Source: a bacterium | Lineage (GTDB): Bacteria; Patescibacteriota; Patescibacteriia; UBA10025 | Direction: 5' to 3' | Length of the DNA stretch: 64,000 nt | Assembly: GCA_021815445.1 (NCBI GenBank) | Contig: JAKAGM010000001.1 | Coordinates: 67,447-131,446 of the forward strand | Shown: positions 1-64,000 of the stretch, piece after piece | Layout of the letters: the number at the start of each line of letters is the position of its first letter | Position numbering within the stretch: the stretch's first letter is position 1 | Translations under genes and position numbers: made by a program | The notes under the pieces: model-generated | Database searches by the model: none | The model's input: only the letters and a program-made list of their open reading frames with translations | What the model was told of the DNA's origin: nothing

Positions 1-232
1 TGTTCTATCGCCGGCCTCCCGTTCAGGGCCTGAGCCCTTCAGGGCCGAAGGCAGACAGTGCGCCGCGCGAGGGGAAGATGCGTTTCTAATGTTTTTGCAT
101 GCCAGCCCTCTTCAAGACACCAAAACTAAGCCTAGCCGCAAGATCTGGTTGCAGTTCATTTTCATTAATGAGACGGTACTAGAGTTTAAGTTGAAAGAAG
201 TGAATAATCTTGCTATGGTACCCTTGAAACCT

Positions 233-1303
233 ATGGAATCCCACCGAGTTCACACTGTCGTCATGTATCCCCGGCCGCACCCCGATAACATCGTCGCGCT
301 ATGGCTTTTGCGTGAGTTTGGGGAGGAGTATTTTCCGGGCGTCAACGAGGCCAAGATCGACTTTTGGAACCAGGTGCCGGCGGGCAAGACTCCCGAACAG
401 TGGGAGTCGGAGGGATACCTGCTCATTGACCTTGGCGGCGGACGGTTTGACCATCACCACGAGGAGCATACGGACGATAAAACAACGTGCGCGACGACGC
501 TTGTCGCCCGCTATCTCGGCGTGGACCAGCGCCCGGAGCTTAAAAAACTTTTAGAATTTGTGCGTCGCGACGATCTGGAGGGGCGGGGGACCATGTCAAA
601 GGACACTATTGACCGTGCATTTGGTTTGTCTGCTGTCGTCATGAACCTGAACCGGGACTACCCGGATCACCCCGAATACGTGATTGAAGTGGTGACACGG
701 ATTGTCCTCGCGCATTATCATGAGGAGTACCGGCGAAAAGTGCTCATGCCCCAGGAGTGGAGCGAGCTTCTCCAACAGGGCAGAGCTTCACTTTTTGAAG
801 TGCAGACAGCCGCTGGAAAAGTCCGCGTGGTGCAGATGGAGACCGACTCAAAAGCCATGGTGGGCTTTGTCCGCGCGATCCGAACTATCGAAGCTGACGT
901 CGTCGTCCAGCGCCTCTCAAGCGGCCACACTAACATCGTGACCCGCCAGACTTCGCCCCGTCTGGACATGCGGCCGATAGCCGCCGCGGTGAGAAAGGCC
1001 GAAGCTGAAAAGAAACAGTACGAGACGGACGGCATATCCAAGGAACAATGGGAGAAGCCCCGCCGGCTCGAGGGGATCGACGAATGGTACTTCGATACAG
1101 CGGCTAATACCCTCCAAAACGGCGGCGCAGCGCGCACTGGGATTCCTCCCACCCAGCTAACACTAGAAGAGATAAAGGGTATCCTTATCCGCGAGCTCCC
1201 GCAATCGGTGCCGTTGCCCCGCCGTTCACCGCAGCATCTCGCCGACGAGCCGCGGACAATCCGCTTGGCCGATTTACCGCCCCGCACGAAGCGCGGCAGG
1301 TAA
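233..1303 (+). CDS. DHH/MYG1-like phosphoesterase-fold protein
   Basis: Motifs PHPD, LIDLGGGRFDHH and CATTLV match the DHH/MYG1 pattern. Start chosen at ATG 233; ATG 215 is an alternative. Confidence 0.6.
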   Translation: MESHRVHTVVMYPRPHPDNIVALWLLREFGEEYFPGVNEAKIDFWNQVPAGKTPEQWESEGYLLIDLGGGRFDHHHEEHTDDKTTCATTLVARYLGVDQRPELKKLLEFVRRDDLEGRGTMSKDTIDRAFGLSAVVMNLNRDYPDHPEYVIEVVTRIVLAHYHEEYRRKVLMPQEWSELLQQGRASLFEVQTAAGKVRVVQMETDSKAMVGFVRAIRTIEADVVVQRLSSGHTNIVTRQTSPRLDMRPIAAAVRKAEAEKKQYETDGISKEQWEKPRRLEGIDEWYFDTAANTLQNGGAARTGIPPTQLTLEEIKGILIRELPQSVPLPRRSPQHLADEPRTIRLADLPPRTKRGR

Positions 1304-1459
1304 GCGGTAAAGTACATACAATAATACTACCGTGTATTCGACAACGGGCGGCTTTCTGGTAATCAACCGTGCCGGAAACCTTGCCTCTTCGGAGACGTTC
1401 TGGTACTCTGATTACGCTTTAAAAAACAGAACATTCAACAACTTATAGGAGAAGAAATC

Positions 1460-1909
1460 ATGTCACTCATCAAGCTTAGTCCGATCGCAGAAACGTGCGG
1501 CGTGGAGGAGCGCCAGCTTACTCACGAGAGCTATTCTGTTGCTGCTGCTCCGACAAAGGATCATGCAAACAGTTCAGGGAAGGTCAGCGGGGGATTGCTC
1601 GCAACGCTCCTAGACGACACGATGGCCCGTTATCTGGCCCATGTTCTCGGCGTGCAGTCAATGATGACGTTGTCGCTCACCGTGCATTATCTCAGCGCGG
1701 TGCATGTAGGAAATATTCTCGCCATCTCCGTGCGCATTTCCCGCAAGGGGGACAAAATCTCCTATGCGGAGGGAACTATCGAATGCGGTGGCAATGTGGT
1801 CGCCCAAGCCATCGGCACGTTCGGCCATGCCGGTCCAAGGTTCCGGAATCTTGGGGAGCATGCGGGAGAGAAGTCCGAACAAGCGTCAGCCGTAGGCCTA
1901 AACGCTTGA
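1460..1909 (+). CDS. PaaI-family hotdog-fold thioesterase
   Basis: N..G.VSGGLLATLLD motif and MTLSLTVHYLSAV; SD AGGAG upstream. Confidence 0.8.
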   Translation: MSLIKLSPIAETCGVEERQLTHESYSVAAAPTKDHANSSGKVSGGLLATLLDDTMARYLAHVLGVQSMMTLSLTVHYLSAVHVGNILAISVRISRKGDKISYAEGTIECGGNVVAQAIGTFGHAGPRFRNLGEHAGEKSEQASAVGLNA

Positions 1910-1990
1910 TTCCCATGGTTCATCTTTGCCACGGTCGGTTCATCCTTTGACTCTCATAGGATCTCTTACCGGTCGTGGTTTTTTTATTTG

Positions 1991-2096
1991 ACCCCGTTAG
2001 AAAGTGTACAGGAACTTTTCTTAAGTATTTTAGGATTTTGAGTTCATGGAGGACTATTATTTCAATTTAAGTATTATGTACATTTTCTAACGGGGT
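1991..2096. mobile_element. MITE-like element with 20-bp terminal inverted repeats
   Basis: ACCCCGTTAGAAAGTGTACA (1991-2010) and TGTACATTTTCTAACGGGGT (2077-2096) match 19/20 as inverted repeats. The interior is AT-rich and non-coding, and TG flanks both sides. Confidence 0.7.
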
Positions 2097-2183
2097 TGAC
2101 ACTTGCCACCTTTTTTTGATAAAGTTTTTTAAATTGTCAAAACCTTGCGAAATAGGACGTTGTCAACCAGGAGGGAGAATACC

Positions 2184-3512
2184 ATGAAGTGGACCAGCAG
2201 GTTCGTCATGTGCGCGGCATTGTTTTGCCTCATGATCGCGCAGGTTTCGGCACAGCACGCGCCGAGCCGGGACACAACGAATGCCATGAGGTACTTCGAC
2301 AAAATCAAGCTCACCACCGGCCTGAAATGGCTGGACTATATGGTGGGAGATGTGAACCGTGGCACGTACAACGCCGAGAAATTGAACTTAGAAATCGGCA
2401 GCGAGGACTTTAATCTGTACACCTTCGACCTCAAGATGAACGGGTATCATGGAGTGGATCTCGCTGGACTCGGCGCCAACGCCAATGAACAGGCCTCGGG
2501 GTTCACCATTCCTGCGAACTCTGCACTCTCGTTTCGAGGGGTGTACAACAACTGGATTGAGTACGGTTCAAATGTGGCTACCCATGCCGGCGGAGTCTAT
2601 GCTGATTTCCAGCGGGACTCGACCTGGCAAGCCGAACTTGGTGTTGAACAGTTTTTCGCGAAGGCGCCGGAAGTCTACTTTGGGAACCTTATCCGGCGGA
2701 CAGGGGACAACTTTCCGCTCTTTGAACACGTGACGGCCGGGTATTCAGCTCGCTTTAACCAGGATGACGGGAGTGACCATCACTTTGAACACCGCTACCA
2801 GTTTGGAGGCATCATCCCGGTCGTTGACAGCGTCGCGTACATTGCCGGTTCCATAAGCGGGAGGCTGAACCCGGTATCCTGGAACAGTCACGATCGCGGA
2901 TACTATGTGGCGTTTGCACTTCCCGTGTCCTTTCAAGACACTAGCGGATGGGCGCCCAGCGCGTTCGTCAGCTTCAGGTCCAAACCAGGAAGCAAGAGCG
3001 CGATGGCGTTTGGGGGGTTCGGTGGAAAGGCCATCAACTTACCAGTGGTCAATGCTCTTCTCCAGTCCGGTTTTGAAACACAGTTGATTCCGACCCGCGT
3101 GGTGAACAATCGATCATTCAACATCGCTGTTCTCAGCGCGCATACAAGCGAGTTCGGCAGGCTCGCATGGGAGGCGGTCTGGTACAAGTTTGACATCTCG
3201 GAACATGTGTCTGCAGTCGAGTCTGAATACGGGCTGTACTACACGGTTCCAAACTGGTCCCCAGCAGGCCTTAAGAGATGCTTCGTCGGCGTGGTCGGCT
3301 CGCATGAAGACCAGATACTCTTTGACACTAAGACGTACCAGCTCAAGAGTACCGGCCACACGCAGTATATCGTCGAGCTCGGCGGGCGAGCGCGCATCGG
3401 CGTTCCTCGTGACCGTCGCAATGAAAAAGGATTCCTTCGCGTCGGCATATCAACGCTCCTCGGCAGCTCCGGCTACGAGGGCACCATGCTCGAGGCGACG
3501 GCATGGTTTTGA
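2184..3512 (+). CDS. Secreted protein, predicted beta-barrel-like
   Basis: Signal peptide MKWTSRFVMCAALFCLMIAQVSA, many alternating aromatic/Gly strands, C-terminal ...LEATAWF; strong SD AGGAGGGAG. Confidence 0.6.
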   Translation: MKWTSRFVMCAALFCLMIAQVSAQHAPSRDTTNAMRYFDKIKLTTGLKWLDYMVGDVNRGTYNAEKLNLEIGSEDFNLYTFDLKMNGYHGVDLAGLGANANEQASGFTIPANSALSFRGVYNNWIEYGSNVATHAGGVYADFQRDSTWQAELGVEQFFAKAPEVYFGNLIRRTGDNFPLFEHVTAGYSARFNQDDGSDHHFEHRYQFGGIIPVVDSVAYIAGSISGRLNPVSWNSHDRGYYVAFALPVSFQDTSGWAPSAFVSFRSKPGSKSAMAFGGFGGKAINLPVVNALLQSGFETQLIPTRVVNNRSFNIAVLSAHTSEFGRLAWEAVWYKFDISEHVSAVESEYGLYYTVPNWSPAGLKRCFVGVVGSHEDQILFDTKTYQLKSTGHTQYIVELGGRARIGVPRDRRNEKGFLRVGISTLLGSSGYEGTMLEATAWF

Positions 3513-3529
3513 ACATTACAGTTTGTTTC

Positions 3530-3560
3530 GGCATCCAACTTGTGCGGATGCCTTTTTTTA
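3530..3560 (+). terminator. Rho-independent terminator
   Basis: GGCATCC...GGATGCC stem followed by a T run. Confidence 0.7.
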
Positions 3561-3646
3561 TTTGACACGCACTACCCTTTTTCAATAAGATAGAGTCAAC
3601 GATAACGAAACATACATCGTCATTTCCCATCTCAAGGAGGAGTACC

Positions 3647-4420
3647 GTGTCCACAAAAAGCGTTCTGCTCGTCGCACTGGCAATCGGCCTTGTCACGCTG
3701 GTAGCTTCAACACCTACCTACTGGTTCGACTTGCTGCCGTGCTACGGGTTTATTCTGGCAGTGCTTCTCATGGTCCCGGGCGCCAGTAGCCGGTTAGGGC
3801 ATGTGGCTATTGTGCTCGTGCTTGGCTTTACTTTTTTCCTACTCTACACCTTCAAGCTCCAGATGCCGGAATATCTGCTGAGATATTTCACGAGGCCCGG
3901 TCTCGTCATCGGCCGCGGAATGGTCATCTTCGAGACAGTGGCCCTGGGCATTTTGGCTGTCCTGATGCCGAAGGATTTTAAGATTCCTTATGGCATCCGG
4001 GAAATGGACGGCAATAAGCAAGCGATGCTGATTCTCGCTATCTACTGTGCCGTCTCCATCATAGTGCGTAAGACATGCGGTGAGCAGGCATTCAACATTT
4101 TCTTTTTCCTCTTTTCCATCCCAGCGGCCTTCACAATCCTGTTTGTGGAGCTGGCAAGCCCACGCTTCATCACTGCCTGTGGTATAGCTGTAGTTGGATT
4201 ATCCATAGTCGGGATCTTTATGAAGCTGAACATGGTGCAGGCTCTATCCGCTCATCAGGTTGTACTTACCGCCATGATGGCATGTACGGTGATTTTTGCC
4301 GCGATCCTGTACCTTTTCCGCCTGCCGACGGCTGGGGAGGCATCGGCAAGAACTTCTACAAGTTTTACTGATCTCTCTCAGACAACTCCGTATGACGGAG
4401 CACCGTCACGCACTCCTTGA
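3647..4420 (+). CDS. Multi-pass membrane protein, unknown function
   Basis: About 8 hydrophobic segments; GTG start with SD AAGGAGGAG. Confidence 0.7.
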   Translation: MSTKSVLLVALAIGLVTLVASTPTYWFDLLPCYGFILAVLLMVPGASSRLGHVAIVLVLGFTFFLLYTFKLQMPEYLLRYFTRPGLVIGRGMVIFETVALGILAVLMPKDFKIPYGIREMDGNKQAMLILAIYCAVSIIVRKTCGEQAFNIFFFLFSIPAAFTILFVELASPRFITACGIAVVGLSIVGIFMKLNMVQALSAHQVVLTAMMACTVIFAAILYLFRLPTAGEASARTSTSFTDLSQTTPYDGAPSRTP

Positions 4421-4628
4421 ACTTCCGTGAGTTGTCCTATTTGCGGCGTTTCCATTCTGGATCGCCGTTTTTTCATATCTAAAACAAGAGGGGTGGCCCA
4501 GTCACTCGCGAGCAGTGGGGTTGACATGTCCACGCGTCTGTGATAGTGTGAAGTGCTCTTTGTACAACGAATAGGACTCAATTGCGGGCATAGGATGCCT
4601 GAACGTTCGTTGGAAAAAGGAGTCTCCA

Positions 4629-5003
4629 ATGTCAGTGCCGAGAATACCGGTGATTTTCGTTGCGGGACGAAATGATCTGGGTATCCCCAAAGACGTTTGC
4701 GAACAGATTCGCACCGTGACACCGGCATCCGTCGCCGTCACCAAATCTGTCGCGACCCTTACGCAGTTTTGTGAGGAATCAGTCGTCCCGGATCTGGTCA
4801 TCGTGACCAATCTGGAGAATACGGGGATCGACACGCCGACCGTAATCAAACGGCTCCGTGAGCTCGGTATACAGGTTGCCGTGATGGTGAGCACGCTCAC
4901 CGAATCGGCAATCAGAAGCATGGGAGTGCACATCATCCGGAAACCGGCGCGATTGGGCCCGCTCATTGAGTGCGTCATACGCGCGCTTCCGGCCAGGGCG
5001 TAG
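4629..5003 (+). CDS. Atypical (pseudo) receiver-domain protein
   Basis: CheY-like order of elements; PDLVIVTN in place of PDLxxxD; conserved IIRKP; SD AAGGAG. Confidence 0.6.
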   Translation: MSVPRIPVIFVAGRNDLGIPKDVCEQIRTVTPASVAVTKSVATLTQFCEESVVPDLVIVTNLENTGIDTPTVIKRLRELGIQVAVMVSTLTESAIRSMGVHIIRKPARLGPLIECVIRALPARA

Positions 5004-5166
5004 CAAGTTGTATCTGCACGCCACGCCGCCACCCTACGTTCTCTTGGTGGCGGTTCTTTTGTTACACTTGACGAAATGAAAAGCTTGCGTTAGTGTACGT
5101 TATTCGACATCATAGGTAAGCCAAAAAAGAAACCCCAAAAAACTGCTCATTCGAAAGGAGTATGCT

Positions 5167-5547
5167 ATGCTTCCAAGTGATTTGCGGATTGTCGTAATGG
5201 GCAAGACCGAAGACATGCCCAGAACGATCACGGAGGAAATTCAGGCCATGTTGCCATCAGCGTTGGTTGAGACCTGGCCGGCAACGCGGAACATCCCTGA
5301 GGGACCGACGGGGTTCAACCTTTGTGTGCTGACGAACAGCACATTCGAGGACGGGTTGACCGCTGTCCAGATCATCGAGGCCAACCCTCGTCCCAGCTTC
5401 CTGATCTTCGTGGATGGTGATACGAGGTCCCAGTTTGAGGGCGCCGGGAGTAATGTTCACCTGGTGGACAAGCCTGCTACGGCAATGAAGCTGGTCGCCG
5501 CAATCCTCGAAGCGGTGCCGGATGAGGAGTTTGCCGCTACTGAGTAG
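5167..5547 (+). CDS. Atypical (pseudo) receiver-domain protein
   Basis: LRIVVM...FNLCVLTN...DGLTAVQII...LVDKP; phosphoacceptor Asp absent; SD GAAAGGAG. Confidence 0.6.
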   Translation: MLPSDLRIVVMGKTEDMPRTITEEIQAMLPSALVETWPATRNIPEGPTGFNLCVLTNSTFEDGLTAVQIIEANPRPSFLIFVDGDTRSQFEGAGSNVHLVDKPATAMKLVAAILEAVPDEEFAATE

Positions 5548-5575
5548 CTCGTGCAGACTAACAGCAATGTGCTTT

Positions 5576-5606
5576 GCCTCTGTCATGGATGACGGAGGCC
5601 TTTTTT
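5576..5606 (+). terminator. Rho-independent terminator
   Basis: GCCTCTGTCAT/ATGACGGAGGC stem followed by a T run. Confidence 0.7.
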
Positions 5607-5658
5607 GTTGCACGTTAAAGGGTATTCTGTTACAATGTGGAAACATTCCACATCCATT

Positions 5659-6384
5659 ATGAACGGAGAAGTAGACAACCAGCCGCTTACAAAAAAACAA
5701 CGACGTGCACTGCGCCGAGAAGAACGCAGGCTTGAAGTGGCAAAGGGGCATCGTAAAGGCGTCATCGGCAAGATTGTTGTTGTCGCCAGCGTCGTTGTGG
5801 TTATCGGGGGGATTGGCTGGCTGATCGTGAAAGGCGGAGGCGGCGCAACAACTCCGCTCGCGCCTGACAATGACCCCTTCAAAGGGTCTGTCACGGCAAA
5901 GGTAGTTATTAATGAGTTTTCTGACCTGCAGTGTCCCGCATGCAAAGCGGCTGAGCCTGTCATTAAGCAGGTGATAGACACCTACGGGGACAAAATAAAG
6001 TTCATCTATAATAATTTCCCTATTCCGTCGCACCAAAACGGCAGAAATTCTGCCATTGCCGGCGAATGCGCCTTCGACCAGGGCAAATTCTGGGAGTTCC
6101 ATGATTTACTTTTTGACAAGCAGGATACCTGGGGTAACATTTCGAATCCGAAAGACACCTTTGTCGCTGATGCTATCTCGCTTGGGATGGACGGCACAAA
6201 ATTTGCCGCGTGCTATGACGGTTCAGACGCAAAGAAGAGGGTAGACTATGACGAGTCCGAAGGCAACGCAGCCGGAGTGAACTCCACGCCGACATTTATA
6301 ATCAACGGGCAAAAGATAGTCGGCGCCCAGCCTTTTGAAGAATTTAAGAAAGTCATTGACGCCAAACTGTCTGCTGTCCAATAA
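5659..6384 (+). CDS. DsbA-family thiol-disulfide oxidoreductase, membrane anchored
   Basis: N-terminal TM segment, EFSDLQCPAC active site, GVNSTPTFIING cis-Pro motif. Confidence 0.9.
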   Translation: MNGEVDNQPLTKKQRRALRREERRLEVAKGHRKGVIGKIVVVASVVVVIGGIGWLIVKGGGGATTPLAPDNDPFKGSVTAKVVINEFSDLQCPACKAAEPVIKQVIDTYGDKIKFIYNNFPIPSHQNGRNSAIAGECAFDQGKFWEFHDLLFDKQDTWGNISNPKDTFVADAISLGMDGTKFAACYDGSDAKKRVDYDESEGNAAGVNSTPTFIINGQKIVGAQPFEEFKKVIDAKLSAVQ

Positions 6385-6432
6385 TTCATTTCCCGCCGCA
6401 ATGAGCGGAGGGAGTCCTTTCGCGTACATACT

Positions 6433-6909
6433 ATGATCCAAACTCGTAAAGCTTCACTCAAAGACGGTCCCGTCATCATCGGGCTGCTTTCCGCATTTTA
6501 CAACTTTTCAGATCCCGAGGAGGCTTGGGAAGTTTTTCACCGGGAAATGTCCTTGCACTATCATTTCAGGGTAGCAGAGGAGGAAGGCGAAATACTCGGC
6601 GTCATGAGCTGGAGGATGCACGGCCTGCCCAAGCACGGCATCATGAAGCTCAAGCGGATTGCCGTCGCGCGTGAATATCCCGACAGGGAGGCGGTGCTCG
6701 AAATGCTTTTTGATTCGACAGTCGCTGATGCTGATTATTATTACCGCCAGCAGGAGTCCCAGCTGAGAAAAGTGTACATAGTCACACCTCAGCAAAATTC
6801 TTTCGTTCAAAGTTTCATGGAAGAAAAAGGGATGACGCTTGAAGCCGTCCTGCGAAGCCACTACTACCAGGGCAGGGACGAATGCATGTATTCGCTGTTC
6901 ACAGCGTAA
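6433..6909 (+). CDS. GNAT-fold N-acetyltransferase-like protein
   Basis: VAEEEGEILG, LKRIAVAREY and N...SFMEEKGM...LRSHY pattern; the canonical G-x-G loop is degenerate. Confidence 0.7.
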   Translation: MIQTRKASLKDGPVIIGLLSAFYNFSDPEEAWEVFHREMSLHYHFRVAEEEGEILGVMSWRMHGLPKHGIMKLKRIAVAREYPDREAVLEMLFDSTVADADYYYRQQESQLRKVYIVTPQQNSFVQSFMEEKGMTLEAVLRSHYYQGRDECMYSLFTA

Positions 6910-7071
6910 TACGTATTGGTGCATACGCTGCAATATGGGGTACCGTCCACCTCGTAGACTCGGAGTGGTGTGTTTTAAGTTCGTTGAGATTGACGCAATT
7001 TAATATTCGGGAATATACTTTTAACAGTCGAAAACAAGCGAACAAAGGTCGTTTCAAAACCGGAGGGAAGA

Positions 7072-7473
7072 ATGCCAAAAAATGGGAGTTTGCTGGACGT
7101 CCTGATGTGGGTGGTCGGCGCAACGCTCGGTCTTGCACAGCTATTTCTGCTTCATAGCAGGGGCGCGGCTGTTCTCATGCTGTTTGCCACGTTGTTGTTA
7201 GCGGCCATCAGCTACTATGCCACTATAGAGAGTTGCATGAACCAAAGCCACGAAGTATTTCGCAAACTGTGGTGGCACGGCGGGCTCAAGGAGATCATCA
7301 AGTTCTTGGCCGCACTGGATGCCTTGATGTTGTTTTTGGCTGTGTCTACGGCCCTCGGGAGTTACACTGTATTTTGGCCCGGGGTAATAGCCAGTATTGT
7401 GGCGCTGAATGTCGCCGCGCTCTTTAGCGGTTTGTTTGCCGCGCTGCGTACCCATCTCGACCTCGTTAACTAA
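7072..7473 (+). CDS. Small 4-TM membrane protein
   Basis: Four hydrophobic segments; SD GGAGGG; own promoter and terminator. Confidence 0.65.
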   Translation: MPKNGSLLDVLMWVVGATLGLAQLFLLHSRGAAVLMLFATLLLAAISYYATIESCMNQSHEVFRKLWWHGGLKEIIKFLAALDALMLFLAVSTALGSYTVFWPGVIASIVALNVAALFSGLFAALRTHLDLVN

Positions 7474-7585
7474 TTTACAAGGATTCTACTGCTGGCCACG
7501 TTTGCTCGTGAGCCAGTATTTTTTTGCCGCATCTTTGACTTTTTCTCAAAAAAATGCTAAAATAAACAAGTAAAAAATAAAAAAT

Positions 7586-7981
7586 ATGGCGAAAAACGCT
7601 GCAAAGGCGGCAACGAAGTACATTATTGTCGAAGTTGTTCTTGATATCGTCTATTTTCCCGTCTGGTGGTATACCAAGGGGCTGGCGAAACTCGCCCGTT
7701 TTTGTTTTGAAAGCGTTGAAAGGATGGCCGGCAACCTCTCACTCGGTATCTGGATGAAGAATATGTTTACGCCGATGTTCGGCCAGTACGACTGGCAGGG
7801 GAGACTGATCAGCTTCATGATGCGTACCGTCATGCTTGTCTACAAATTTATTGTCTTTATTATCTGGCTGGCGATAATCCTGATTCTTTTTGTCGGATGG
7901 GTTGCGGCGCCTTTGGTCGTCGTGTATTACATCTTTTATCAGTGGTTTCATATTCCTTTTCCTTCTTTTGTCACGCGTTAA
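7586..7981 (+). CDS. Membrane protein adjacent to the Clp ATPase
   Basis: YFPVWWYT and NMFTPMFGQYDWQGR motifs plus a hydrophobic C-terminus; 3 nt before the next start. Confidence 0.8.
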   Translation: MAKNAAKAATKYIIVEVVLDIVYFPVWWYTKGLAKLARFCFESVERMAGNLSLGIWMKNMFTPMFGQYDWQGRLISFMMRTVMLVYKFIVFIIWLAIILILFVGWVAAPLVVVYYIFYQWFHIPFPSFVTR

Positions 7982-7984
7982 CCT

Positions 7985-10753
7985 ATGGCCCAACCAGCGC
8001 CACAATCATATGTCCTGCTGACCTGCCCTGTCTGTTCCGGGAGCGGGCGAGAGGGCGGCAGGCGCTGTACCCGCTGCCAGGGAAAAGGAGAGGTTGCATG
8101 GCTCTCGGGAGAATATGTGTATTGGGGGCACGCGATAGACAGGCTCAGCATTCTCGAGGAAAAGATGGAGCGCATAGTCAAAGGCCTGATCAACGGCCTT
8201 CTCCTTGCTTTTGGCATTGCGGGGATTGTATTCGCTTTTTTAACTCTCGCTGTTTCCTTGAAAGCCGGTCATCTTCCGTGGCAGTTTCTCGCAGAGAGGA
8301 ACGGCTATATGGCTTTTTTTGCCTTAAGCCTCTTGACGGATCTGTATGCGTATTCACGGATAGACCGCGAATCGACAATGCGCCACTCAGTCAGGCGACG
8401 ATCGTATGAACTCGACGCCACGCTCGAGGAGCCCGATGCGCTGTTTACCCGCTGGGTAGACTCGCCGAAAGAGAACTCAGCTGATGCATCCGTCGCTTAC
8501 ACTCCGCAAGCTATCGCTGCGCTTGAACAGTCCTGGATTTTTGCCCAACGGATCAGACAGCAGACAGTCCACCCTCTCCATCTTTTTGGCACGCTCCTGT
8601 CGCATACGGACGTACGCGTGCTTCTGGGCCGTCTCGGCGTGGATACGCGAATCCTGGCTGAAAAGATAGCCCGTGAAATAGAGCGCTTGGAATTCGGATC
8701 ATCCACGGATACTGATCTGTCTCCAGGCATAAAGACGATTCTCCTCGCAGCGTACCGGGAGGCGTTTATGACGCGCAGGGAACGGGTTGATATTCTCCAG
8801 ATGCTTATTGCCGTAGTCGAGGCGGGGGGAGCTCCGCAGGAGATACTCTATGACATGGAAGTCGAACTCCAGCAAATTCGCAATGTCGCTGAATGGATAC
8901 TGATGCACAGGATAAGGATGGAGCGTAAAAGGACCTGGCAACGCCGGGCGGGCCACAAACCAAAAGGACCCGTCAACCGTGCGTACACGTCACTGGCCAC
9001 TCCATTGCTTGATCGTTTCAGCCATGACCTCACCCATTTGGCAGTTACCGGCTCGCTCCCGCTCTCTGTCGGCCGCGAAAAGGAGCTCGACGAGATTTTT
9101 CGAATCATTGAAGGGGGAAAAGGCAACCCTCTCCTTGTCGGCAATCCGGGCGTGGGCAAGGAAAGCATTCTCGAAAACATCGCGTCGCTCATGGCATCAG
9201 AAGAAGTCCCGGAGATTCTCCAGGACAAGCGTCTCATCTCGCTTTCCGTCGCCTCGCTCGTCGGCAGTTCCGGCCGCCAGGGCGAGCTCGAGGGGAGACT
9301 GATCCAGCTTGTCAATGAAATTGTCCGTGCAGGCAACATCGTCCTGGTGGTGGATAACCTCCAAAATATGGTCGGGGTGTCCACCGAAGGCGCGCAAAAC
9401 CTTGATATTGCCGATATTTTTGCCCAAGCGCTCGAAAAGCAGCTTTTGATCGCACTCGGCACGACGACCCCGCAGGACTATCGCAGGTATATCGAGACTT
9501 CGGGAAGTCTCATGAGAGTTTTCCAGCGCGTGGCTGTGGAAGAACCGGATGAAAATGAAACAATAAAAATTCTTGAAAGCAAAGTCGGATTTGTCGAATA
9601 CAAAAACGGCGTTATGTTTTCTTACAAAGCTCTGGAGCAGATAGTCCGCCTCGCGGGGCGCTATCTCCATGACAGGTTTCAGCCGGAAAAATCAATAGCT
9701 ATCATGGAAGAAGTCGGAGTGCACGTTAGAAAGAGGAAGGGCAAAAACGCTTTAGTGACAGCCGATGATGTCGCCGAAGTGGTTTCCTCGCGAACAAATG
9801 TTCCCGTGACCCGCGTGACGGAAAAAGAAAGCGAGAAGCTCCTCCATCTCGAACAGCGCATCCATCAACGCGTCATCGGGCAGGACGAAGCCGTCATTGC
9901 GGTATCGACGGCGCTCCGTCGCGCTCGGGCCGAGCTCCGCGATATCAAGCGTCCTATCGCCAACCTGCTTTTCCTCGGTCCGACGGGCGTCGGGAAAACA
10001 GAATTGGCAAAAACTGTCGCCGACGTGTATTTCGGGTCTGAGAACACGATGATCCGTCTCGATATGTCCGAGTACCAGGAACAATCGAGCATTAATCGGC
10101 TCATCGGAGCTCCTCCGGGGTACCGCGGAGAAACTGAGGGCGGGTTCCTGACCGAGAGCATCCGCGCGAACCCGTTTTCCCTCCTGCTCCTTGATGAGCT
10201 TGAAAAAGCCCACCCCGACATTCTTAACGTATTTTTGCAGGTCATGGATGACGGACGGCTCACCGATGCGACGGGGAGGACGGTTGACTTTACCAACACG
10301 ATCATCATAGCCACATCTAACGCGGGATCAGTCCGGATCCAGGAGGGTATCAAGTCGGGGCTCACTATCGAGCAAATAAAAGTTTCACTGGTCAATGAAG
10401 AGCTTAACCAGTATTTCAGGCCCGAATTCCTCAACAGATTCGACAGTGTGATAGTCTTCAGGCCCCTTACTTTTGACGAGATAGTGAAGATAGTCAGCCT
10501 GATGCTTGCCCAGGTCGCCGTCCGCCTCTCAGCAAAGGGCATTGCACTCCAGGCCTCCCCGGAAGCGATACAGGAATTAGCGCGCGTCGGATTTGATCCC
10601 GTCTTTGGCGCACGGCCGCTTCGCAGGGCTATCCAAGAGCGGGTGGATAATGCCCTCGCAAGCTATCTCCTGCAAGGAAAATTAGGCAGGCGGGATGTCG
10701 CTGTTCTCGAACCGGGCGGACAGATCCGGGTCGAGCGGGCGCGGGAGTTATAA
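7985..10753 (+). CDS. ClpA/B/C-family AAA+ ATPase with N-terminal Zn finger and TM helices
   Basis: Two CxxCxGxG repeats, two TM segments, Clp-N-like region, D1 GNPGVGKES, D2 GPTGVGKT, LLDELEK, FRPEFLNR and GARPLRR. Confidence 0.9.
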   Translation: MAQPAPQSYVLLTCPVCSGSGREGGRRCTRCQGKGEVAWLSGEYVYWGHAIDRLSILEEKMERIVKGLINGLLLAFGIAGIVFAFLTLAVSLKAGHLPWQFLAERNGYMAFFALSLLTDLYAYSRIDRESTMRHSVRRRSYELDATLEEPDALFTRWVDSPKENSADASVAYTPQAIAALEQSWIFAQRIRQQTVHPLHLFGTLLSHTDVRVLLGRLGVDTRILAEKIAREIERLEFGSSTDTDLSPGIKTILLAAYREAFMTRRERVDILQMLIAVVEAGGAPQEILYDMEVELQQIRNVAEWILMHRIRMERKRTWQRRAGHKPKGPVNRAYTSLATPLLDRFSHDLTHLAVTGSLPLSVGREKELDEIFRIIEGGKGNPLLVGNPGVGKESILENIASLMASEEVPEILQDKRLISLSVASLVGSSGRQGELEGRLIQLVNEIVRAGNIVLVVDNLQNMVGVSTEGAQNLDIADIFAQALEKQLLIALGTTTPQDYRRYIETSGSLMRVFQRVAVEEPDENETIKILESKVGFVEYKNGVMFSYKALEQIVRLAGRYLHDRFQPEKSIAIMEEVGVHVRKRKGKNALVTADDVAEVVSSRTNVPVTRVTEKESEKLLHLEQRIHQRVIGQDEAVIAVSTALRRARAELRDIKRPIANLLFLGPTGVGKTELAKTVADVYFGSENTMIRLDMSEYQEQSSINRLIGAPPGYRGETEGGFLTESIRANPFSLLLLDELEKAHPDILNVFLQVMDDGRLTDATGRTVDFTNTIIIATSNAGSVRIQEGIKSGLTIEQIKVSLVNEELNQYFRPEFLNRFDSVIVFRPLTFDEIVKIVSLMLAQVAVRLSAKGIALQASPEAIQELARVGFDPVFGARPLRRAIQERVDNALASYLLQGKLGRRDVAVLEPGGQIRVERAREL

Positions 10754-10820
10754 CTTTCACATAACACAAAAACCCCGCAAGGAGGATAAGGGTGTGTTTT
10801 GGGGTGGAGCCGAGGGAACC

Positions 10821-11207
10821 CTAAAGCGTGCTGGTGATTCCCGAGTAGACAAAGACGACAATAGCCCATGAAAGCAGCACAACCATAAGGCCGACCACCG
10901 CCCATTTGATGATCTCTTTTCCCTTTGTCACGCGCTGTTCATTGCCTGAGGAGGTCATCCACATAAAACCGCCCATGATGATCATCGCGACGGCGACAAG
11001 ACCGAGGAATCCGAGTGCGTATTGGATGATATTAATGGCAAGACTCCGGGCGTCGGTACTGGGTAAATTAAGGGTTTTTTGGTAATTGCTGCCGGGGTCG
11101 AACTCAATGGCCTCACTTGGCGCCAGCATGGCAAAAGTGAGGACAAAAAGGATGGCAAGACTCAACGCGATACTGATAATGTGAAAGTGTTTTTCCGGCC
11201 GTGGCAT
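10821..11207 (-). CDS. Pilin, TrbC/VirB2-like CPR type
   Basis: IIQYALGFLGLVAVAMIIMGGFMWMTSSGNEQRVTKGKEIIKWAVVGL signature; leaderless promoter TTGACC..TATACT. Confidence 0.85.
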   Translation of the reverse strand: MPRPEKHFHIISIALSLAILFVLTFAMLAPSEAIEFDPGSNYQKTLNLPSTDARSLAINIIQYALGFLGLVAVAMIIMGGFMWMTSSGNEQRVTKGKEIIKWAVVGLMVVLLSWAIVVFVYSGITSTL

Positions 11208-11345
11208 AGCTCTAGTATAAAGAAGGAAGCCGCCAATGGTCAATAGGTTCAGAAAGACAGGTTATATGCTGTTACGCGGCTTGACATTATGGCCGAGAAG
11301 GTATACGTTCCCGTGAAGACAGTACATTTCTGCCTGGAGGGAAAT

Positions 11346-11525
11346 ATGCGCATTGTCATCATATCTCTCGTGCCTGTATGTTCGGTCGTAGCTCTTCTTG
11401 CGCCTTATCACGAGACATTTGTGGCTTTCGCGATCGTTATTTTCATATTCGCTGGTATGGCCAATACCAAGCCACGAAATAGTGCTTTTTTCAGTTCGCT
11501 GTTCCGATCCATTTTCAGTCGATAG
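11346..11525 (+). CDS. Small 2-TM protein
   Basis: SD GGAGGG, TTGACA promoter at 11281, 59 aa hydrophobic ORF. Confidence 0.5.
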   Translation: MRIVIISLVPVCSVVALLAPYHETFVAFAIVIFIFAGMANTKPRNSAFFSSLFRSIFSR

Positions 11526-11650
11526 GGGTGCATTCGACGAAACTGATGAATGCTGCCACTCAGCCTCCTTAGTCCACTCGCCGATGCAACTTCGGTTCGG
11601 GCCCGCACAAAAATCCCCAACGTATGTTGGGATTTTTTATATTGTGGAAA

Positions 11651-11675
11651 TATCAGTGTGTTAACACATTGGTAC
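11651..11675. repeat. Palindromic element, copy 1
   Basis: TATCAGTGTGTTAACACATTGGTAC, matching the reverse complement of the copy at 13666. Confidence 0.75.
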
Positions 11676-11773
11676 ATATTATTTCCTATTCATTCCCAGT
11701 TGACGCCCCTGAGACCGGGTGCTAGGATTCCCTGAAGTTGTTCTTTCCACAATGCAAACAAAGGGAGCATACC

Positions 11774-12985
11774 ATGCATAAACGTATCGGCGGTGGCACG
11801 ATCGAAACTATCACTATCTCAGTCGATGGGAGACTTCAGCAGGTACCCGCGCGCGTCGGCCTTTTTGGGACCGGGATCTGCGTCATCCATGACGGTCCCC
11901 GAAACCTTGGTGTCCCATATTGGGAAAACCAGCTCGTCCATGAACTTCGTGAGGGAGGTGAAGAGGATCTCGCAGTTTTGTATACGCCTGACAACCTGGT
12001 CTATCAACGGATTCAATCGGTCTTTTCCGGGGTACGCCAGGCGCTGCGCATACTCGACGGCAACTACGGAGTTTCATTTGCTGCGGGGATGAAAGGGAGG
12101 CTGGTCGGGGCTGTCGCCACATTGAGAATGATCAATAGCGCGGCGACAGGACTGTGGACGACGACTATCGAAACTCAGATCGAAGGATTTCACAAACTGG
12201 TCGAAAGGCTCATCGGGCAGATCGGCACCCGGCCGACTGACTACCGGAAGCGGGAGGTATTAAAGATCGCCGAGGCGATCTCAGACGGGAAAGACAGCAC
12301 CGGCAGAGTCAACCAGACTGTCGTCATGGCCAAGTCTGTCGCCGGAATGAACCGCGTCGAATCAGTCATTGACGGCATCCTCAGTATCGAGCCAGTCATA
12401 GTCGCGCGGCAGCGTGCGTTCATCAACATGCTTCATCTTGCGGAGGGCGTCACGATTGGTGCAAGGGAATTTCTCGAAAAGCTCTTTGCGATGGAGAATG
12501 CTGCCATCTCGTCTGCCAAGCCCCAGATCGATTCAGCGCTTGGTTTCTACATTCAGGAGTTCACCGAGATGGACTTCTCGCCATATTTCCGGACTTTCTA
12601 CATGTGCGCCCGCGAATTCGGTGATGCGCAGAAGCACCTTCGGGAGGATCGCGTTGATGAAGCGCTTGCTGTGCTTCGCCAAAGCCTCGAGTCGCTCAAA
12701 ATCAGGGTTGTGCGAACCGATGTCGAACGCCTCCTCCTGGTGATCGAGCTTCACAGGATCAATCCTCGGGAACATAAGGTGGATATCCGCCATATTCACA
12801 GTACGCTTGGCGACGCGGTGAAGACACTGAGTGCCGTGAATGAAAGCGGTTTTGCCCTTCCGGTTACCGAAGAAGCGGTCAGGTCCCTTTCGTACGCACG
12901 AGAGCTTATAGCTACGGCGAACTCAGTGAGTTCGCTCAACGCGGAATTCGATCATACGGTTCGCGAGGGCATCAAACTTCTCTAA
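11774..12985 (+). CDS. Hypothetical, largely helical protein
   Basis: 403 aa ORF, SD AAGGGAG, followed by a terminator (AACTCCC/GGGAGTT plus T run). No family recognised. Confidence 0.7.
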   Translation: MHKRIGGGTIETITISVDGRLQQVPARVGLFGTGICVIHDGPRNLGVPYWENQLVHELREGGEEDLAVLYTPDNLVYQRIQSVFSGVRQALRILDGNYGVSFAAGMKGRLVGAVATLRMINSAATGLWTTTIETQIEGFHKLVERLIGQIGTRPTDYRKREVLKIAEAISDGKDSTGRVNQTVVMAKSVAGMNRVESVIDGILSIEPVIVARQRAFINMLHLAEGVTIGAREFLEKLFAMENAAISSAKPQIDSALGFYIQEFTEMDFSPYFRTFYMCAREFGDAQKHLREDRVDEALAVLRQSLESLKIRVVRTDVERLLLVIELHRINPREHKVDIRHIHSTLGDAVKTLSAVNESGFALPVTEEAVRSLSYARELIATANSVSSLNAEFDHTVREGIKLL

Positions 12986-13206
12986 TGTACATTCAAGTAG
13001 TAACTCCCTTCGGGGAGTTTTTTTATTCATGATGTATGAATTGATGAGAACACCAAAACATTTTTTTCCTCATCTTGACACTTATAATAAGGAGAAATAA
13101 GATGCTATTAATGCAGTTCTTTTCTATTTCGATCTCTATGTCAGCTGATTCCATTCAATCTTCGATAACCCTTTGATGGTACTGTCATGAAAAGGAGGAT
13201 CCGTGT

Positions 13207-13578
13207 ATGGATAGAGTAAGAAAGTCATTACTGGTGTCGGCAGTGGGCTTAATTGTGCTTGTCGGTGCGCTTGTGATCAAGAACCAGCCCGCGCCTCGCG
13301 CACTTGTGTGGGCGGGGACCATCTATCCGGTGATCACCGGGCTTATCACCCTGCTCTTTGCCAGGTATGAGCGCATGAGGGCAATGGCTTTCGTGGTGCT
13401 AGCTGGCGGCGCAGTGATGATGATCTGTGCGGCTACCCGAATGCAGGGTGAGTGGCAGTACTCAACCCTTGCGGTCGAAATTGTCGTTATGTCAATCGTG
13501 ACGTGGGCGATTCCGACTCAGGTCGTCGTACCCCGGTGGTCTGAGAATCTGCCGGATAGTCTCGACCATTGCTTCTAG
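13207..13578 (+). CDS. Small 4-TM membrane protein
   Basis: Hydrophobic segments; SD AAAGGAGG; TTGACA promoter near 13075. Confidence 0.65.
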   Translation: MDRVRKSLLVSAVGLIVLVGALVIKNQPAPRALVWAGTIYPVITGLITLLFARYERMRAMAFVVLAGGAVMMICAATRMQGEWQYSTLAVEIVVMSIVTWAIPTQVVVPRWSENLPDSLDHCF

Positions 13579-13665
13579 CCCCCGTGATCAACAATCGGAT
13601 CTTTCTCCCGATTTTTTCTTCAGGCGCAGCTTGAATGAAGGTTGGGAGTTTTTTTAATTTGTAGA

Positions 13666-13691
13666 GTACCAATGTGTTAACACACTGGTAC
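13666..13691. repeat. Palindromic element, copy 2
   Basis: GTACCAATGTGTTAACACACTGGTAC, a 26-bp near-perfect palindrome. Confidence 0.75.
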
Positions 13692-13852
13692 GTCTCATTT
13701 TTTTTACGGCATCGGCTGTTTATAGTCCACCGTACCCAAGTAGTATTGACATAACAACTTTCATATAATAAGGTTGGTGAACAAAATATCGCACATCGTC
13801 AATTTACGTACGACAAGATAACCAGTTGAATGTACAGGAAGGAGTATAAAGG

Positions 13853-14323
13853 ATGCAGAATCCGGAAATTGTTGTTGATGAGAAGGTAAGCAAGATTACC
13901 ATCCACCGTGTAGCTGACCGTCTCGGAATCGCCGCGGAGCTGTTCGGACGTCTGGGCGAGGAGGGACTGTGCGTCGGCATTATGACAGTCGGTGACATAA
14001 TCGATAGTCACACGGACATATCGATTATCGTGGCCGCGGATATCGCCGACAGTACGATGAAGGCGCTGGAAAGCATGCGTGAGGAGCTTGGAGCTTCCAC
14101 GGTCACTCGCAGCAACGACGCTGTGGCTATAAGCGTGCTTACCAAAAGCATGCATCAACCCGGTTTTGCGGGCCGTGTTTTTCGCGCGCTTACTGCCGCA
14201 AACGTCAGAATCGACATGATCACGGCGATGAAAGAAGGCATGACCTGCGTCATTGACGAACGATTTCAGGATACAGCTCTTGAGGCGCTCAGATTGGAGT
14301 TCCCGGAGGCAAAAGAATCCTGA
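13853..14323 (+). CDS. Stand-alone tandem ACT protein, aspartokinase beta-subunit-like
   Basis: KITIHRVADRLGIAAELF...DISIIV...SMHQPGFAGRVFRAL...VRIDMI...CVI matches the LysC C-terminal/beta subunit; no kinase domain. Confidence 0.8.
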   Translation: MQNPEIVVDEKVSKITIHRVADRLGIAAELFGRLGEEGLCVGIMTVGDIIDSHTDISIIVAADIADSTMKALESMREELGASTVTRSNDAVAISVLTKSMHQPGFAGRVFRALTAANVRIDMITAMKEGMTCVIDERFQDTALEALRLEFPEAKES

Positions 14324-14443
14324 TTGCGCCAGATCTCGACGGTGTTAAAATCGTTCTCCGCCCCCTCATTATGAGTGCGGGCTTTTTTTTGTGTAAGTGC
14401 GTTTGTAAGGATTAGCAAAAATCAGTATACTAAATGCATTCAT

Positions 14444-15838
14444 ATGCCAGAAACCACTATCATGGACAAGTTAATTTCCCTCTGCAAACGGAGAGGTTTC
14501 ATTTTCCCATCAGGTGAAATGTACGGCGGATTGCAGGGGTTCTGGGACTTCGGCCCTTTGGGGGTAGAGTTAAAAAACAACATCAAGCGCTCATGGTGGA
14601 AACGGTTTGTGCAGGAACGTGGAGACATAGTCGGCCAGGACGCGGCGATTATTACAAACCCAAAAGTATGGGAAAAGAGTGGTCATGTCGCAGGATTTCA
14701 TGACGCGTTAGTTGAATGTAAGAAATGTCATAAAAGATTTCGTAAGGAAGATTTTGATTCTATAAGTCAGTTCGATCATTACAAGAATGATATAAAAAGT
14801 AGGAAAAGTTTTTTATCGCAAATGAAATGTCCCTATTGTTTGGCTGAAGTACAAATAGGGAAAATTTTTACAGAACCTAAGAGCTTTAATCTAATGTTCA
14901 AGACGTTCGTTGGTCCGACAGAGGATACTGCCAGCGAGACGTATTTGCGCCCTGAAACGGCCCAGAATATTTTCGTTAACTTTGATACGGTGCGCCAGTC
15001 CATGCGGTTAAAGGTTCCTTTCGGAATTGGACAGATAGGTAAAGCATTCCGGAATGAAATAACCCCCGGCAATTTTATCTTCCGCTCGCGCGAATTCGAG
15101 CAAATGGAGATTGAATACTTTGTAAATCCGAAGGATGACGAAAAGTGGTTCAAAACGTGGGTTGATGCGAGCTACCAGTGGTTTACCGATTTAGGGCTCA
15201 AGAAAGAAAATCTGAGATTTTTTGAGCAGCCGAAAAAGGAGCTTGCCCACTATTCAAAAGCGACGACCGATATTGAATACAAGTTCCCGTTTGACAAAGG
15301 TTGGGCAGAGCTGATGGGTATTGCAAACAGGACTGATTACGATTTGAAAGCACATGGCCTGACGTACCGTGATGAAGTCTCCAAAGATGAGTTTGTGCCG
15401 TACGTCATTGAGCCGTCTGCGGGAGTAGACCGCGCGGCGCTGGCATTCCTACTGGATGCATACCATGAGGTTGAGGGCGGGCGGTCAACAACGACTGAAA
15501 GCAATAAGGAACAGGAAACCGTTCTCCGTCTGCACAAGGATTTGTCACCCGTAAAAGTTGCCGTTCTGCCGCTCTCGAAAAAGCAACAACTATCATCGGT
15601 GGCCCAGGGACTAGCCGAACAGCTTCGCAAAAAATTCACGACAGCGTATGACGAGGTGTCGTCCATCGGGCGCAGGTATCGCCGGCAGGATGAGATAGGC
15701 ACGCCGTATTGCGTTACAGTGGATTTTGACTCTTTGGAAGATAAAAAGGTCACGGTTCGTGATAGAGATACGATGAAACAGGATAGGGTTGCTACAGGGG
15801 AGCTAGTCGAATATCTAAGTGAAAAGTTGAACATATGA
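14444..15838 (+). CDS. glyQS: Glycine--tRNA ligase (homodimeric type)
   Basis: KRRGFIF, YLRPETAQ, FRNEITPGNFIFRSREFEQME, VIEPSAGVDR, IGRRYRRQDEIGTP. Confidence 0.97.
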   Translation: MPETTIMDKLISLCKRRGFIFPSGEMYGGLQGFWDFGPLGVELKNNIKRSWWKRFVQERGDIVGQDAAIITNPKVWEKSGHVAGFHDALVECKKCHKRFRKEDFDSISQFDHYKNDIKSRKSFLSQMKCPYCLAEVQIGKIFTEPKSFNLMFKTFVGPTEDTASETYLRPETAQNIFVNFDTVRQSMRLKVPFGIGQIGKAFRNEITPGNFIFRSREFEQMEIEYFVNPKDDEKWFKTWVDASYQWFTDLGLKKENLRFFEQPKKELAHYSKATTDIEYKFPFDKGWAELMGIANRTDYDLKAHGLTYRDEVSKDEFVPYVIEPSAGVDRAALAFLLDAYHEVEGGRSTTTESNKEQETVLRLHKDLSPVKVAVLPLSKKQQLSSVAQGLAEQLRKKFTTAYDEVSSIGRRYRRQDEIGTPYCVTVDFDSLEDKKVTVRDRDTMKQDRVATGELVEYLSEKLNI

Positions 15839-17106
15839 TTGTCAAAAGAACGAAGTTATCCAATGGGATGAAGGTGCTTTTTGTGCCCCTGCATGACACC
15901 GAGGCGGCGACGGCGTTGCTGCTGGTGAAAGTCGGATCGAGATATGAAACCAGGAAACTCAATGGCGTCTCTCATTTTATTGAACATCTGATGTTTAAAG
16001 GTACGGTGAAACGTCCGACGACGCTGGAAATCTCTCGGGAACTGGACGGCGTCGGCGCTGAGTATAACGCGTTCACGTCCAAAGACCATACCGGTTACTA
16101 CATCAAGCTCAGCTCAGAAAAGCTTGAGCTCGCACTCGACATTCTCTCCGACATGGTATTCCAGTCGACGTTTGATCCCAAGGAAATCGAACGAGAGCGG
16201 GGAGTGATTGTCGAGGAGATCAATATGTACGAGGACAACCCGATGATGTATACCGAAGACCTATTCGAGGAGACGGTCTTTGGCGACACGCCTCTCGGAT
16301 GGAAAATAGCCGGTCCGAGGGAAAATATCCGCTCTACAACCCGCGACGATATTCTGACTCTCCGCGACGCCTACCATGTGCCGTCGAATATGATCCTGGT
16401 GATTGCCGGTCGGTTGCCTGCAAATATCGCTTCTATGTCAAAAAAATATTTCAGCGTGCCAAAGATGAAAAAGCGCGGCAAACCGTTTGTACGGTACGGT
16501 CTCAGTCAGCATGCACCCCGTGCCGCTGTTCATTACAAGGACACTCATCAGGTGCAGATTGCGCTGGGGGTTCCGGCGTACTCGTATTATGATCCTCGAG
16601 TATATGCGCTCACTCTTCTTAGCGTCATCCTCGGCGGCAACATGAGTTCGCGGTTATTTATCTCAATCCGCGAACGGCAAGGGTTGTGTTACTTTATTCG
16701 CTCGACGGCGAACACGTATGAGGACGCGGGGACGTTTATGATCCAGGCGGGGATAGAGCGAAAGCGGATTAAGCATGCGATTACAGCGATTATTCAAGAA
16801 CTGTCGCTTATGAAGAAAAAAGGCGTAACTTCTGACGAGCTTGCGAAAGCAAAAGAGTTTTTGCGCGGAAAACTTATTTTGAGCCTTGAAGATTCGGAAA
16901 ATATCGCTTCGTGGGTCGGCAAACAACTGCTTTTCCGCAACACGGTCCTGAGCCCCGAACAGCAGCTCAAAAAAATCCAGCGCGTAACGGCAAAGCAAGT
17001 GCAAGTAGTTGCCCGGCAGCTTTTTACCGGCACTCGTCTGAACCTCGCCCTCATAGGCCCGTACCGGAAACCGGCCGAGTTCCGAAGACTTTTACGAATG
17101 TCCTAG
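15835..17106 (+). CDS. M16-family (pitrilysin-like) zinc peptidase
   Basis: HFIEH inverted zinc motif, NAFTS, GGNMSSRLF..IRE..GLCY. Confidence 0.93.
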   Translation: MIVKRTKLSNGMKVLFVPLHDTEAATALLLVKVGSRYETRKLNGVSHFIEHLMFKGTVKRPTTLEISRELDGVGAEYNAFTSKDHTGYYIKLSSEKLELALDILSDMVFQSTFDPKEIERERGVIVEEINMYEDNPMMYTEDLFEETVFGDTPLGWKIAGPRENIRSTTRDDILTLRDAYHVPSNMILVIAGRLPANIASMSKKYFSVPKMKKRGKPFVRYGLSQHAPRAAVHYKDTHQVQIALGVPAYSYYDPRVYALTLLSVILGGNMSSRLFISIRERQGLCYFIRSTANTYEDAGTFMIQAGIERKRIKHAITAIIQELSLMKKKGVTSDELAKAKEFLRGKLILSLEDSENIASWVGKQLLFRNTVLSPEQQLKKIQRVTAKQVQVVARQLFTGTRLNLALIGPYRKPAEFRRLLRMS

Positions 17107-17124
17107 CCGGTATATACTAGCTCT

Positions 17125-18192
17125 ATGGAAAAGAAAGACACTGCCATCAACGTAAACATCTCGTCGCTGACCATAGTCAAAATTCTGATTATCGGAATGC
17201 TTATATGGTTTCTCTACCTCGTGAGGGACGTGGTGCTGATTTTGCTCGTCGCTATCATTCTCGCTTCCGCGTTTAATCCGTGGGTCAATTGGCTCCAAGC
17301 CCGCAAGATACCCCGGGTACTCGGTGTTTTTATTATTTATCTCGCCGTGTTCGGTGTCATAAGTTTGTCCATCGGGCTGCTGATTCCTCCTCTCGCGGAA
17401 CAAATCCAGCAAATTTCACACAATTTCCCTCAATATTACCAGCGCATTACCACGGACTTTCAGAACTTCAAGGATTTTTCAATTTCCGGCGGTCTTCTCG
17501 GTAACATCAACAAGACGCTTGAATCGTTCCAGGTCAATATCGCCAACACGACTTCGGGATTTTTCTCTTCAGTTATCAGCGTCTTCGGCGGGTTCTTCGC
17601 GTTCATCGGCGTTGTAGTAATTACGTTCTATATGCTCGTCGAGGAGAATGCGATAAAGAGGTTTGTGCGCGCCATAGCTCCGGAGAATTACCAGCCGTAC
17701 CTTATCCTGTTATCCAATAAAATCCAGGATAAAATAAGCGAATGGCTCAAGGGGCAGCTCATCCTTCTCCTGATCATCGGGGCCATGTCGTATGTCGGAC
17801 TGCTCATTTTGGGCGTTGACTACGCTCTTGTTCTTGCCTTATGGGCGGGGCTTACGGAGTTTATCCCGTTCCTCGGGCCGTTTCTCGGCGCAATCCCCGC
17901 GGTATTTATCGCCTTTACCATCAGCCCGTTAAAAGCGTTGCTCGTCATCGGGCTGTACATCCTTATCCAACAGCTTGAAAATCATTTCATCGTGCCGCGG
18001 GTGATGTCCAAGGCTGTCGGCTTAAATCCGTTAATTATTATTATCATCATGCTTGTCGGGGCGAAACTCGCGGGTATCATCGGAATTATTTTGGCTGTCC
18101 CTGTGGCGCTCATGGTAGAGGTCTTTGTGAGGGATTTTTTCCAAAAGCGAGGGGCGGACCTGCCGCGCCAGATTGCCAAAGACATACAATAA
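17125..18192 (+). CDS. AI-2E family transporter
   Basis: FIPFLGP, IQQLENHFIVPRVM, GIIGIILAVP. Confidence 0.9.
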   Translation: MEKKDTAINVNISSLTIVKILIIGMLIWFLYLVRDVVLILLVAIILASAFNPWVNWLQARKIPRVLGVFIIYLAVFGVISLSIGLLIPPLAEQIQQISHNFPQYYQRITTDFQNFKDFSISGGLLGNINKTLESFQVNIANTTSGFFSSVISVFGGFFAFIGVVVITFYMLVEENAIKRFVRAIAPENYQPYLILLSNKIQDKISEWLKGQLILLLIIGAMSYVGLLILGVDYALVLALWAGLTEFIPFLGPFLGAIPAVFIAFTISPLKALLVIGLYILIQQLENHFIVPRVMSKAVGLNPLIIIIIMLVGAKLAGIIGIILAVPVALMVEVFVRDFFQKRGADLPRQIAKDIQ

Positions 18193-18325
18193 CGAGCAAG
18201 TAAAGGACCGTGTGGTTGACTCGGCGAAATGTTTTTGATACCTGTAAAAATAAGTTTGAGTTGGTGTATTTTTCGCTTACCTGAGCTTACGAATATCGCA
18301 ATATGTTCAAAAGAAAATAACTGCC

Positions 18326-18448
18326 CCTCCGGGCGGGCTCCACTTTTCTTTGCTCGTCCAAAGAAAAGTGGAGAGAAAAGAAAAGACGTCGCGGCGCAAA
18401 CTCACCCCACCCCATCGGATGGCGTGGGGTTCAGACAGTGCGCCGCGA
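18326..18448 (+). repeat. Structured intergenic repeat, copy A
   Basis: 15-bp hairpin CTCCACTTTTCTTTG/CAAAGAAAAGTGGAG plus a 10-bp stem TCGCGGCGCA/TGCGCCGCGA; near-identical to 20542-20663. Confidence 0.85.
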
Positions 18449-18602
18449 ACAAGATACTATTTTACGGGGTTTTTGGGAATAGGCCAATGTAAGTTGTTAT
18501 GACAGAAATCACCATTGGGAACCTCTGGTAGCCCATTTTTTGGTATAAAGAAAAGGGCGGGAGATGCTCATGATCCCCATCCCCCGAAGTGCGATTTTGC
18601 TC

Positions 18603-18836
18603 CTACCATTTGATTTTCGATCTCTTTCGGCGTTTATGACCCCTTTTACGATCACGCCTTTCCCGAGCGATACGGGTGATTTCGGCGATGTGCCTTCGCC
18701 TCCCAGGAGAGCTGAATTCTTGGTGCAACTTCAGCTCCTTCATGACACCTGACTTTTCGACGGTTTTTTGAAAACGTTTCATCGCTCTCTCAAAACTCTC
18801 GTCGCCTCTCACCCTCACCCCAACTCCTCCGTGCAT
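18603..18836 (-). CDS. rpsU: Ribosomal protein bS21
   Basis: VRVRGDESFERAMKRFQKTVEKSGVMKELK...P plus a basic tail; strong SD AAGGAGGAGG. Confidence 0.85.
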   Translation of the reverse strand: MHGGVGVRVRGDESFERAMKRFQKTVEKSGVMKELKLHQEFSSPGRRRHIAEITRIARERRDRKRGHKRRKRSKIKW

Positions 18837-18935
18837 GCCTCCTCCTTGATAGGCCAGGTGAACGTTGGTATTTATCACAGTGTAGTGAGAGGGCGTTTTA
18901 CTGTCAAGCATGGAGTGAGGTACACTATAGGCACT

Positions 18936-19616
18936 ATGGGAACACTCTCAGTTATCGCCACGCCAATAGGAAATCTCGAGGATATCACGCTTCGCGCCTT
19001 GCGGATATTGAAAGAGTGCGACGCGGTCCTTTGCGAGGATACCCGCCAGACCCAGAAACTGTTGGGGCATTTTGACATTCACAAACGCGTCATCAGCTAC
19101 CACCAGCATTCGAGCGAGGAGCGGACCCAGGAGATTCTCGACCTCCTTCGAGCGGGTAGAAAGCTGGCTTTAGTGAGTGACAGCGGTACCCCGGCAGTGT
19201 CCGACCCTGGAGGAAGGCTTGTCAGACGGGTTCGCGACGAGTTTAGAAGCGATGTTATTATTAACCCCATTCCCGGCCCTTCGGCGGTGACAGCTGCAGC
19301 GTCGGTGGCAGGAGTCCCCACCGACGAATTTCTTTTTCTCGGATTTCTGCCTCACAAAAAAGGCAGACAGACGCTGGTTAAGGAGATCGCCGACTGTAAA
19401 CGGACTCTCATCTTTTACGAATCCCCGCACCGTATCCACAAGGCGATGGAGCAGCTCAAAGAAGTGCTTGACCCGGAACGCATGATAGTTGTTTGCCGCG
19501 AACTGACAAAGAAATTTGAAACTATAGTTAGCGGACCCTTTGAGGAAGTTTCAACCAAAATACTTTCCGAGGAACCGAGAGGGGAGTACGTCGTAGTAGT
19601 TGCGGGAAAGTCATAG
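18936..19616 (+). CDS. rsmI: 16S rRNA C1402 2'-O-methyltransferase
   Basis: ATPIGNLEDITLRA, CEDTR, SDSGTPAVSDPG, FYESPHR, RELTKKFE. Confidence 0.96.
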   Translation: MGTLSVIATPIGNLEDITLRALRILKECDAVLCEDTRQTQKLLGHFDIHKRVISYHQHSSEERTQEILDLLRAGRKLALVSDSGTPAVSDPGGRLVRRVRDEFRSDVIINPIPGPSAVTAAASVAGVPTDEFLFLGFLPHKKGRQTLVKEIADCKRTLIFYESPHRIHKAMEQLKEVLDPERMIVVCRELTKKFETIVSGPFEEVSTKILSEEPRGEYVVVVAGKS

Positions 19617-19636
19617 AGATTGAAAAAAATACTACC

Positions 19637-20482
19637 GTGGATAAAGAAATAGACATTTTTTTTGACGTTGATTACACCGTGCTCGATTTTGAGCCGGCTC
19701 ATCGTCGAGCTATAGCTTTGCTTGGAGAGAAGTATGGACAGGCATTCGCCAAGGAGTTCAAGAATATTTTTGATATTGTTCTTGAGGGCAAACGGGTCAA
19801 AGATGATGTATGGACTGCCGTACCTGGCGGCCGGCACGCTTATGAACAAACGGTGAGTCAGCTTCAAGCCCTCACACAACATCAAAAGCCTTTTATCTGG
19901 AGTCGTGAACTGCACGCTGCGTTAGCCGGTAAGCGGGTTCAAAGAACTCTTTCACCGGAACAATCGGTGGAAGCCGCAGAAATATACTGGACTGGCATTC
20001 GCAACTATGGCAGGCCATTTTCTGACACGCAGGCATTGATCAATCACCTGGACAGCCAGTCGATTGGATACCATCTCTTCTCAAGTTCCGATTTTCGTTT
20101 GAAGTCGCATTCAGGGACGTGGCAGTATGATCCTGAATATTCTGCAAGCCGGAAAATGGAACGAATGACGGAGTTGCGGCATTTTGGAATAAAACCAGAA
20201 AGTATTACTATCGGCGATCCGGTTGATAAACCGGAGCCGGCTTTTTATGCAAAGATGCTACGCATCGCCTCAGAGGCAGTGAAAAAAACCATTGAACCGC
20301 AACAGTCGATAATTGTTGGGGACTCATATGTGGTCGATGTTCAGGTTCCGGTACAACAGTTACATTTTCTCAGGGGATATTGGTTACGACGGGGAGAGAA
20401 ATCAGCACAACTGAGCGAAAATATTTTTTCGATCAGTTCTCTGGAAGAGATCATCCAACATATTAATGCTCTGTCATCCTGA
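19637..20482 (+). CDS. HAD-superfamily hydrolase
   Basis: FFDVDYTV motif I, KPEP and IVGDS...D motif IV. Confidence 0.8.
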   Translation: MDKEIDIFFDVDYTVLDFEPAHRRAIALLGEKYGQAFAKEFKNIFDIVLEGKRVKDDVWTAVPGGRHAYEQTVSQLQALTQHQKPFIWSRELHAALAGKRVQRTLSPEQSVEAAEIYWTGIRNYGRPFSDTQALINHLDSQSIGYHLFSSSDFRLKSHSGTWQYDPEYSASRKMERMTELRHFGIKPESITIGDPVDKPEPAFYAKMLRIASEAVKKTIEPQQSIIVGDSYVVDVQVPVQQLHFLRGYWLRRGEKSAQLSENIFSISSLEEIIQHINALSS

Positions 20483-20510
20483 CCTCGTCGAATGATGGGG
20501 GAAGGATCCC
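20472..20510. repeat. REP-like palindrome overlapping the HAD stop codon
   Basis: TGTCATCCTGA...GAAGGATCCC, with the same GTCAT foot as the REPs at 24365 and 24722. Confidence 0.5.
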
Positions 20511-20541
20511 GATGTTCTGCGCATGGGATTTTTTTAGTTCT

Positions 20542-20663
20542 CCTCCGGAGGGGCTCCACTTTTCTTTGCTCGTCCAAAGAAAAGTGGAGAGAAAAGAAAG
20601 GACGTCGCGGCGCAAACTCACCCCGCACCATTTGATGGTGCAGGGTTCAAACATGCGCCGCGA
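20542..20663 (+). repeat. Structured intergenic repeat, copy B
   Basis: Same outer stems as copy A; the inner stem differs in sequence but still pairs. Confidence 0.85.
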
Positions 20664-20770
20664 GGGATGCGGGGTTTTCTCCAGGCTTTTATTCCGAAAC
20701 GATTTTTTGACAATATCTCGTCATTTGTTAGGCTGGGGGTAGTGACACTGGCCCTTTTTCGGAGGTGAAC

Positions 20771-20971
20771 ATGGGAAAGCGAGGGAACACCCAATCTCAA
20801 AAGCGTCCTTTGGCACCTGTGGTAAAACGACTGACCTCCACGCAGATATGCGATGCATGCAGTCCGGGTGCTCAGACGCGATGTTTTCACTGTCCAGAGT
20901 GTCCGGTGGGCGCTGACCCCGGAAACGGTTTCGTTTCCCGCACACCGTTCGAGGTCCTTCCACCCCTGTGA
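20771..20971 (+). CDS. Small Cys-rich protein
   Basis: SD GGAGGTG, TTGACA promoter near 20707, CDAC...CFHCPEC, downstream terminator GCC..GGC plus T run. Confidence 0.55.
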   Translation: MGKRGNTQSQKRPLAPVVKRLTSTQICDACSPGAQTRCFHCPECPVGADPGNGFVSRTPFEVLPPL

Positions 20972-21037
20972 TGGCGAAGCCACCGGGGGCTTTTTTTATT
21001 GGGCCAGAATCGTTAGTATGATATACTTACATACGGT

Positions 21038-22477
21038 ATGAAGAAGAAGTTCTACATTACAACCCCGATTTACTATGTAAATGATAAGCCGCACATCGGC
21101 CACGCGTATACAACCATTGCCGCTGATGTACTGGCGCGGTGGCATCGTGCCCAGGGTCATGACGTTTTTTTTCTCACCGGTACTGACGAGCATGGGGACA
21201 AGGTGGCTGAGAGCGCGAAGAAACAGGGGATGGGCGTCGAAGAGTTTGTAGAAAAAAATGCCGCTGAGTTCGAAAAGACGTTTACGAACCTCAACATCCG
21301 GTTCGACGTTTTTATGCGCACCACGTTTCCTGAGCATAATGAATCGGTGCAAATATTCATGCGGAAATTGAAAGACGCCGGAGCGCTCTACGAGGGTGTC
21401 TACCAGGGGCTCTATTGCAAAGGGTGTGAGGATTTTTACATGGAAAAGGATTTGATCGACGGGAAGTGTCCTATCCACAATATCCCGCCCGAGATAGTGA
21501 AAGAGAAGAACTGGTTTTTCAAGCTTGAATCATACTTGCCCCGAGTTCGTGAACTTATCGAGTCGGGAGAAATAGCTGTAGAGCCCGAAGCGCGTAAAAA
21601 CGAGGTGCTCGGACTTTTCAAGCAGGAATTGAAGGACTTCTCAGTAACTCGTGAGCGCGTAAGGTGGGGGTTGGATTTCCTCGGCACCGGCCAGAAAATA
21701 TATGTCTGGGTCGAAGCGCTGCAAAATTACATCTCAGCCGTCGGATACGGCCGTGACGAAAAGCAGTTCAAGAAGTGGTGGCCGGCCGATGTTCACTTGA
21801 TGGCGAAGGACATTATCAAGTTCCATGCTATTTACTGGCCGGCCATGCTGATCGCTGCAGGCGTTGAGACGCCGAAAAAAATATACGCCCATGGTTTTTT
21901 CAGTCTCGACGGCAAAAAAATGTCTAAATCGCTGGGGAACGTGATCGATCCGAATGACCTCGTCAAAAAGTTCGGCGCTGACGCGACAAGGTTTCTTCTG
22001 CTGTTACAGTTTCCTTTTGGGCAGGACGGCGACATCAAAGAATCAAAGTTTGTGGAACAGTACAACGCTTTTCTTGCTAATTCGATCGGCAATCTCGTCA
22101 GCAGAGTCGCAACCCTCGTCGAGCAAAGCGGTAGTACATTACCGTCACGACAGGATCTTGACGAGAAAAAAATTCTTATAAAAAGGTTTTTAAAAGATTT
22201 ACCTCAAGAAATTGAACGAATGGATTTTAACGCCGCGTTAAGCACGATTTTCACTGCGTTAAAAAACCTTAACGAGGATATAGCTAGAGATAAACCATGG
22301 GAAATGGAAGTAGGAGATGAAGGGCGACTCAGTTTGTTACGAGGTTATGTGGATGGGATTCTCGAAGTTGCTCGGGCGCTCGAACCCTTTATGCCCGAAA
22401 CAAGCAAAGCGGTCATTCACCAGTTTACAGCAAAGAAAATAACTAAAGGTAGACCGCTTTTTCCCCGCATGTCATAA
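21038..22477 (+). CDS. metG: Methionine--tRNA ligase
   Basis: TTPIYYVN, HIGH, GTDEHG, KDIIKFH, KMSKS. Confidence 0.97.
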   Translation: MKKKFYITTPIYYVNDKPHIGHAYTTIAADVLARWHRAQGHDVFFLTGTDEHGDKVAESAKKQGMGVEEFVEKNAAEFEKTFTNLNIRFDVFMRTTFPEHNESVQIFMRKLKDAGALYEGVYQGLYCKGCEDFYMEKDLIDGKCPIHNIPPEIVKEKNWFFKLESYLPRVRELIESGEIAVEPEARKNEVLGLFKQELKDFSVTRERVRWGLDFLGTGQKIYVWVEALQNYISAVGYGRDEKQFKKWWPADVHLMAKDIIKFHAIYWPAMLIAAGVETPKKIYAHGFFSLDGKKMSKSLGNVIDPNDLVKKFGADATRFLLLLQFPFGQDGDIKESKFVEQYNAFLANSIGNLVSRVATLVEQSGSTLPSRQDLDEKKILIKRFLKDLPQEIERMDFNAALSTIFTALKNLNEDIARDKPWEMEVGDEGRLSLLRGYVDGILEVARALEPFMPETSKAVIHQFTAKKITKGRPLFPRMS

Positions 22478-22497
22478 TATCCACAGGAGAATACCTT

Positions 22498-23007
22498 ATG
22501 CCCACATTTGACCTGGTCCTCATCATACTTTTTCTCTATTTCGTGTTTAGCGGGTTTTGGTTCGGGCTCATCCACACGGTAGGCGTTATACTCGGCGTCG
22601 TTGTCGGCGTACTTGCGGCGGGGAATTTTTACGAATCAGTTGCCACATTCTTGCAGTTTTTGTTTTTCAAAGCGGGTGTGGCCCACGTCGTGGCGTTCAT
22701 CCTCATTTTCGTCGTCGTCAACCAGCTGGTGGGGTTTATTTTCCAGAGGATAGACAAAGGGTTCAAGCTGGTAAGCATTATCCCGTTTTTGGGACCCATC
22801 AACAGGCTTGCCGGCGCCGTTCTCGGCATCGTCGCAGGGTTCCTTATTCTCGGCACAATCCTCACCGTCGCGAAGGCGTATCCGTTCTCGGATTCTTTTT
22901 CGCACAGCCTCGAGACATCGCAGATAGCCCATCTGCTCATCGGAGGCGCGGCGATACTTACCGCCCTTCTTCCCGAGCACCTGAAAAGCATCATCCGCGC
23001 TGCGTAG
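22498..23007 (+). CDS. cvpA: CvpA family membrane protein
   Basis: D...GFWFGLI and NRLAGAVLG pattern with 4 TM segments. Confidence 0.85.
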   Translation: MPTFDLVLIILFLYFVFSGFWFGLIHTVGVILGVVVGVLAAGNFYESVATFLQFLFFKAGVAHVVAFILIFVVVNQLVGFIFQRIDKGFKLVSIIPFLGPINRLAGAVLGIVAGFLILGTILTVAKAYPFSDSFSHSLETSQIAHLLIGGAAILTALLPEHLKSIIRAA

Positions 23008-23025
23008 CGGAGGCGGCATCCTGCC

Positions 23026-23868
23026 ATGGAGCTCATCGATACCCACTGTCATCTCAATTTTAACGCCTACAAGGACGACATAGACCAGGTCGTGAAACGC
23101 ACCCTCGATGCGGGGATGCGCGTGATTAACGTCGGCTCGCAGAGCACGACGAGCCAGCGCGCTATCGACATGGCGGCCCAGTACCCGGGCAAGATGTTCG
23201 CCGCAGTCGCGCTTCATCCCATCCATCTCCACACGATGCACGTAGACGAGGTGGAGATTCCTTTCACGACCCGCGAGGAAGAGTTCGACGAGAAGCTGTA
23301 CGACAAGCTCGCCCAGAAACCGGGCGTTGTCGCAATCGGAGAGTGCGGGCTTGATTATTTCCGCATCCCCGGCGACATTGACGAAGCTGAGTATATCAAA
23401 AAACAGAAGGATGTCTTTCTCAAACATGTTGAGCTGGCGCAAAGGCGGTCACTCCCGCTTATTTTGCATTGCAGATCAATGAAAGACGACCCCGAACGCG
23501 CATACCTCGAAATGCTCGAGGTACTACAGCACGCGAACTATTCCCGCGGCGTTGTCCACTGTTACGGCTCGACGCTCAACGTGGCAAAGAAATTTCTCGA
23601 CGTCGGTTTCATGATTTCGTTCACCGGCATCATAACCTTTCCGAATGCGAAAGAGCTTGTCGAGGTAGTGAAGTTCGTCCCGCTGGACCGGATGATGGTG
23701 GAGACCGACGCGCCATACCTTGCTCCTCAACAGTTCAGGGGCAAACGTAACGAGCCGCTCTACGTGAAGTATGTTGCAGAAAAGGTGGCCGAAACCAAGA
23801 GCGTTCAGCTCGAAGACGTCGCACGCCAGACGACGGAGAATGCTGAAAAGTTTTTTGGGTTACAGTAA
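23026..23868 (+). CDS. tatD: TatD-family hydrolase
   Basis: DTHCH, AIGECGLDY, LHCR, GVVHC, VETDAPYLAP. Confidence 0.95.
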   Translation: MELIDTHCHLNFNAYKDDIDQVVKRTLDAGMRVINVGSQSTTSQRAIDMAAQYPGKMFAAVALHPIHLHTMHVDEVEIPFTTREEEFDEKLYDKLAQKPGVVAIGECGLDYFRIPGDIDEAEYIKKQKDVFLKHVELAQRRSLPLILHCRSMKDDPERAYLEMLEVLQHANYSRGVVHCYGSTLNVAKKFLDVGFMISFTGIITFPNAKELVEVVKFVPLDRMMVETDAPYLAPQQFRGKRNEPLYVKYVAEKVAETKSVQLEDVARQTTENAEKFFGLQ

Positions 23869-23943
23869 GCGGTTTCATGGAATAAAAAGACCCCGTCCAA
23901 GACGATATGGACGGGGTGTAAAGCTGAGAAAGATCGGCTGTCA

Positions 23944-24138
23944 TCAGTCGTCGTCACCCTCGGGGATTGGCCCGCCGACCTTATGGCCGCTGCCGGTAGT
24001 CCAGCTGCAGCCGTCTGGCTGGAAAGCGGTGAGCGTGTGTCGCGGCAACTCTCCATCCGACGGATCTTCTGGGACCTGCGACTGCGCTTGTTGCGAAACT
24101 CCGTTTCCGGATTCCCTCGAACTTTTTTGATTCCTCAT
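23944..24138 (-). CDS. Small hydrophilic peptide (64 aa)
   Basis: SD GAGGGG, minus-strand TTGACA..TACTAT promoter near 24199-24226, hairpin at 23890-23916 downstream. Confidence 0.5.
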   Translation of the reverse strand: MRNQKSSRESGNGVSQQAQSQVPEDPSDGELPRHTLTAFQPDGCSWTTGSGHKVGGPIPEGDDD

Positions 24139-24364
24139 GCCGCCCCCTCTGCTTGTTTGTTGCCGTTGGGTGAAAGAGCTTTGTTAAAGTTACCGGAGAT
24201 AGTAGCATATTTTTGGAGCTTGTCAAGGCGGTGTACAGTTAATACCTTGAAGTGACAGTTGGTACGCTGGGCTAGTTTGACGAACGTTCATATTTACAAT
24301 ACAATTCGTTTACATTCACCCGTCGCTTTATCGAGCGGCAGGTTTGTATTTCTTTCACCCTAGT

Positions 24365-24722
24365 TTGTCATCCCGAACTCGATTCGGGATCTTTATAAAG
24401 TATGGAGAGAACCTATTACGTTTATATCATCACAAATACATATAATACCGTATTCTATATTGGTGTCACTAATGATATTATTAGGAGAACAATCGAACAT
24501 AGGACAGGTATTATTGTGGGATTTAGTAAGCGATACAAGCTGCATAAGCTCGTTTTTTATGAAGTAACTGGTGACATTAGCTACGCCCTCGCGCGCGAAA
24601 AACAATTGAAGAATTGGCGTAGGAAATGGAAGCTCGATTTAATACGTACTATTAATCCTTCACTGAAAGATCTCATTGATGACCTATTTGATAAAGATGC
24701 CGAATCAAGTTCAGCATGACAA
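24365..24722. mobile_element. REP-flanked GIY-YIG nuclease module
   Basis: Inverted REP-like palindromes TTGTCATCCCGAACTCGATTCGGGATCT and AGATGCCGAATCAAGTTCAGCATGACAA bracket an AT-rich gene. Confidence 0.65.
24402..24719 (+). CDS. GIY-YIG nuclease family protein
   Basis: YYVYI...FYIGVTND..RR..EH and AREKQLKNWRRKWK..LI...NP. Confidence 0.92.
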   Translation: MERTYYVYIITNTYNTVFYIGVTNDIIRRTIEHRTGIIVGFSKRYKLHKLVFYEVTGDISYALAREKQLKNWRRKWKLDLIRTINPSLKDLIDDLFDKDAESSSA

Positions 24723-24764
24723 GCTTGTGTTGTTTTTAGCTTATAAATCCGCTACACTATCTCT

Positions 24765-25838
24765 ATGAATATTGCAGTCACCATCCTCGCAGTTCTCATT
24801 CTCATCGGCATCGTCGTGGTCGTTTTTATGCTGAGAAAGAAAGGCGGAGAAGGGGACACTGCTGTCCAAAAAGAGTTCCAGGAAAAGATGGTGCGGCTTG
24901 AGGAACGTATCGGCCAACTCAATGAGAAAGCCACCGAACAGACCCGCGTCCTCGACCAGAAGCTCGGCGAGTCAACACGCGCCATCCAAGAGCAGTTTAG
25001 CCACTCGACGAAGATTGTTCGCGACGTGACCGAGAAACTCACCAAGCTCGATGAAACCAACAAACAGGTGTTGAATTTCTCGGACCAATTGCGCAACCTC
25101 CAAGATATCCTGCAGAACCCGAAACAGCGCGGGATACTGGGCGAATACTTTTTGGACACGCTTCTTAAGAACGTACTGCCGCCCGGTTCGTACCAGATGC
25201 AGTACAAATTCAAAGACGGTGAAATCGTTGACGCCGTGGTGAAAATCAAGGACAAGCTGGTGCCAATAGATTCCAAGTTCAGCCTGGAAAATTACAACAG
25301 GTTATCTGAAACGCACGACGAGGCAGAACGGAAAGTCCTCGAAAAAGCTTTCGTCAACGATTTGAAAATGCGCATCCAGGAAACGGCCAAGTACATCCGC
25401 CCCAGCGAAGACACGCTCGATTTCGCTTTTATGTTCATCCCGTCAGAGGCGATTTACTACGACCTGCTCGTCAATAAAGTCGGCGCTATTACGGAGGACA
25501 CCGAGAACTTAATCCAGCGTGCCGCGAACAAGTATCATGTCATTATCGTTTCTCCGACCTCGTTCCTCGCCTACTTGCAGACGGTACTCGAAGGCCTCCG
25601 TGCAATGCAGATAGAGGAATCCGCCAAAGAAATCCGCAAGAATGTCGAACAGCTCGCAAAGCACCTGATAACTTATGACACCTACATGCAAAAGATGGGC
25701 CAACACCTTGGCACGACGGTGAACACGTACAATTCAGCATATAAAGAATTCAAGAAGGTTGATAAGGATGTATTGAAAATTGCAGATGTTGGTGGTAATG
25801 TGGAGCCGCTGGAATTAGAAAAGCCGAAGGAAGAATAG
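24765..25838 (+). CDS. rmuC: DNA recombination protein RmuC
   Basis: N-terminal TM segment, coiled coil, NPKQRGILGE, IDSKF, DFAFMFIPSEAIY, VSPTS. Confidence 0.93.
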   Translation: MNIAVTILAVLILIGIVVVVFMLRKKGGEGDTAVQKEFQEKMVRLEERIGQLNEKATEQTRVLDQKLGESTRAIQEQFSHSTKIVRDVTEKLTKLDETNKQVLNFSDQLRNLQDILQNPKQRGILGEYFLDTLLKNVLPPGSYQMQYKFKDGEIVDAVVKIKDKLVPIDSKFSLENYNRLSETHDEAERKVLEKAFVNDLKMRIQETAKYIRPSEDTLDFAFMFIPSEAIYYDLLVNKVGAITEDTENLIQRAANKYHVIIVSPTSFLAYLQTVLEGLRAMQIEESAKEIRKNVEQLAKHLITYDTYMQKMGQHLGTTVNTYNSAYKEFKKVDKDVLKIADVGGNVEPLELEKPKEE

Positions 25839-25871
25839 TTTAACATTTATTAACTCGCAACATCGCTAGAT

Positions 25872-26342
25872 ATGGACTCACAAAGCACAGTATTTGCAAA
25901 ATCAGTTCTTCAGGAAAAACACAAGTACAAAGTTTTACTTAACATTCTGGTGGGGCTGATTCTTGCTAGGTTGATTATTTTTTTCTTTTTAGCAATTCCC
26001 TCCCTTATCAATGCAAAAAATACTGTTGGCCTCATTCTTGGTGTTTTTTTCGTTCTTATATATGCAGCTGTCGCAATAGTTTGGATATTCCTGTTACGCA
26101 AACCTTATAAATGGGCGTACATTGTTTTTATTATCCTCTCGACATATTCGTTGCTTTCCTCAATGCAGGTAAATGCAAAAGGTTTCAGAGAAGCTTTGGG
26201 TATCGGTGGCGGTATTTTGATATCACTATTTGCTCTTATCTGCGCGTACGTAATCTATCGGGGAATTTTTCCAAAAAAGGAAAAGGCAATTGTTCAATCA
26301 GTGGATGGGCAACAAGTGTTAGGAAAGCCGAAAGAGGAGTAG
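25872..26342 (+). CDS. AT-rich 4-TM membrane protein
   Basis: Four hydrophobic segments; ends in LGKPKEE, like RmuC. Confidence 0.7.
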   Translation: MDSQSTVFAKSVLQEKHKYKVLLNILVGLILARLIIFFFLAIPSLINAKNTVGLILGVFFVLIYAAVAIVWIFLLRKPYKWAYIVFIILSTYSLLSSMQVNAKGFREALGIGGGILISLFALICAYVIYRGIFPKKEKAIVQSVDGQQVLGKPKEE

Positions 26343-26354
26343 CTGGTACGTTGT

Positions 26355-27149
26355 ATGATCAAGGTTAAAAACTTAACAAAAGTATTCAACGGCTTAACTG
26401 CCGTGAAGGATGTTTCGTTCGAGACCAGGGCGGGCGAGATTTTTGGTTTGCTCGGCCCTAACGGCGCCGGAAAGACGACGACTATTCGAGTCATTGCGAC
26501 TGTTCTTCAGCCGACATCAGGCACCGCAGAGGTTGCCGGCTTTGACATAATAAAACAGCCTGAGGACGTTCGCCGCAACATCGGTGTGCTGACCGCCGAG
26601 ATAGGGCTGTACGACAGGTTTACCGCGCGCGAGAACATGAGGTATTTCGGCCATCTTTACCGGATGGAAGGCGAGGCGCTTGAAAAACGGATCGAGTATC
26701 TTATCGAAGCTCTCGACATGGGGAGGTTTGCCGACAGGCGCGCCGGGCAGTTCTCCACAGGCATGAAGCAAAAGGTAGCCATCGCGCGATCGATCATCCA
26801 CGATCCCAAGGTGATTATTTTCGACGAACCGACTGCCGGTCTCGACGTGCTGGCTTCCCAGACAGTGATTGCGTTCATGCGAAAAGCCCGCGAGCAGGGG
26901 AATCTTGTTGTCCTCTCCACGCACGACATGGCCCACGCGCAAAAACTCTGCGACCGGGTTGCCATCATGCACAGGTCCCGCCTTGTCGCCTTAGACACCC
27001 AAGAACGCTTACTGCAGCAGACCAACACGCGGAACCTCGAGGATGCGTTCTTACAAATAGTCGGCGAGGATGCCGCAAAGCTTGTCGAGCACGAGCGCGA
27101 GGAACAGCATCTTGCCGGTATTAAAAAGAAAAGGAGATTCGGACTATGA
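26355..27149 (+). CDS. ABC transporter ATP-binding protein (NatA-like)
   Basis: GPNGAGKT, FSTGMKQK signature, IIFDEPT, STH. Confidence 0.92.
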   Translation: MIKVKNLTKVFNGLTAVKDVSFETRAGEIFGLLGPNGAGKTTTIRVIATVLQPTSGTAEVAGFDIIKQPEDVRRNIGVLTAEIGLYDRFTARENMRYFGHLYRMEGEALEKRIEYLIEALDMGRFADRRAGQFSTGMKQKVAIARSIIHDPKVIIFDEPTAGLDVLASQTVIAFMRKAREQGNLVVLSTHDMAHAQKLCDRVAIMHRSRLVALDTQERLLQQTNTRNLEDAFLQIVGEDAAKLVEHEREEQHLAGIKKKRRFGL

Positions 27150-28342
27150 AAGAATCACTCATTGTTTTTGCCAAAGAAATAAAGGACAGCCTCCGCGACC
27201 GCCGCACCCTAGTTACAGCCGTCCTTATGCCTATTTTCCTGATGCCGGTCATCATGATAGGGACATTTAAGATGCAGGAAGTCCAGATGAAGAAAAGCGA
27301 GGCACAAATCCCGAAGATCGCTTTTAATATCCAAGCCGATGCCCCGATGCTTGTCAATTTCTTGAAGAATGATAAAAAGTACGTAGTTGTTGCCGACCAA
27401 ACCTCTGACTCAGCAAAGGCGATGATGGAGAAAGGAGACCTGAATGTGTATCTTGAAGTGGCACCTACCTTTGAAAAGATGGTTAGCCAGGGCAATCCCG
27501 CAGAAGTGAAGGTATACCATAAGAGCTCCATCACTGATTCTGTCACCGCTTTTCAAAAAGTTACCATAGCGCTCCAAGAATTCAACCAACGCACAGCTGT
27601 CGCCCGTCTCGCGCAAAAAAATGTTCCGCCGGCTATACTTACTGCAATTCTTCCAACGCCGGTTGATTTCGCGACGGCGCAAGAGCGGGGCGGGTACTTC
27701 ATCGGTTTTCTCCTCCCAATGTTCATTGTTCTCTTCGCCATCGTCGGAGGGATGTACATAGCGATTGACGTCTCAGCCGGTGAAAAGGAACGAAAGACCC
27801 TTGAAGCGCTTCTCCTTACCCCGGCTTCCCGATTCACCATTGTAACGGGAAAGTTCCTTGCTGTTGCCGCGACAGCGAGCACGACGATAATTCTCTCGTT
27901 GTTTTCTCTCTACGCAGCTTTTAAGTTTTTCCCTCCTAATTTCGGTACCGGAGGCGAGTTTATCATCAGCCTGACGCCAAAGGCCATTAGTATCATGCTC
28001 GGTGTCGGCGTTATTATGGCGATCATGTTCTCGGGACTGCTTCTGTCGGTTGCCATATTTGCAAAAAGCTATAAAGAAGCACAAAATTATATTACGCCGT
28101 TTTATCTCCTCGCTATTCTGCCAGTATCTATTGTGAGTTCGATTCCGGGTTTCAAACCCACCCTTCCTTTTTTCATGATTCCGGGCGTCAACGGCGTTTT
28201 TGTCGTGAAGGAAGTCCTTCTGAGCCAGTATGATACAACGCATATTTTAGTCACCCTCGGGTCTTTGCTTGTTTTCGCGGTTATTGCCATCTTTATCGCC
28301 ACAAAGATTTACTCACGCGAAGGGGTGCTATTTCGCGATTAG
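27146..28342 (+). CDS. ABC-2 permease (NatB-like)
   Basis: KEIKDSLRDRRTL, AGEKERKTLEALL..P, AKSYKEAQ. Confidence 0.9.
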   Translation: MKESLIVFAKEIKDSLRDRRTLVTAVLMPIFLMPVIMIGTFKMQEVQMKKSEAQIPKIAFNIQADAPMLVNFLKNDKKYVVVADQTSDSAKAMMEKGDLNVYLEVAPTFEKMVSQGNPAEVKVYHKSSITDSVTAFQKVTIALQEFNQRTAVARLAQKNVPPAILTAILPTPVDFATAQERGGYFIGFLLPMFIVLFAIVGGMYIAIDVSAGEKERKTLEALLLTPASRFTIVTGKFLAVAATASTTIILSLFSLYAAFKFFPPNFGTGGEFIISLTPKAISIMLGVGVIMAIMFSGLLLSVAIFAKSYKEAQNYITPFYLLAILPVSIVSSIPGFKPTLPFFMIPGVNGVFVVKEVLLSQYDTTHILVTLGSLLVFAVIAIFIATKIYSREGVLFRD

Positions 28343-28819
28343 TTTTCCCACACCTTCATCTATTGCTCCCTGCGGTGGTTGTTTTTTGGCTAACCTTAGG
28401 CAAGCCGCTCAAAGCCCAGTTTCAGGAAGTCGGGGGCTTGATTATTTTCCAATTTTCCTTTAGAATAGAGCCGAATTGTGGATAGTGCGGACTCCCACGC
28501 CAGCACTATTTTCGGCCTTTTGAGCACTTGTGGATATTTTTCGAAATATACAGCACAATGGATAAGCAAAGCGGCGAACCCAAACAGTGGTGGCAGCCGG
28601 CGGTCAATCTTTTTGGCCAAGTTACGGGGCTTATCGTTATCCCTATTGTCGCCGCTCTGTACGGCGGGAGGGCGCTCGACAGGAAATTCCAATCTGAACC
28701 GGTTTTTTTCCTCGGTCTCACCGTTCTCGCGATACTCATTTCAACCGTTGCTATCGTCAGAATATCCTCCCGGTATATGAGAGACATAGAGCGCGAAGCG
28801 CGGAAAAAGAATCAACCTT

Positions 28820-29984
<1,165 letters not shown>

Positions 29985-30050
29985 TTGCCTTTCAGGCAGG
30001 GTGGCCTTTTCAGAATAGCCACCCTGAAGAAAGATAATTTACCCCAACAT

Positions 30051-30548
30051 ATGAATGATTTCATCAACACATTTCATGTCGACTGGAAACTGCTGATAGC
30101 GCAGCTGGTCAATTTTGGCATTGTGCTATTTGTCGTATGGCGGTTTGCGCTGAAGCCGCTTCTCAAGAACATGACGCAACGGACGAAAGAGATAGAAAAA
30201 AGCCTCGAGGATGCCAAGAAGATTGAGCGCGAGCTTAGCGATACCGAGCGAATAAAAGCTGAACGTCTGCTGGAGGCGAAGAAAGATGCCCAGGTAATCA
30301 TTGAACAGGCGAGCGCACAGGCGGAAAAGATCCGAACCGAGAAGGTACAGCAGACCAAGGCTGAAGTGCAGGAGATCGTCGACAAGACCAAAGTCCAGAT
30401 TGCCGCTGAAAAGGAAAAAATGATTGCTGACGCGCGAAAAGAGCTTGGGAGCTTAGTCATTGCAGCAACTGAAAAAGTTATCGCCAAAAAACTGGATTCC
30501 AGCGCTGACCGCGAGCTTATCGATCATACGGTACACTCAGTGAAATAA
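30051..30548 (+). CDS. atpF: ATP synthase F0 subunit b
   Basis: AQLVNFGIV..FALKPL...R, then coiled coil. Confidence 0.93.
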   Translation: MNDFINTFHVDWKLLIAQLVNFGIVLFVVWRFALKPLLKNMTQRTKEIEKSLEDAKKIERELSDTERIKAERLLEAKKDAQVIIEQASAQAEKIRTEKVQQTKAEVQEIVDKTKVQIAAEKEKMIADARKELGSLVIAATEKVIAKKLDSSADRELIDHTVHSVK

Positions 30549-30550
30549 CT

Positions 30551-30946
30551 ATGAGAAAACTTTCTCCAAAACAATACGCGCAGGCATTCTTCGACGCTTA
30601 TAAAGAAACTCCGCAGGAGCACGCAGCTGCGCTTATCGAGCAGTTTATTCTCATGCTGAAGAAAAAAAGGGACATGAAAAAAGCGCCCAGAATACTCAAT
30701 GCGCTTCACCAGCTGATTAATGATCGAGATGGAAAGATGGATGTCTCTGCTGTATCGGCGCACAAGATGGCTCCCGAGCTCCATTCGTCCCTTGCTGCTG
30801 ATCTTAGCGCTGCGCTTAAAAAAGACGTCATACTTGCGGCGTCGGAAAATCCGCAGGTTATCGGCGGGGTGCGCATCCAAATCGGTGATACACTTATTGA
30901 CGGCACTGTCCGCACGCAGCTCGAGAAGTTGCAAAGCACTTTTTAA
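30551..30946 (+). CDS. atpH: ATP synthase F1 subunit delta (short form)
   Basis: YAQAF and VIGGVRIQIGDTLIDGTV; operon position. Confidence 0.88.
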   Translation: MRKLSPKQYAQAFFDAYKETPQEHAAALIEQFILMLKKKRDMKKAPRILNALHQLINDRDGKMDVSAVSAHKMAPELHSSLAADLSAALKKDVILAASENPQVIGGVRIQIGDTLIDGTVRTQLEKLQSTF

Positions 30947-30985
30947 TACATTTCATTCACATTTAGCACCAAATAACATATCCGT

Positions 30986-32494
30986 ATGCCCACAATAAAA
31001 GATTCCATAGTTGAAAATCTAAAAAAGCAGATTCAGCAGTTCCAAGCCGGAGCGACGGTCGAAAAAGTCGGTACCGTCACTGAGGTCGGCGATGGCATCG
31101 CGCGCATCTCCGGTCTCTCGGATGCGATGGCGTCTGAAATGTTGCTTTTCCCTCATGATGTCTACGGGGTCGCGTTGAACCTGGAAGAAGATACCGTCGG
31201 CGCCATGATTCTGGGAGATTATACCGAGATTAAGGAAGGGGACACGGTCAAAAGCACCGGTCGCATCCTCGAAGTTCCGGTTGGCGAGGCGCTGATTGGG
31301 CGCGTCGTCAATCCGCTCGGTCAGCCCATCGACGGTAAGGGCGACATCAAAAGCTCGTCATTTTATCCCGTAGAAAAAATAGCGCCCCGCGTCATTACCC
31401 GCCAGAAAGTCAACCAGCCTGTGCAGACGGGCATTAAGGCGATAGATTCCATGATTCCCGTCGGGCGCGGACAGCGCGAGCTGATCATCGGCGACAGGCA
31501 GACGGGCAAGACAGCCGTGGCTATCGACGCTATTATCAATCAAAAAGGCGAGAACATGATCTGCATTTACGTCGCCATCGGACAAAAGGAGTCAAAGGTG
31601 GCCAAAATTGTCGCCGAGCTCGAGAAGCACGGAGCGATGCAGCACACGATTATAGTTTTGGCTTCAGCCTCTGATCCCGCGTCGCTTTCCTTTACTGCTC
31701 CGTATGCCGGCTGTGCCATGGGTGAATATTTTATGGACCAGGGAAAAGATGTGCTTATCGTCTATGATGACTTATCGAAGCATGCGTGGGCATACCGCCA
31801 GATCTCCCTTTTACTCCGCAGACCTCCCGGCCGCGAAGCGTATCCCGGCGACATTTTTTATCTCCATTCGCGTCTTCTTGAACGTGCGGCAAAGCTCAAT
31901 AAAGACTTCGGCGGAGGAAGCCTGACAGCGCTACCGATTATTGAAACCCAGGCAGGAGATATCTCGGCCTACATCCCAACCAACGTCATTTCTATCACCG
32001 ACGGCCAAATCTACCTTGAGGCGGACCTTTTTTATCAGGGCATACGCCCGGCGCTCAACGTCGGTCTGTCTGTTTCGCGTGTCGGCTCTACGGCGCAGAT
32101 CAAGGCAATGAAAAAAGTTGCCGGCAAGCTCCGTCTCGATGCGGCGCAGTATCGCGAACTTGCCAGCTTCGCACAATTCGGCTCTGACCTCGACGAAGCG
32201 ACCCGCAAACAGCTGGAACGTGGAAAGCGCGTCCAAGAAATACTCAAGCAGGGGCAGTACGTGCCGATGCCCGTTGATAAGCAGGTCGCCATCATTTATG
32301 CCGTCGTAAACGGGATGCTTGACGACGTCCCGGTGGAGAGCATCAGAACTTTTGAGGAGAAATTTCTTGAGTACATGGGCACAACCGGTAAAAGCGTACT
32401 CGACGCCATTACCAAGGAAAAAGACCTCACTCCGGAGATTGAAAAAGCGCTTTCCTCCGCAATCGAGGATTATAAAAAAATCTTTACTTCATAA
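30986..32494 (+). CDS. atpA: ATP synthase F1 subunit alpha
   Basis: [26 protein letters not shown]. Confidence 0.98.
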
Positions 32495-32506
32495 ACTCCA
32501 GTTTGT

Positions 32507-33412
32507 ATGCCGGCAGTCACGCGAGAAATCAAGCGGAGGATACGCTCAGTCGCCAATACGAAAAAGATAACCAAGGCGATGGAGCTTGTCGCTGCGACCA
32601 AAATGCGCAGAGCCGTGAAACGGGTGCTTGAGACGAGGTCCTATGCAAGTCTCGCGTGGGAAGTGATCCGCGACCTGTCGCAAACCACTGATCCGCGGTA
32701 TCACCCGCTGCTCCACAAGCGCGACAGGGTCAAGCGCATTGCCGTGGTTGTCATGGCATCCAACAGGGGATTATGCGGCGGATTCAACAGAGAAATAGTC
32801 GAGGGCGCTGTCGACTATGTCAAGAAAACTTCGGCGGCAACCCCTGATGTGAGTATCGATTTCATCCTCCTCGGGAAAAAGACTATTGAACTTTCCACAA
32901 AATACGGGTACCAGGTGATCGCCGAATTTCCCAAACCCGATGTCGCGACCGGTATCAATGATATTTCGGCAGTGGCGAAGATGGTCGTCGACGATTTTAT
33001 CGCACTGAAGTACGACCTCGTTACCCTGATGTATACCGATTACTACTCTGCGCTCCGCCAGGAAGCCCGGGTGCGCCAACTGCTTCCCATAGAACCAAAA
33101 GACGGCCAGCTCGGCAACGTGAAAGGTGCGGAAACGTCAGCGCCCGCCGAGTCATACGAGTACCTTTTCGAACCAAGTCCTGACGCAGTCCTTGAGCAGA
33201 TGCTCTATAAGCTTCTCGAAATGCAGATGTACCAGGCCCTCCTGGAGTCGAATGCCTCAGAGCACTCGGCGCGAATGATGTCAATGCGCAATGCGTCTGA
33301 TGCGGCGAGCGACATGATCGAGGACTTGACCCTCACCTTCAACCGCGCGCGCCAGGCAAGCATTACAGCCGAAATAGCTGACATAGCCGGGGGCAAAGCA
33401 GCTGTTGAATAA
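32507..33412 (+). CDS. atpG: ATP synthase F1 subunit gamma
   Basis: KITKAMELVAA, RGLCGGFN, ASEHSARM, RQASITAEI. Confidence 0.97.
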   Translation: MPAVTREIKRRIRSVANTKKITKAMELVAATKMRRAVKRVLETRSYASLAWEVIRDLSQTTDPRYHPLLHKRDRVKRIAVVVMASNRGLCGGFNREIVEGAVDYVKKTSAATPDVSIDFILLGKKTIELSTKYGYQVIAEFPKPDVATGINDISAVAKMVVDDFIALKYDLVTLMYTDYYSALRQEARVRQLLPIEPKDGQLGNVKGAETSAPAESYEYLFEPSPDAVLEQMLYKLLEMQMYQALLESNASEHSARMMSMRNASDAASDMIEDLTLTFNRARQASITAEIADIAGGKAAVE

Positions 33413-33440
33413 CTACTTTTTACCAATTGACTACAACTAA

Positions 33441-34823
<1,383 letters not shown>

Positions 34824-34837
34824 TATTACTTCTTTCC

Positions 34838-35272
34838 ATGGACAAGCTTCATCTTGAAATTACCACGCCCGAGCGCGTCATCTACAAAGATGACGTCGAT
34901 GAGCTTGTGTTGCCGACGCCGAACGGTGAGATCGGCATTCTTCCCCATCACGTCCCGCTGATTTCACTTTTAGCTCCGGGAGAAATCCGTATCACCAAAA
35001 GCGGCGCGAGTACGCTGATGGCTGTCTCGGGCGGATTCATAGAAATCCAGCCGACAAAGGTTGTCGTTCTCGCCGATACCGCCGAGCAGGCAGAGGAGAT
35101 AGATGAACAGCGTGCAGAAGAGGCGAAAAAGCGTGCACAGAACCTCCTCAAGGAAAAACGTGTCGACCAGGAACAGTTCGCTGCGCTCTCCGCCAAGATA
35201 GAAAAAGAGCTCGCGCGGCTCAAGGTGGTGCGGAAAAGACGGCGCGGGCCGAAGTCGGGTTTGCCACAGTAG
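34838..35272 (+). CDS. atpC: ATP synthase F1 subunit epsilon
   Basis: ITTPE, GEIGILPHH, VSGGF. Confidence 0.95.
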   Translation: MDKLHLEITTPERVIYKDDVDELVLPTPNGEIGILPHHVPLISLLAPGEIRITKSGASTLMAVSGGFIEIQPTKVVVLADTAEQAEEIDEQRAEEAKKRAQNLLKEKRVDQEQFAALSAKIEKELARLKVVRKRRRGPKSGLPQ

Positions 35273-35298
35273 AACAGAGAGTAGATAAGACAAGTACC

Positions 35299-35329
35299 GA
35301 GACCCCGATCCCAGAAATCGGGGGGTCTT
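35299..35329 (+). terminator. Hairpin after the atp operon
   Basis: AGACCCC...GGGGTCT stem; abuts the TTGACT -35 box of the next gene. Confidence 0.55.
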
Positions 35330-35415
35330 GACTTATCCAGCCGGTTCTGTATACTCATTGAAAATACAAATTGTTCTTAACATGTTCACGCAGTAGAAAA
35401 TATGGGGGGTTTTGA

Positions 35416-35967
35416 ATGGCCGAGCGAATTGACATCACGGACATTGAGTTGATTACCTTACTCAAGAAAGTTGGAGTTTTGGTCCCGATTGTGCCGGGAA
35501 GCACCGTCAACCGGGTTGACGTCTCCATCAGCGCATTGTGCAACTCAGGGTTCCAGTTTGGAAACCGGCACGAATTCCTGCGGCAACATGTTGCTCAGGT
35601 TCCGCACTATGTGCCGAAGCACGGCGGCATCATGCGGCTTTCTCAGCAGGATGATTTGTACAGCCAAGCGTTTGAGGACGATCTCCGCGAGGCAGCCAAT
35701 CTGCTCTCGGGCAATTTCCAGCGGTTTACCGGTGGTGGCCACTATCCATGCGTATGGGGAGGGCACAAGGGACTCGATTTTCTTCATACCCTAATCCAGT
35801 CCTACCACGGCTTTCAGAGGCTTCGGGAGATTTTTCTCGGGGTAACTGGAGTAGATTTTCTCTTTTTCTTTCACATCGACTATTCGACCTGGGAAGGGGA
35901 TAAGAAAAATCCTATGGAGATGTTCCTCGTCAACCCGGAATTGCTCAAGAGCCTCTACCGCCCCTGA
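35416..35967 (+). CDS. Hypothetical protein
   Basis: 183 aa ORF with its own TTGACT..TATACT promoter; no family recognised. Confidence 0.55.
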   Translation: MAERIDITDIELITLLKKVGVLVPIVPGSTVNRVDVSISALCNSGFQFGNRHEFLRQHVAQVPHYVPKHGGIMRLSQQDDLYSQAFEDDLREAANLLSGNFQRFTGGGHYPCVWGGHKGLDFLHTLIQSYHGFQRLREIFLGVTGVDFLFFFHIDYSTWEGDKKNPMEMFLVNPELLKSLYRP

Positions 35968-36068
35968 ATGAAATTGAACGATGCTCGTCTCTATCAAGTC
36001 CGGCAAATGCTGGGCTTTTTCTATTCCCCCTTTTTACTTTCCATGCTATACTCACGCGCAAAGCGCAT

Positions 36069-37118
36069 ATGAAAACATCAAATTCAATCCAGAAATTTCT
36101 CCTTCAACGAAACAAAGAGCAAAGCGAAGCATACTGCAGTCCGGACGCAACCCTCTGGAGGCTTCAGTACCGCGCCAGGCACGCCACGGAAATTGCCGCG
36201 TTGAAGTGTATGGACGGCCGTCTCAACCTTTCCGTCTTGACTGAAACCCCTCCGGGAATCATCCAGCCGTTTCGCAATATCGGCGGCCAGTTCGACCTCG
36301 GCTGGCCGTACTTTGGCATACTCCTCAATGACTGGGTGAAGTATTCGATCAATCGCGGCCGTGATTGCCTTATTCTCGTAACGTACCACTGGTCAAAAGG
36401 GGACGAGAAACGCGGGTGCAGGGGTTTCGACCATGATGTCGAGGCTGCGCGTACGTATACCCGGAAGCTTAAAGAACAAATTGAATTCGTTTTTGGGTCC
36501 ATGCACTATGTGGTGTATCCTATTCAGGTGGGGATTGAAACTGACGAGGACGCCCTCGTCCTTCACGGCGCTGACGGATCGGTGCTGGACCTCGGGTCCG
36601 AACCCAAAAACGCTGAAGGAGACTTAACTTCACAAATAAAGAAACTGTACCCCGACATGCGCGAAAGGATGGTCAATGATTTATTGCCGCTTCTTGTAGG
36701 TAACCTAGCGCACATCAAAAAGATCCGCTTATCACATAGACCAATTGAGGACACGGAGCATAAGGAGCAAATACTTGCGATCGGGCGAGGATTTGACTGG
36801 CTTCACTTGCCGAATAAAGCGTTAATCATCGGACCCTACAGTTACAACTTAGGCGATCCGGTCGCTACTGCAGCGCGCATACTCCTGAGCAACCTCAACG
36901 AAGGCCGTATTCCAAAAGCGACAGGGGGGGTACTGATGACGTCAGCCGCGTTTCGGGAAGAGGTCGGAGCCGAACGGACCATTGCTGCCGAAAAAGCGAA
37001 ATCTCTCGCTGAGTTTGCGATGGGAACTATCACAGAACATGTTCCTGAGCTTTTGCCCTATCTCACGTCTTTGACCGGAGTATTGAACATGGAGACGAGG
37101 CTCTTTACCCCGTTGTAG
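36069..37118 (+). CDS. Beta-carbonic anhydrase-like protein, CsoSCA-like
   Basis: CMDGR (Cys-x-Asp-x-Arg), RNIGG, and H-x9-C (YHWSKGDEKRGC) in place of HxxC. Confidence 0.65.
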   Translation: MKTSNSIQKFLLQRNKEQSEAYCSPDATLWRLQYRARHATEIAALKCMDGRLNLSVLTETPPGIIQPFRNIGGQFDLGWPYFGILLNDWVKYSINRGRDCLILVTYHWSKGDEKRGCRGFDHDVEAARTYTRKLKEQIEFVFGSMHYVVYPIQVGIETDEDALVLHGADGSVLDLGSEPKNAEGDLTSQIKKLYPDMRERMVNDLLPLLVGNLAHIKKIRLSHRPIEDTEHKEQILAIGRGFDWLHLPNKALIIGPYSYNLGDPVATAARILLSNLNEGRIPKATGGVLMTSAAFREEVGAERTIAAEKAKSLAEFAMGTITEHVPELLPYLTSLTGVLNMETRLFTPL

Positions 37119-37284
37119 TTTTTTTGTAGAGAAATAACAAACGCATCCAGCTCTCCATTGCCCACCCGACCCGTTTGAGTGTATGCTCATGGCAGTATGC
37201 ATGCTTTTTTCATCATGTAGGTATTCTACGAACTTTGTTATAAGAAAAACTAACAGGTAGTTCACCAGTTGCGGAGGACGGACC

Positions 37285-37467
37285 ATGCCTGTCGTACAAT
37301 GTGCGGATTGCGAGCGCCACTTTGAGGTTTCCAGTTTGGAGGCTCCGGTGCCCGGCGAGCCCAACCACGAGAACTGTCCCGGCGCGGGAAAACGCGGGAC
37401 ACCGAGGCAGGACATTGAATTTGAACTTGATGAGACAGCGCTCGTCATCAAGAACAATGGCGGGTAA
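37285..37467 (+). CDS. Small putative Zn-ribbon protein
   Basis: CADC...HENC; SD GGAGG. Confidence 0.55.
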   Translation: MPVVQCADCERHFEVSSLEAPVPGEPNHENCPGAGKRGTPRQDIEFELDETALVIKNNGG

Positions 37468-37544
37468 TGCCCGCCGTATGCACCTCGTCTCTTCTGCAAG
37501 TGACGGGTTTTTTCAAAATGGGCCGGTTATGGTACAATTTGCTG

Positions 37545-40508
37545 GTGAATATCTTCGAAAATCTTAATCCTGAGCAGAAAAAAGCCATCACCTTCGGTGA
37601 AGGCCCCTTGTTAATCGTGGCGGGCGCTGGTACGGGAAAAACCACCGTCATCACCCAGCGGGTCGCCTGGCTTATCCAGCAAAAGAAAGCCCGCCCGGAT
37701 GAAATTCTCGCCATCACGTTTACTGACAAAGCTGCCGGCGAACTCGAGGAGCGGATCGACCAGCTCCTGCCCTACGGGTATGTCGACCTATGGGTATCGA
37801 CGTTCCATGCGCTTGGGGAGCGGATATTGAAAGACCAGGGGCTCGAGATCGGGCTGGACACGAATTTTGAACTTTTGGACAAAGTCGGTCAGTGGCAATT
37901 TATCCGCAAACACCTTTTCGATTTCGACCTGGACTATTGGCGGCCCCTGGGAAGCCCGACGAGGTTTATCTACGCGCTCGCAACTCATTTCTCGCGCCTC
38001 AAGGACGAGAATATCTCGCCGGAAGAATATCTTGCGTATGCCGAGAAAATAGGCGGAGCAAAAAAAGGTACTGGTACGGAGGAGACGGAAAAAGTTGCCG
38101 AGCTTGCCCGGGCGTACGCCCAATACGAGAAACTGAAGGCCGACGAAGGTTTTCTCGACTTCGGTGATCTCATCACCCTGCCCATTAAGCTTTTTACCAA
38201 ACGGCAGAAAATCCTCGACTCGTATCGGGAAAAGTTCAAATACATTTTGGTTGACGAATTCCAAGACACCAACTGGGCGCAGTACGTGCTGATTAAAATG
38301 CTTTCAGCGCCGCGGAATAATCTCACAGTCGTCGGGGATGACGACCAGTCTATTTACAAGTTCCGGGGGGCGGCGATCTCGAACATCCTCGAATTCAAAA
38401 AAGATTTTCCCGACGCGGCTGAAGTCGTTATGACGGAAAATTACCGATCGAAACAGAATATCCTGGACCTTTCCTACCGCTTTATCCAGCTCAATAACCC
38501 GAACAGGCTTGAAGCCCATCTCGGTTCGCCAAAGGGTTCAACCGGCGTAAAGATATCAAAAAAGCTCACGTCGACAACAGCCGGCAAGGGGATTATCGAA
38601 CACCTCCACACTGCGTCAGTCGAGGATGAAGTCATCGCCGTCATAAAAAAGATAGCCGAGCTCAAGAAAAAGAAAAAGAAAACGTCATGGAATGACTTTG
38701 CCATTCTCGTCCGCGCCAACGACGCTGCGACACCGTTTATCAACGCGCTGTCGTACCATGATATGCCGTACCAGTATGTCGCCTCGCGGGGGCTTTTTTC
38801 CAAGCCGGAGGTCATGGACCTCATTTCCTACCTCAAACTGCTCGATAACTACCACGAATCCAGCGCGCTTTTTCGCGTGCTCTCGATGCCGGTCTATCAC
38901 CTAAGACTGCTCGATATCATGCGGCTGATGGAATTTGCCCGGAAAAAAAGCATTTCGCTTTTTGAAGCGCTGACCAAAATCAGGTCGATCCCGAATCTTG
39001 ACCCCAAGACTGTTGAAAGTGTTGTCATATTTATCGATACCATGAGGAAGCATGCCGAAGCGGCGAAGACTCTCAGTGTCGCCCAGGTGCTCTACCAATT
39101 CGTCAACGACTCGGGCCTGATGAGACAGTACACGCAGGATGTCAACCGCCAAAAAGCGGAGCAGATACTGAATATCAGGGAGTTTTTTAACTATGTCGCC
39201 GACTTTGAGCGGCGCGAGCACCACGCGTCGGTCCAAAAGTTCGTCGAACAGATCGGCCTGGCCATCGAGTCAGGAGAAGAGGGGAGTCTCGCGGGTCTCT
39301 CGGAAGAAGGCCCTGACGCGATTAAAATAATGACCGTCCACGCCGCGAAAGGCCTCGAATTCAAATACGTATTCCTCGTGAATCTGGTCGATAAGCGTTT
39401 CCCGACTGTTGAACGCAAGGATCCCATTGAAATTCCCGACGGGCTTATTAAAGAAACGGTGACCGGGGGCGATATCCATCTCGAGGAGGAGCGGCGGCTT
39501 TTCTATGTCGGCATGACTCGCGCGAAGGAGGGGATTTTCTTCACCTCGGCGGAGGACTACGGCGGCGCGAGGAAAAAGAAACCCTCACAGTTCCTCTACG
39601 AAATAGGGCTCAGTAAAACGAAAGCGGCAAAGCCCGTGCCGAAGCAGACATCTCTTCTTGACGAACGCTTCCAGGACCCGCTCGGCGCGAAACTCCGGAA
39701 AGAAGTCCCGTCGTTCGAAGAGATCCTTCCCCAAAAGTTCAGTTTCACCCAGCTCAAGGCGTTCGAAACCTGCCCGTACCAGTACCGTTTCGCCCATATT
39801 CTCAAGGTTCCAGTCCGAGGCAAAGGTGTTTTCAGCTTCGGTAAATCTATTCACCAGACCCTGAAAGATTTTTATCAGCTCGTCCAGACCCGCATGAAGC
39901 CCGATCTTTTTACCGTCAAAGAGCGCGTGTCAGCGAAACCGGTGGTTTCCCTTGATGAACTCATGGACATGTACGAGCGGAATTGGATTGACGAGTGGTA
40001 TGATTCAGCCGTCCATATGCGGGAGCGTAAGGCGCAAGGGACAAAATTCATGAAAGAGTTTTACGCAAAACACCAGCATGCGCTGAATGCCCCTAAGTTT
40101 CTCGAACAGCCTTTTAACATCAAGATAGGTAAGTATACGCTCAAAGGGGTTATCGACCGCGTCGATGTCATCGCCAAGAAAAAAGGCCACGACGATGTGC
40201 ACATTATTGATTATAAAACCGGCCGCGTCCCAAAGAACAAGCGCGACGCCGATCTCGAACAGCTTCTCCTGTACGCCATAGCTTCACGCGAAGTATTCGG
40301 CGACGACCCGAAACAGTTGACCTACTACTTCCTTGATGATAACCAGGAATTTACGTACGAACCTGACGAAAAAGAAATTACCCAAGTGAAAGAGCGCGTG
40401 ACAAAGACCATCGGTGACATCACCACGAGCGACTTTCGCGCCACCCCTTCGCCGTATGTGTGCAAAAACTGCGACTTTAAAGATATCTGCGAATTTCGCG
40501 TCCTCTAA
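37545..40508 (+). CDS. UvrD/PcrA-like SF1 helicase fused to a C-terminal PD-(D/E)xK nuclease
   Basis: AGAGTGKT, LVDEFQDTN, VGDDDQSIY, EERRLFYVGMTRA; C-terminal CPY...GVIDRVD...IIDYKTG...CxxCxxxxxC. Confidence 0.93.
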   Translation: MNIFENLNPEQKKAITFGEGPLLIVAGAGTGKTTVITQRVAWLIQQKKARPDEILAITFTDKAAGELEERIDQLLPYGYVDLWVSTFHALGERILKDQGLEIGLDTNFELLDKVGQWQFIRKHLFDFDLDYWRPLGSPTRFIYALATHFSRLKDENISPEEYLAYAEKIGGAKKGTGTEETEKVAELARAYAQYEKLKADEGFLDFGDLITLPIKLFTKRQKILDSYREKFKYILVDEFQDTNWAQYVLIKMLSAPRNNLTVVGDDDQSIYKFRGAAISNILEFKKDFPDAAEVVMTENYRSKQNILDLSYRFIQLNNPNRLEAHLGSPKGSTGVKISKKLTSTTAGKGIIEHLHTASVEDEVIAVIKKIAELKKKKKKTSWNDFAILVRANDAATPFINALSYHDMPYQYVASRGLFSKPEVMDLISYLKLLDNYHESSALFRVLSMPVYHLRLLDIMRLMEFARKKSISLFEALTKIRSIPNLDPKTVESVVIFIDTMRKHAEAAKTLSVAQVLYQFVNDSGLMRQYTQDVNRQKAEQILNIREFFNYVADFERREHHASVQKFVEQIGLAIESGEEGSLAGLSEEGPDAIKIMTVHAAKGLEFKYVFLVNLVDKRFPTVERKDPIEIPDGLIKETVTGGDIHLEEERRLFYVGMTRAKEGIFFTSAEDYGGARKKKPSQFLYEIGLSKTKAAKPVPKQTSLLDERFQDPLGAKLRKEVPSFEEILPQKFSFTQLKAFETCPYQYRFAHILKVPVRGKGVFSFGKSIHQTLKDFYQLVQTRMKPDLFTVKERVSAKPVVSLDELMDMYERNWIDEWYDSAVHMRERKAQGTKFMKEFYAKHQHALNAPKFLEQPFNIKIGKYTLKGVIDRVDVIAKKKGHDDVHIIDYKTGRVPKNKRDADLEQLLLYAIASREVFGDDPKQLTYYFLDDNQEFTYEPDEKEITQVKERVTKTIGDITTSDFRATPSPYVCKNCDFKDICEFRVL

Positions 40509-40513
40509 AGCTT

Positions 40514-40810
40514 ATGGCATTCTCCTCACTCGGCGATACACTCCGAAAAAGCATCAGGGCAGCGGGCATAGAGCCCCAGGTGCTTGGCGCGCAAACTATC
40601 GAGCATTTCGGAAAAGTTTCAGAAGAAATCCTCGGCAAGGCAGTCGCCGCAAAAGTGAGCGCGCTCTATGTCAAGAATAAGACGTTGACTGTCGGCGTAT
40701 CGAGCGCAGTCGTCGGTCAGGAGCTCAAACTGCATGAGCGGGAGATACTCCAGAAATTGAACACCGACCCGGCTCATCCGCATATCGAACGCCTGAGGTT
40801 TTTGGTGTAG
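40514..40810 (+). CDS. DUF721/DciA-family protein
   Basis: SLGDTL...LTVGVSSAVVGQELKL..REIL.KLN pattern. Confidence 0.75.
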   Translation: MAFSSLGDTLRKSIRAAGIEPQVLGAQTIEHFGKVSEEILGKAVAAKVSALYVKNKTLTVGVSSAVVGQELKLHEREILQKLNTDPAHPHIERLRFLV

Positions 40811-40869
40811 TGTTCAAAATCCCTCTCGGGGCATAAAGAAAACCCTCAGTCGAGATGAACTGAGGGTGC

Positions 40870-41361
40870 TTAGGGCCAACGATAGAAGCCGATAAGCATG
40901 TCTTTGCACTTCACACCTTCTGCGGCGGATACGAGGATGACGTCGGAAAGCTGGGCGATGATATAGGCGCCCCGACCGCCTTCGTTAAGCGACGGCGGGA
41001 GATCGTTGAAGCGCATTGATGCAATCCCGTCGGCGCCCGCGTGGTCGAGAATGATGACGTAAAACCACGCCGACGGTTCGTAAATGAGTTTTACGTGTAT
41101 GCGCCTCCATGTGACTTTTTTCTCGACGGTTCGAGCTGAATTCTCGAATGCTTCGGAGATGCCGATGATTGACGACCCGTCGGGTTCGCCGAAATGCATT
41201 GTCGCCATAAGATCCTCGATCTGCTGGACGACAACCTGTCTCTCGGTGAAAGAGTCGAAGGATAGATCCATGACGCAAATGCCTGACGGATCGACAACCG
41301 GGTATGGTTTGCCCGGCGGCCAGTCGTCTTTGACTACCAGGACGGAACTTTTCGTGCGCAT
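40870..41361 (-). CDS. HATPase_c protein, RsbW/anti-sigma kinase-like
   Basis: GISEAFEN (N box), ILDHAG (G1 box), GGRGAYII (G2 box). Confidence 0.7.
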   Translation of the reverse strand: MRTKSSVLVVKDDWPPGKPYPVVDPSGICVMDLSFDSFTERQVVVQQIEDLMATMHFGEPDGSSIIGISEAFENSARTVEKKVTWRRIHVKLIYEPSAWFYVIILDHAGADGIASMRFNDLPPSLNEGGRGAYIIAQLSDVILVSAAEGVKCKDMLIGFYRWP

Positions 41362-41569
41362 CGTATGCCTCTTTTTGAAAGGAACCCCTTTGATGTTCAC
41401 CCAAACGTATCAAGTTCTGTATTATCGGTCAAGAGCAGTCGTTCAGATGAACGAAAAACGGCTTATCTTAGCATTTTTTTGATCATTAGAAATCTTTGCA
41501 AAAAGAGTGAAAATATGCTATGGTTGAAGCAGGTTTGACTCCTATTTTTTCATACACCAGGCAGTATCC

Positions 41570-41953
41570 ATGTCGTTAAAATACTATTTAACATTGATGT
41601 CGGCCGCGACGCTGTTTTGCTGGGCCGCGTGGGCAATGGTGGTCCATTTTATCAATCCGCAGGAAGCCGGGAGTATCGGTTTTTTGATTTTTTACCTCAG
41701 TCTTCTTTTCGCGCTTATCGGCACCTTCTCGCTGTTTGAATTTTTTCTGAGGGTGTGGTTTTCGCATGAGCAGGTGATATTCAGGCATTTAGGAGTGTCT
41801 TTCCGGCAGGCGATTTTATTCGCACTTTTGCTTGTTATCGCACTCATCCTGCAGGGGGAGCGTTTCCTCACCTGGTGGAACATGCTCTTGCTTGTGCTCT
41901 TTCTCAGCATGCTTGAATACATTTTTTTATCCAGAAGTAAACCGCAAACGTAA
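41570..41953 (+). CDS. 4-TM membrane protein upstream of pheS
   Basis: Hydrophobic; INP, SFRQA and LTWWN motifs. Confidence 0.8.
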   Translation: MSLKYYLTLMSAATLFCWAAWAMVVHFINPQEAGSIGFLIFYLSLLFALIGTFSLFEFFLRVWFSHEQVIFRHLGVSFRQAILFALLLVIALILQGERFLTWWNMLLLVLFLSMLEYIFLSRSKPQT

Positions 41954-41961
41954 TCCGGCCA

Positions 41962-43002
41962 ATGCTTGAACAGCTTGAACAATTCAAAACGCAAGCCGAC
42001 AAGGCCATAACTTCCGCAAATACCCTGCAGGAGCTGCGGGATGTTGAAGTCCATTTCCTCGGCAGGCGCGGCAAGCTAGCGTTGCTTTTGCAACAGTTGA
42101 GGGACTTGCCGCAAGAGGAGCGTCCTGCAGCCGGCGCGCGGGCGAACGAGCTCAAGAAAGACCTTATTGCCGCGTTGGCCCATCGGGCTGAATCGCTCAA
42201 AGGCGGTACTCCCGCGTCTACTTCGCACGTTCTCGATATTACATGGCCGGGCGAACGCATGCCTTACGGGCACATCCATCCGCTGACCCGTTTTCTCCGT
42301 CTGGTGACGTCAATTTTCTCCTCGATGGGATTCGAGATTATTGAGGGCCCCGAAGTCGAGAGCACGAAGTATAATTTCGACCTCCTCAACATCCCAAAAG
42401 ATCATCCCGCGCGGGACGTGTGGGATACTTTTTTTGTCCGATCGCCAGAGGGGGTGAAGTCGGCGGAAGGGGATTTGGTCCTGCGCACGCACACAAGTCC
42501 GATGCAGGTGCGCGCGATGGAAACCCGCACGCCGCCTGTGCGCTTCATCGTTCCCGGCCGCGTTTACCGCCACGAAGCGACCGATGCTTCACATGAAGCG
42601 ATGTTTTACCAGTGCGAGGGGTTGGTTATCGACAGGGGGATCCGCGTCACCGACCTTCTCGGCACGCTCAAAATTTTCCTGCAGACACTTTTTGAAAAGA
42701 AAGTTAAAATCCGCGTGAGGCCGGAATTCTATCCTTTTGTCGAGCCGGGTCTTGATATCGACATGTCCTGCCTCCTCTGCGACGGCAAAGGGTGTCCTGC
42801 ATGCAAGCAGTCGGGCTGGATGGAAATGATGGGTTCAGGAATGGTGCACCCGAAAGTGCTGACGAATATGGGCGTTGATCCGAAGGTATACTCAGGGTTC
42901 GCCTTCGGCCTCGGCATTGATCGTCTCATGATGCTGTATTTCGGCATTGACGATGTGCGTCTTTCGTACCAGAGCGACATGAGATTTCTTGAACAGTTTT
43001 AG
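41962..43002 (+). CDS. pheS: Phenylalanine--tRNA ligase alpha subunit
   Basis: HPAR..DTF, LRTHTSPMQ, YPFVEPG, GFAFGLGIDR. Confidence 0.97.
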   Translation: MLEQLEQFKTQADKAITSANTLQELRDVEVHFLGRRGKLALLLQQLRDLPQEERPAAGARANELKKDLIAALAHRAESLKGGTPASTSHVLDITWPGERMPYGHIHPLTRFLRLVTSIFSSMGFEIIEGPEVESTKYNFDLLNIPKDHPARDVWDTFFVRSPEGVKSAEGDLVLRTHTSPMQVRAMETRTPPVRFIVPGRVYRHEATDASHEAMFYQCEGLVIDRGIRVTDLLGTLKIFLQTLFEKKVKIRVRPEFYPFVEPGLDIDMSCLLCDGKGCPACKQSGWMEMMGSGMVHPKVLTNMGVDPKVYSGFAFGLGIDRLMMLYFGIDDVRLSYQSDMRFLEQF

Positions 43003-43059
43003 ATTGTGTCAAAGTGTATGAAAAGCGAAGTCACAAGTTTCCCAAACATTTAGGACTTT

Positions 43060-47497
<4,438 letters not shown>

Positions 47498-47607
47498 GGG
47501 TTTTCGCATCCCACTTGACGTGTAAAGGGGCGCATGATACAGTGTTCATGTACCCCCTGCGAGGGGGTTTTTGAGACCGAGATTTTCAGGCCGCACAGCG
47601 GACTTCT

Positions 47608-47802
47608 ATGGCAAACAAACTTATCAGCTATATCAGGGAATCCCGCGATGAACTGCGGAAGGTGATCTGGCCGTCCCGGCAGGAGACGATACGCCACACC
47701 CTTCTTGTCGTTGGCGTTTCAGTCACCGTTGCCATTGTTTTGGGGATAGCGGACTATGTCTTCACGATCGGTTTCGAGAAGCTTCTTCTTAAAGTCACCT
47801 AA
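47608..47802 (+). CDS. secE: Preprotein translocase subunit SecE
   Basis: ELRKVIWPSR followed by a TM segment; precedes nusG. Confidence 0.93.
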   Translation: MANKLISYIRESRDELRKVIWPSRQETIRHTLLVVGVSVTVAIVLGIADYVFTIGFEKLLLKVT

Positions 47803-47820
47803 GGCGGCCTTTTTGCCTCT

Positions 47821-48366
47821 ATGCCAAAGCAGACATTGAAACAGGGCAGGAAATGGTACGTACTCCACACGTATTCGGGGTACGAAGAGAACGTCGCGCG
47901 GAACCTGCGCCAGCGTATCGAGTCGATGGATATGCAGGACAAGATTTACAGCGTCCTCATCCCGACTGAAAATAAGATCCGCATCAGGAACGGCAAACGC
48001 AGGATTGTCACTGAAAAGATATTTCCCGGCTACGTGCTTGTCGAAATGATGGTGACTGACGATTCATGGTACGTCGTGCGCAACACGCCGAACGTGACCG
48101 GCTTCGTCGGATCAGGGACCACCCCGACGCCTATCTCAGACGACGAAGTCAAAGAAATCCAAAAACGCATGGGCATCACCGAGCCCAAGTATAAGATCGA
48201 CGTCGGCGTCGGTTCGCCGGTCAAGATCACCGACGGCCCGTTCAAAGAGTACGAAGGCAAGGTGTCAGAAGTCGACGAGGCCCGCGGCAAGGTCAAAGTG
48301 CTCGTATCCATGTTCGGCCGCGAAACGCCTATCGAGCTCGACTTCCTCCAGGTGAAGAAGATTTAA
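47821..48366 (+). CDS. nusG: Transcription elongation factor NusG
   Basis: [21 protein letters not shown] motif GPF, MFGRETP. Confidence 0.97.
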
Positions 48367-48385
48367 CTTTCCCAATTTTTTCTTT

Positions 48386-48808
48386 ATGGAAAAAAAAATA
48401 AAGACAGTGCTCAAACTCCAGCTCCCCGCGGGCAAAGCGACCCCGGCTCCGCCCGTAGGACCGGCGCTCGGCCAACACGGCCTCAACTTGCAGGAGTTCT
48501 GCACGAAATTCAACGCGGCGACCAAAGACAAAGCCGGCGATATCATCCCGGTCGAGATTACCGTCTTTGAAGACCGCACGTATTCGTTTGTCACCAAGAC
48601 TCCTCCCGCCGCCTCTTTGCTCAAAAAAGCCGCAGGCATCGAAAAAGGTTCCGGAAGCCCGCTGGCCACGAAGGTCGGCAAAGTGACAAAGAAGCAGATC
48701 GAAGATATCGCGAAGCTCAAGATGCCCGATCTGAACGCGAAAGACCTGGCCGGAGCCATGAAGATTATCGAGGGTACTGCCCGAAACATGGGCATTACCG
48801 TCGAGTAA
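48386..48808 (+). CDS. rplK: 50S ribosomal protein L11
   Basis: [26 protein letters not shown]. Confidence 0.98.
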
Positions 48809-48822
48809 CTTTTTTTTCTCCC

Positions 48823-49827
48823 ATGGATCAGCCGTTTACAATGTTTCTCGCTTATTTAATACCTTTTGGCGGACTCGCGATAGTGATTTTCGCTATCGCC
48901 GCCATTTTAGAAGGGAAAACACATATGAGCAAAGGTTCAATAGTGCGCAGCCTGTATTTTTACCTCATGTCGATAGTCACACTGGCGATTGTCGCCGGCT
49001 CGCTCATCTTCCTCGTGAACCTCGGCCTCAAGTCGTGGGTCTTTACCAAAGCCGACCAGCTCAGCAGCAGGCTCGGTCCGCCGCCTGTGCTCTATCTCGA
49101 TTCTACGACGCCAAGCGAAGCCACCAAAGCAGCGGCGCCGGCAGCACCCGGTGCGACGGTACTGACGTGCAAGGACGCATGCCAGCTTACCGATGCCCAA
49201 AAAAGCAACATTGATTCATGGAAGGCGAGTTACGCGAGCTGGCAGGAGGCGAGTGCGCATCCTGAATCGCAGAGGACGCGCGACGCTGTTGCCGCGCTGT
49301 CATTTCTCATAGTTGCGCTGCCGTTCTTCATCATCCACTTCCGCATCGTCCAGAAAGACGCCAAACAGTCAGTCGACGAAGAGCACGGCGTGATACGCCC
49401 AACATACTTCTACTTTATTTCACTGGCCTCATTGCTGATGGTCGTGATCGCCGGCGGATTCCTGATCAATATCGCACTGAAGACCTGGGTATTCCCGAGC
49501 GCACAGCAGGCCGACAAGCTCGCGTCAAACATTTATCCTGTCCAACAGGTCAGCAGCGAAAGGGACTCCGTGAAGAGCATATCCGCCTGCGGAGAGAAAT
49601 GCGGGATAGACAAAGAAACAGTTGCGCTGGCCAATTCATGGATTACCGACTACGATGCATGGCAAAAAGAGGTATCAACTCCCCAAAACTCCACCCAACG
49701 GCAAGCCGCTTCCTCGATTCCGTTTGTCCTCGTGGGCATTCCGCTGTTCTGGTACCACTGGAGCATCGTCCGGAAGCAATCAAAGGATAAAAAAGATTTG
49801 AACACTCCGTCCAAAACAACGAGCTAA
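48823..49827 (+). CDS. Membrane protein with two DUF5671-like repeats
   Basis: R..YFY..S...(TM)...P.F..H motif present twice. Confidence 0.75.
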   Translation: MDQPFTMFLAYLIPFGGLAIVIFAIAAILEGKTHMSKGSIVRSLYFYLMSIVTLAIVAGSLIFLVNLGLKSWVFTKADQLSSRLGPPPVLYLDSTTPSEATKAAAPAAPGATVLTCKDACQLTDAQKSNIDSWKASYASWQEASAHPESQRTRDAVAALSFLIVALPFFIIHFRIVQKDAKQSVDEEHGVIRPTYFYFISLASLLMVVIAGGFLINIALKTWVFPSAQQADKLASNIYPVQQVSSERDSVKSISACGEKCGIDKETVALANSWITDYDAWQKEVSTPQNSTQRQAASSIPFVLVGIPLFWYHWSIVRKQSKDKKDLNTPSKTTS

Positions 49828-49835
49828 TTATTTTT

Positions 49836-49873
49836 TGTGGGACCTCGCGCAGGACGCGGGGGTTCGCACCACG
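49836..49873 (+). promoter_or_regulatory. Putative L1 autoregulatory RNA leader
   Basis: GTGG-GA...CA-CCAC stem with an internal loop and inner hairpin, immediately before the rplA RBS. Confidence 0.55.
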
Positions 49874-49887
49874 AAAGGATTTCACCA

Positions 49888-50571
49888 ATGCCACAACATT
49901 CTAAGCGGTATCGGGAAGCGCAGAAGCTTATCGACAGGTCAAAGAAGTATACGGCCGAAGAAGCCGTCAAACTTCTCCAGCAGGTATCGAAGGTCAAATT
50001 CGACGCCGGTGTTGAGATCCACTTGAATCTCGGCATCGATCCGAAGAAAGCCGACCAGATAGTCAGGGGAACTGTCTCCCTTCCTCACGGGACGGGCAAA
50101 AAAAAACGGGTAGCCGTCTTTGCCGAGGGGAAAGACGCCGACGCGGCAAGGAAAGCCGGCGCCGACATCGCAGGCGGCGAGGAACTGATTAAAGAAATCA
50201 AGCAGAAGGGCGCCGTTGATTTTGAAGTCGCCATTGCGCATCCTTCGATGATGCGACACCTCGGCCAAATCGCGAAGATTTTGGGTCCCAAAGGCCTCAT
50301 GCCCAACCCCAAGAATGAAACCGTCACGCCCGACGTGGCGGGAGCCGTCCGGGACGTCCAGGGCGGGAAAGTCAGCTTCCGCAATGACGACTCGGGAAAT
50401 ATCCACCAGCTGGTAGGCCGCATTTCGTACGAGGCGCCCAAGCTTGTCGAAAATCTCGCGGCGTATCTCGAAGCCGTCAAACGCGCCCGCCCTGCCGCGG
50501 CGAAAGGCACCTACATCGTTTCCGCCACGCTTTCATCATCAATGAGCCCGGGCATACCTATCGTCGTATGA
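49888..50571 (+). other. rplA: 50S ribosomal protein L1
   Basis: KFDAGVE, VRGTVSLPHGTGK, LGPKGLMPNPK. Confidence 0.97.
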
Positions 50572-51068
50572 CAGGCCCGATGAACAATGCAAAAAAGCGC
50601 GAAGGGTATCTCTCATGGGACGAATGTTTCATGCAGATGGCGCATCTGATCGCCCAGCGGTCCAAGGATCCAAGCACGCAGGCGGGCTCGGTCATCGTGA
50701 ACAAAGATAACATCATCGTGGGTCTGGGATACAACGGCTTTCCCCGCGGGATAGACGACGATGAACTTCCCTGGTCGCGGAAAGGCGGTTTTCTCGATAC
50801 CAAATACGCGTACGTCGTTCATGCCGAGGAAAACGCTGTGTACAACTCGAACAGCAACACGCACGGGTGCAAGATATACACGACGCTTTTTCCCTGTAAC
50901 GAGTGCGCCAAGACCATCATCCAAAACGGCATCACCGAAATTATCTACGCCAGCGACAAATACCACGACGAGGACATCTGGAAAGCCTCGCGCAAACTCC
51001 TTGATGCTGCGAATGTGAAGTGCCGGGAATATGCCCCGGAATATACTCTCGAGCTTAACAAAAAGTAA
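50568..51068 (+). CDS. dCMP deaminase
   Basis: RSKDP, GYNG, HAEENA, FPCNEC; ATGA overlap with rplA. Confidence 0.93.
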   Translation: MTGPMNNAKKREGYLSWDECFMQMAHLIAQRSKDPSTQAGSVIVNKDNIIVGLGYNGFPRGIDDDELPWSRKGGFLDTKYAYVVHAEENAVYNSNSNTHGCKIYTTLFPCNECAKTIIQNGITEIIYASDKYHDEDIWKASRKLLDAANVKCREYAPEYTLELNKK

Positions 51069-51098
51069 TACCGGCGGCGCTACAGCCGCTTTTTGCTT

Positions 51099-51644
51099 AT
51101 GATTATAGGTTTAGTCGGATCACTCGCCGCAGGAAAAGGGACCGTTACCCGTTATCTTATCGATACCTACGGCGCGAAGTCCGTACGGTTCTCCGACCCT
51201 CTCCGGGATATCATCCATCGCCTGTACCACACGGAGACCCGCGAATACATGTCGCATCTCGCGACGTTCCTCCGGTCCGAGTTCGGCGATGATATCCTCG
51301 TCAGGGTGCTTTTGCATGACGTCGACGCGACGCCCGGCAAGCTTTTCGTCTTAGACGGATTACGGTACAAAGACGAATACGCCGTATTATCCCGGCGCGA
51401 CGATTTCCAGCTCTGGGCTGTCGATACGGCTCTCGAGACGAGGTACCAGCGGATTATCAAACGTGGGGAGAACGCGGCCGAGACCGAGCTCACCCTCGAG
51501 CAGTTTACCGCACAACACAAACTCCCCACCGAGCTTTTTACTCCCGAGCTCATGAAAAAAGCCGACTCGACCATAGACAACAACGGCGATCTCAAAGCGC
51601 TGTATGCGCAGGTCGATTCGCTCGCGCGGAAGCTTAATCTATGA
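51099..51644 (+). CDS. P-loop (d)NMP kinase / dephospho-CoA kinase-like protein
   Basis: IIGLVGSLAAGKGT, DGLR, R..RG, IDNNG. Confidence 0.75.
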   Translation: MIIGLVGSLAAGKGTVTRYLIDTYGAKSVRFSDPLRDIIHRLYHTETREYMSHLATFLRSEFGDDILVRVLLHDVDATPGKLFVLDGLRYKDEYAVLSRRDDFQLWAVDTALETRYQRIIKRGENAAETELTLEQFTAQHKLPTELFTPELMKKADSTIDNNGDLKALYAQVDSLARKLNL

Positions 51645-52060
51645 GATTTCGCATCAAAAAGCTCTCGCCCGATGTCACGCTGCCGTCCTACGCCCATGAG
51701 GACGACGCCGCCATGGACGTGTGCGCGAACGAAGACTATGAATTGAAACCCGGGGAACGGCACCATTTCGGGCTCGGATTCTCGGCGGAGTTTAGCGCAG
51801 GGTACGTCTGTCACGTGTGGGACAGGGGAGGTCTAGCTTCGAAACAGGGCCTGACCACGTTAGGAGGAGTAATCGACGCGGGGTACCGGGGTGAATACGC
51901 TGTCGTCTTACTCAATACCGCAGATAAGCCCGTGCAGATAAAAAAAGGTGACAGAATAGCACAGATGGTTATCCAAAAAGTAGAGCATGTCGATATCGAG
52001 GAAACTGACACATTGAACGACTCATCCCGCGGAAAAGGGTGGGGGAGTTCGGGAAGGTAG
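51641..52060 (+). CDS. dut: dUTP diphosphatase
   Basis: AAMD, RGGLA, GVIDAGYRGE, RIAQ, RGKGWGSSG. Confidence 0.95.
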   Translation: MRFRIKKLSPDVTLPSYAHEDDAAMDVCANEDYELKPGERHHFGLGFSAEFSAGYVCHVWDRGGLASKQGLTTLGGVIDAGYRGEYAVVLLNTADKPVQIKKGDRIAQMVIQKVEHVDIEETDTLNDSSRGKGWGSSGR

Positions 52061-52086
52061 GGAAGGATATTCGATGACGGGACATC

Positions 52087-52635
52087 ATGGACACCCTGTA
52101 TGACAAAGTAAAAAAATGGCTCGCGGCGAATTCAAAGCCGCGCCACATGGCCCACTTCGAGCGGACCGCCTATTGGGTCGGGCAGCTTAAGCCCGGCGCT
52201 GACGAAGCCATGTTCATTGCTGCCCTCGCCCATGACGCCGAGCGTGTCTTTCGTGACAAGGCGACAAAACACGCGGGCGCATACATCCGGGAGCCCGAGT
52301 ATTTACATGCGCACCAGGAGGGAGGGGCAAAAATGGCGGGGGAGTTCCTGGGACGCAGCGGCGCGGATGAGGCGCTCATCGAGCGGGTAAAAATGTTAAT
52401 CTCGAAACACGAAGAAGGCGGAACACAGGACCAAAATGTCATCATGGACGCCGACAGCATCAGCTTTTTCGAAAACAATGTCGACCATTTTGCCAATGAT
52501 CTGATGAAGATCTACGGCAAAGATAAGACCGTAGAAAAGTTCAAATGGATGTACAGCCGCATGTCATCCGCACGTGCACAGGAGATCGCCAAAGACTGGT
52601 ACGACCGCGCTTTGCGCCTGGTCGGCGAAAAATAA
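52087..52635 (+). CDS. HD-domain protein (DUF4202-like)
   Basis: H...T, AHD, H, HE, DADSISFF. Confidence 0.8.
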   Translation: MDTLYDKVKKWLAANSKPRHMAHFERTAYWVGQLKPGADEAMFIAALAHDAERVFRDKATKHAGAYIREPEYLHAHQEGGAKMAGEFLGRSGADEALIERVKMLISKHEEGGTQDQNVIMDADSISFFENNVDHFANDLMKIYGKDKTVEKFKWMYSRMSSARAQEIAKDWYDRALRLVGEK

Positions 52636-52781
52636 ATTATCCTATCTGCCGAGATTTCTCGCAGGCGCTCAAATGAGACAAGCGCAATTTTTGCGCTCAG
52701 TCTTGACAATGTTCTGTCATATGCTAGCATGTGAGGAAAATAAGCCGCTCATTCATTCACCCGCACTTGAAAGGAGTTCCC

Positions 52782-53024
52782 ATGGGGGTAATACTGTGCA
52801 ATAGTCTATCGATCAAGAGAGCTGATGGCAGGGAAGATGTCGTCGCAGACTCAATCACCAAGGATGGACCTCCAAAACTGAACGACGGACCCTCGACATT
52901 GAATCTGCTCAAGATTGACTCCCGAGCCGCCGTAGTCGGCAAGGACGGACCCGTGAGTACTGTCGATATCCGTCCGCGCAGAATGTCAGCCGTGGAACTT
53001 CTCCTGAGCATTCGTCTCAGTTAA
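52782..53024 (+). CDS. Small hypothetical protein
   Basis: SD GAAAGGAG, TTGACA promoter near 52703, terminator AAGCCC/GGGCTT plus T run. Confidence 0.55.
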   Translation: MGVILCNSLSIKRADGREDVVADSITKDGPPKLNDGPSTLNLLKIDSRAAVVGKDGPVSTVDIRPRRMSAVELLLSIRLS

Positions 53025-53069
53025 GCCCTTGTACGCGATACATCGGGCTTTTTTTTCATCTATAACTTT

Positions 53070-53432
53070 TTGTGCGGGGTTGTACCGTCTCCGGCACAAC
53101 GTGGCGCGCGCACCTTAGAGAAGGTGCGCTTTGGGGGTAAAAAAACGTTATCATTCCCCGATCGCACGCTCTCCAGCGTGCGATCGCCCTGTCATATACC
53201 CCCCACCATCTCCGACCTCATGCAATCCATTAAAGGCAATTTTTCACGTAAATTGCACATGGGCAATATTTGGCAACGCCGGTTTTACGTAGAAATTGTC
53301 GACACCGATCGGTATTTCCGTACCGTCATCGAATACATCCAACACAACCCCGTCGAAGCGGACTTGCCACCCAAATACAATAAAATGCCGTATCAATTTA
53401 TTGATTATTTAAAGGTTGGGGAATTGCTGTAA
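53070..53432 (+). pseudogene. 5'-truncated REP-associated tyrosine transposase (RAYT/Y1)
   Basis: ISDLMQSIKG, IWQRRFY and YIQHNPV are present but the HUH motif is absent; hairpins at 53108-53129 and 53159-53186. Confidence 0.75.
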
Positions 53433-53496
53433 TAAAGAAAAACGGCGCTCACGGTTGATTGCGCGTGAGAGCCGTTGTCGAATGTTTGAACGATGC

Positions 53497-54213
53497 CTAC
53501 TTCTTCCGTCCCATGATGCTGAGGATGCGGACGAACAGATTGACCACATCCAGGAAGATAGCCACCGAACAGTCGACTGCGTTATCCAGCGTGCGGGGAA
53601 GTCGGAGCGCCCTGTTCCAGTCGAAGATGATGTAGATGCAGAACAAGACAGCGACGAAGTAGTCGAACCCGAGCCACAGATAGTGCCACATGGTGCTGTA
53701 CATGTCCGCGTCCGGCGCGAGCGGCCCTGCCGAAGCGGGGAAAAACAGTCTCGCGATACTCACCAGCACGACTGCGGTCAGTATCCCGAAAAGGTACCCG
53801 CCCCAATGTTCGAGCGACTGCGGGATAATGATCCCGACGATGGACATCGCGACTGACACGCCGCACGTGGCAAGCAGTGCGTTTATAACGACACCCGACT
53901 CGTACAGGTTTACCGTCGGTCCGCAAATAGCGCCGATGCCCCCCACGACGAGGAAGTACCCGAAGAGCGATACTCCCCACTGGTCGCACATGAAGGCGAT
54001 GAAGATGCCCAGTATAGGCATTGCCAGGCCGATGGTGATGACCTCGAAAAGCAAAGGATGCCAGTGCAGGGTCATGTATGCGATGAACGACGCCACAAGC
54101 ATCCCCAGTACCGTAAACCCGCTGACGGCGAATATGTACGCACGCTGAGACAGGATGTCATCTGCATCCCACCCGCGCCGTTCCCAAATTGATTCTCCCA
54201 AGCTTAGACTCAT
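53497..54213 (-). CDS. BAX inhibitor-1/YccA family membrane protein
   Basis: About 7 TM segments, YIIFD and IFLDVVNLF; SD GGAGGAGG. Confidence 0.85.
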   Translation of the reverse strand: MSLSLGESIWERRGWDADDILSQRAYIFAVSGFTVLGMLVASFIAYMTLHWHPLLFEVITIGLAMPILGIFIAFMCDQWGVSLFGYFLVVGGIGAICGPTVNLYESGVVINALLATCGVSVAMSIVGIIIPQSLEHWGGYLFGILTAVVLVSIARLFFPASAGPLAPDADMYSTMWHYLWLGFDYFVAVLFCIYIIFDWNRALRLPRTLDNAVDCSVAIFLDVVNLFVRILSIMGRKK

Positions 54214-54315
54214 TCTCCCTCCTCCGGGAAGTAGAACTGCTGATTGACGATGATCGATTTTGATAGGGGATTGTAGCAAAAGAAAAAGGCGCTGTCAATG
54301 CTGCGGGCGGCTTGT

Positions 54316-54336
54316 TTTTCGGGGAAAATTGGGGTA
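54316..54336 (+). repeat. 21-bp direct repeat (promoter spacer), copy 1
   Basis: TTTTCGGGGAAAATTGGGGTA, identical at 54805-54825. Confidence 0.85.
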
Positions 54337-54346
54337 AGGTTGAGGT

Positions 54347-54793
54347 ATGAAAAAAATTGAACTCAAAGGCAGCTGGGTCATACAAGCTCCAAAAGAAAAA
54401 ATATATAGCATCGTCAGCGATTTCGAGAAGATGCCTGAGCGTTTTCCGAAAGTTGCTCATTCTCTCACCATCACCAAGCGGGAAGGGGATACTTTGTATA
54501 TCGATGCCAAAGCAAAGTCATTTGGCATGGTGATCCCCGTAAAAATGAAAACACGGCTGCTCCCCGGCAGGGGGTACATCTCAGACAATCAAAATGACAA
54601 GCTGGGTCACACCGGACATGAAGAATTTTTGTTAGAGGATATTCCGGAAGGAACGAAAATTACGTATGTGTATCAGCTGCAGATACGGAATAAGTTTTTC
54701 GCGTTAATTGCCAAACCGCTCTATGACTGGTATGCGCTCAAAATGTGGGAAAAAGCTTTTATAGATAGGTTACGAGAATTAGTAAAGTCCTAG
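54347..54793 (+). CDS. SRPBCC/START-domain protein
   Basis: IQAPKEKIYSIVSDFE..PE.FP and GTKITY. Confidence 0.8.
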   Translation: MKKIELKGSWVIQAPKEKIYSIVSDFEKMPERFPKVAHSLTITKREGDTLYIDAKAKSFGMVIPVKMKTRLLPGRGYISDNQNDKLGHTGHEEFLLEDIPEGTKITYVYQLQIRNKFFALIAKPLYDWYALKMWEKAFIDRLRELVKS

Positions 54794-54804
54794 AGATGAG
54801 TTGA

Positions 54805-54825
54805 TTTTCGGGGAAAATTGGGGTA
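54805..54825 (+). repeat. 21-bp direct repeat, copy 2
   Basis: TTTTCGGGGAAAATTGGGGTA. Confidence 0.85.
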
Positions 54826-54865
54826 GGATGGGGCTAGGCTATTTAGGTAATAGCCAGTCTTTTAC

Positions 54866-54903
54866 TATTCCTTTTTGGAATATTACATAACGGAATATAT
54901 AAT
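54866..54903 (+). promoter_or_regulatory. Tandem C-box-like operators plus -10 box
   Basis: TATTCC-N5-GGAATA (54866-54882) and TATTAC-N5-GGAATA (54881-54897) at a 15-bp period, then TATAAT 6 nt before the ATG. Confidence 0.7.
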
Positions 54904-54909
54904 GTACCT

Positions 54910-55131
54910 ATGACTAATACTATTTACACAAAAGATCATAAGGATGTTGTCGAACGGTTGAAAAAAGCCCGACAAGAAATAGGTTTAGATCAGATAGAAG
55001 TAGCCAAGTTGCTTCGAAAAACCCAGTCACATGTCTCAAAAATTGAATCCGGACAAAGACGGGTAGATGTCATTTCATTGAAGGAGCTTGCACGAATTTA
55101 TAAAAAGCCGATTAGATATTTTATTGACTAA
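54910..55131 (+). CDS. XRE-family HTH regulator, RM controller (C)-protein-like
   Basis: LKKAR...LDQIEVA..L..TQSHVSKIESGQRRVD; 73 aa. Confidence 0.88.
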   Translation: MTNTIYTKDHKDVVERLKKARQEIGLDQIEVAKLLRKTQSHVSKIESGQRRVDVISLKELARIYKKPIRYFID

Positions 55132-55134
55132 GCT

Positions 55135-56178
55135 ATGCTTATACAAGACCCTGTTGAAAGTGGGAGGATTGATTATGCTGAAATTATCAAGCAGTATGCT
55201 TGGGCTATAGAAAAAAATCGGTTGTGTGTTTTAAGTCCGGACAGCGATGGTTTCATTTGTGGGCTTTTAGTTACTAATTTTCTCAATTGGAGGGTTGTTG
55301 GATTTTATGATGGAAAAGTACTAATAACACAAAGTGGCGTAAATATTAATGATTGTAGTTTTCTTGATATTGAGATTAATAGAGCCGGTGTAGGGAGTAT
55401 AGGCAACCATCTTGTCGAGTATAACCGCTCGATTCCTATTAATAATTTTAACTTTCAAGGTTGCATCCAGCCAAACATACTTAGAAAATTTGACGGGAAA
55501 AACGCATTTCAAAGGAAATACCCATTTGGAACAATTCATCTATTACTAGGTATTCTACAATATGGCGAGATTATTGATATCCTCCCAGATAGTGCCATAA
55601 GTCCACTACTTTTTGTAGACGGTGTTGGGAATAACCTTTTCGGATATCCCGAGAACTGTCTTGATTGGATAGACTACTTAAAAATCAATCAGGATAGCCA
55701 TATTCTCCACAAGTTTTTTTGCGAAAACGATCTTAACTTCTATGAAGTGATGGGGTATCTAAAAGAATTCTTCAAAGTCCGGGACGAGTTTAATGCAACA
55801 GGATACTTTGATGGCACAGAATTAATACGGGGTGGTAATAATAAGAGAACTGGGCACAAGATAAAAATTTCCAATTCTCGCGGAGAGCCGATAAATCTAG
55901 TAAAAAAAGGGGTCAGTTTTGATTTACATCCGATTGAGGCGAATCGTGTGCAGGGCTTTATTACGCATATAGCCACTATGATGGGCTGGAGGTACTTGGC
56001 GGAGAATTGGAACTGGGCTAATTTTAATTTGCAAGTTTTTAAAAAGGGAATGCTGTCGAGTGATTCAGAAAATCCAGACTTCCGCCTAAACAATAAAACG
56101 ATTACGGCGCTTTTTGAAAAAAATCCGCTCTCACTTGCAATGACAGCGACCAATAGAATTGAATATTCAATTGAGTAA
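55135..56178 (+). CDS. Uncharacterised DHH-superfamily-like protein
   Basis: SPDSDG, FLD, IGNH, QPN, KYPFGT and FVDG occur in RecJ/NrnA motif order; AT-rich. Confidence 0.55.
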   Translation: MLIQDPVESGRIDYAEIIKQYAWAIEKNRLCVLSPDSDGFICGLLVTNFLNWRVVGFYDGKVLITQSGVNINDCSFLDIEINRAGVGSIGNHLVEYNRSIPINNFNFQGCIQPNILRKFDGKNAFQRKYPFGTIHLLLGILQYGEIIDILPDSAISPLLFVDGVGNNLFGYPENCLDWIDYLKINQDSHILHKFFCENDLNFYEVMGYLKEFFKVRDEFNATGYFDGTELIRGGNNKRTGHKIKISNSRGEPINLVKKGVSFDLHPIEANRVQGFITHIATMMGWRYLAENWNWANFNLQVFKKGMLSSDSENPDFRLNNKTITALFEKNPLSLAMTATNRIEYSIE

Positions 56179-56188
56179 GTTTTGGAAT

Positions 56189-57637
56189 CTACTCAAATAA
56201 GGAGTCACCTACTGACCTAATTCGGTCTTCGGCGAGTTTACAATATTCTTGCGATATATCTATCCCAATATACTTACGTCCCAATCGCTTTGCTGCAACT
56301 GCAGTAGACCCGCTCCCAATAAATGGATCAAGGACGATTCCTTTGGGAGGGCAGAAACACTGAATAAAATCTGTCGGAATTTTATCAGGAAATGTTGCCG
56401 GGTGCCTCCGCTTGAGCGGATTTTTGTCACCAGCGTTAAGATAATCCCAAACCGTCCCGCGGCACTTCATAGTGTTAATCTCCCTAGTTACAGTATTTGT
56501 GGTTGTACCATCAGTTCGTCGATTACCACTTCCAGTCATAATTTTCCCCGCATGCTTTGAAGGAATTTTTAGCGGCTCTTTGTTAAAATATATCGGCCGC
56601 TCTCCCTTTAAAAAAATTGGCATATACTCGTGATCTACTCGAAATCGATACTTCCACCATGCTCCCTCAGTCCCATATTTCCTGTAGATCACGTTTTCAA
56701 ACAACTTAAATCCCGCATTATCGCACCAATCAATTATGGTCCTAAAAGAGGTAAGAGTCTTACCAAAGTTACGAGTTGCATCCTGGATGACCATAGCTAC
56801 AATGCCACCTTCTTTCAGGACGCGATAAAGTTCTATTCCGACTGCAGGCAAATTTAATGAAAAACCATTGTACGCTCGGATATCATCATAAGGTGGTGAG
56901 GTAACAGCCAGGTCAATCGAATTGGAAGGGATTTTTCTTAAAACTTCGACTGCATCCCCACAAATTATTTTATTCAAGGGTAAATCTTCGCACCTTTCCC
57001 TTGTCTTATCAGTTGGCTGGTAGGTCTTCTGTGTTGCACCTTTCTTAATCACATCAAGCACTACTCCTTGCACTGAGACAGAGTTTTTATTTTGGAAAAC
57101 CAGGGACTGCATTCTTTTGTTAGCCGGTTTTAAGCGTATCGACCCTCGTTCTTTATAAAATTTCTTTAATGTCGCTTCGTGGTTATCTATTAGAGCAACA
57201 ACTTTTTGACCGTTTTCTGCAGTAAATTGATGTTTCACTAATACGATATCGCCGTCGTTAATATTCTCATCGGTCATACTGTTACCAACAACCCGAAGAG
57301 CATAGAATTTTCCCTGCCCCGGTAACCTTCCTTTTGGGATAGCGATTGATTCTTTTTGTGATATTGCCTCGATGGGTTGACCGGCTGCGATCATTCCCTC
57401 CAAGGGGATACTGACCATACTCTCACTACTCCGTAACTCAATACCCCTCGCGGCATGATCGTTTCTTGAAAGGTAACCCTTTGAGGATAAGGTATCAATA
57501 TGCTGGTGAATCGTAGACAGAGCTGATAGACGAAAATGCTTGCGAATCTCCTCAAAAGTGGGTGAGTAGCCATTCTCGTCAATAAAGCCCTGGATATAGT
57601 CGAGAATTTGTTTTTGTCTCTTCGTCAGAGTAGCCAT
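56189..57637 (-). CDS. lexA: LexA repressor fused to a beta-class N4/N6 DNA methyltransferase
   Basis: LTKRQ..IL..I...GYSPT..EI wHTH, IAAG cleavage site, GNSM Ser and TLKK Lys; then TSPPY, HPATFP and DPFIGSGST. Confidence 0.92.
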   Translation of the reverse strand: MATLTKRQKQILDYIQGFIDENGYSPTFEEIRKHFRLSALSTIHQHIDTLSSKGYLSRNDHAARGIELRSSESMVSIPLEGMIAAGQPIEAISQKESIAIPKGRLPGQGKFYALRVVGNSMTDENINDGDIVLVKHQFTAENGQKVVALIDNHEATLKKFYKERGSIRLKPANKRMQSLVFQNKNSVSVQGVVLDVIKKGATQKTYQPTDKTRERCEDLPLNKIICGDAVEVLRKIPSNSIDLAVTSPPYDDIRAYNGFSLNLPAVGIELYRVLKEGGIVAMVIQDATRNFGKTLTSFRTIIDWCDNAGFKLFENVIYRKYGTEGAWWKYRFRVDHEYMPIFLKGERPIYFNKEPLKIPSKHAGKIMTGSGNRRTDGTTTNTVTREINTMKCRGTVWDYLNAGDKNPLKRRHPATFPDKIPTDFIQCFCPPKGIVLDPFIGSGSTAVAAKRLGRKYIGIDISQEYCKLAEDRIRSVGDSLFE

Positions 57638-57677
57638 AAGTATTGACAAGCCCTAATATTTTTTTACATTTACAGTA

Positions 57678-57695
57678 TACCGAAAATCTACCGAA
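57678..57695 (-). promoter_or_regulatory. Putative LexA operator (direct repeat)
   Basis: TACCGAA-AATC-TACCGAA (11-bp period), overlapping the minus-strand TATACT -10 box of lexA. Confidence 0.65.
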
Positions 57696-57868
57696 GTAGG
57701 TAGTGGCGTTATCCACACAAAATTAATTATTGAAAGGAGGTGAAATACATGAATAAAACGCCGGGCTTTAAAAATATCCTAATTTTATTCTCTTGTCCCC
57801 CGATCTAAACTAGGAGTACAATTAATAGCGTGAAGATAAGATTTTTCCCCCTGATTGCCTGCGAATCT

Positions 57869-59524
57869 ATGCTCTTCATCCCTCATTCACCAAAGCAACT
57901 TATTAGTACACTCGCTATCGCGGGTGTGCTTGGAATCGGAATACTGGCATATTTTACATGGTTTACTGTGGGGGTCGGGGATGTACCAAGCAACGGTAAC
58001 GCCGCGATCACCAACCAGCCGGCTGTCAATGTGGCGCTAAGCGCTCAAGAGGAATGCGCGCGGAGAGGACCCTCGTTCACCTGGTGTGAGCAGAAGCAAA
58101 AATGCATCGACCCATCCCGTCAAAATTGCAAGGATGTTTCTCTTGATTCGTATTTGACCAATTCAAGCACCCTCACCGTTCTTTCCGGCTCGATGCTCTA
58201 TATCCAAGACGGCGATGTGTGGAAGTCGGATATCAACGGCCGTACGCCGGTCAAGCTCGTAGACCGTGACGCGGTGACGAAAGCTATCCCTTCGCCTGAC
58301 GGGTCCATGATCGCCTATGCTATCGTCTATCCGTCTACCGAGACCGTGAAAAATGCCGATGGTACGGAAGAGTCCGTCGAATTGTCAGGATCTTGGGGGG
58401 CCAAACAAACGCTGTACGTCGCTAACGGCGTGGGTGCCGACAGTCGCCAGGTGCAGAAACAGGTGGGACGCTGGGGGTGGATACCAAATACCAAACTGCT
58501 GTGGTATGAGACCAGCTCTTTACAGCAGTATTTCAGTTGGGGGTACATCGGCGACAACAATATGTGGGTGTATGATCCTGCCGCACGCACATCAAAAGAA
58601 ATACGAAAGGCCGGTGACGTAGCCTGGAGCGACCCGCTCCTTGGTCCCAGGTGGTCTCCTGACGGAAAGAATGTACTGCTTGTTACGTATGAGAAAATTG
58701 ACGATACCAACGGCTCACTGGCTTTGCATGTGGTCAATCGGTCGACCGCGAAAGAGCGAAACCTGCTGTACATCCCGTGGGTTGGGGGAGACCGGGGTGG
58801 TCCGCCGCCTATTCCATCATTTTTTTGGAGCGGGGACAGCTCGACAATTTACACGGGTTTCACCCCGGTAATCGAGGCCTCAAATAACACTGCCAATAAG
58901 ATACATTACCTTGACATCCTGCGATCAAACTACATCTCCGTGTTAGCCATACCGGTGAACGGCGGGCAGGTAAAAGAAGTATTTCCGTCAGAGCCGTCAA
59001 TCGTCTTTGCCGACGAGAGTCCCATCCACGTGAACTTCTCCGAAGATCGCAGTAAGGTGCTCTACTTCGCCGTCAAATCGGATAAAGTCACACCCGATAG
59101 TCCCTCGGACTGGGTAAAATACGGTGATGCTGATGCGCAGATGGTAGTACGGGATATACACAAGGGCACTTCCTACACCATCAGCGACACGTTCAACGGC
59201 AATCACACACTTTTCCACGTTAGTGATGACTCGCTCTCGACGCATATCACTGATGATGGGGTATACTGGTTTGATACCGAGACGAGGGACTCTATCCACT
59301 GGCTGAATGTCTATTATTACGACTTTACCACATCCCAAAAGACGACAGTGGCCACTATGCCCGCGCCAATTGATGATGACAGGGGGCTTTTACTGAGTGA
59401 TATTTCCTACCTACCTTCTGCGCATGCAGTACTATTCCGTGCCGGGAGCACCCTCTACAAAGTACAAAATGACAAGATAGCTGCAATCGTGGAGAAAGTG
59501 GATGAGGTGGCGTATTACGAGTGA
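57869..59524 (+). CDS. Membrane-anchored extracellular protein with TolB-like beta-propeller repeats
   Basis: N-terminal TM segment, Cys motif WCEQKQKC, and SPDGS, WSPDGK, WSGDSS, FSEDRS repeats. Confidence 0.75.
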   Translation: MLFIPHSPKQLISTLAIAGVLGIGILAYFTWFTVGVGDVPSNGNAAITNQPAVNVALSAQEECARRGPSFTWCEQKQKCIDPSRQNCKDVSLDSYLTNSSTLTVLSGSMLYIQDGDVWKSDINGRTPVKLVDRDAVTKAIPSPDGSMIAYAIVYPSTETVKNADGTEESVELSGSWGAKQTLYVANGVGADSRQVQKQVGRWGWIPNTKLLWYETSSLQQYFSWGYIGDNNMWVYDPAARTSKEIRKAGDVAWSDPLLGPRWSPDGKNVLLVTYEKIDDTNGSLALHVVNRSTAKERNLLYIPWVGGDRGGPPPIPSFFWSGDSSTIYTGFTPVIEASNNTANKIHYLDILRSNYISVLAIPVNGGQVKEVFPSEPSIVFADESPIHVNFSEDRSKVLYFAVKSDKVTPDSPSDWVKYGDADAQMVVRDIHKGTSYTISDTFNGNHTLFHVSDDSLSTHITDDGVYWFDTETRDSIHWLNVYYYDFTTSQKTTVATMPAPIDDDRGLLLSDISYLPSAHAVLFRAGSTLYKVQNDKIAAIVEKVDEVAYYE

Positions 59525-59734
59525 ATAGGGGATTTTGAGATGGGACTTAGGATACCGGTAGGCCCGGCTACCTCAAAAGAAAAACAGCCTCTCGGGAGGC
59601 TGTTGCGTGCATGATACGTAGGTCGGGAGGCGCCACTTGACAAAGCCGGGGTTTTTGCTATACTTCGACGTTAAAAGTATGTGTAAAAGAAATACTGAAC
59701 CCTCTATCGCAGAAGGCGCAGAAGGAGTATCACG

Positions 59735-60205
59735 ATGCGGAGAATCATCCCGTTGCTGTCGATCGCGGTGTTTTGCACGTTCTGTGCAGGCTGTATCAGA
59801 GAAGTCAACGAGCGGTCAAACCTCCTGACGGAGACTGTGAAAGCGCGGGACCTTGTTTACACGCCTGCAGTCCACGGATCCGGCATGGGGCCCACGATGC
59901 GTATGACCAAGGGCGGCGGTATCGGTCTCGGACTCGCCATCACATCAGTCAACACCGAGGAGGTCTACTCGATCGTCTTCGAGTGCCAGCACGGCGGATT
60001 CGTCATCCAGCGAGAGGAGTTATGGAAGAAGCTCCATAAGGACTCCACGTACCATTGCAGGTATGTCGAGCTGTATCGGACCGTCTATGATGGAAAACCC
60101 GACACGCTCGTCTCACGGACGCTCGTGGGCTACGATTTCCTGGGTCTCGAGGAGTTCCCCGATCTCATGGAAAAGCCTGACGAGATGTACCACCCTGTCA
60201 AATGA
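59735..60205 (+). CDS. Putative lipoprotein
   Basis: MRR plus a hydrophobic stretch and CAGC lipobox; SD GAAGGAG; terminator AAGCCCGG/CCGGGCTT. Confidence 0.65.
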   Translation: MRRIIPLLSIAVFCTFCAGCIREVNERSNLLTETVKARDLVYTPAVHGSGMGPTMRMTKGGGIGLGLAITSVNTEEVYSIVFECQHGGFVIQREELWKKLHKDSTYHCRYVELYRTVYDGKPDTLVSRTLVGYDFLGLEEFPDLMEKPDEMYHPVK

Positions 60206-60406
60206 CCCCCGCGTTTGCACCAATGCGAATAAGCCCGGCCACAGTACCAACTGTCGCGCCGGGCTTCTTTTTTGCCGGGCTAACAGTAATTGAGCGTTTT
60301 TTGGTATACTTATCTTATATCCCTCCTTTCCACAAAAGACATTCACCTTAGCCGTCTAAGTTAGCAGATCTTTTATTATGCAAGCGGTGTGATATCCTAT
60401 ATAAGC

Positions 60407-61318
60407 ATGAACAATGTCAATATTCCTCAAGCAAAAGTAAAAAATGATAAGTATATTTGGCTTGGGTTGTTTGTTTGCCTATTCATTCTCCTATGTCTTT
60501 TTTTGTACTTCATTGTACTCTGGCCTCAGGCCCTCTTGAGAGAGTTTCCATACTCATCATTTGTTGCGCGGCGTACGGGATATTCCGAAAGTATTGATAC
60601 CAGTATTAAGGTGCTCCAGGTAATTAGTCCTCTACAAGGCGGATTCATTGTCACGAGAAGTATCAATCAGGACAGGGAAGTTACTTCAGGGTGGAGGACG
60701 TTTCCTGACGGAGGGATAAATTTTCTTATCTCTATGAAAAAGGACATTTCGATGGTCAAGGATAGCGGTGAGATCGTGTGGAGGAAAACCTACGCCGAGT
60801 ATCCTGTCAATCAGTATAATAGCCGTCAGCTTCCAACGGAAAGCGATTCAAAAAATTCAGTCTTATACCCCAAAGTACTCGATGGAGGGGCAAACGTAAT
60901 TCGCAGTTGCCCGGACGGTAAAGTACAACTGGCGTATCTTCAGGAAAATTGGGTATCTACTGGTCCGGGGTCAAGTTCGCTGCATGGTTACGGCGATTTT
61001 GTCGGTCCTGGAGTAGAAATCAATTTAAATAGCGGGGAGATGACTCAGTTCACCGACGCAGGGAGGCTATGTACTAAAGAAATTCGGGATCTTTATAGGC
61101 CCCAGACGGATACGATTTATGCCTGTGGGGATAAAATTCCTTTCGTACGGAAAATGGGAGACAGAAGCCATCCGTCCACCGGACCAATCGCCGTACTTAA
61201 AGAGTATTATCAATTTCCCTGTAACTATTCGTCATCAGGGTATCAAAATTTGAAGGCGGATCCGACGAAAGCCACCATCCCGCCGGGACCAAGTGACATA
61301 TTAGATATCCCGCTGTAG
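60407..61318 (+). CDS. Membrane-anchored hypothetical protein
   Basis: Single N-terminal TM segment and a soluble domain with several Cys. Confidence 0.65.
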   Translation: MNNVNIPQAKVKNDKYIWLGLFVCLFILLCLFLYFIVLWPQALLREFPYSSFVARRTGYSESIDTSIKVLQVISPLQGGFIVTRSINQDREVTSGWRTFPDGGINFLISMKKDISMVKDSGEIVWRKTYAEYPVNQYNSRQLPTESDSKNSVLYPKVLDGGANVIRSCPDGKVQLAYLQENWVSTGPGSSSLHGYGDFVGPGVEINLNSGEMTQFTDAGRLCTKEIRDLYRPQTDTIYACGDKIPFVRKMGDRSHPSTGPIAVLKEYYQFPCNYSSSGYQNLKADPTKATIPPGPSDILDIPL

Positions 61319-61367
61319 ATTCATTACAAGGAGCCGGTCGGCTGTCTTTGCTATACTTAAACTACAC

Positions 61368-62090
61368 ATGCCCCTCCTCTCCACAACAACATTTACACTC
61401 GCAACCTACGCCAAAGGCGACGAGAACGCCGAGAAGCTCGCACTTGTGTTACCCGGTCGGTTGGATACGAAAGACTATCTGCACATGCGCAGCCACGTGG
61501 ACTTTTTGGCAACGAAAGGATACTTCGCGCTTTCATTCGACCCGCCGGGTACGTGGGAGAGTCCGGGAGGTATCGGACTGTACACGATGACGAACTATTT
61601 GAAAGCTATCAACGAACTGATTGAGCATTTTGGCAATCGACCTACGTTACTCATGGGGCACAGTCGGGGCGGCAGCATTGGCATGCTTGTCGGTAGCACT
61701 AATCCGCACGTCACGGGGTTCATCTCTGTCTTTTCACACGCCTCCCCGAGCAAACCTGAGGGTCCCGCGTCATCGTTGAGAGACATCCCCGGGCACCCGG
61801 GACAAAAGAGGCAATTTAATTTGCCGAATAGTTTTTTTATCGACTCAGCGAGCCATGACATTATGGGTCCGCTCAAGACCTGCACGAAGCCGAAACTGTT
61901 TTTTCTCGGCACTCAAGATATTATGGTCCCGCCTGAAAAAGTACAGAAGGCATATGATGACGCCGCAGAGCCGAAACAGCTTGAGACGCTCGACTCCGGC
62001 CATGACTATAGGAATAGGCCGGAGATTATCGAAGAGGTGAATAGGAAAGTCGGGGAGTGGATGGAGAAGACAAAAAAGCATCCCACATAA
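61368..62090 (+). CDS. Alpha/beta hydrolase
   Basis: GHSRGG nucleophile elbow, GTQD, GH. Confidence 0.88.
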   Translation: MPLLSTTTFTLATYAKGDENAEKLALVLPGRLDTKDYLHMRSHVDFLATKGYFALSFDPPGTWESPGGIGLYTMTNYLKAINELIEHFGNRPTLLMGHSRGGSIGMLVGSTNPHVTGFISVFSHASPSKPEGPASSLRDIPGHPGQKRQFNLPNSFFIDSASHDIMGPLKTCTKPKLFFLGTQDIMVPPEKVQKAYDDAAEPKQLETLDSGHDYRNRPEIIEEVNRKVGEWMEKTKKHPT

Positions 62091-62173
62091 AACAGCGGGA
62101 CTCCGGATCCATCTTGTCATTCAACCCTATCTGTCGGCGGGAATGAGACAAATATTTGTGCTATAATTACTCC

Positions 62174-62431
62174 ATGAAGCAGAACATGCAGAAAATTGTC
62201 ATATACAAAGATGCCCGGGGGGATGTGAAGCTTAAAGCCGATGTTCGCGCCGAGACTCTTTGGGCTACCCAAGCGCAGATTGCCCAGCTTTTTGGGGTAG
62301 ATAGAACAGTGGCGACAAAGCACATCCGCAACATATTTTCTGATGGCGAGGTCAACAAAAAAAGCAATGTGCAAAAAATGCACATTCCTCACTCGGATAA
62401 GCCGATCACAGTGGCTTACTGTCTATCGTAA
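62174..62431 (+). pseudogene. RhuM-like N-terminal fragment
   Basis: ETLWATQAQIAQLFGVDR...KHIRNIF..GE...SDKP, then a stop next to degenerate REP-like palindromes. Confidence 0.7.
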
Positions 62432-62648
62432 ATCCACGGGATCCTTCCCCGCCTGCGCTTTCAGCTTCGGCAGGTTCAGGATGGTGGTATTTCGCAACGG
62501 GATTCCGGATCCCTCCAGAGGCGGGCAGGCAAGTCCGGAGTGGTAATGAGCTTTGTGTTATGGGCAGTTGACAGTTCGGGAGGAGTGCGGTATAAAGGAC
62601 GAAATTGCATAAAAAGTACTTTTCACCCCACAACCGGCGGAGGGTTTC

Positions 62649-63335
62649 ATGAACGGAACGGTCTACTTCCTGATGTATAGCGATAGGGTCAGGGCGCAAA
62701 TGATCGATGCGCTCAGCCTCATGAGCTATGGAATGTATGTGGTGTCGCTTACCTTTATCTTACACCCAGAACAGTTCGTGACATGTTTTTCGGTCATACT
62801 GGTCGGAACCGTGCTGCTTACACGCCTGATGAGTGTATTCGCATGCCATCTTCATCGCGAACTGCGCGTGATGGCGGCAGTAGGCTCACCGTTGTATCTC
62901 GGAGCGTGCATCTTGTCTCTTTTCCTCATCTACCCACTCGGACCGACGGTAAAATTCCCCATTGGGCACCCGGAGTCGGCAGTTGAAGTTCGAAGCATTG
63001 CCCTGTTTTTCTCATGGCGGGAGGAAGTCCGGGTGTACTCCACTTCAGCGCACCATTCCTATCGGCACGGCGGGAAGGTTTTGCTGTTCGATACCAAATA
63101 TGACGGGGCGATACTCGACTTCCACCGCCGATTTGGGAGCTCGCAGGCGTTTGCCGACTCTTCGGGAGCCGAAGTGATCCGATTTGCTGAAAGCTATTTC
63201 ACGGGCAATCCGAATGCCACGATGGTCGGCCTGGCCCTGCAGCTGCAGCAGGGCCTTCCGGGCCTGAGCATCAGCAATGTTGTCCTGGGGACTGTCCCCG
63301 AGGAGAGCTCTTTGACCCCCGTTGCGATCAAGTAA
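62649..63335 (+). CDS. Membrane protein, unknown function
   Basis: 3 N-terminal TM segments plus a soluble domain; SD GGAGGG. Confidence 0.6.
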   Translation: MNGTVYFLMYSDRVRAQMIDALSLMSYGMYVVSLTFILHPEQFVTCFSVILVGTVLLTRLMSVFACHLHRELRVMAAVGSPLYLGACILSLFLIYPLGPTVKFPIGHPESAVEVRSIALFFSWREEVRVYSTSAHHSYRHGGKVLLFDTKYDGAILDFHRRFGSSQAFADSSGAEVIRFAESYFTGNPNATMVGLALQLQQGLPGLSISNVVLGTVPEESSLTPVAIK

Positions 63336-63457
63336 CGGGTTTTTTCTTTTTGAAGATGAGGTACGATGTACATTGACGTTGACCGTGTGTATGAGTAGAA
63401 TGACGACGGAGGAAAAGGAGTGACAAAACCGTTCTCTTCATCTGAAAGGAGTCCACA

Positions 63458-64000
63458 ATGCGCAGTTTGTGGAGAAAGCTCGAACGGAATACTCGACAGT
63501 TGGCTGCCTTCGGGCTGGTGACTGCGGTTACCGTCTTGGTGGTGTGGGGTTCTATTGCGTCACCCGACTCAGTTCTTGGCGAGTATACGTCGGCGGCGTT
63601 GTTGTCGACTGGCATATGCCTGTTGGCCATCATGGGTGGGGTCTTTACAGCTATGTACGTGGCGCATCGGAATTCTCCAGTGACCATGAGGCTGATTCAA
63701 TCGTTGACACTAGCCTGTGCGGTCGGGTTAGTTACCATGTTCTGCACCGTTTCCCGCTTCGATGGAAATACGGTCCTCATCAGCCGAACTACCGGTGAAA
63801 TACGCGTGCCGTCCGGATTCGCTATTTACAATCCTCTCGAATTTCGACCGTCTGTATACATGCGCACGATTACCGTCACCGACACCGAAGTCGGATATAT
63901 GGTAAGGGTTAGTCCACGGATGACGGTGAAAGAGCTTCAAACCAAGTTCGGGTCTCCGGTGGCGTGCAGGCAGGTATACACTACGATCATTCATAACGCA
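63458..64000 (+). CDS. Membrane protein, truncated by the window end (not in the ORF track)
   Basis: SD GAAAGGAG; manual translation MRSLWRKLERNTRQLAAFGLV... is open to the window end, with 3 TM segments. Confidence 0.65.
   Translation, partial: MRSLWRKLERNTRQLAAFGLVTAVTVLVVWGSIASPDSVLGEYTSAALLSTGICLLAIMGGVFTAMYVAHRNSPVTMRLIQSLTLACAVGLVTMFCTVSRFDGNTVLISRTTGEIRVPSGFAIYNPLEFRPSVYMRTITVTDTEVGYMVRVSPRMTVKELQTKFGSPVACRQVYTTIIHNA

Follow-up and report, generated by a model that had tools for sequence, protein, structure and literature searches.

SD-less conserved genes and an SD-led set of lineage-specific or acquired genes plus bS21 suggest two separate expression routes in a Patescibacteriia genome

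Precedents for a translational role of ribosomal protein bS21 of the kind considered below come from Bacteroidia (PMC7797042, PMC9976891) and, for bS21 paralogs, from Francisella (PMC9578407). The genome analyzed here (G000; 1.26 Mb, 1185 genes called) has two classes of genes that differ in their start signals and are linked to conservation, base composition, and promoter type; the classes are also present in relatives, and rpsU carries an SD. The window, the whole stretch of 64,000 nucleotides under study, is part of this genome.

Genes and starts were called with a simple home-made caller. The SD score was the duplex energy between mRNA positions −19 to −4 and the organism's own 16S tail (...GGAUCACCUCCUUUCU), which is canonical in G000 and in 5/5 relatives examined, and a gene was called SD-led at dG ≤ −8 kcal/mol. 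The starts of SD genes were selected via the SD itself, and frame controls are the sole safeguard against this bias. Promoters, leaders, and actual SD use were predicted from the sequence. For comparison, a genome of the same order (G007) was used whole and a further relative (G033) over 200 kb.

Start signals in the window

Each of the 20 starts credited with an SD in the preliminary description was the ATG or GTG of an open frame with a purine-rich SD-like motif 5–9 nt upstream. The dG was ≤ −8 kcal/mol at 18 of them (the weaker two were 1460, −7.3, and 41361, −5.8), and TTGAC was found 64–108 nt upstream of 17, in line with the promoters proposed for these genes. The genes starting at 18836, 24138, 41361, and 54213 are on the minus strand. 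A 4HBT/PaaI-type thioesterase gene (1460..1909, +; PF03061, E 3e-10) has a weak SD (AGGAG), no TTGAC in −110..−18, and no blastp homolog in G007. SD-led orphans on the plus strand occupy 2184..3512 (442 aa; dG −12.6, AGGAGGGAG; TTGACA promoter-like site at 2096–2125; no Pfam match even at E 0.5 and no G007 homolog), 3647..4420 (257 aa, GTG start; −11.2; TTGACA site at 3562–3591), 4629..5003 (124 aa; −8.8; TTGAC at −108; no Pfam match at E ≤ 1e-3), 5167..5547 (126 aa; −12.4; TTGAC at −99; followed by a terminator-like hairpin with a 10-bp stem and T-run at 5576–5599), and 7072..7473 (133 aa; −10.0; TTGACG-N18-TATACT at 6990–7019). The 3647 orphan was found in 0/200 other genomes of the class and 0/3 genomes of the same family, and its single homolog among 5.8 billion proteins was full-length and 69% identical.

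The next plus-strand members are a small ORF of 59 aa (11346..11525; −9.8; TTGAC at −65; no family; absent from the gene-caller output), a gene of 403 aa (11774..12985; −8.2; terminator-like site at 13002–13019) whose reciprocal-best G007 ortholog (30% identity) is likewise SD-led (−9.3), an orphan of 123 aa (13207..13578; −12.2; TTGACA site at 13075–13103) whose product is probably a membrane protein, with weak TM-type hints from Pfam, and a stand-alone ACT-domain protein (13853..14323; −12.4; PF22468, PF13840, PF01842) with no homolog in G007. Three small ORFs follow, at 20771..20971 (+; 66 aa; −12.7, GGAGGTG; no Pfam match at 1e-5), 23944..24138 (−; 64 aa; −11.7; TTGAC at −88; no family), and 37285..37467 (+; 60 aa, Cys-containing; −9.5; no family). 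The remaining genes are the weak-SD gene at 40870..41361 (−; 163 aa; TTGAC at −71), an orphan of 80 aa (52782..53024, +; −12.2; TTGAC at −79), a BI-1 (Bax1-I) membrane protein (53497..54213, −; −12.6, GGAGGAGGG; PF01027, E 1e-25) for which a G007 homolog was not found, a gene of 156 aa (59735..60205, +; −9.2) with an SD-led G007 ortholog (58% identity; −9.8), an orphan of 228 aa (62649..63335, +; −10.0) with one marginal match across 200 other class genomes, and an orphan that continues past the window end (63458..64000, +; −12.2; TTGAC at −85 and −79).

The families named earlier fared unevenly. Pfam supported PaaI/4HBT, ACT, and BI-1, and bS21 was located at 18603..18836 (−), an rpsU paralog of the E. 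coli-like type led by a AAGGAGGA SD (−11.2; TTGAC at −71; PF01165, E 2e-9, 37.5 bits vs cutoff 27; PDB bS21 chains at E 1e-5). The ORFs at 20771 and 37285 were rejected as bS21 candidates, as neither has a family. The "RsbW-like" product of the 41361 gene gave a sub-threshold match to HATPase_c_2 (PF13581; E 0.0028, 18 bits vs cutoff 27.4), and for the "pseudo-receivers" and the "beta-barrel-like" protein Pfam offered nothing in support, also with the limit relaxed to E ≤ 0.5.

All 20 core starts described as lacking an SD (clpB-like, glyS-like, metG, rmuC, atp genes, pheST, gyrB, secE, nusG, rplK) scored above −8, 18 of them between +2.9 and −4.2. In the SD-less block atpH, atpA, atpG, atpD, atpC (30551..35272, +; −2.3 to +2.9; Pfam-supported), 5/5 starts have a pyrimidine at −1; in the block pheS, pheT, gyrB, secE, nusG, rplK (41962..48808, +; −5.3 to +2.8; Pfam-supported), every gene has a G007 homolog (39–89% identity). 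The partial exceptions listed earlier also held: tatD (23026..23868, +; PF01026) is conserved yet SD-led (−10.1), as is rplA (uL1; 49888..50571, +; −9.6; PF00687), whose SD is kept in G007 (−9.8), the NatB-like gene (an ABC-2 permease) scored −9.3, and cvpA scored −7.4. The atpE gene (c subunit; 29772..29984, +; PF00137) has a modest SD (−8.2), kept in its G007 ortholog (−10.1). Genome-wide, the few conserved SD-led genes include both bS21 genes, uS12, uS7, uL1, uL2, atpE, SSB, PRPP synthase, PNPase, and the non-primary sigma factor. In the ribosomal-protein cluster, 3/21 genes are SD-led, and EF-Tu scored +2.9.

The two classes across the genome and in relatives

An in-frame start with an SD (≤ −8) was found for 213/1185 genes (18%), compared with 4.5% and 3.0% in the other two frames; with the first start alone, the frequency was 10.5% vs 4.2–5.0% in controls. 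SD core 4-mers showed a positional peak at −14..−8, with a core spacing peak of 5–6 nt. Clustering of SD genes was mild (51 adjacent pairs vs 37.9 ± 5.0 expected).

The SD was 4–5 times commoner among non-conserved genes, and the genome-wide difference between core and orphan genes, proposed earlier as a check, was strong. Among genes without a G007 blastp homolog, 141/423 (33%) had an SD, compared with 72/762 (9.4%) of those with one (p 1e-23); the out-of-frame controls were 7.3/4.7% for the former (in-frame 33.3%) and 2.9/2.0% for the latter. Contig C1 (345 genes) served as an independent replicate; there, 49/77 SD genes and 64/268 non-SD genes were Pfam-less (p 3e-10). For the window genes, cross-tabulating SD and Pfam status gave [[12,37],[15,9]] (Fisher p 0.002), a table that counts four small SD ORFs absent from the caller output. 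In a logistic model for SD, the odds ratios were 3.5 for lacking a homolog, 3.1 per s.d. of GC, and 1.2 for the upstream gap. About half of the C1 genes that lack both a Pfam family and a homolog in G007 (48/94) are SD-less; thus, "orphan" and "SD-led" are far from synonymous. Some SD-less members of these 94 may be non-genes.

The same split was observed in both relatives. In G007, 15.6% of genes had an SD (controls 3.4/2.2%), and TTGAC preceded 60/94 SD vs 36/264 non-SD genes; in G033, the corresponding values were 22.6% (2.8/1.7%) and 13/27 vs 18/90. As the class structure is common to three genomes from different families of one Patescibacteria class, the split is a property of the lineage. 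SD status was concordant in reciprocal-best G000/G007 pairs ([[577,43],[41,22]], OR 7.2), with turnover: 22 pairs shared the SD, while 41 had it in G000 alone and 43 in G007 alone.

Promoter architecture differed between the classes. With upstream gaps of at least 100 nt, TTGAC was found upstream of 74/141 SD genes vs 88/410 non-SD genes (p 2e-11). A scan of window positions 1–15000 returned 26 promoter sites vs 12.2 ± 3.5 in shuffles; terminator-like sites, also attributed to the SD-led genes earlier, were not clearly enriched there (21 vs 15.2 ± 4.5). Upstream of non-SD genes, TATACT was strand-asymmetric (78 vs 18). The median distance from the −10 box to ATG was 30 nt for non-SD genes and 58 nt for SD genes: the former have predicted TGnTATACT-type −10 boxes near the ATG, and thus short or absent leaders, and the latter predicted TTGACA −35 promoters and leaders of ~50 nt. 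The non-SD start context has U at −1 in 64% and G at 12–16%. As the signal classes are real, genome- and lineage-wide, and also differ in their predicted promoters and leaders, the term "separate expression programme" used in the preliminary description is fair. Since a single sigma-70 can serve both kinds of promoter, different promoters do not by themselves imply separate regulation.

We consider it probable, with some reserve, that these features constitute a dual gene-expression architecture of an ancestral SD-less core and a flexible, partly acquired SD-led set. Class I (~85% of genes, including nearly all conserved housekeeping genes) would initiate translation without an SD, from starts that are almost always ATG; the 20 nt in front of them contain little G and much A, and positions −2 and −1 carry C and U, respectively; its operon-first genes would be transcribed from TATACT-type −10 boxes, often TGCTATACT, near the start codon. 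Class II (~15%) would combine a TTGACA −35 box ~70–90 nt upstream, a ~50-nt leader, a GGAGG-type SD 5–6 nt before the start, and more frequent GTG and TTG starts; it would comprise mainly the flexible genome, with orphans specific to the lineage and accessory enzymes gained by horizontal transfer, whose GC exceeds that of the core. The canonical anti-SD may have been retained as a secondary initiation route, on which incoming or young stand-alone genes rely, with older genes having become adapted to initiation without an SD.

bS21 and a possible translational switch

Among 30 relatives, 28 rpsU loci scored ≤ −8 (median −12.35; many with GGAGGTGA), whereas the control rpsT had an SD in 1/30 (median 0.0), in genomes where 15–23% of genes are SD-led. 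This pattern is a lead for the translationally switched regulon suggested earlier. In a bS21-gated regulon of the Bacteroidia type, the bS21 state of the ribosome would select between SD-less and SD-led mRNAs: mature ribosomes bearing bS21 would not offer their 16S 3′ tail for pairing and would translate SD-less mRNAs, while ribosomes without bS21, or with the other paralog, would have an accessible anti-SD and translate mRNAs of the SD-led set. As rpsU itself is in that set, negative feedback would result, and ~170–210 SD-led genes would rise or fall together with ribosome composition.

The published precedents, the GTG or TTG start of 16/30 rpsU genes, the SDs of both G000 paralogs (−11.2 and −11.9), the SD-led non-primary sigma factor gene in G000 and G007, the at least two PF01165 matches in 14/22 genomes of the order, and the C-terminal extensions of the class-wide bS21 type (~40 aa) and of bS6 (~70 aa) are consistent with such gating. 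However, a strong rpsU SD is also expected of a stand-alone class II gene needing efficient translation. We regard the gated regulon as a tentative alternative, and a bS21-linked translational switch, judged from these sequence patterns, as possible but unproven.

Origin of the SD-led genes and comparison with known systems

SD genes had a GC content 3.5 points higher and were Lys-poor and Cys- and Trp-rich. The codon-composition comparison called for earlier showed orphan SD genes to differ from core genes in GC1/2/3 (.587/.424/.621 vs.557/.385/.572), Lys (4.1% vs 6.3%), and Cys (1.7% vs 0.7%). The nearest relatives of an SD-led M32 peptidase (0/27 in Patescibacteria) and an SD-led FabF (0/80) were all non-CPR and 38–56% identical, while Patescibacteria were the top matches of the non-SD GyrB (67–71%); this comparison covers two SD-led families and one control in a pattern-limited search, from which close kin may have been omitted. 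These data, with the absence of most SD genes from relatives, support in part the horizontal acquisition suggested earlier, and the SD-led set is best read as flexible genome, partly acquired. The orphans do not stem from near-identical recent transfer: the identities were 38–56% for the two enzymes, which points to either early transfers or unsampled donors, and 69% for the 3647 orphan. None of the 65 SD orphans matched phage families, and thus no mobile-element vehicle was identified.

The same composition, distribution, and non-CPR kinship would be expected if the SD and TTGACA were passive relics, donor signals not yet eroded and without a role in the recipient, but we consider this improbable. 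Unselected motifs of 5–6 nt at a precise spacing would not have survived such divergence; the SDs fit the recipient's own anti-SD at an optimal spacing; the class structure recurs in three genomes from different families; ortholog pairs share the SD across families, and the rpsU SD is class-wide; and SD orphans and core genes do not differ in the GC of their upstream intergenic regions (.43).

Annotation artefact is less plausible still. A home-made caller could yield spurious ORFs, chance ORFs are longer in GC-rich sequence, a choice among several starts could pick out SDs, and the coding score per codon of SD genes was somewhat lower (0.219 vs 0.252). Against this, the orphan in-frame excess was measured over out-of-frame controls from the same regions, an excess persisted with first starts alone, the motif is most frequent where a canonical SD lies, a TTGAC box, which played no part in calling, accompanies it at a constant distance, one orphan has a full-length homolog, and 28/77 C1 SD genes are Pfam-positive. 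CPR bacteria are often episymbionts and the cassette resembles a generic bacterial consensus, but the proposal of genes built for translation or action inside an SD-using host cell is unsupported and very improbable, as SD genes showed no excess of N-terminal hydrophobic/TM segments (26% vs 25%; 31–39% vs 34–38%), their SD complements the organism's own anti-SD, the class holds cell-autonomous members (bS21, uS12, uS7, uL1, uL2, SSB, PRPP synthase, atpE, a sigma factor), and no transfer machinery was linked to it.

Within the dual architecture that we favor, the strong rpsU SD conserved in this lineage parallels that of Bacteroidia and may likewise make the synthesis of bS21 depend on how available the anti-SD is. 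In a comparison directed at the contact residues specific to Bacteroidia, the alignment of the F. johnsoniae chain 7jil_z covered residues 8–48 alone of the window bS21 (E 0.0077). The breadth of SD use argues against a gating of the same type: in Flavobacteriales the SD is essentially confined to rpsU, whereas here real SD starts exceed controls 4–6 fold, and the anti-SD is thus evidently used by many genes.

Shine–Dalgarno use and promoter signals across the genome

The source genome (G000) comprised 1.26 Mb in two contigs (C1 and C2) with ~50% GC. The window occupies C2:67447–131446. The best GyrB relatives of G000 were Patescibacteria MAGs titled Falkow-, Buchanan-, Veblen-, and Uhrbacteria (67–71% identity), which we take to be one GTDB class. 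Using our own hexamer-based gene caller, 1185 genes were identified at a coding density of 85%. The single 16S gene ends in ...GGAUCACCUCCUUUCU, a canonical anti-Shine–Dalgarno (anti-SD) sequence with CCUCC kept at the 3′ end, and the tail GGATCACCTCCTTTCT was the same in all five relatives checked (G001, G003, G007, G009, and G033). SD strength was calculated as the ViennaRNA duplex energy (dG, kcal/mol) between mRNA positions −19 to −4 and the 3′-terminal 12 nt of the G000 16S. Genes with dG ≤ −8 were called SD-led; this threshold is arbitrary, and −10 gave agreeing results.

When the first possible start alone was considered, 10.5% of genes reached −8, compared with 4.2–5.0% at three kinds of control positions. 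When any in-frame start near the 5′ end was allowed, 213 of 1185 genes (18.0%) were SD-led, against 4.5% and 3.0% in the other frames; the starts of these genes were chosen with the SD as a guide, for which the frame controls alone are the guard. The excess over the control frames corresponds to ~14–15% of genes that truly use an SD. The SD core 4-mers were most frequent at −14 to −8, with a spacing maximum of 5–6 nt, and GTG/TTG starts were found in 28% of SD genes and 11% of the rest. G000 is SD-poor although its anti-SD is canonical, and SDs are scarce yet clearly real for a minority of genes.

The preliminary description had set SD-less core genes against 20 SD-led orphan starts in the window. 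All 20 are start codons behind GGAG/GAGG-type motifs, and 18 of them lie at ≤ −8 kcal/mol, the two weaker ones being 1460 (−7.3) and 41361 (−5.8); the genes at 18836, 24138, 41361, and 54213 are on the minus strand. The 20 named core starts were all above −8, that is, SD-less. Pfam (cut-off 1e-3 in the window) confirmed the core annotations as well as PaaI/4HBT, the ACT domain, and BI-1. The labels pseudo-receiver and beta-barrel had no Pfam support at E ≤ 0.5, and the match behind the RsbW-like label was sub-threshold. Many of the 20 genes had also been credited with their own promoter and terminator. TTGAC was indeed present 64–108 nt upstream of 17 of them, and promoter-like sites in positions 1–15000 numbered 26, against 12.2 ± 3.5 in shuffles; terminator-like sites in the scan were not clearly above shuffles, and terminators were dropped as a class feature. 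The SD-by-Pfam table of the window was [[12,37],[15,9]] (p = 0.002). Four SD-led small ORFs of the window, including bS21, were missed by a composition-only caller, and the Rfam and tRNA scans of the window each returned zero matches. At 56189–57649 (minus strand), one ORF fuses LexA DNA-binding, S24 peptidase, and N6/N4 DNA methylase domains in a low-GC stretch (0.36–0.43), next to an HTH gene and a 347-aa gene with no family; this stretch looks like a small mobile or restriction–modification island of the SD-less type.

Promoters were analyzed for genes with an upstream gap of at least 100 nt. TTGAC was found at −110 to −18 of 74 of 141 SD genes compared with 88 of 410 non-SD genes (OR 4.0, p = 2e-11), with a maximum at −90 to −70, and the −10 box of SD genes ends ~58–62 nt before the start. 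Upstream of non-SD genes, TATACT (context TGCTATACT) was strand-asymmetric, with 78 sense and 18 antisense occurrences, and the median distance from the end of the TATACT-type box to ATG was 30 nt. A −10 box ending 4–15 nt from ATG, a leaderless-like placement, was observed for 53 of the 167 non-SD genes with a recognisable box and for one of 27 SD genes. That all SD-less genes are leaderless was rejected, as TANNNT at −12 occurred in just 10% of SD-less genes with gaps of at least 60 nt; the leaderless-like placement is a subset of SD-less first genes and not the rule. Between −14 and −4, SD-less starts were A-rich and G-poor (12–16%); C occupied −2 in 36%, U occupied −1 in 64% (59–75% across gap classes), and G was found at −1 in 4%. 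U at −1 may reflect extended pairing with the initiator tRNA. From the contrasts in TTGAC, −10 distance, and start context, the two classes differ jointly in transcription signals, predicted leader length, and translation signals: class I (SD-less, mostly conserved genes with a TATACT-type −10 box) and class II (SD-led genes with a predicted TTGACA promoter and a predicted leader of ~50 nt). These two signal sets co-vary.

They also persist across the lineage. In G007 (same order, whole genome, 1088 genes), 15.6% of genes were SD-led against 3.4% and 2.2% in controls, and TTGAC preceded 60 of 94 strong-SD genes and 36 of 264 clearly SD-less genes (dG −9 to −6 left out); its upstream regions show the same TATACT/TGCTAT motifs. 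In 200 kb of G033, from another family of the class, 22.6% of 177 genes were SD-led (controls, 2.8% and 1.7%), with TTGAC upstream of 13 of 27 SD and 18 of 90 non-SD genes. In both relatives, SD genes were ~3 GC points richer, and U stood at −1 in 61–67% of SD-less genes. Across 683 reciprocal-best pairs of G000 and G007, SD status was concordant (OR 7.2, p = 3e-9) and turnover was high (22 shared, 41 G000-only, and 43 G007-only). Orthologs with an SD in both genomes include, in the window, 11774, atpE, rplA, and 59735, and, further, uS12, PNPase (named by N-terminal sequence only), SSB, PRPP synthase, RecX, and pilin. The T4SS-pilin-family gene (L084:6473–6829, minus strand; C1:45098–45457) has one of the strongest SDs in G000 (−19.4), and its G007 ortholog scored −19.0 (GAAAGGGGGTGA), so that a strong SD is kept across families. 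The primary RpoD is SD-less in both G000 and G007, and an additional sigma gene is strongly SD-led in each, at −15.4 in G000 (C1:132600–133940, minus strand) and −12.7 in G007 (q_714). The extra sigma gene of G000 has no reciprocal-best partner in G007, whose own encodes a different, 280-aa sigma.

Conservation, composition, and origin of SD-led genes

SD use was linked to both conservation and composition. C1 does not contain the window and thus provides an independent test; for its 345 genes (Pfam E ≤ 1e-5), no family was assigned to 49 of 77 SD genes compared with 64 of 268 non-SD genes (Fisher p = 3e-10), which corresponds to an SD in 43% of family-less and 12% of family-bearing genes. In the whole genome, SDs preceded 141 of 423 genes without a homolog (33%) and 72 of 762 with one (9.4%; p = 1e-23), a homolog being a blastp match (E ≤ 1e-5) in one relative, G007, against home-made gene calls. 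The corresponding frame controls were 7.3% and 4.7% (no homolog) and 2.9% and 2.0% (homolog). The split is not absolute, as 48 of the 94 C1 genes with neither family nor homolog have no SD, and SD-led genes with families include those for a sigma-70 paralog, PRPP synthase, SSB, ACP, FabF, PlsX, CofD, an M32 peptidase, a POT transporter, the T4SS pilin, DprA, and RecX.

The GC content of SD genes was 0.536 against 0.501 for the others (p = 2e-30). Among genes without a homolog, it was 0.543 for SD-led and 0.490 for SD-less genes (p = 3e-29). Compared with the core, the SD-led ones had raised GC at all three codon positions, encoded less Lys (4.1% vs. 6.3%), and were high in Cys and Trp. The upstream intergenic GC was the same (0.43) for SD-led orphans and the core. 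A composition atypical of the core is expected for acquired genes, and SD genes display it.

The preliminary description had offered recent horizontal acquisition as the simpler alternative. The SD-led M32 peptidase had no Patescibacteria among 27 matches, which were mostly from Armatimonadota (31–43% identity; Armatimonadota, 38–43%), and the SD-led FabF had none among 80, from many phyla (48–56%), in a pattern-limited search that may omit close kin; the control GyrB had its top matches in Patescibacteria. The tracing outside the genome covered these two SD-led families and two to three orphans. Orphan 3647 was found in none of 200 other genomes across the class and in none of three same-family genomes, and had one 69%-identical homolog in a 5.8-billion-protein collection; orphan 62649 had one marginal match among 200 other class genomes. 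As the nearest relatives were exclusively non-Patescibacteria and of low identity, a foreign origin, though not a recent one, follows for part of class II; the remaining class II genes are lineage-restricted. Near-identical donors or a mobile context, by which a recent transfer would be recognized, were not found. Precisely spaced SDs, kept in genes with nearest relatives at just 38–56% identity and in cross-family orthologs, speak for selection by the recipient rather than for passive relics.

A phage origin of the orphans was rejected, as PHROGs matches (E ≤ 1e-4) were obtained for none of 65 SD and two of 64 non-SD orphans in a collection that may hold few CPR phages. Genomic islands were likewise rejected, since SD genes are spread over the genome with mild clustering. 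SD genes are shorter and have larger upstream gaps (146 vs. 70 nt); in a logistic model, lack of a homolog (OR 3.5) and GC (OR 3.1 per standard deviation) were both dominant, and the gap, with an adjusted OR of 1.2, was discarded as the main driver. At every gap class, SDs were found in 7–12% of conserved genes compared with 17–40% of non-conserved genes, and operon-internal genes were mostly SD-less too (SD in 6–7% at gaps of 0–40 nt). The earlier proposal of host-directed action was not borne out, as hydrophobic N-terminal segments occurred in 26% of SD genes against 25%, with no secreted or membrane bias.

Three further loci of C1 were recorded. From L095:8464 to L096:6370, nine paralogous genes (356–705 aa) form a tandem array into which IS200-like, phosphatase, kinase, and aminotransferase genes are interspersed; every paralog has the PEP-utilizers mobile domain (PF00391) at its end, and SDs precede two of the nine. 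L097:12668–13468 encodes a heliorhodopsin (PF18761, E = 8e-96), with metal homeostasis and thiol–disulfide exchange gene clusters within ~20 kb. At L100:3171–14270, a 3700-aa open frame has an N-terminal HTH_17 as its sole Pfam match and is followed by three family-less genes of ~365 aa.

bS21 and the two initiation signals

The bS21 gene named in the preliminary description is present in the window (PF01165, 37.5 bits against a cutoff of 27, E = 2e-9), with the real ORF on the minus strand at 18603–18836. This copy is E. coli-like, has an SD of −11.2, and matched 28 PDB bS21 sequences at E ≤ 1 (best 9e-6). The second copy, on C1 (L101:7823–8113; PF01165 E = 8.5e-7, PDB E = 1e-5), adjoins yqeY, has GTG as its true start (−11.9), and carries a C-terminal extension of ~40 aa; a bS21 type with a basic extension of this length (KKEYLRKIGKL...) occurs class-wide. 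PF01165 was matched in 37 of 41 genomes, with two or more matches (which are not copy numbers) in 14 of the 22 genomes of the order.

The SD of rpsU is conserved. Scored at the best locus per genome and the best in-frame start upstream of the domain, rpsU had dG ≤ −8 in 28 of 30 genomes (median −12.35), many of which carry GGAGGTGA, and its starts were GTG/TTG in 16 of 30. For rpsT, the same procedure in 30 of the same genomes gave one at ≤ −8 (median 0.0), and the Fisher p of 2e-13 between the two genes overstates the evidence because the relatives are not independent. In the str-S10-spc cluster of G000, three of 21 Pfam-confirmed ribosomal-protein genes reached −8 (uL2, uS7, and uS12), and EF-Tu scored +2.9; bS6, bS18, bS20, and uL11 are also SD-less. 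In the same str operon, a 196-aa ORF with no Pfam match at 1e-12 lies between rpsG and fusA (L210:11040–11627, minus strand; C2:593037–593627). The bS6 protein (L241; C1:193447–193950) has 167 aa with a K/E-rich C-terminal extension of ~70 aa. In known ribosomes, bS6 and bS21 are placed near the 16S 3′ tail. The prfB gene (RF2; C2 ~26240–26340, L350:1400–1500, outside the window) retains the +1 frameshift site CTT TGA C, preceded by GGGGG at a distance of 3 nt; its own start has no SD and lies 8 nt after a TATACA box. By these features, prfB belongs to class I and draws on the anti-SD in elongation.

We infer that the anti-SD is active and provides a secondary route of initiation. Genes that are stand-alone, young, or imported would rely on this SD route and a full −35/−10 promoter, and long-resident genes would have converged on an SD-independent, short-leader mode. 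Gene age or origin is readable from promoter, leader, and ribosome-binding signals in this lineage, which allows a cheap sequence-only separation of the ancestral core from the flexible genome and better annotation of start sites and small genes in MAGs. CPR bacteria account for a large part of bacterial diversity, and for the majority of their genes no function has been assigned; to our knowledge, gene expression in this group is almost unstudied.

In Bacteroidia, the anti-SD is sequestered by bS21, bS18, and bS6, mRNAs are SD-less, and rpsU carries an extended SD through which it is autoregulated (Jha et al. 2020 PMC7797042; McNutt et al. 2023 PMC9976891; Baez et al. 2019 PMC6847099, as far as the available parts of these papers extend). 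By analogy, the rpsU result fits this feedback model. A strong rpsU SD in SD-poor genomes far from Bacteroidia suggests that bS21/anti-SD feedback is older or more widespread than thought, or evolved twice, and the old question of what preserves the anti-SD in SD-poor bacteria becomes testable in a second phylum. If the Bacteroidia model applies, bS21 status would affect the SD-led genes as an entire class, which we consider unlikely. Similarly improbable, in our estimate, is a ribosome whose two modes of initiation depend on bS21 occupancy or on the choice of paralog, acting as a coupled transcription–translation switch for the accessory genome. Under such a switch, bS21-replete ribosomes would serve the SD-less ancestral core, and bS21-poor or alternative-bS21 ribosomes would present a free anti-SD and translate a flexible, SD-led regulon of ~170–210 genes, including rpsU and an alternative sigma factor that would favor the TTGACA promoters of the same genes. 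If true, a one-gene Bacteroidia circuit would be extended to a genome-wide program in a distant phylum and an ultra-small symbiont.

Comparison with known systems

Leaderless first genes, with a −10 box just before ATG, together with SD-led genes are known from Actinobacteria, Deinococcus, and the genome classes of gene finders. G000 resembles these genomes in having two start-signal types and a class I subset with the −10 box 4–15 nt from ATG. It differs in that most SD-less genes are not leaderless, operon-internal genes are SD-less too, and SD use goes along with gene age, composition, and a −35 promoter of a distinct type.

An earlier study described ribosomal features peculiar to CPR bacteria, together with larger bS6 and bS21 proteins and an anti-SD motif that about half of Parcubacteria have lost (Tsurumaki et al. 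2022 PMC9297842); G000 has kept its anti-SD along with uL1 and bS21. SD usage by gene class, promoters, and the rpsU SD are not among the analyses in the available part of that paper. In the titles and abstracts of the open-access literature on Shine–Dalgarno and Patescibacteria/CPR, as opposed to subscription journals, we found no description of SD usage classes, promoter classes, or the rpsU SD in CPR.

In Francisella tularensis, bS21 paralogs modulate how a subset of genes is translated (Trautmann et al. 2022 PMC9578407; PMC12262407). According to the parts of these papers at hand, G000 shares with F. tularensis a small genome that holds multiple rpsU genes, one of which adjoins yqeY, and the proposed selection of mRNAs through bS21 heterogeneity. 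The mRNAs of Francisella commonly carry an SD, whereas G000 is an SD-poor genome with two signal classes.

A parallel is also drawn with Bacteroidia, again as covered by the accessible text of the three papers. In both, a canonical anti-SD is kept though most genes are SD-less, leaders are rich in A and poor in G, SDs are missing from the genes of ribosomal proteins and EF-Tu, rpsU has a strong, often extended SD lineage-wide, and the SD-stimulated frameshift site of prfB is retained. The Bacteroidia pattern of an SD before rpsU and none before other ribosomal-protein genes recurs here (rpsU, 28 of 30; rpsT, 1 of 30), and the pattern of SD matches at or below mock matches does not (18.0% vs. 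4.5% and 3.0% in G000; 15.6% vs. 3.4% and 2.2% in G007). G000 belongs to another phylum, and ~15–20% of its genes are SD-led compared with essentially one in Bacteroidia (rpsU only in Flavobacteriales). In the Bacteroidia regime, the 16S 3′ tail lies in a pocket of the platform, and SDs go unrecognized by purified ribosomes. SD-less starts favor U at −1 and C at −2 here and A at −3/−6 there; U at −1 is not a feature reported for SD-less starts in the parts available of PMC7797042, PMC9976891, and PMC6847099. The Bacteroidia contact residues are Tyr54 of bS21, K/R37, Phe50, Asn56, and Gln58 of bS18, and Trp100, Arg103, and Lys107 in the C-terminal helix of bS6 (PMC7797042); the F. johnsoniae bS21 (7jil_z) aligned to residues 8–48 only of the window bS21. 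A further difference is the presence of two bS21 types in the lineage of G000; the likeness to Bacteroidia described here concerns sequence signals.
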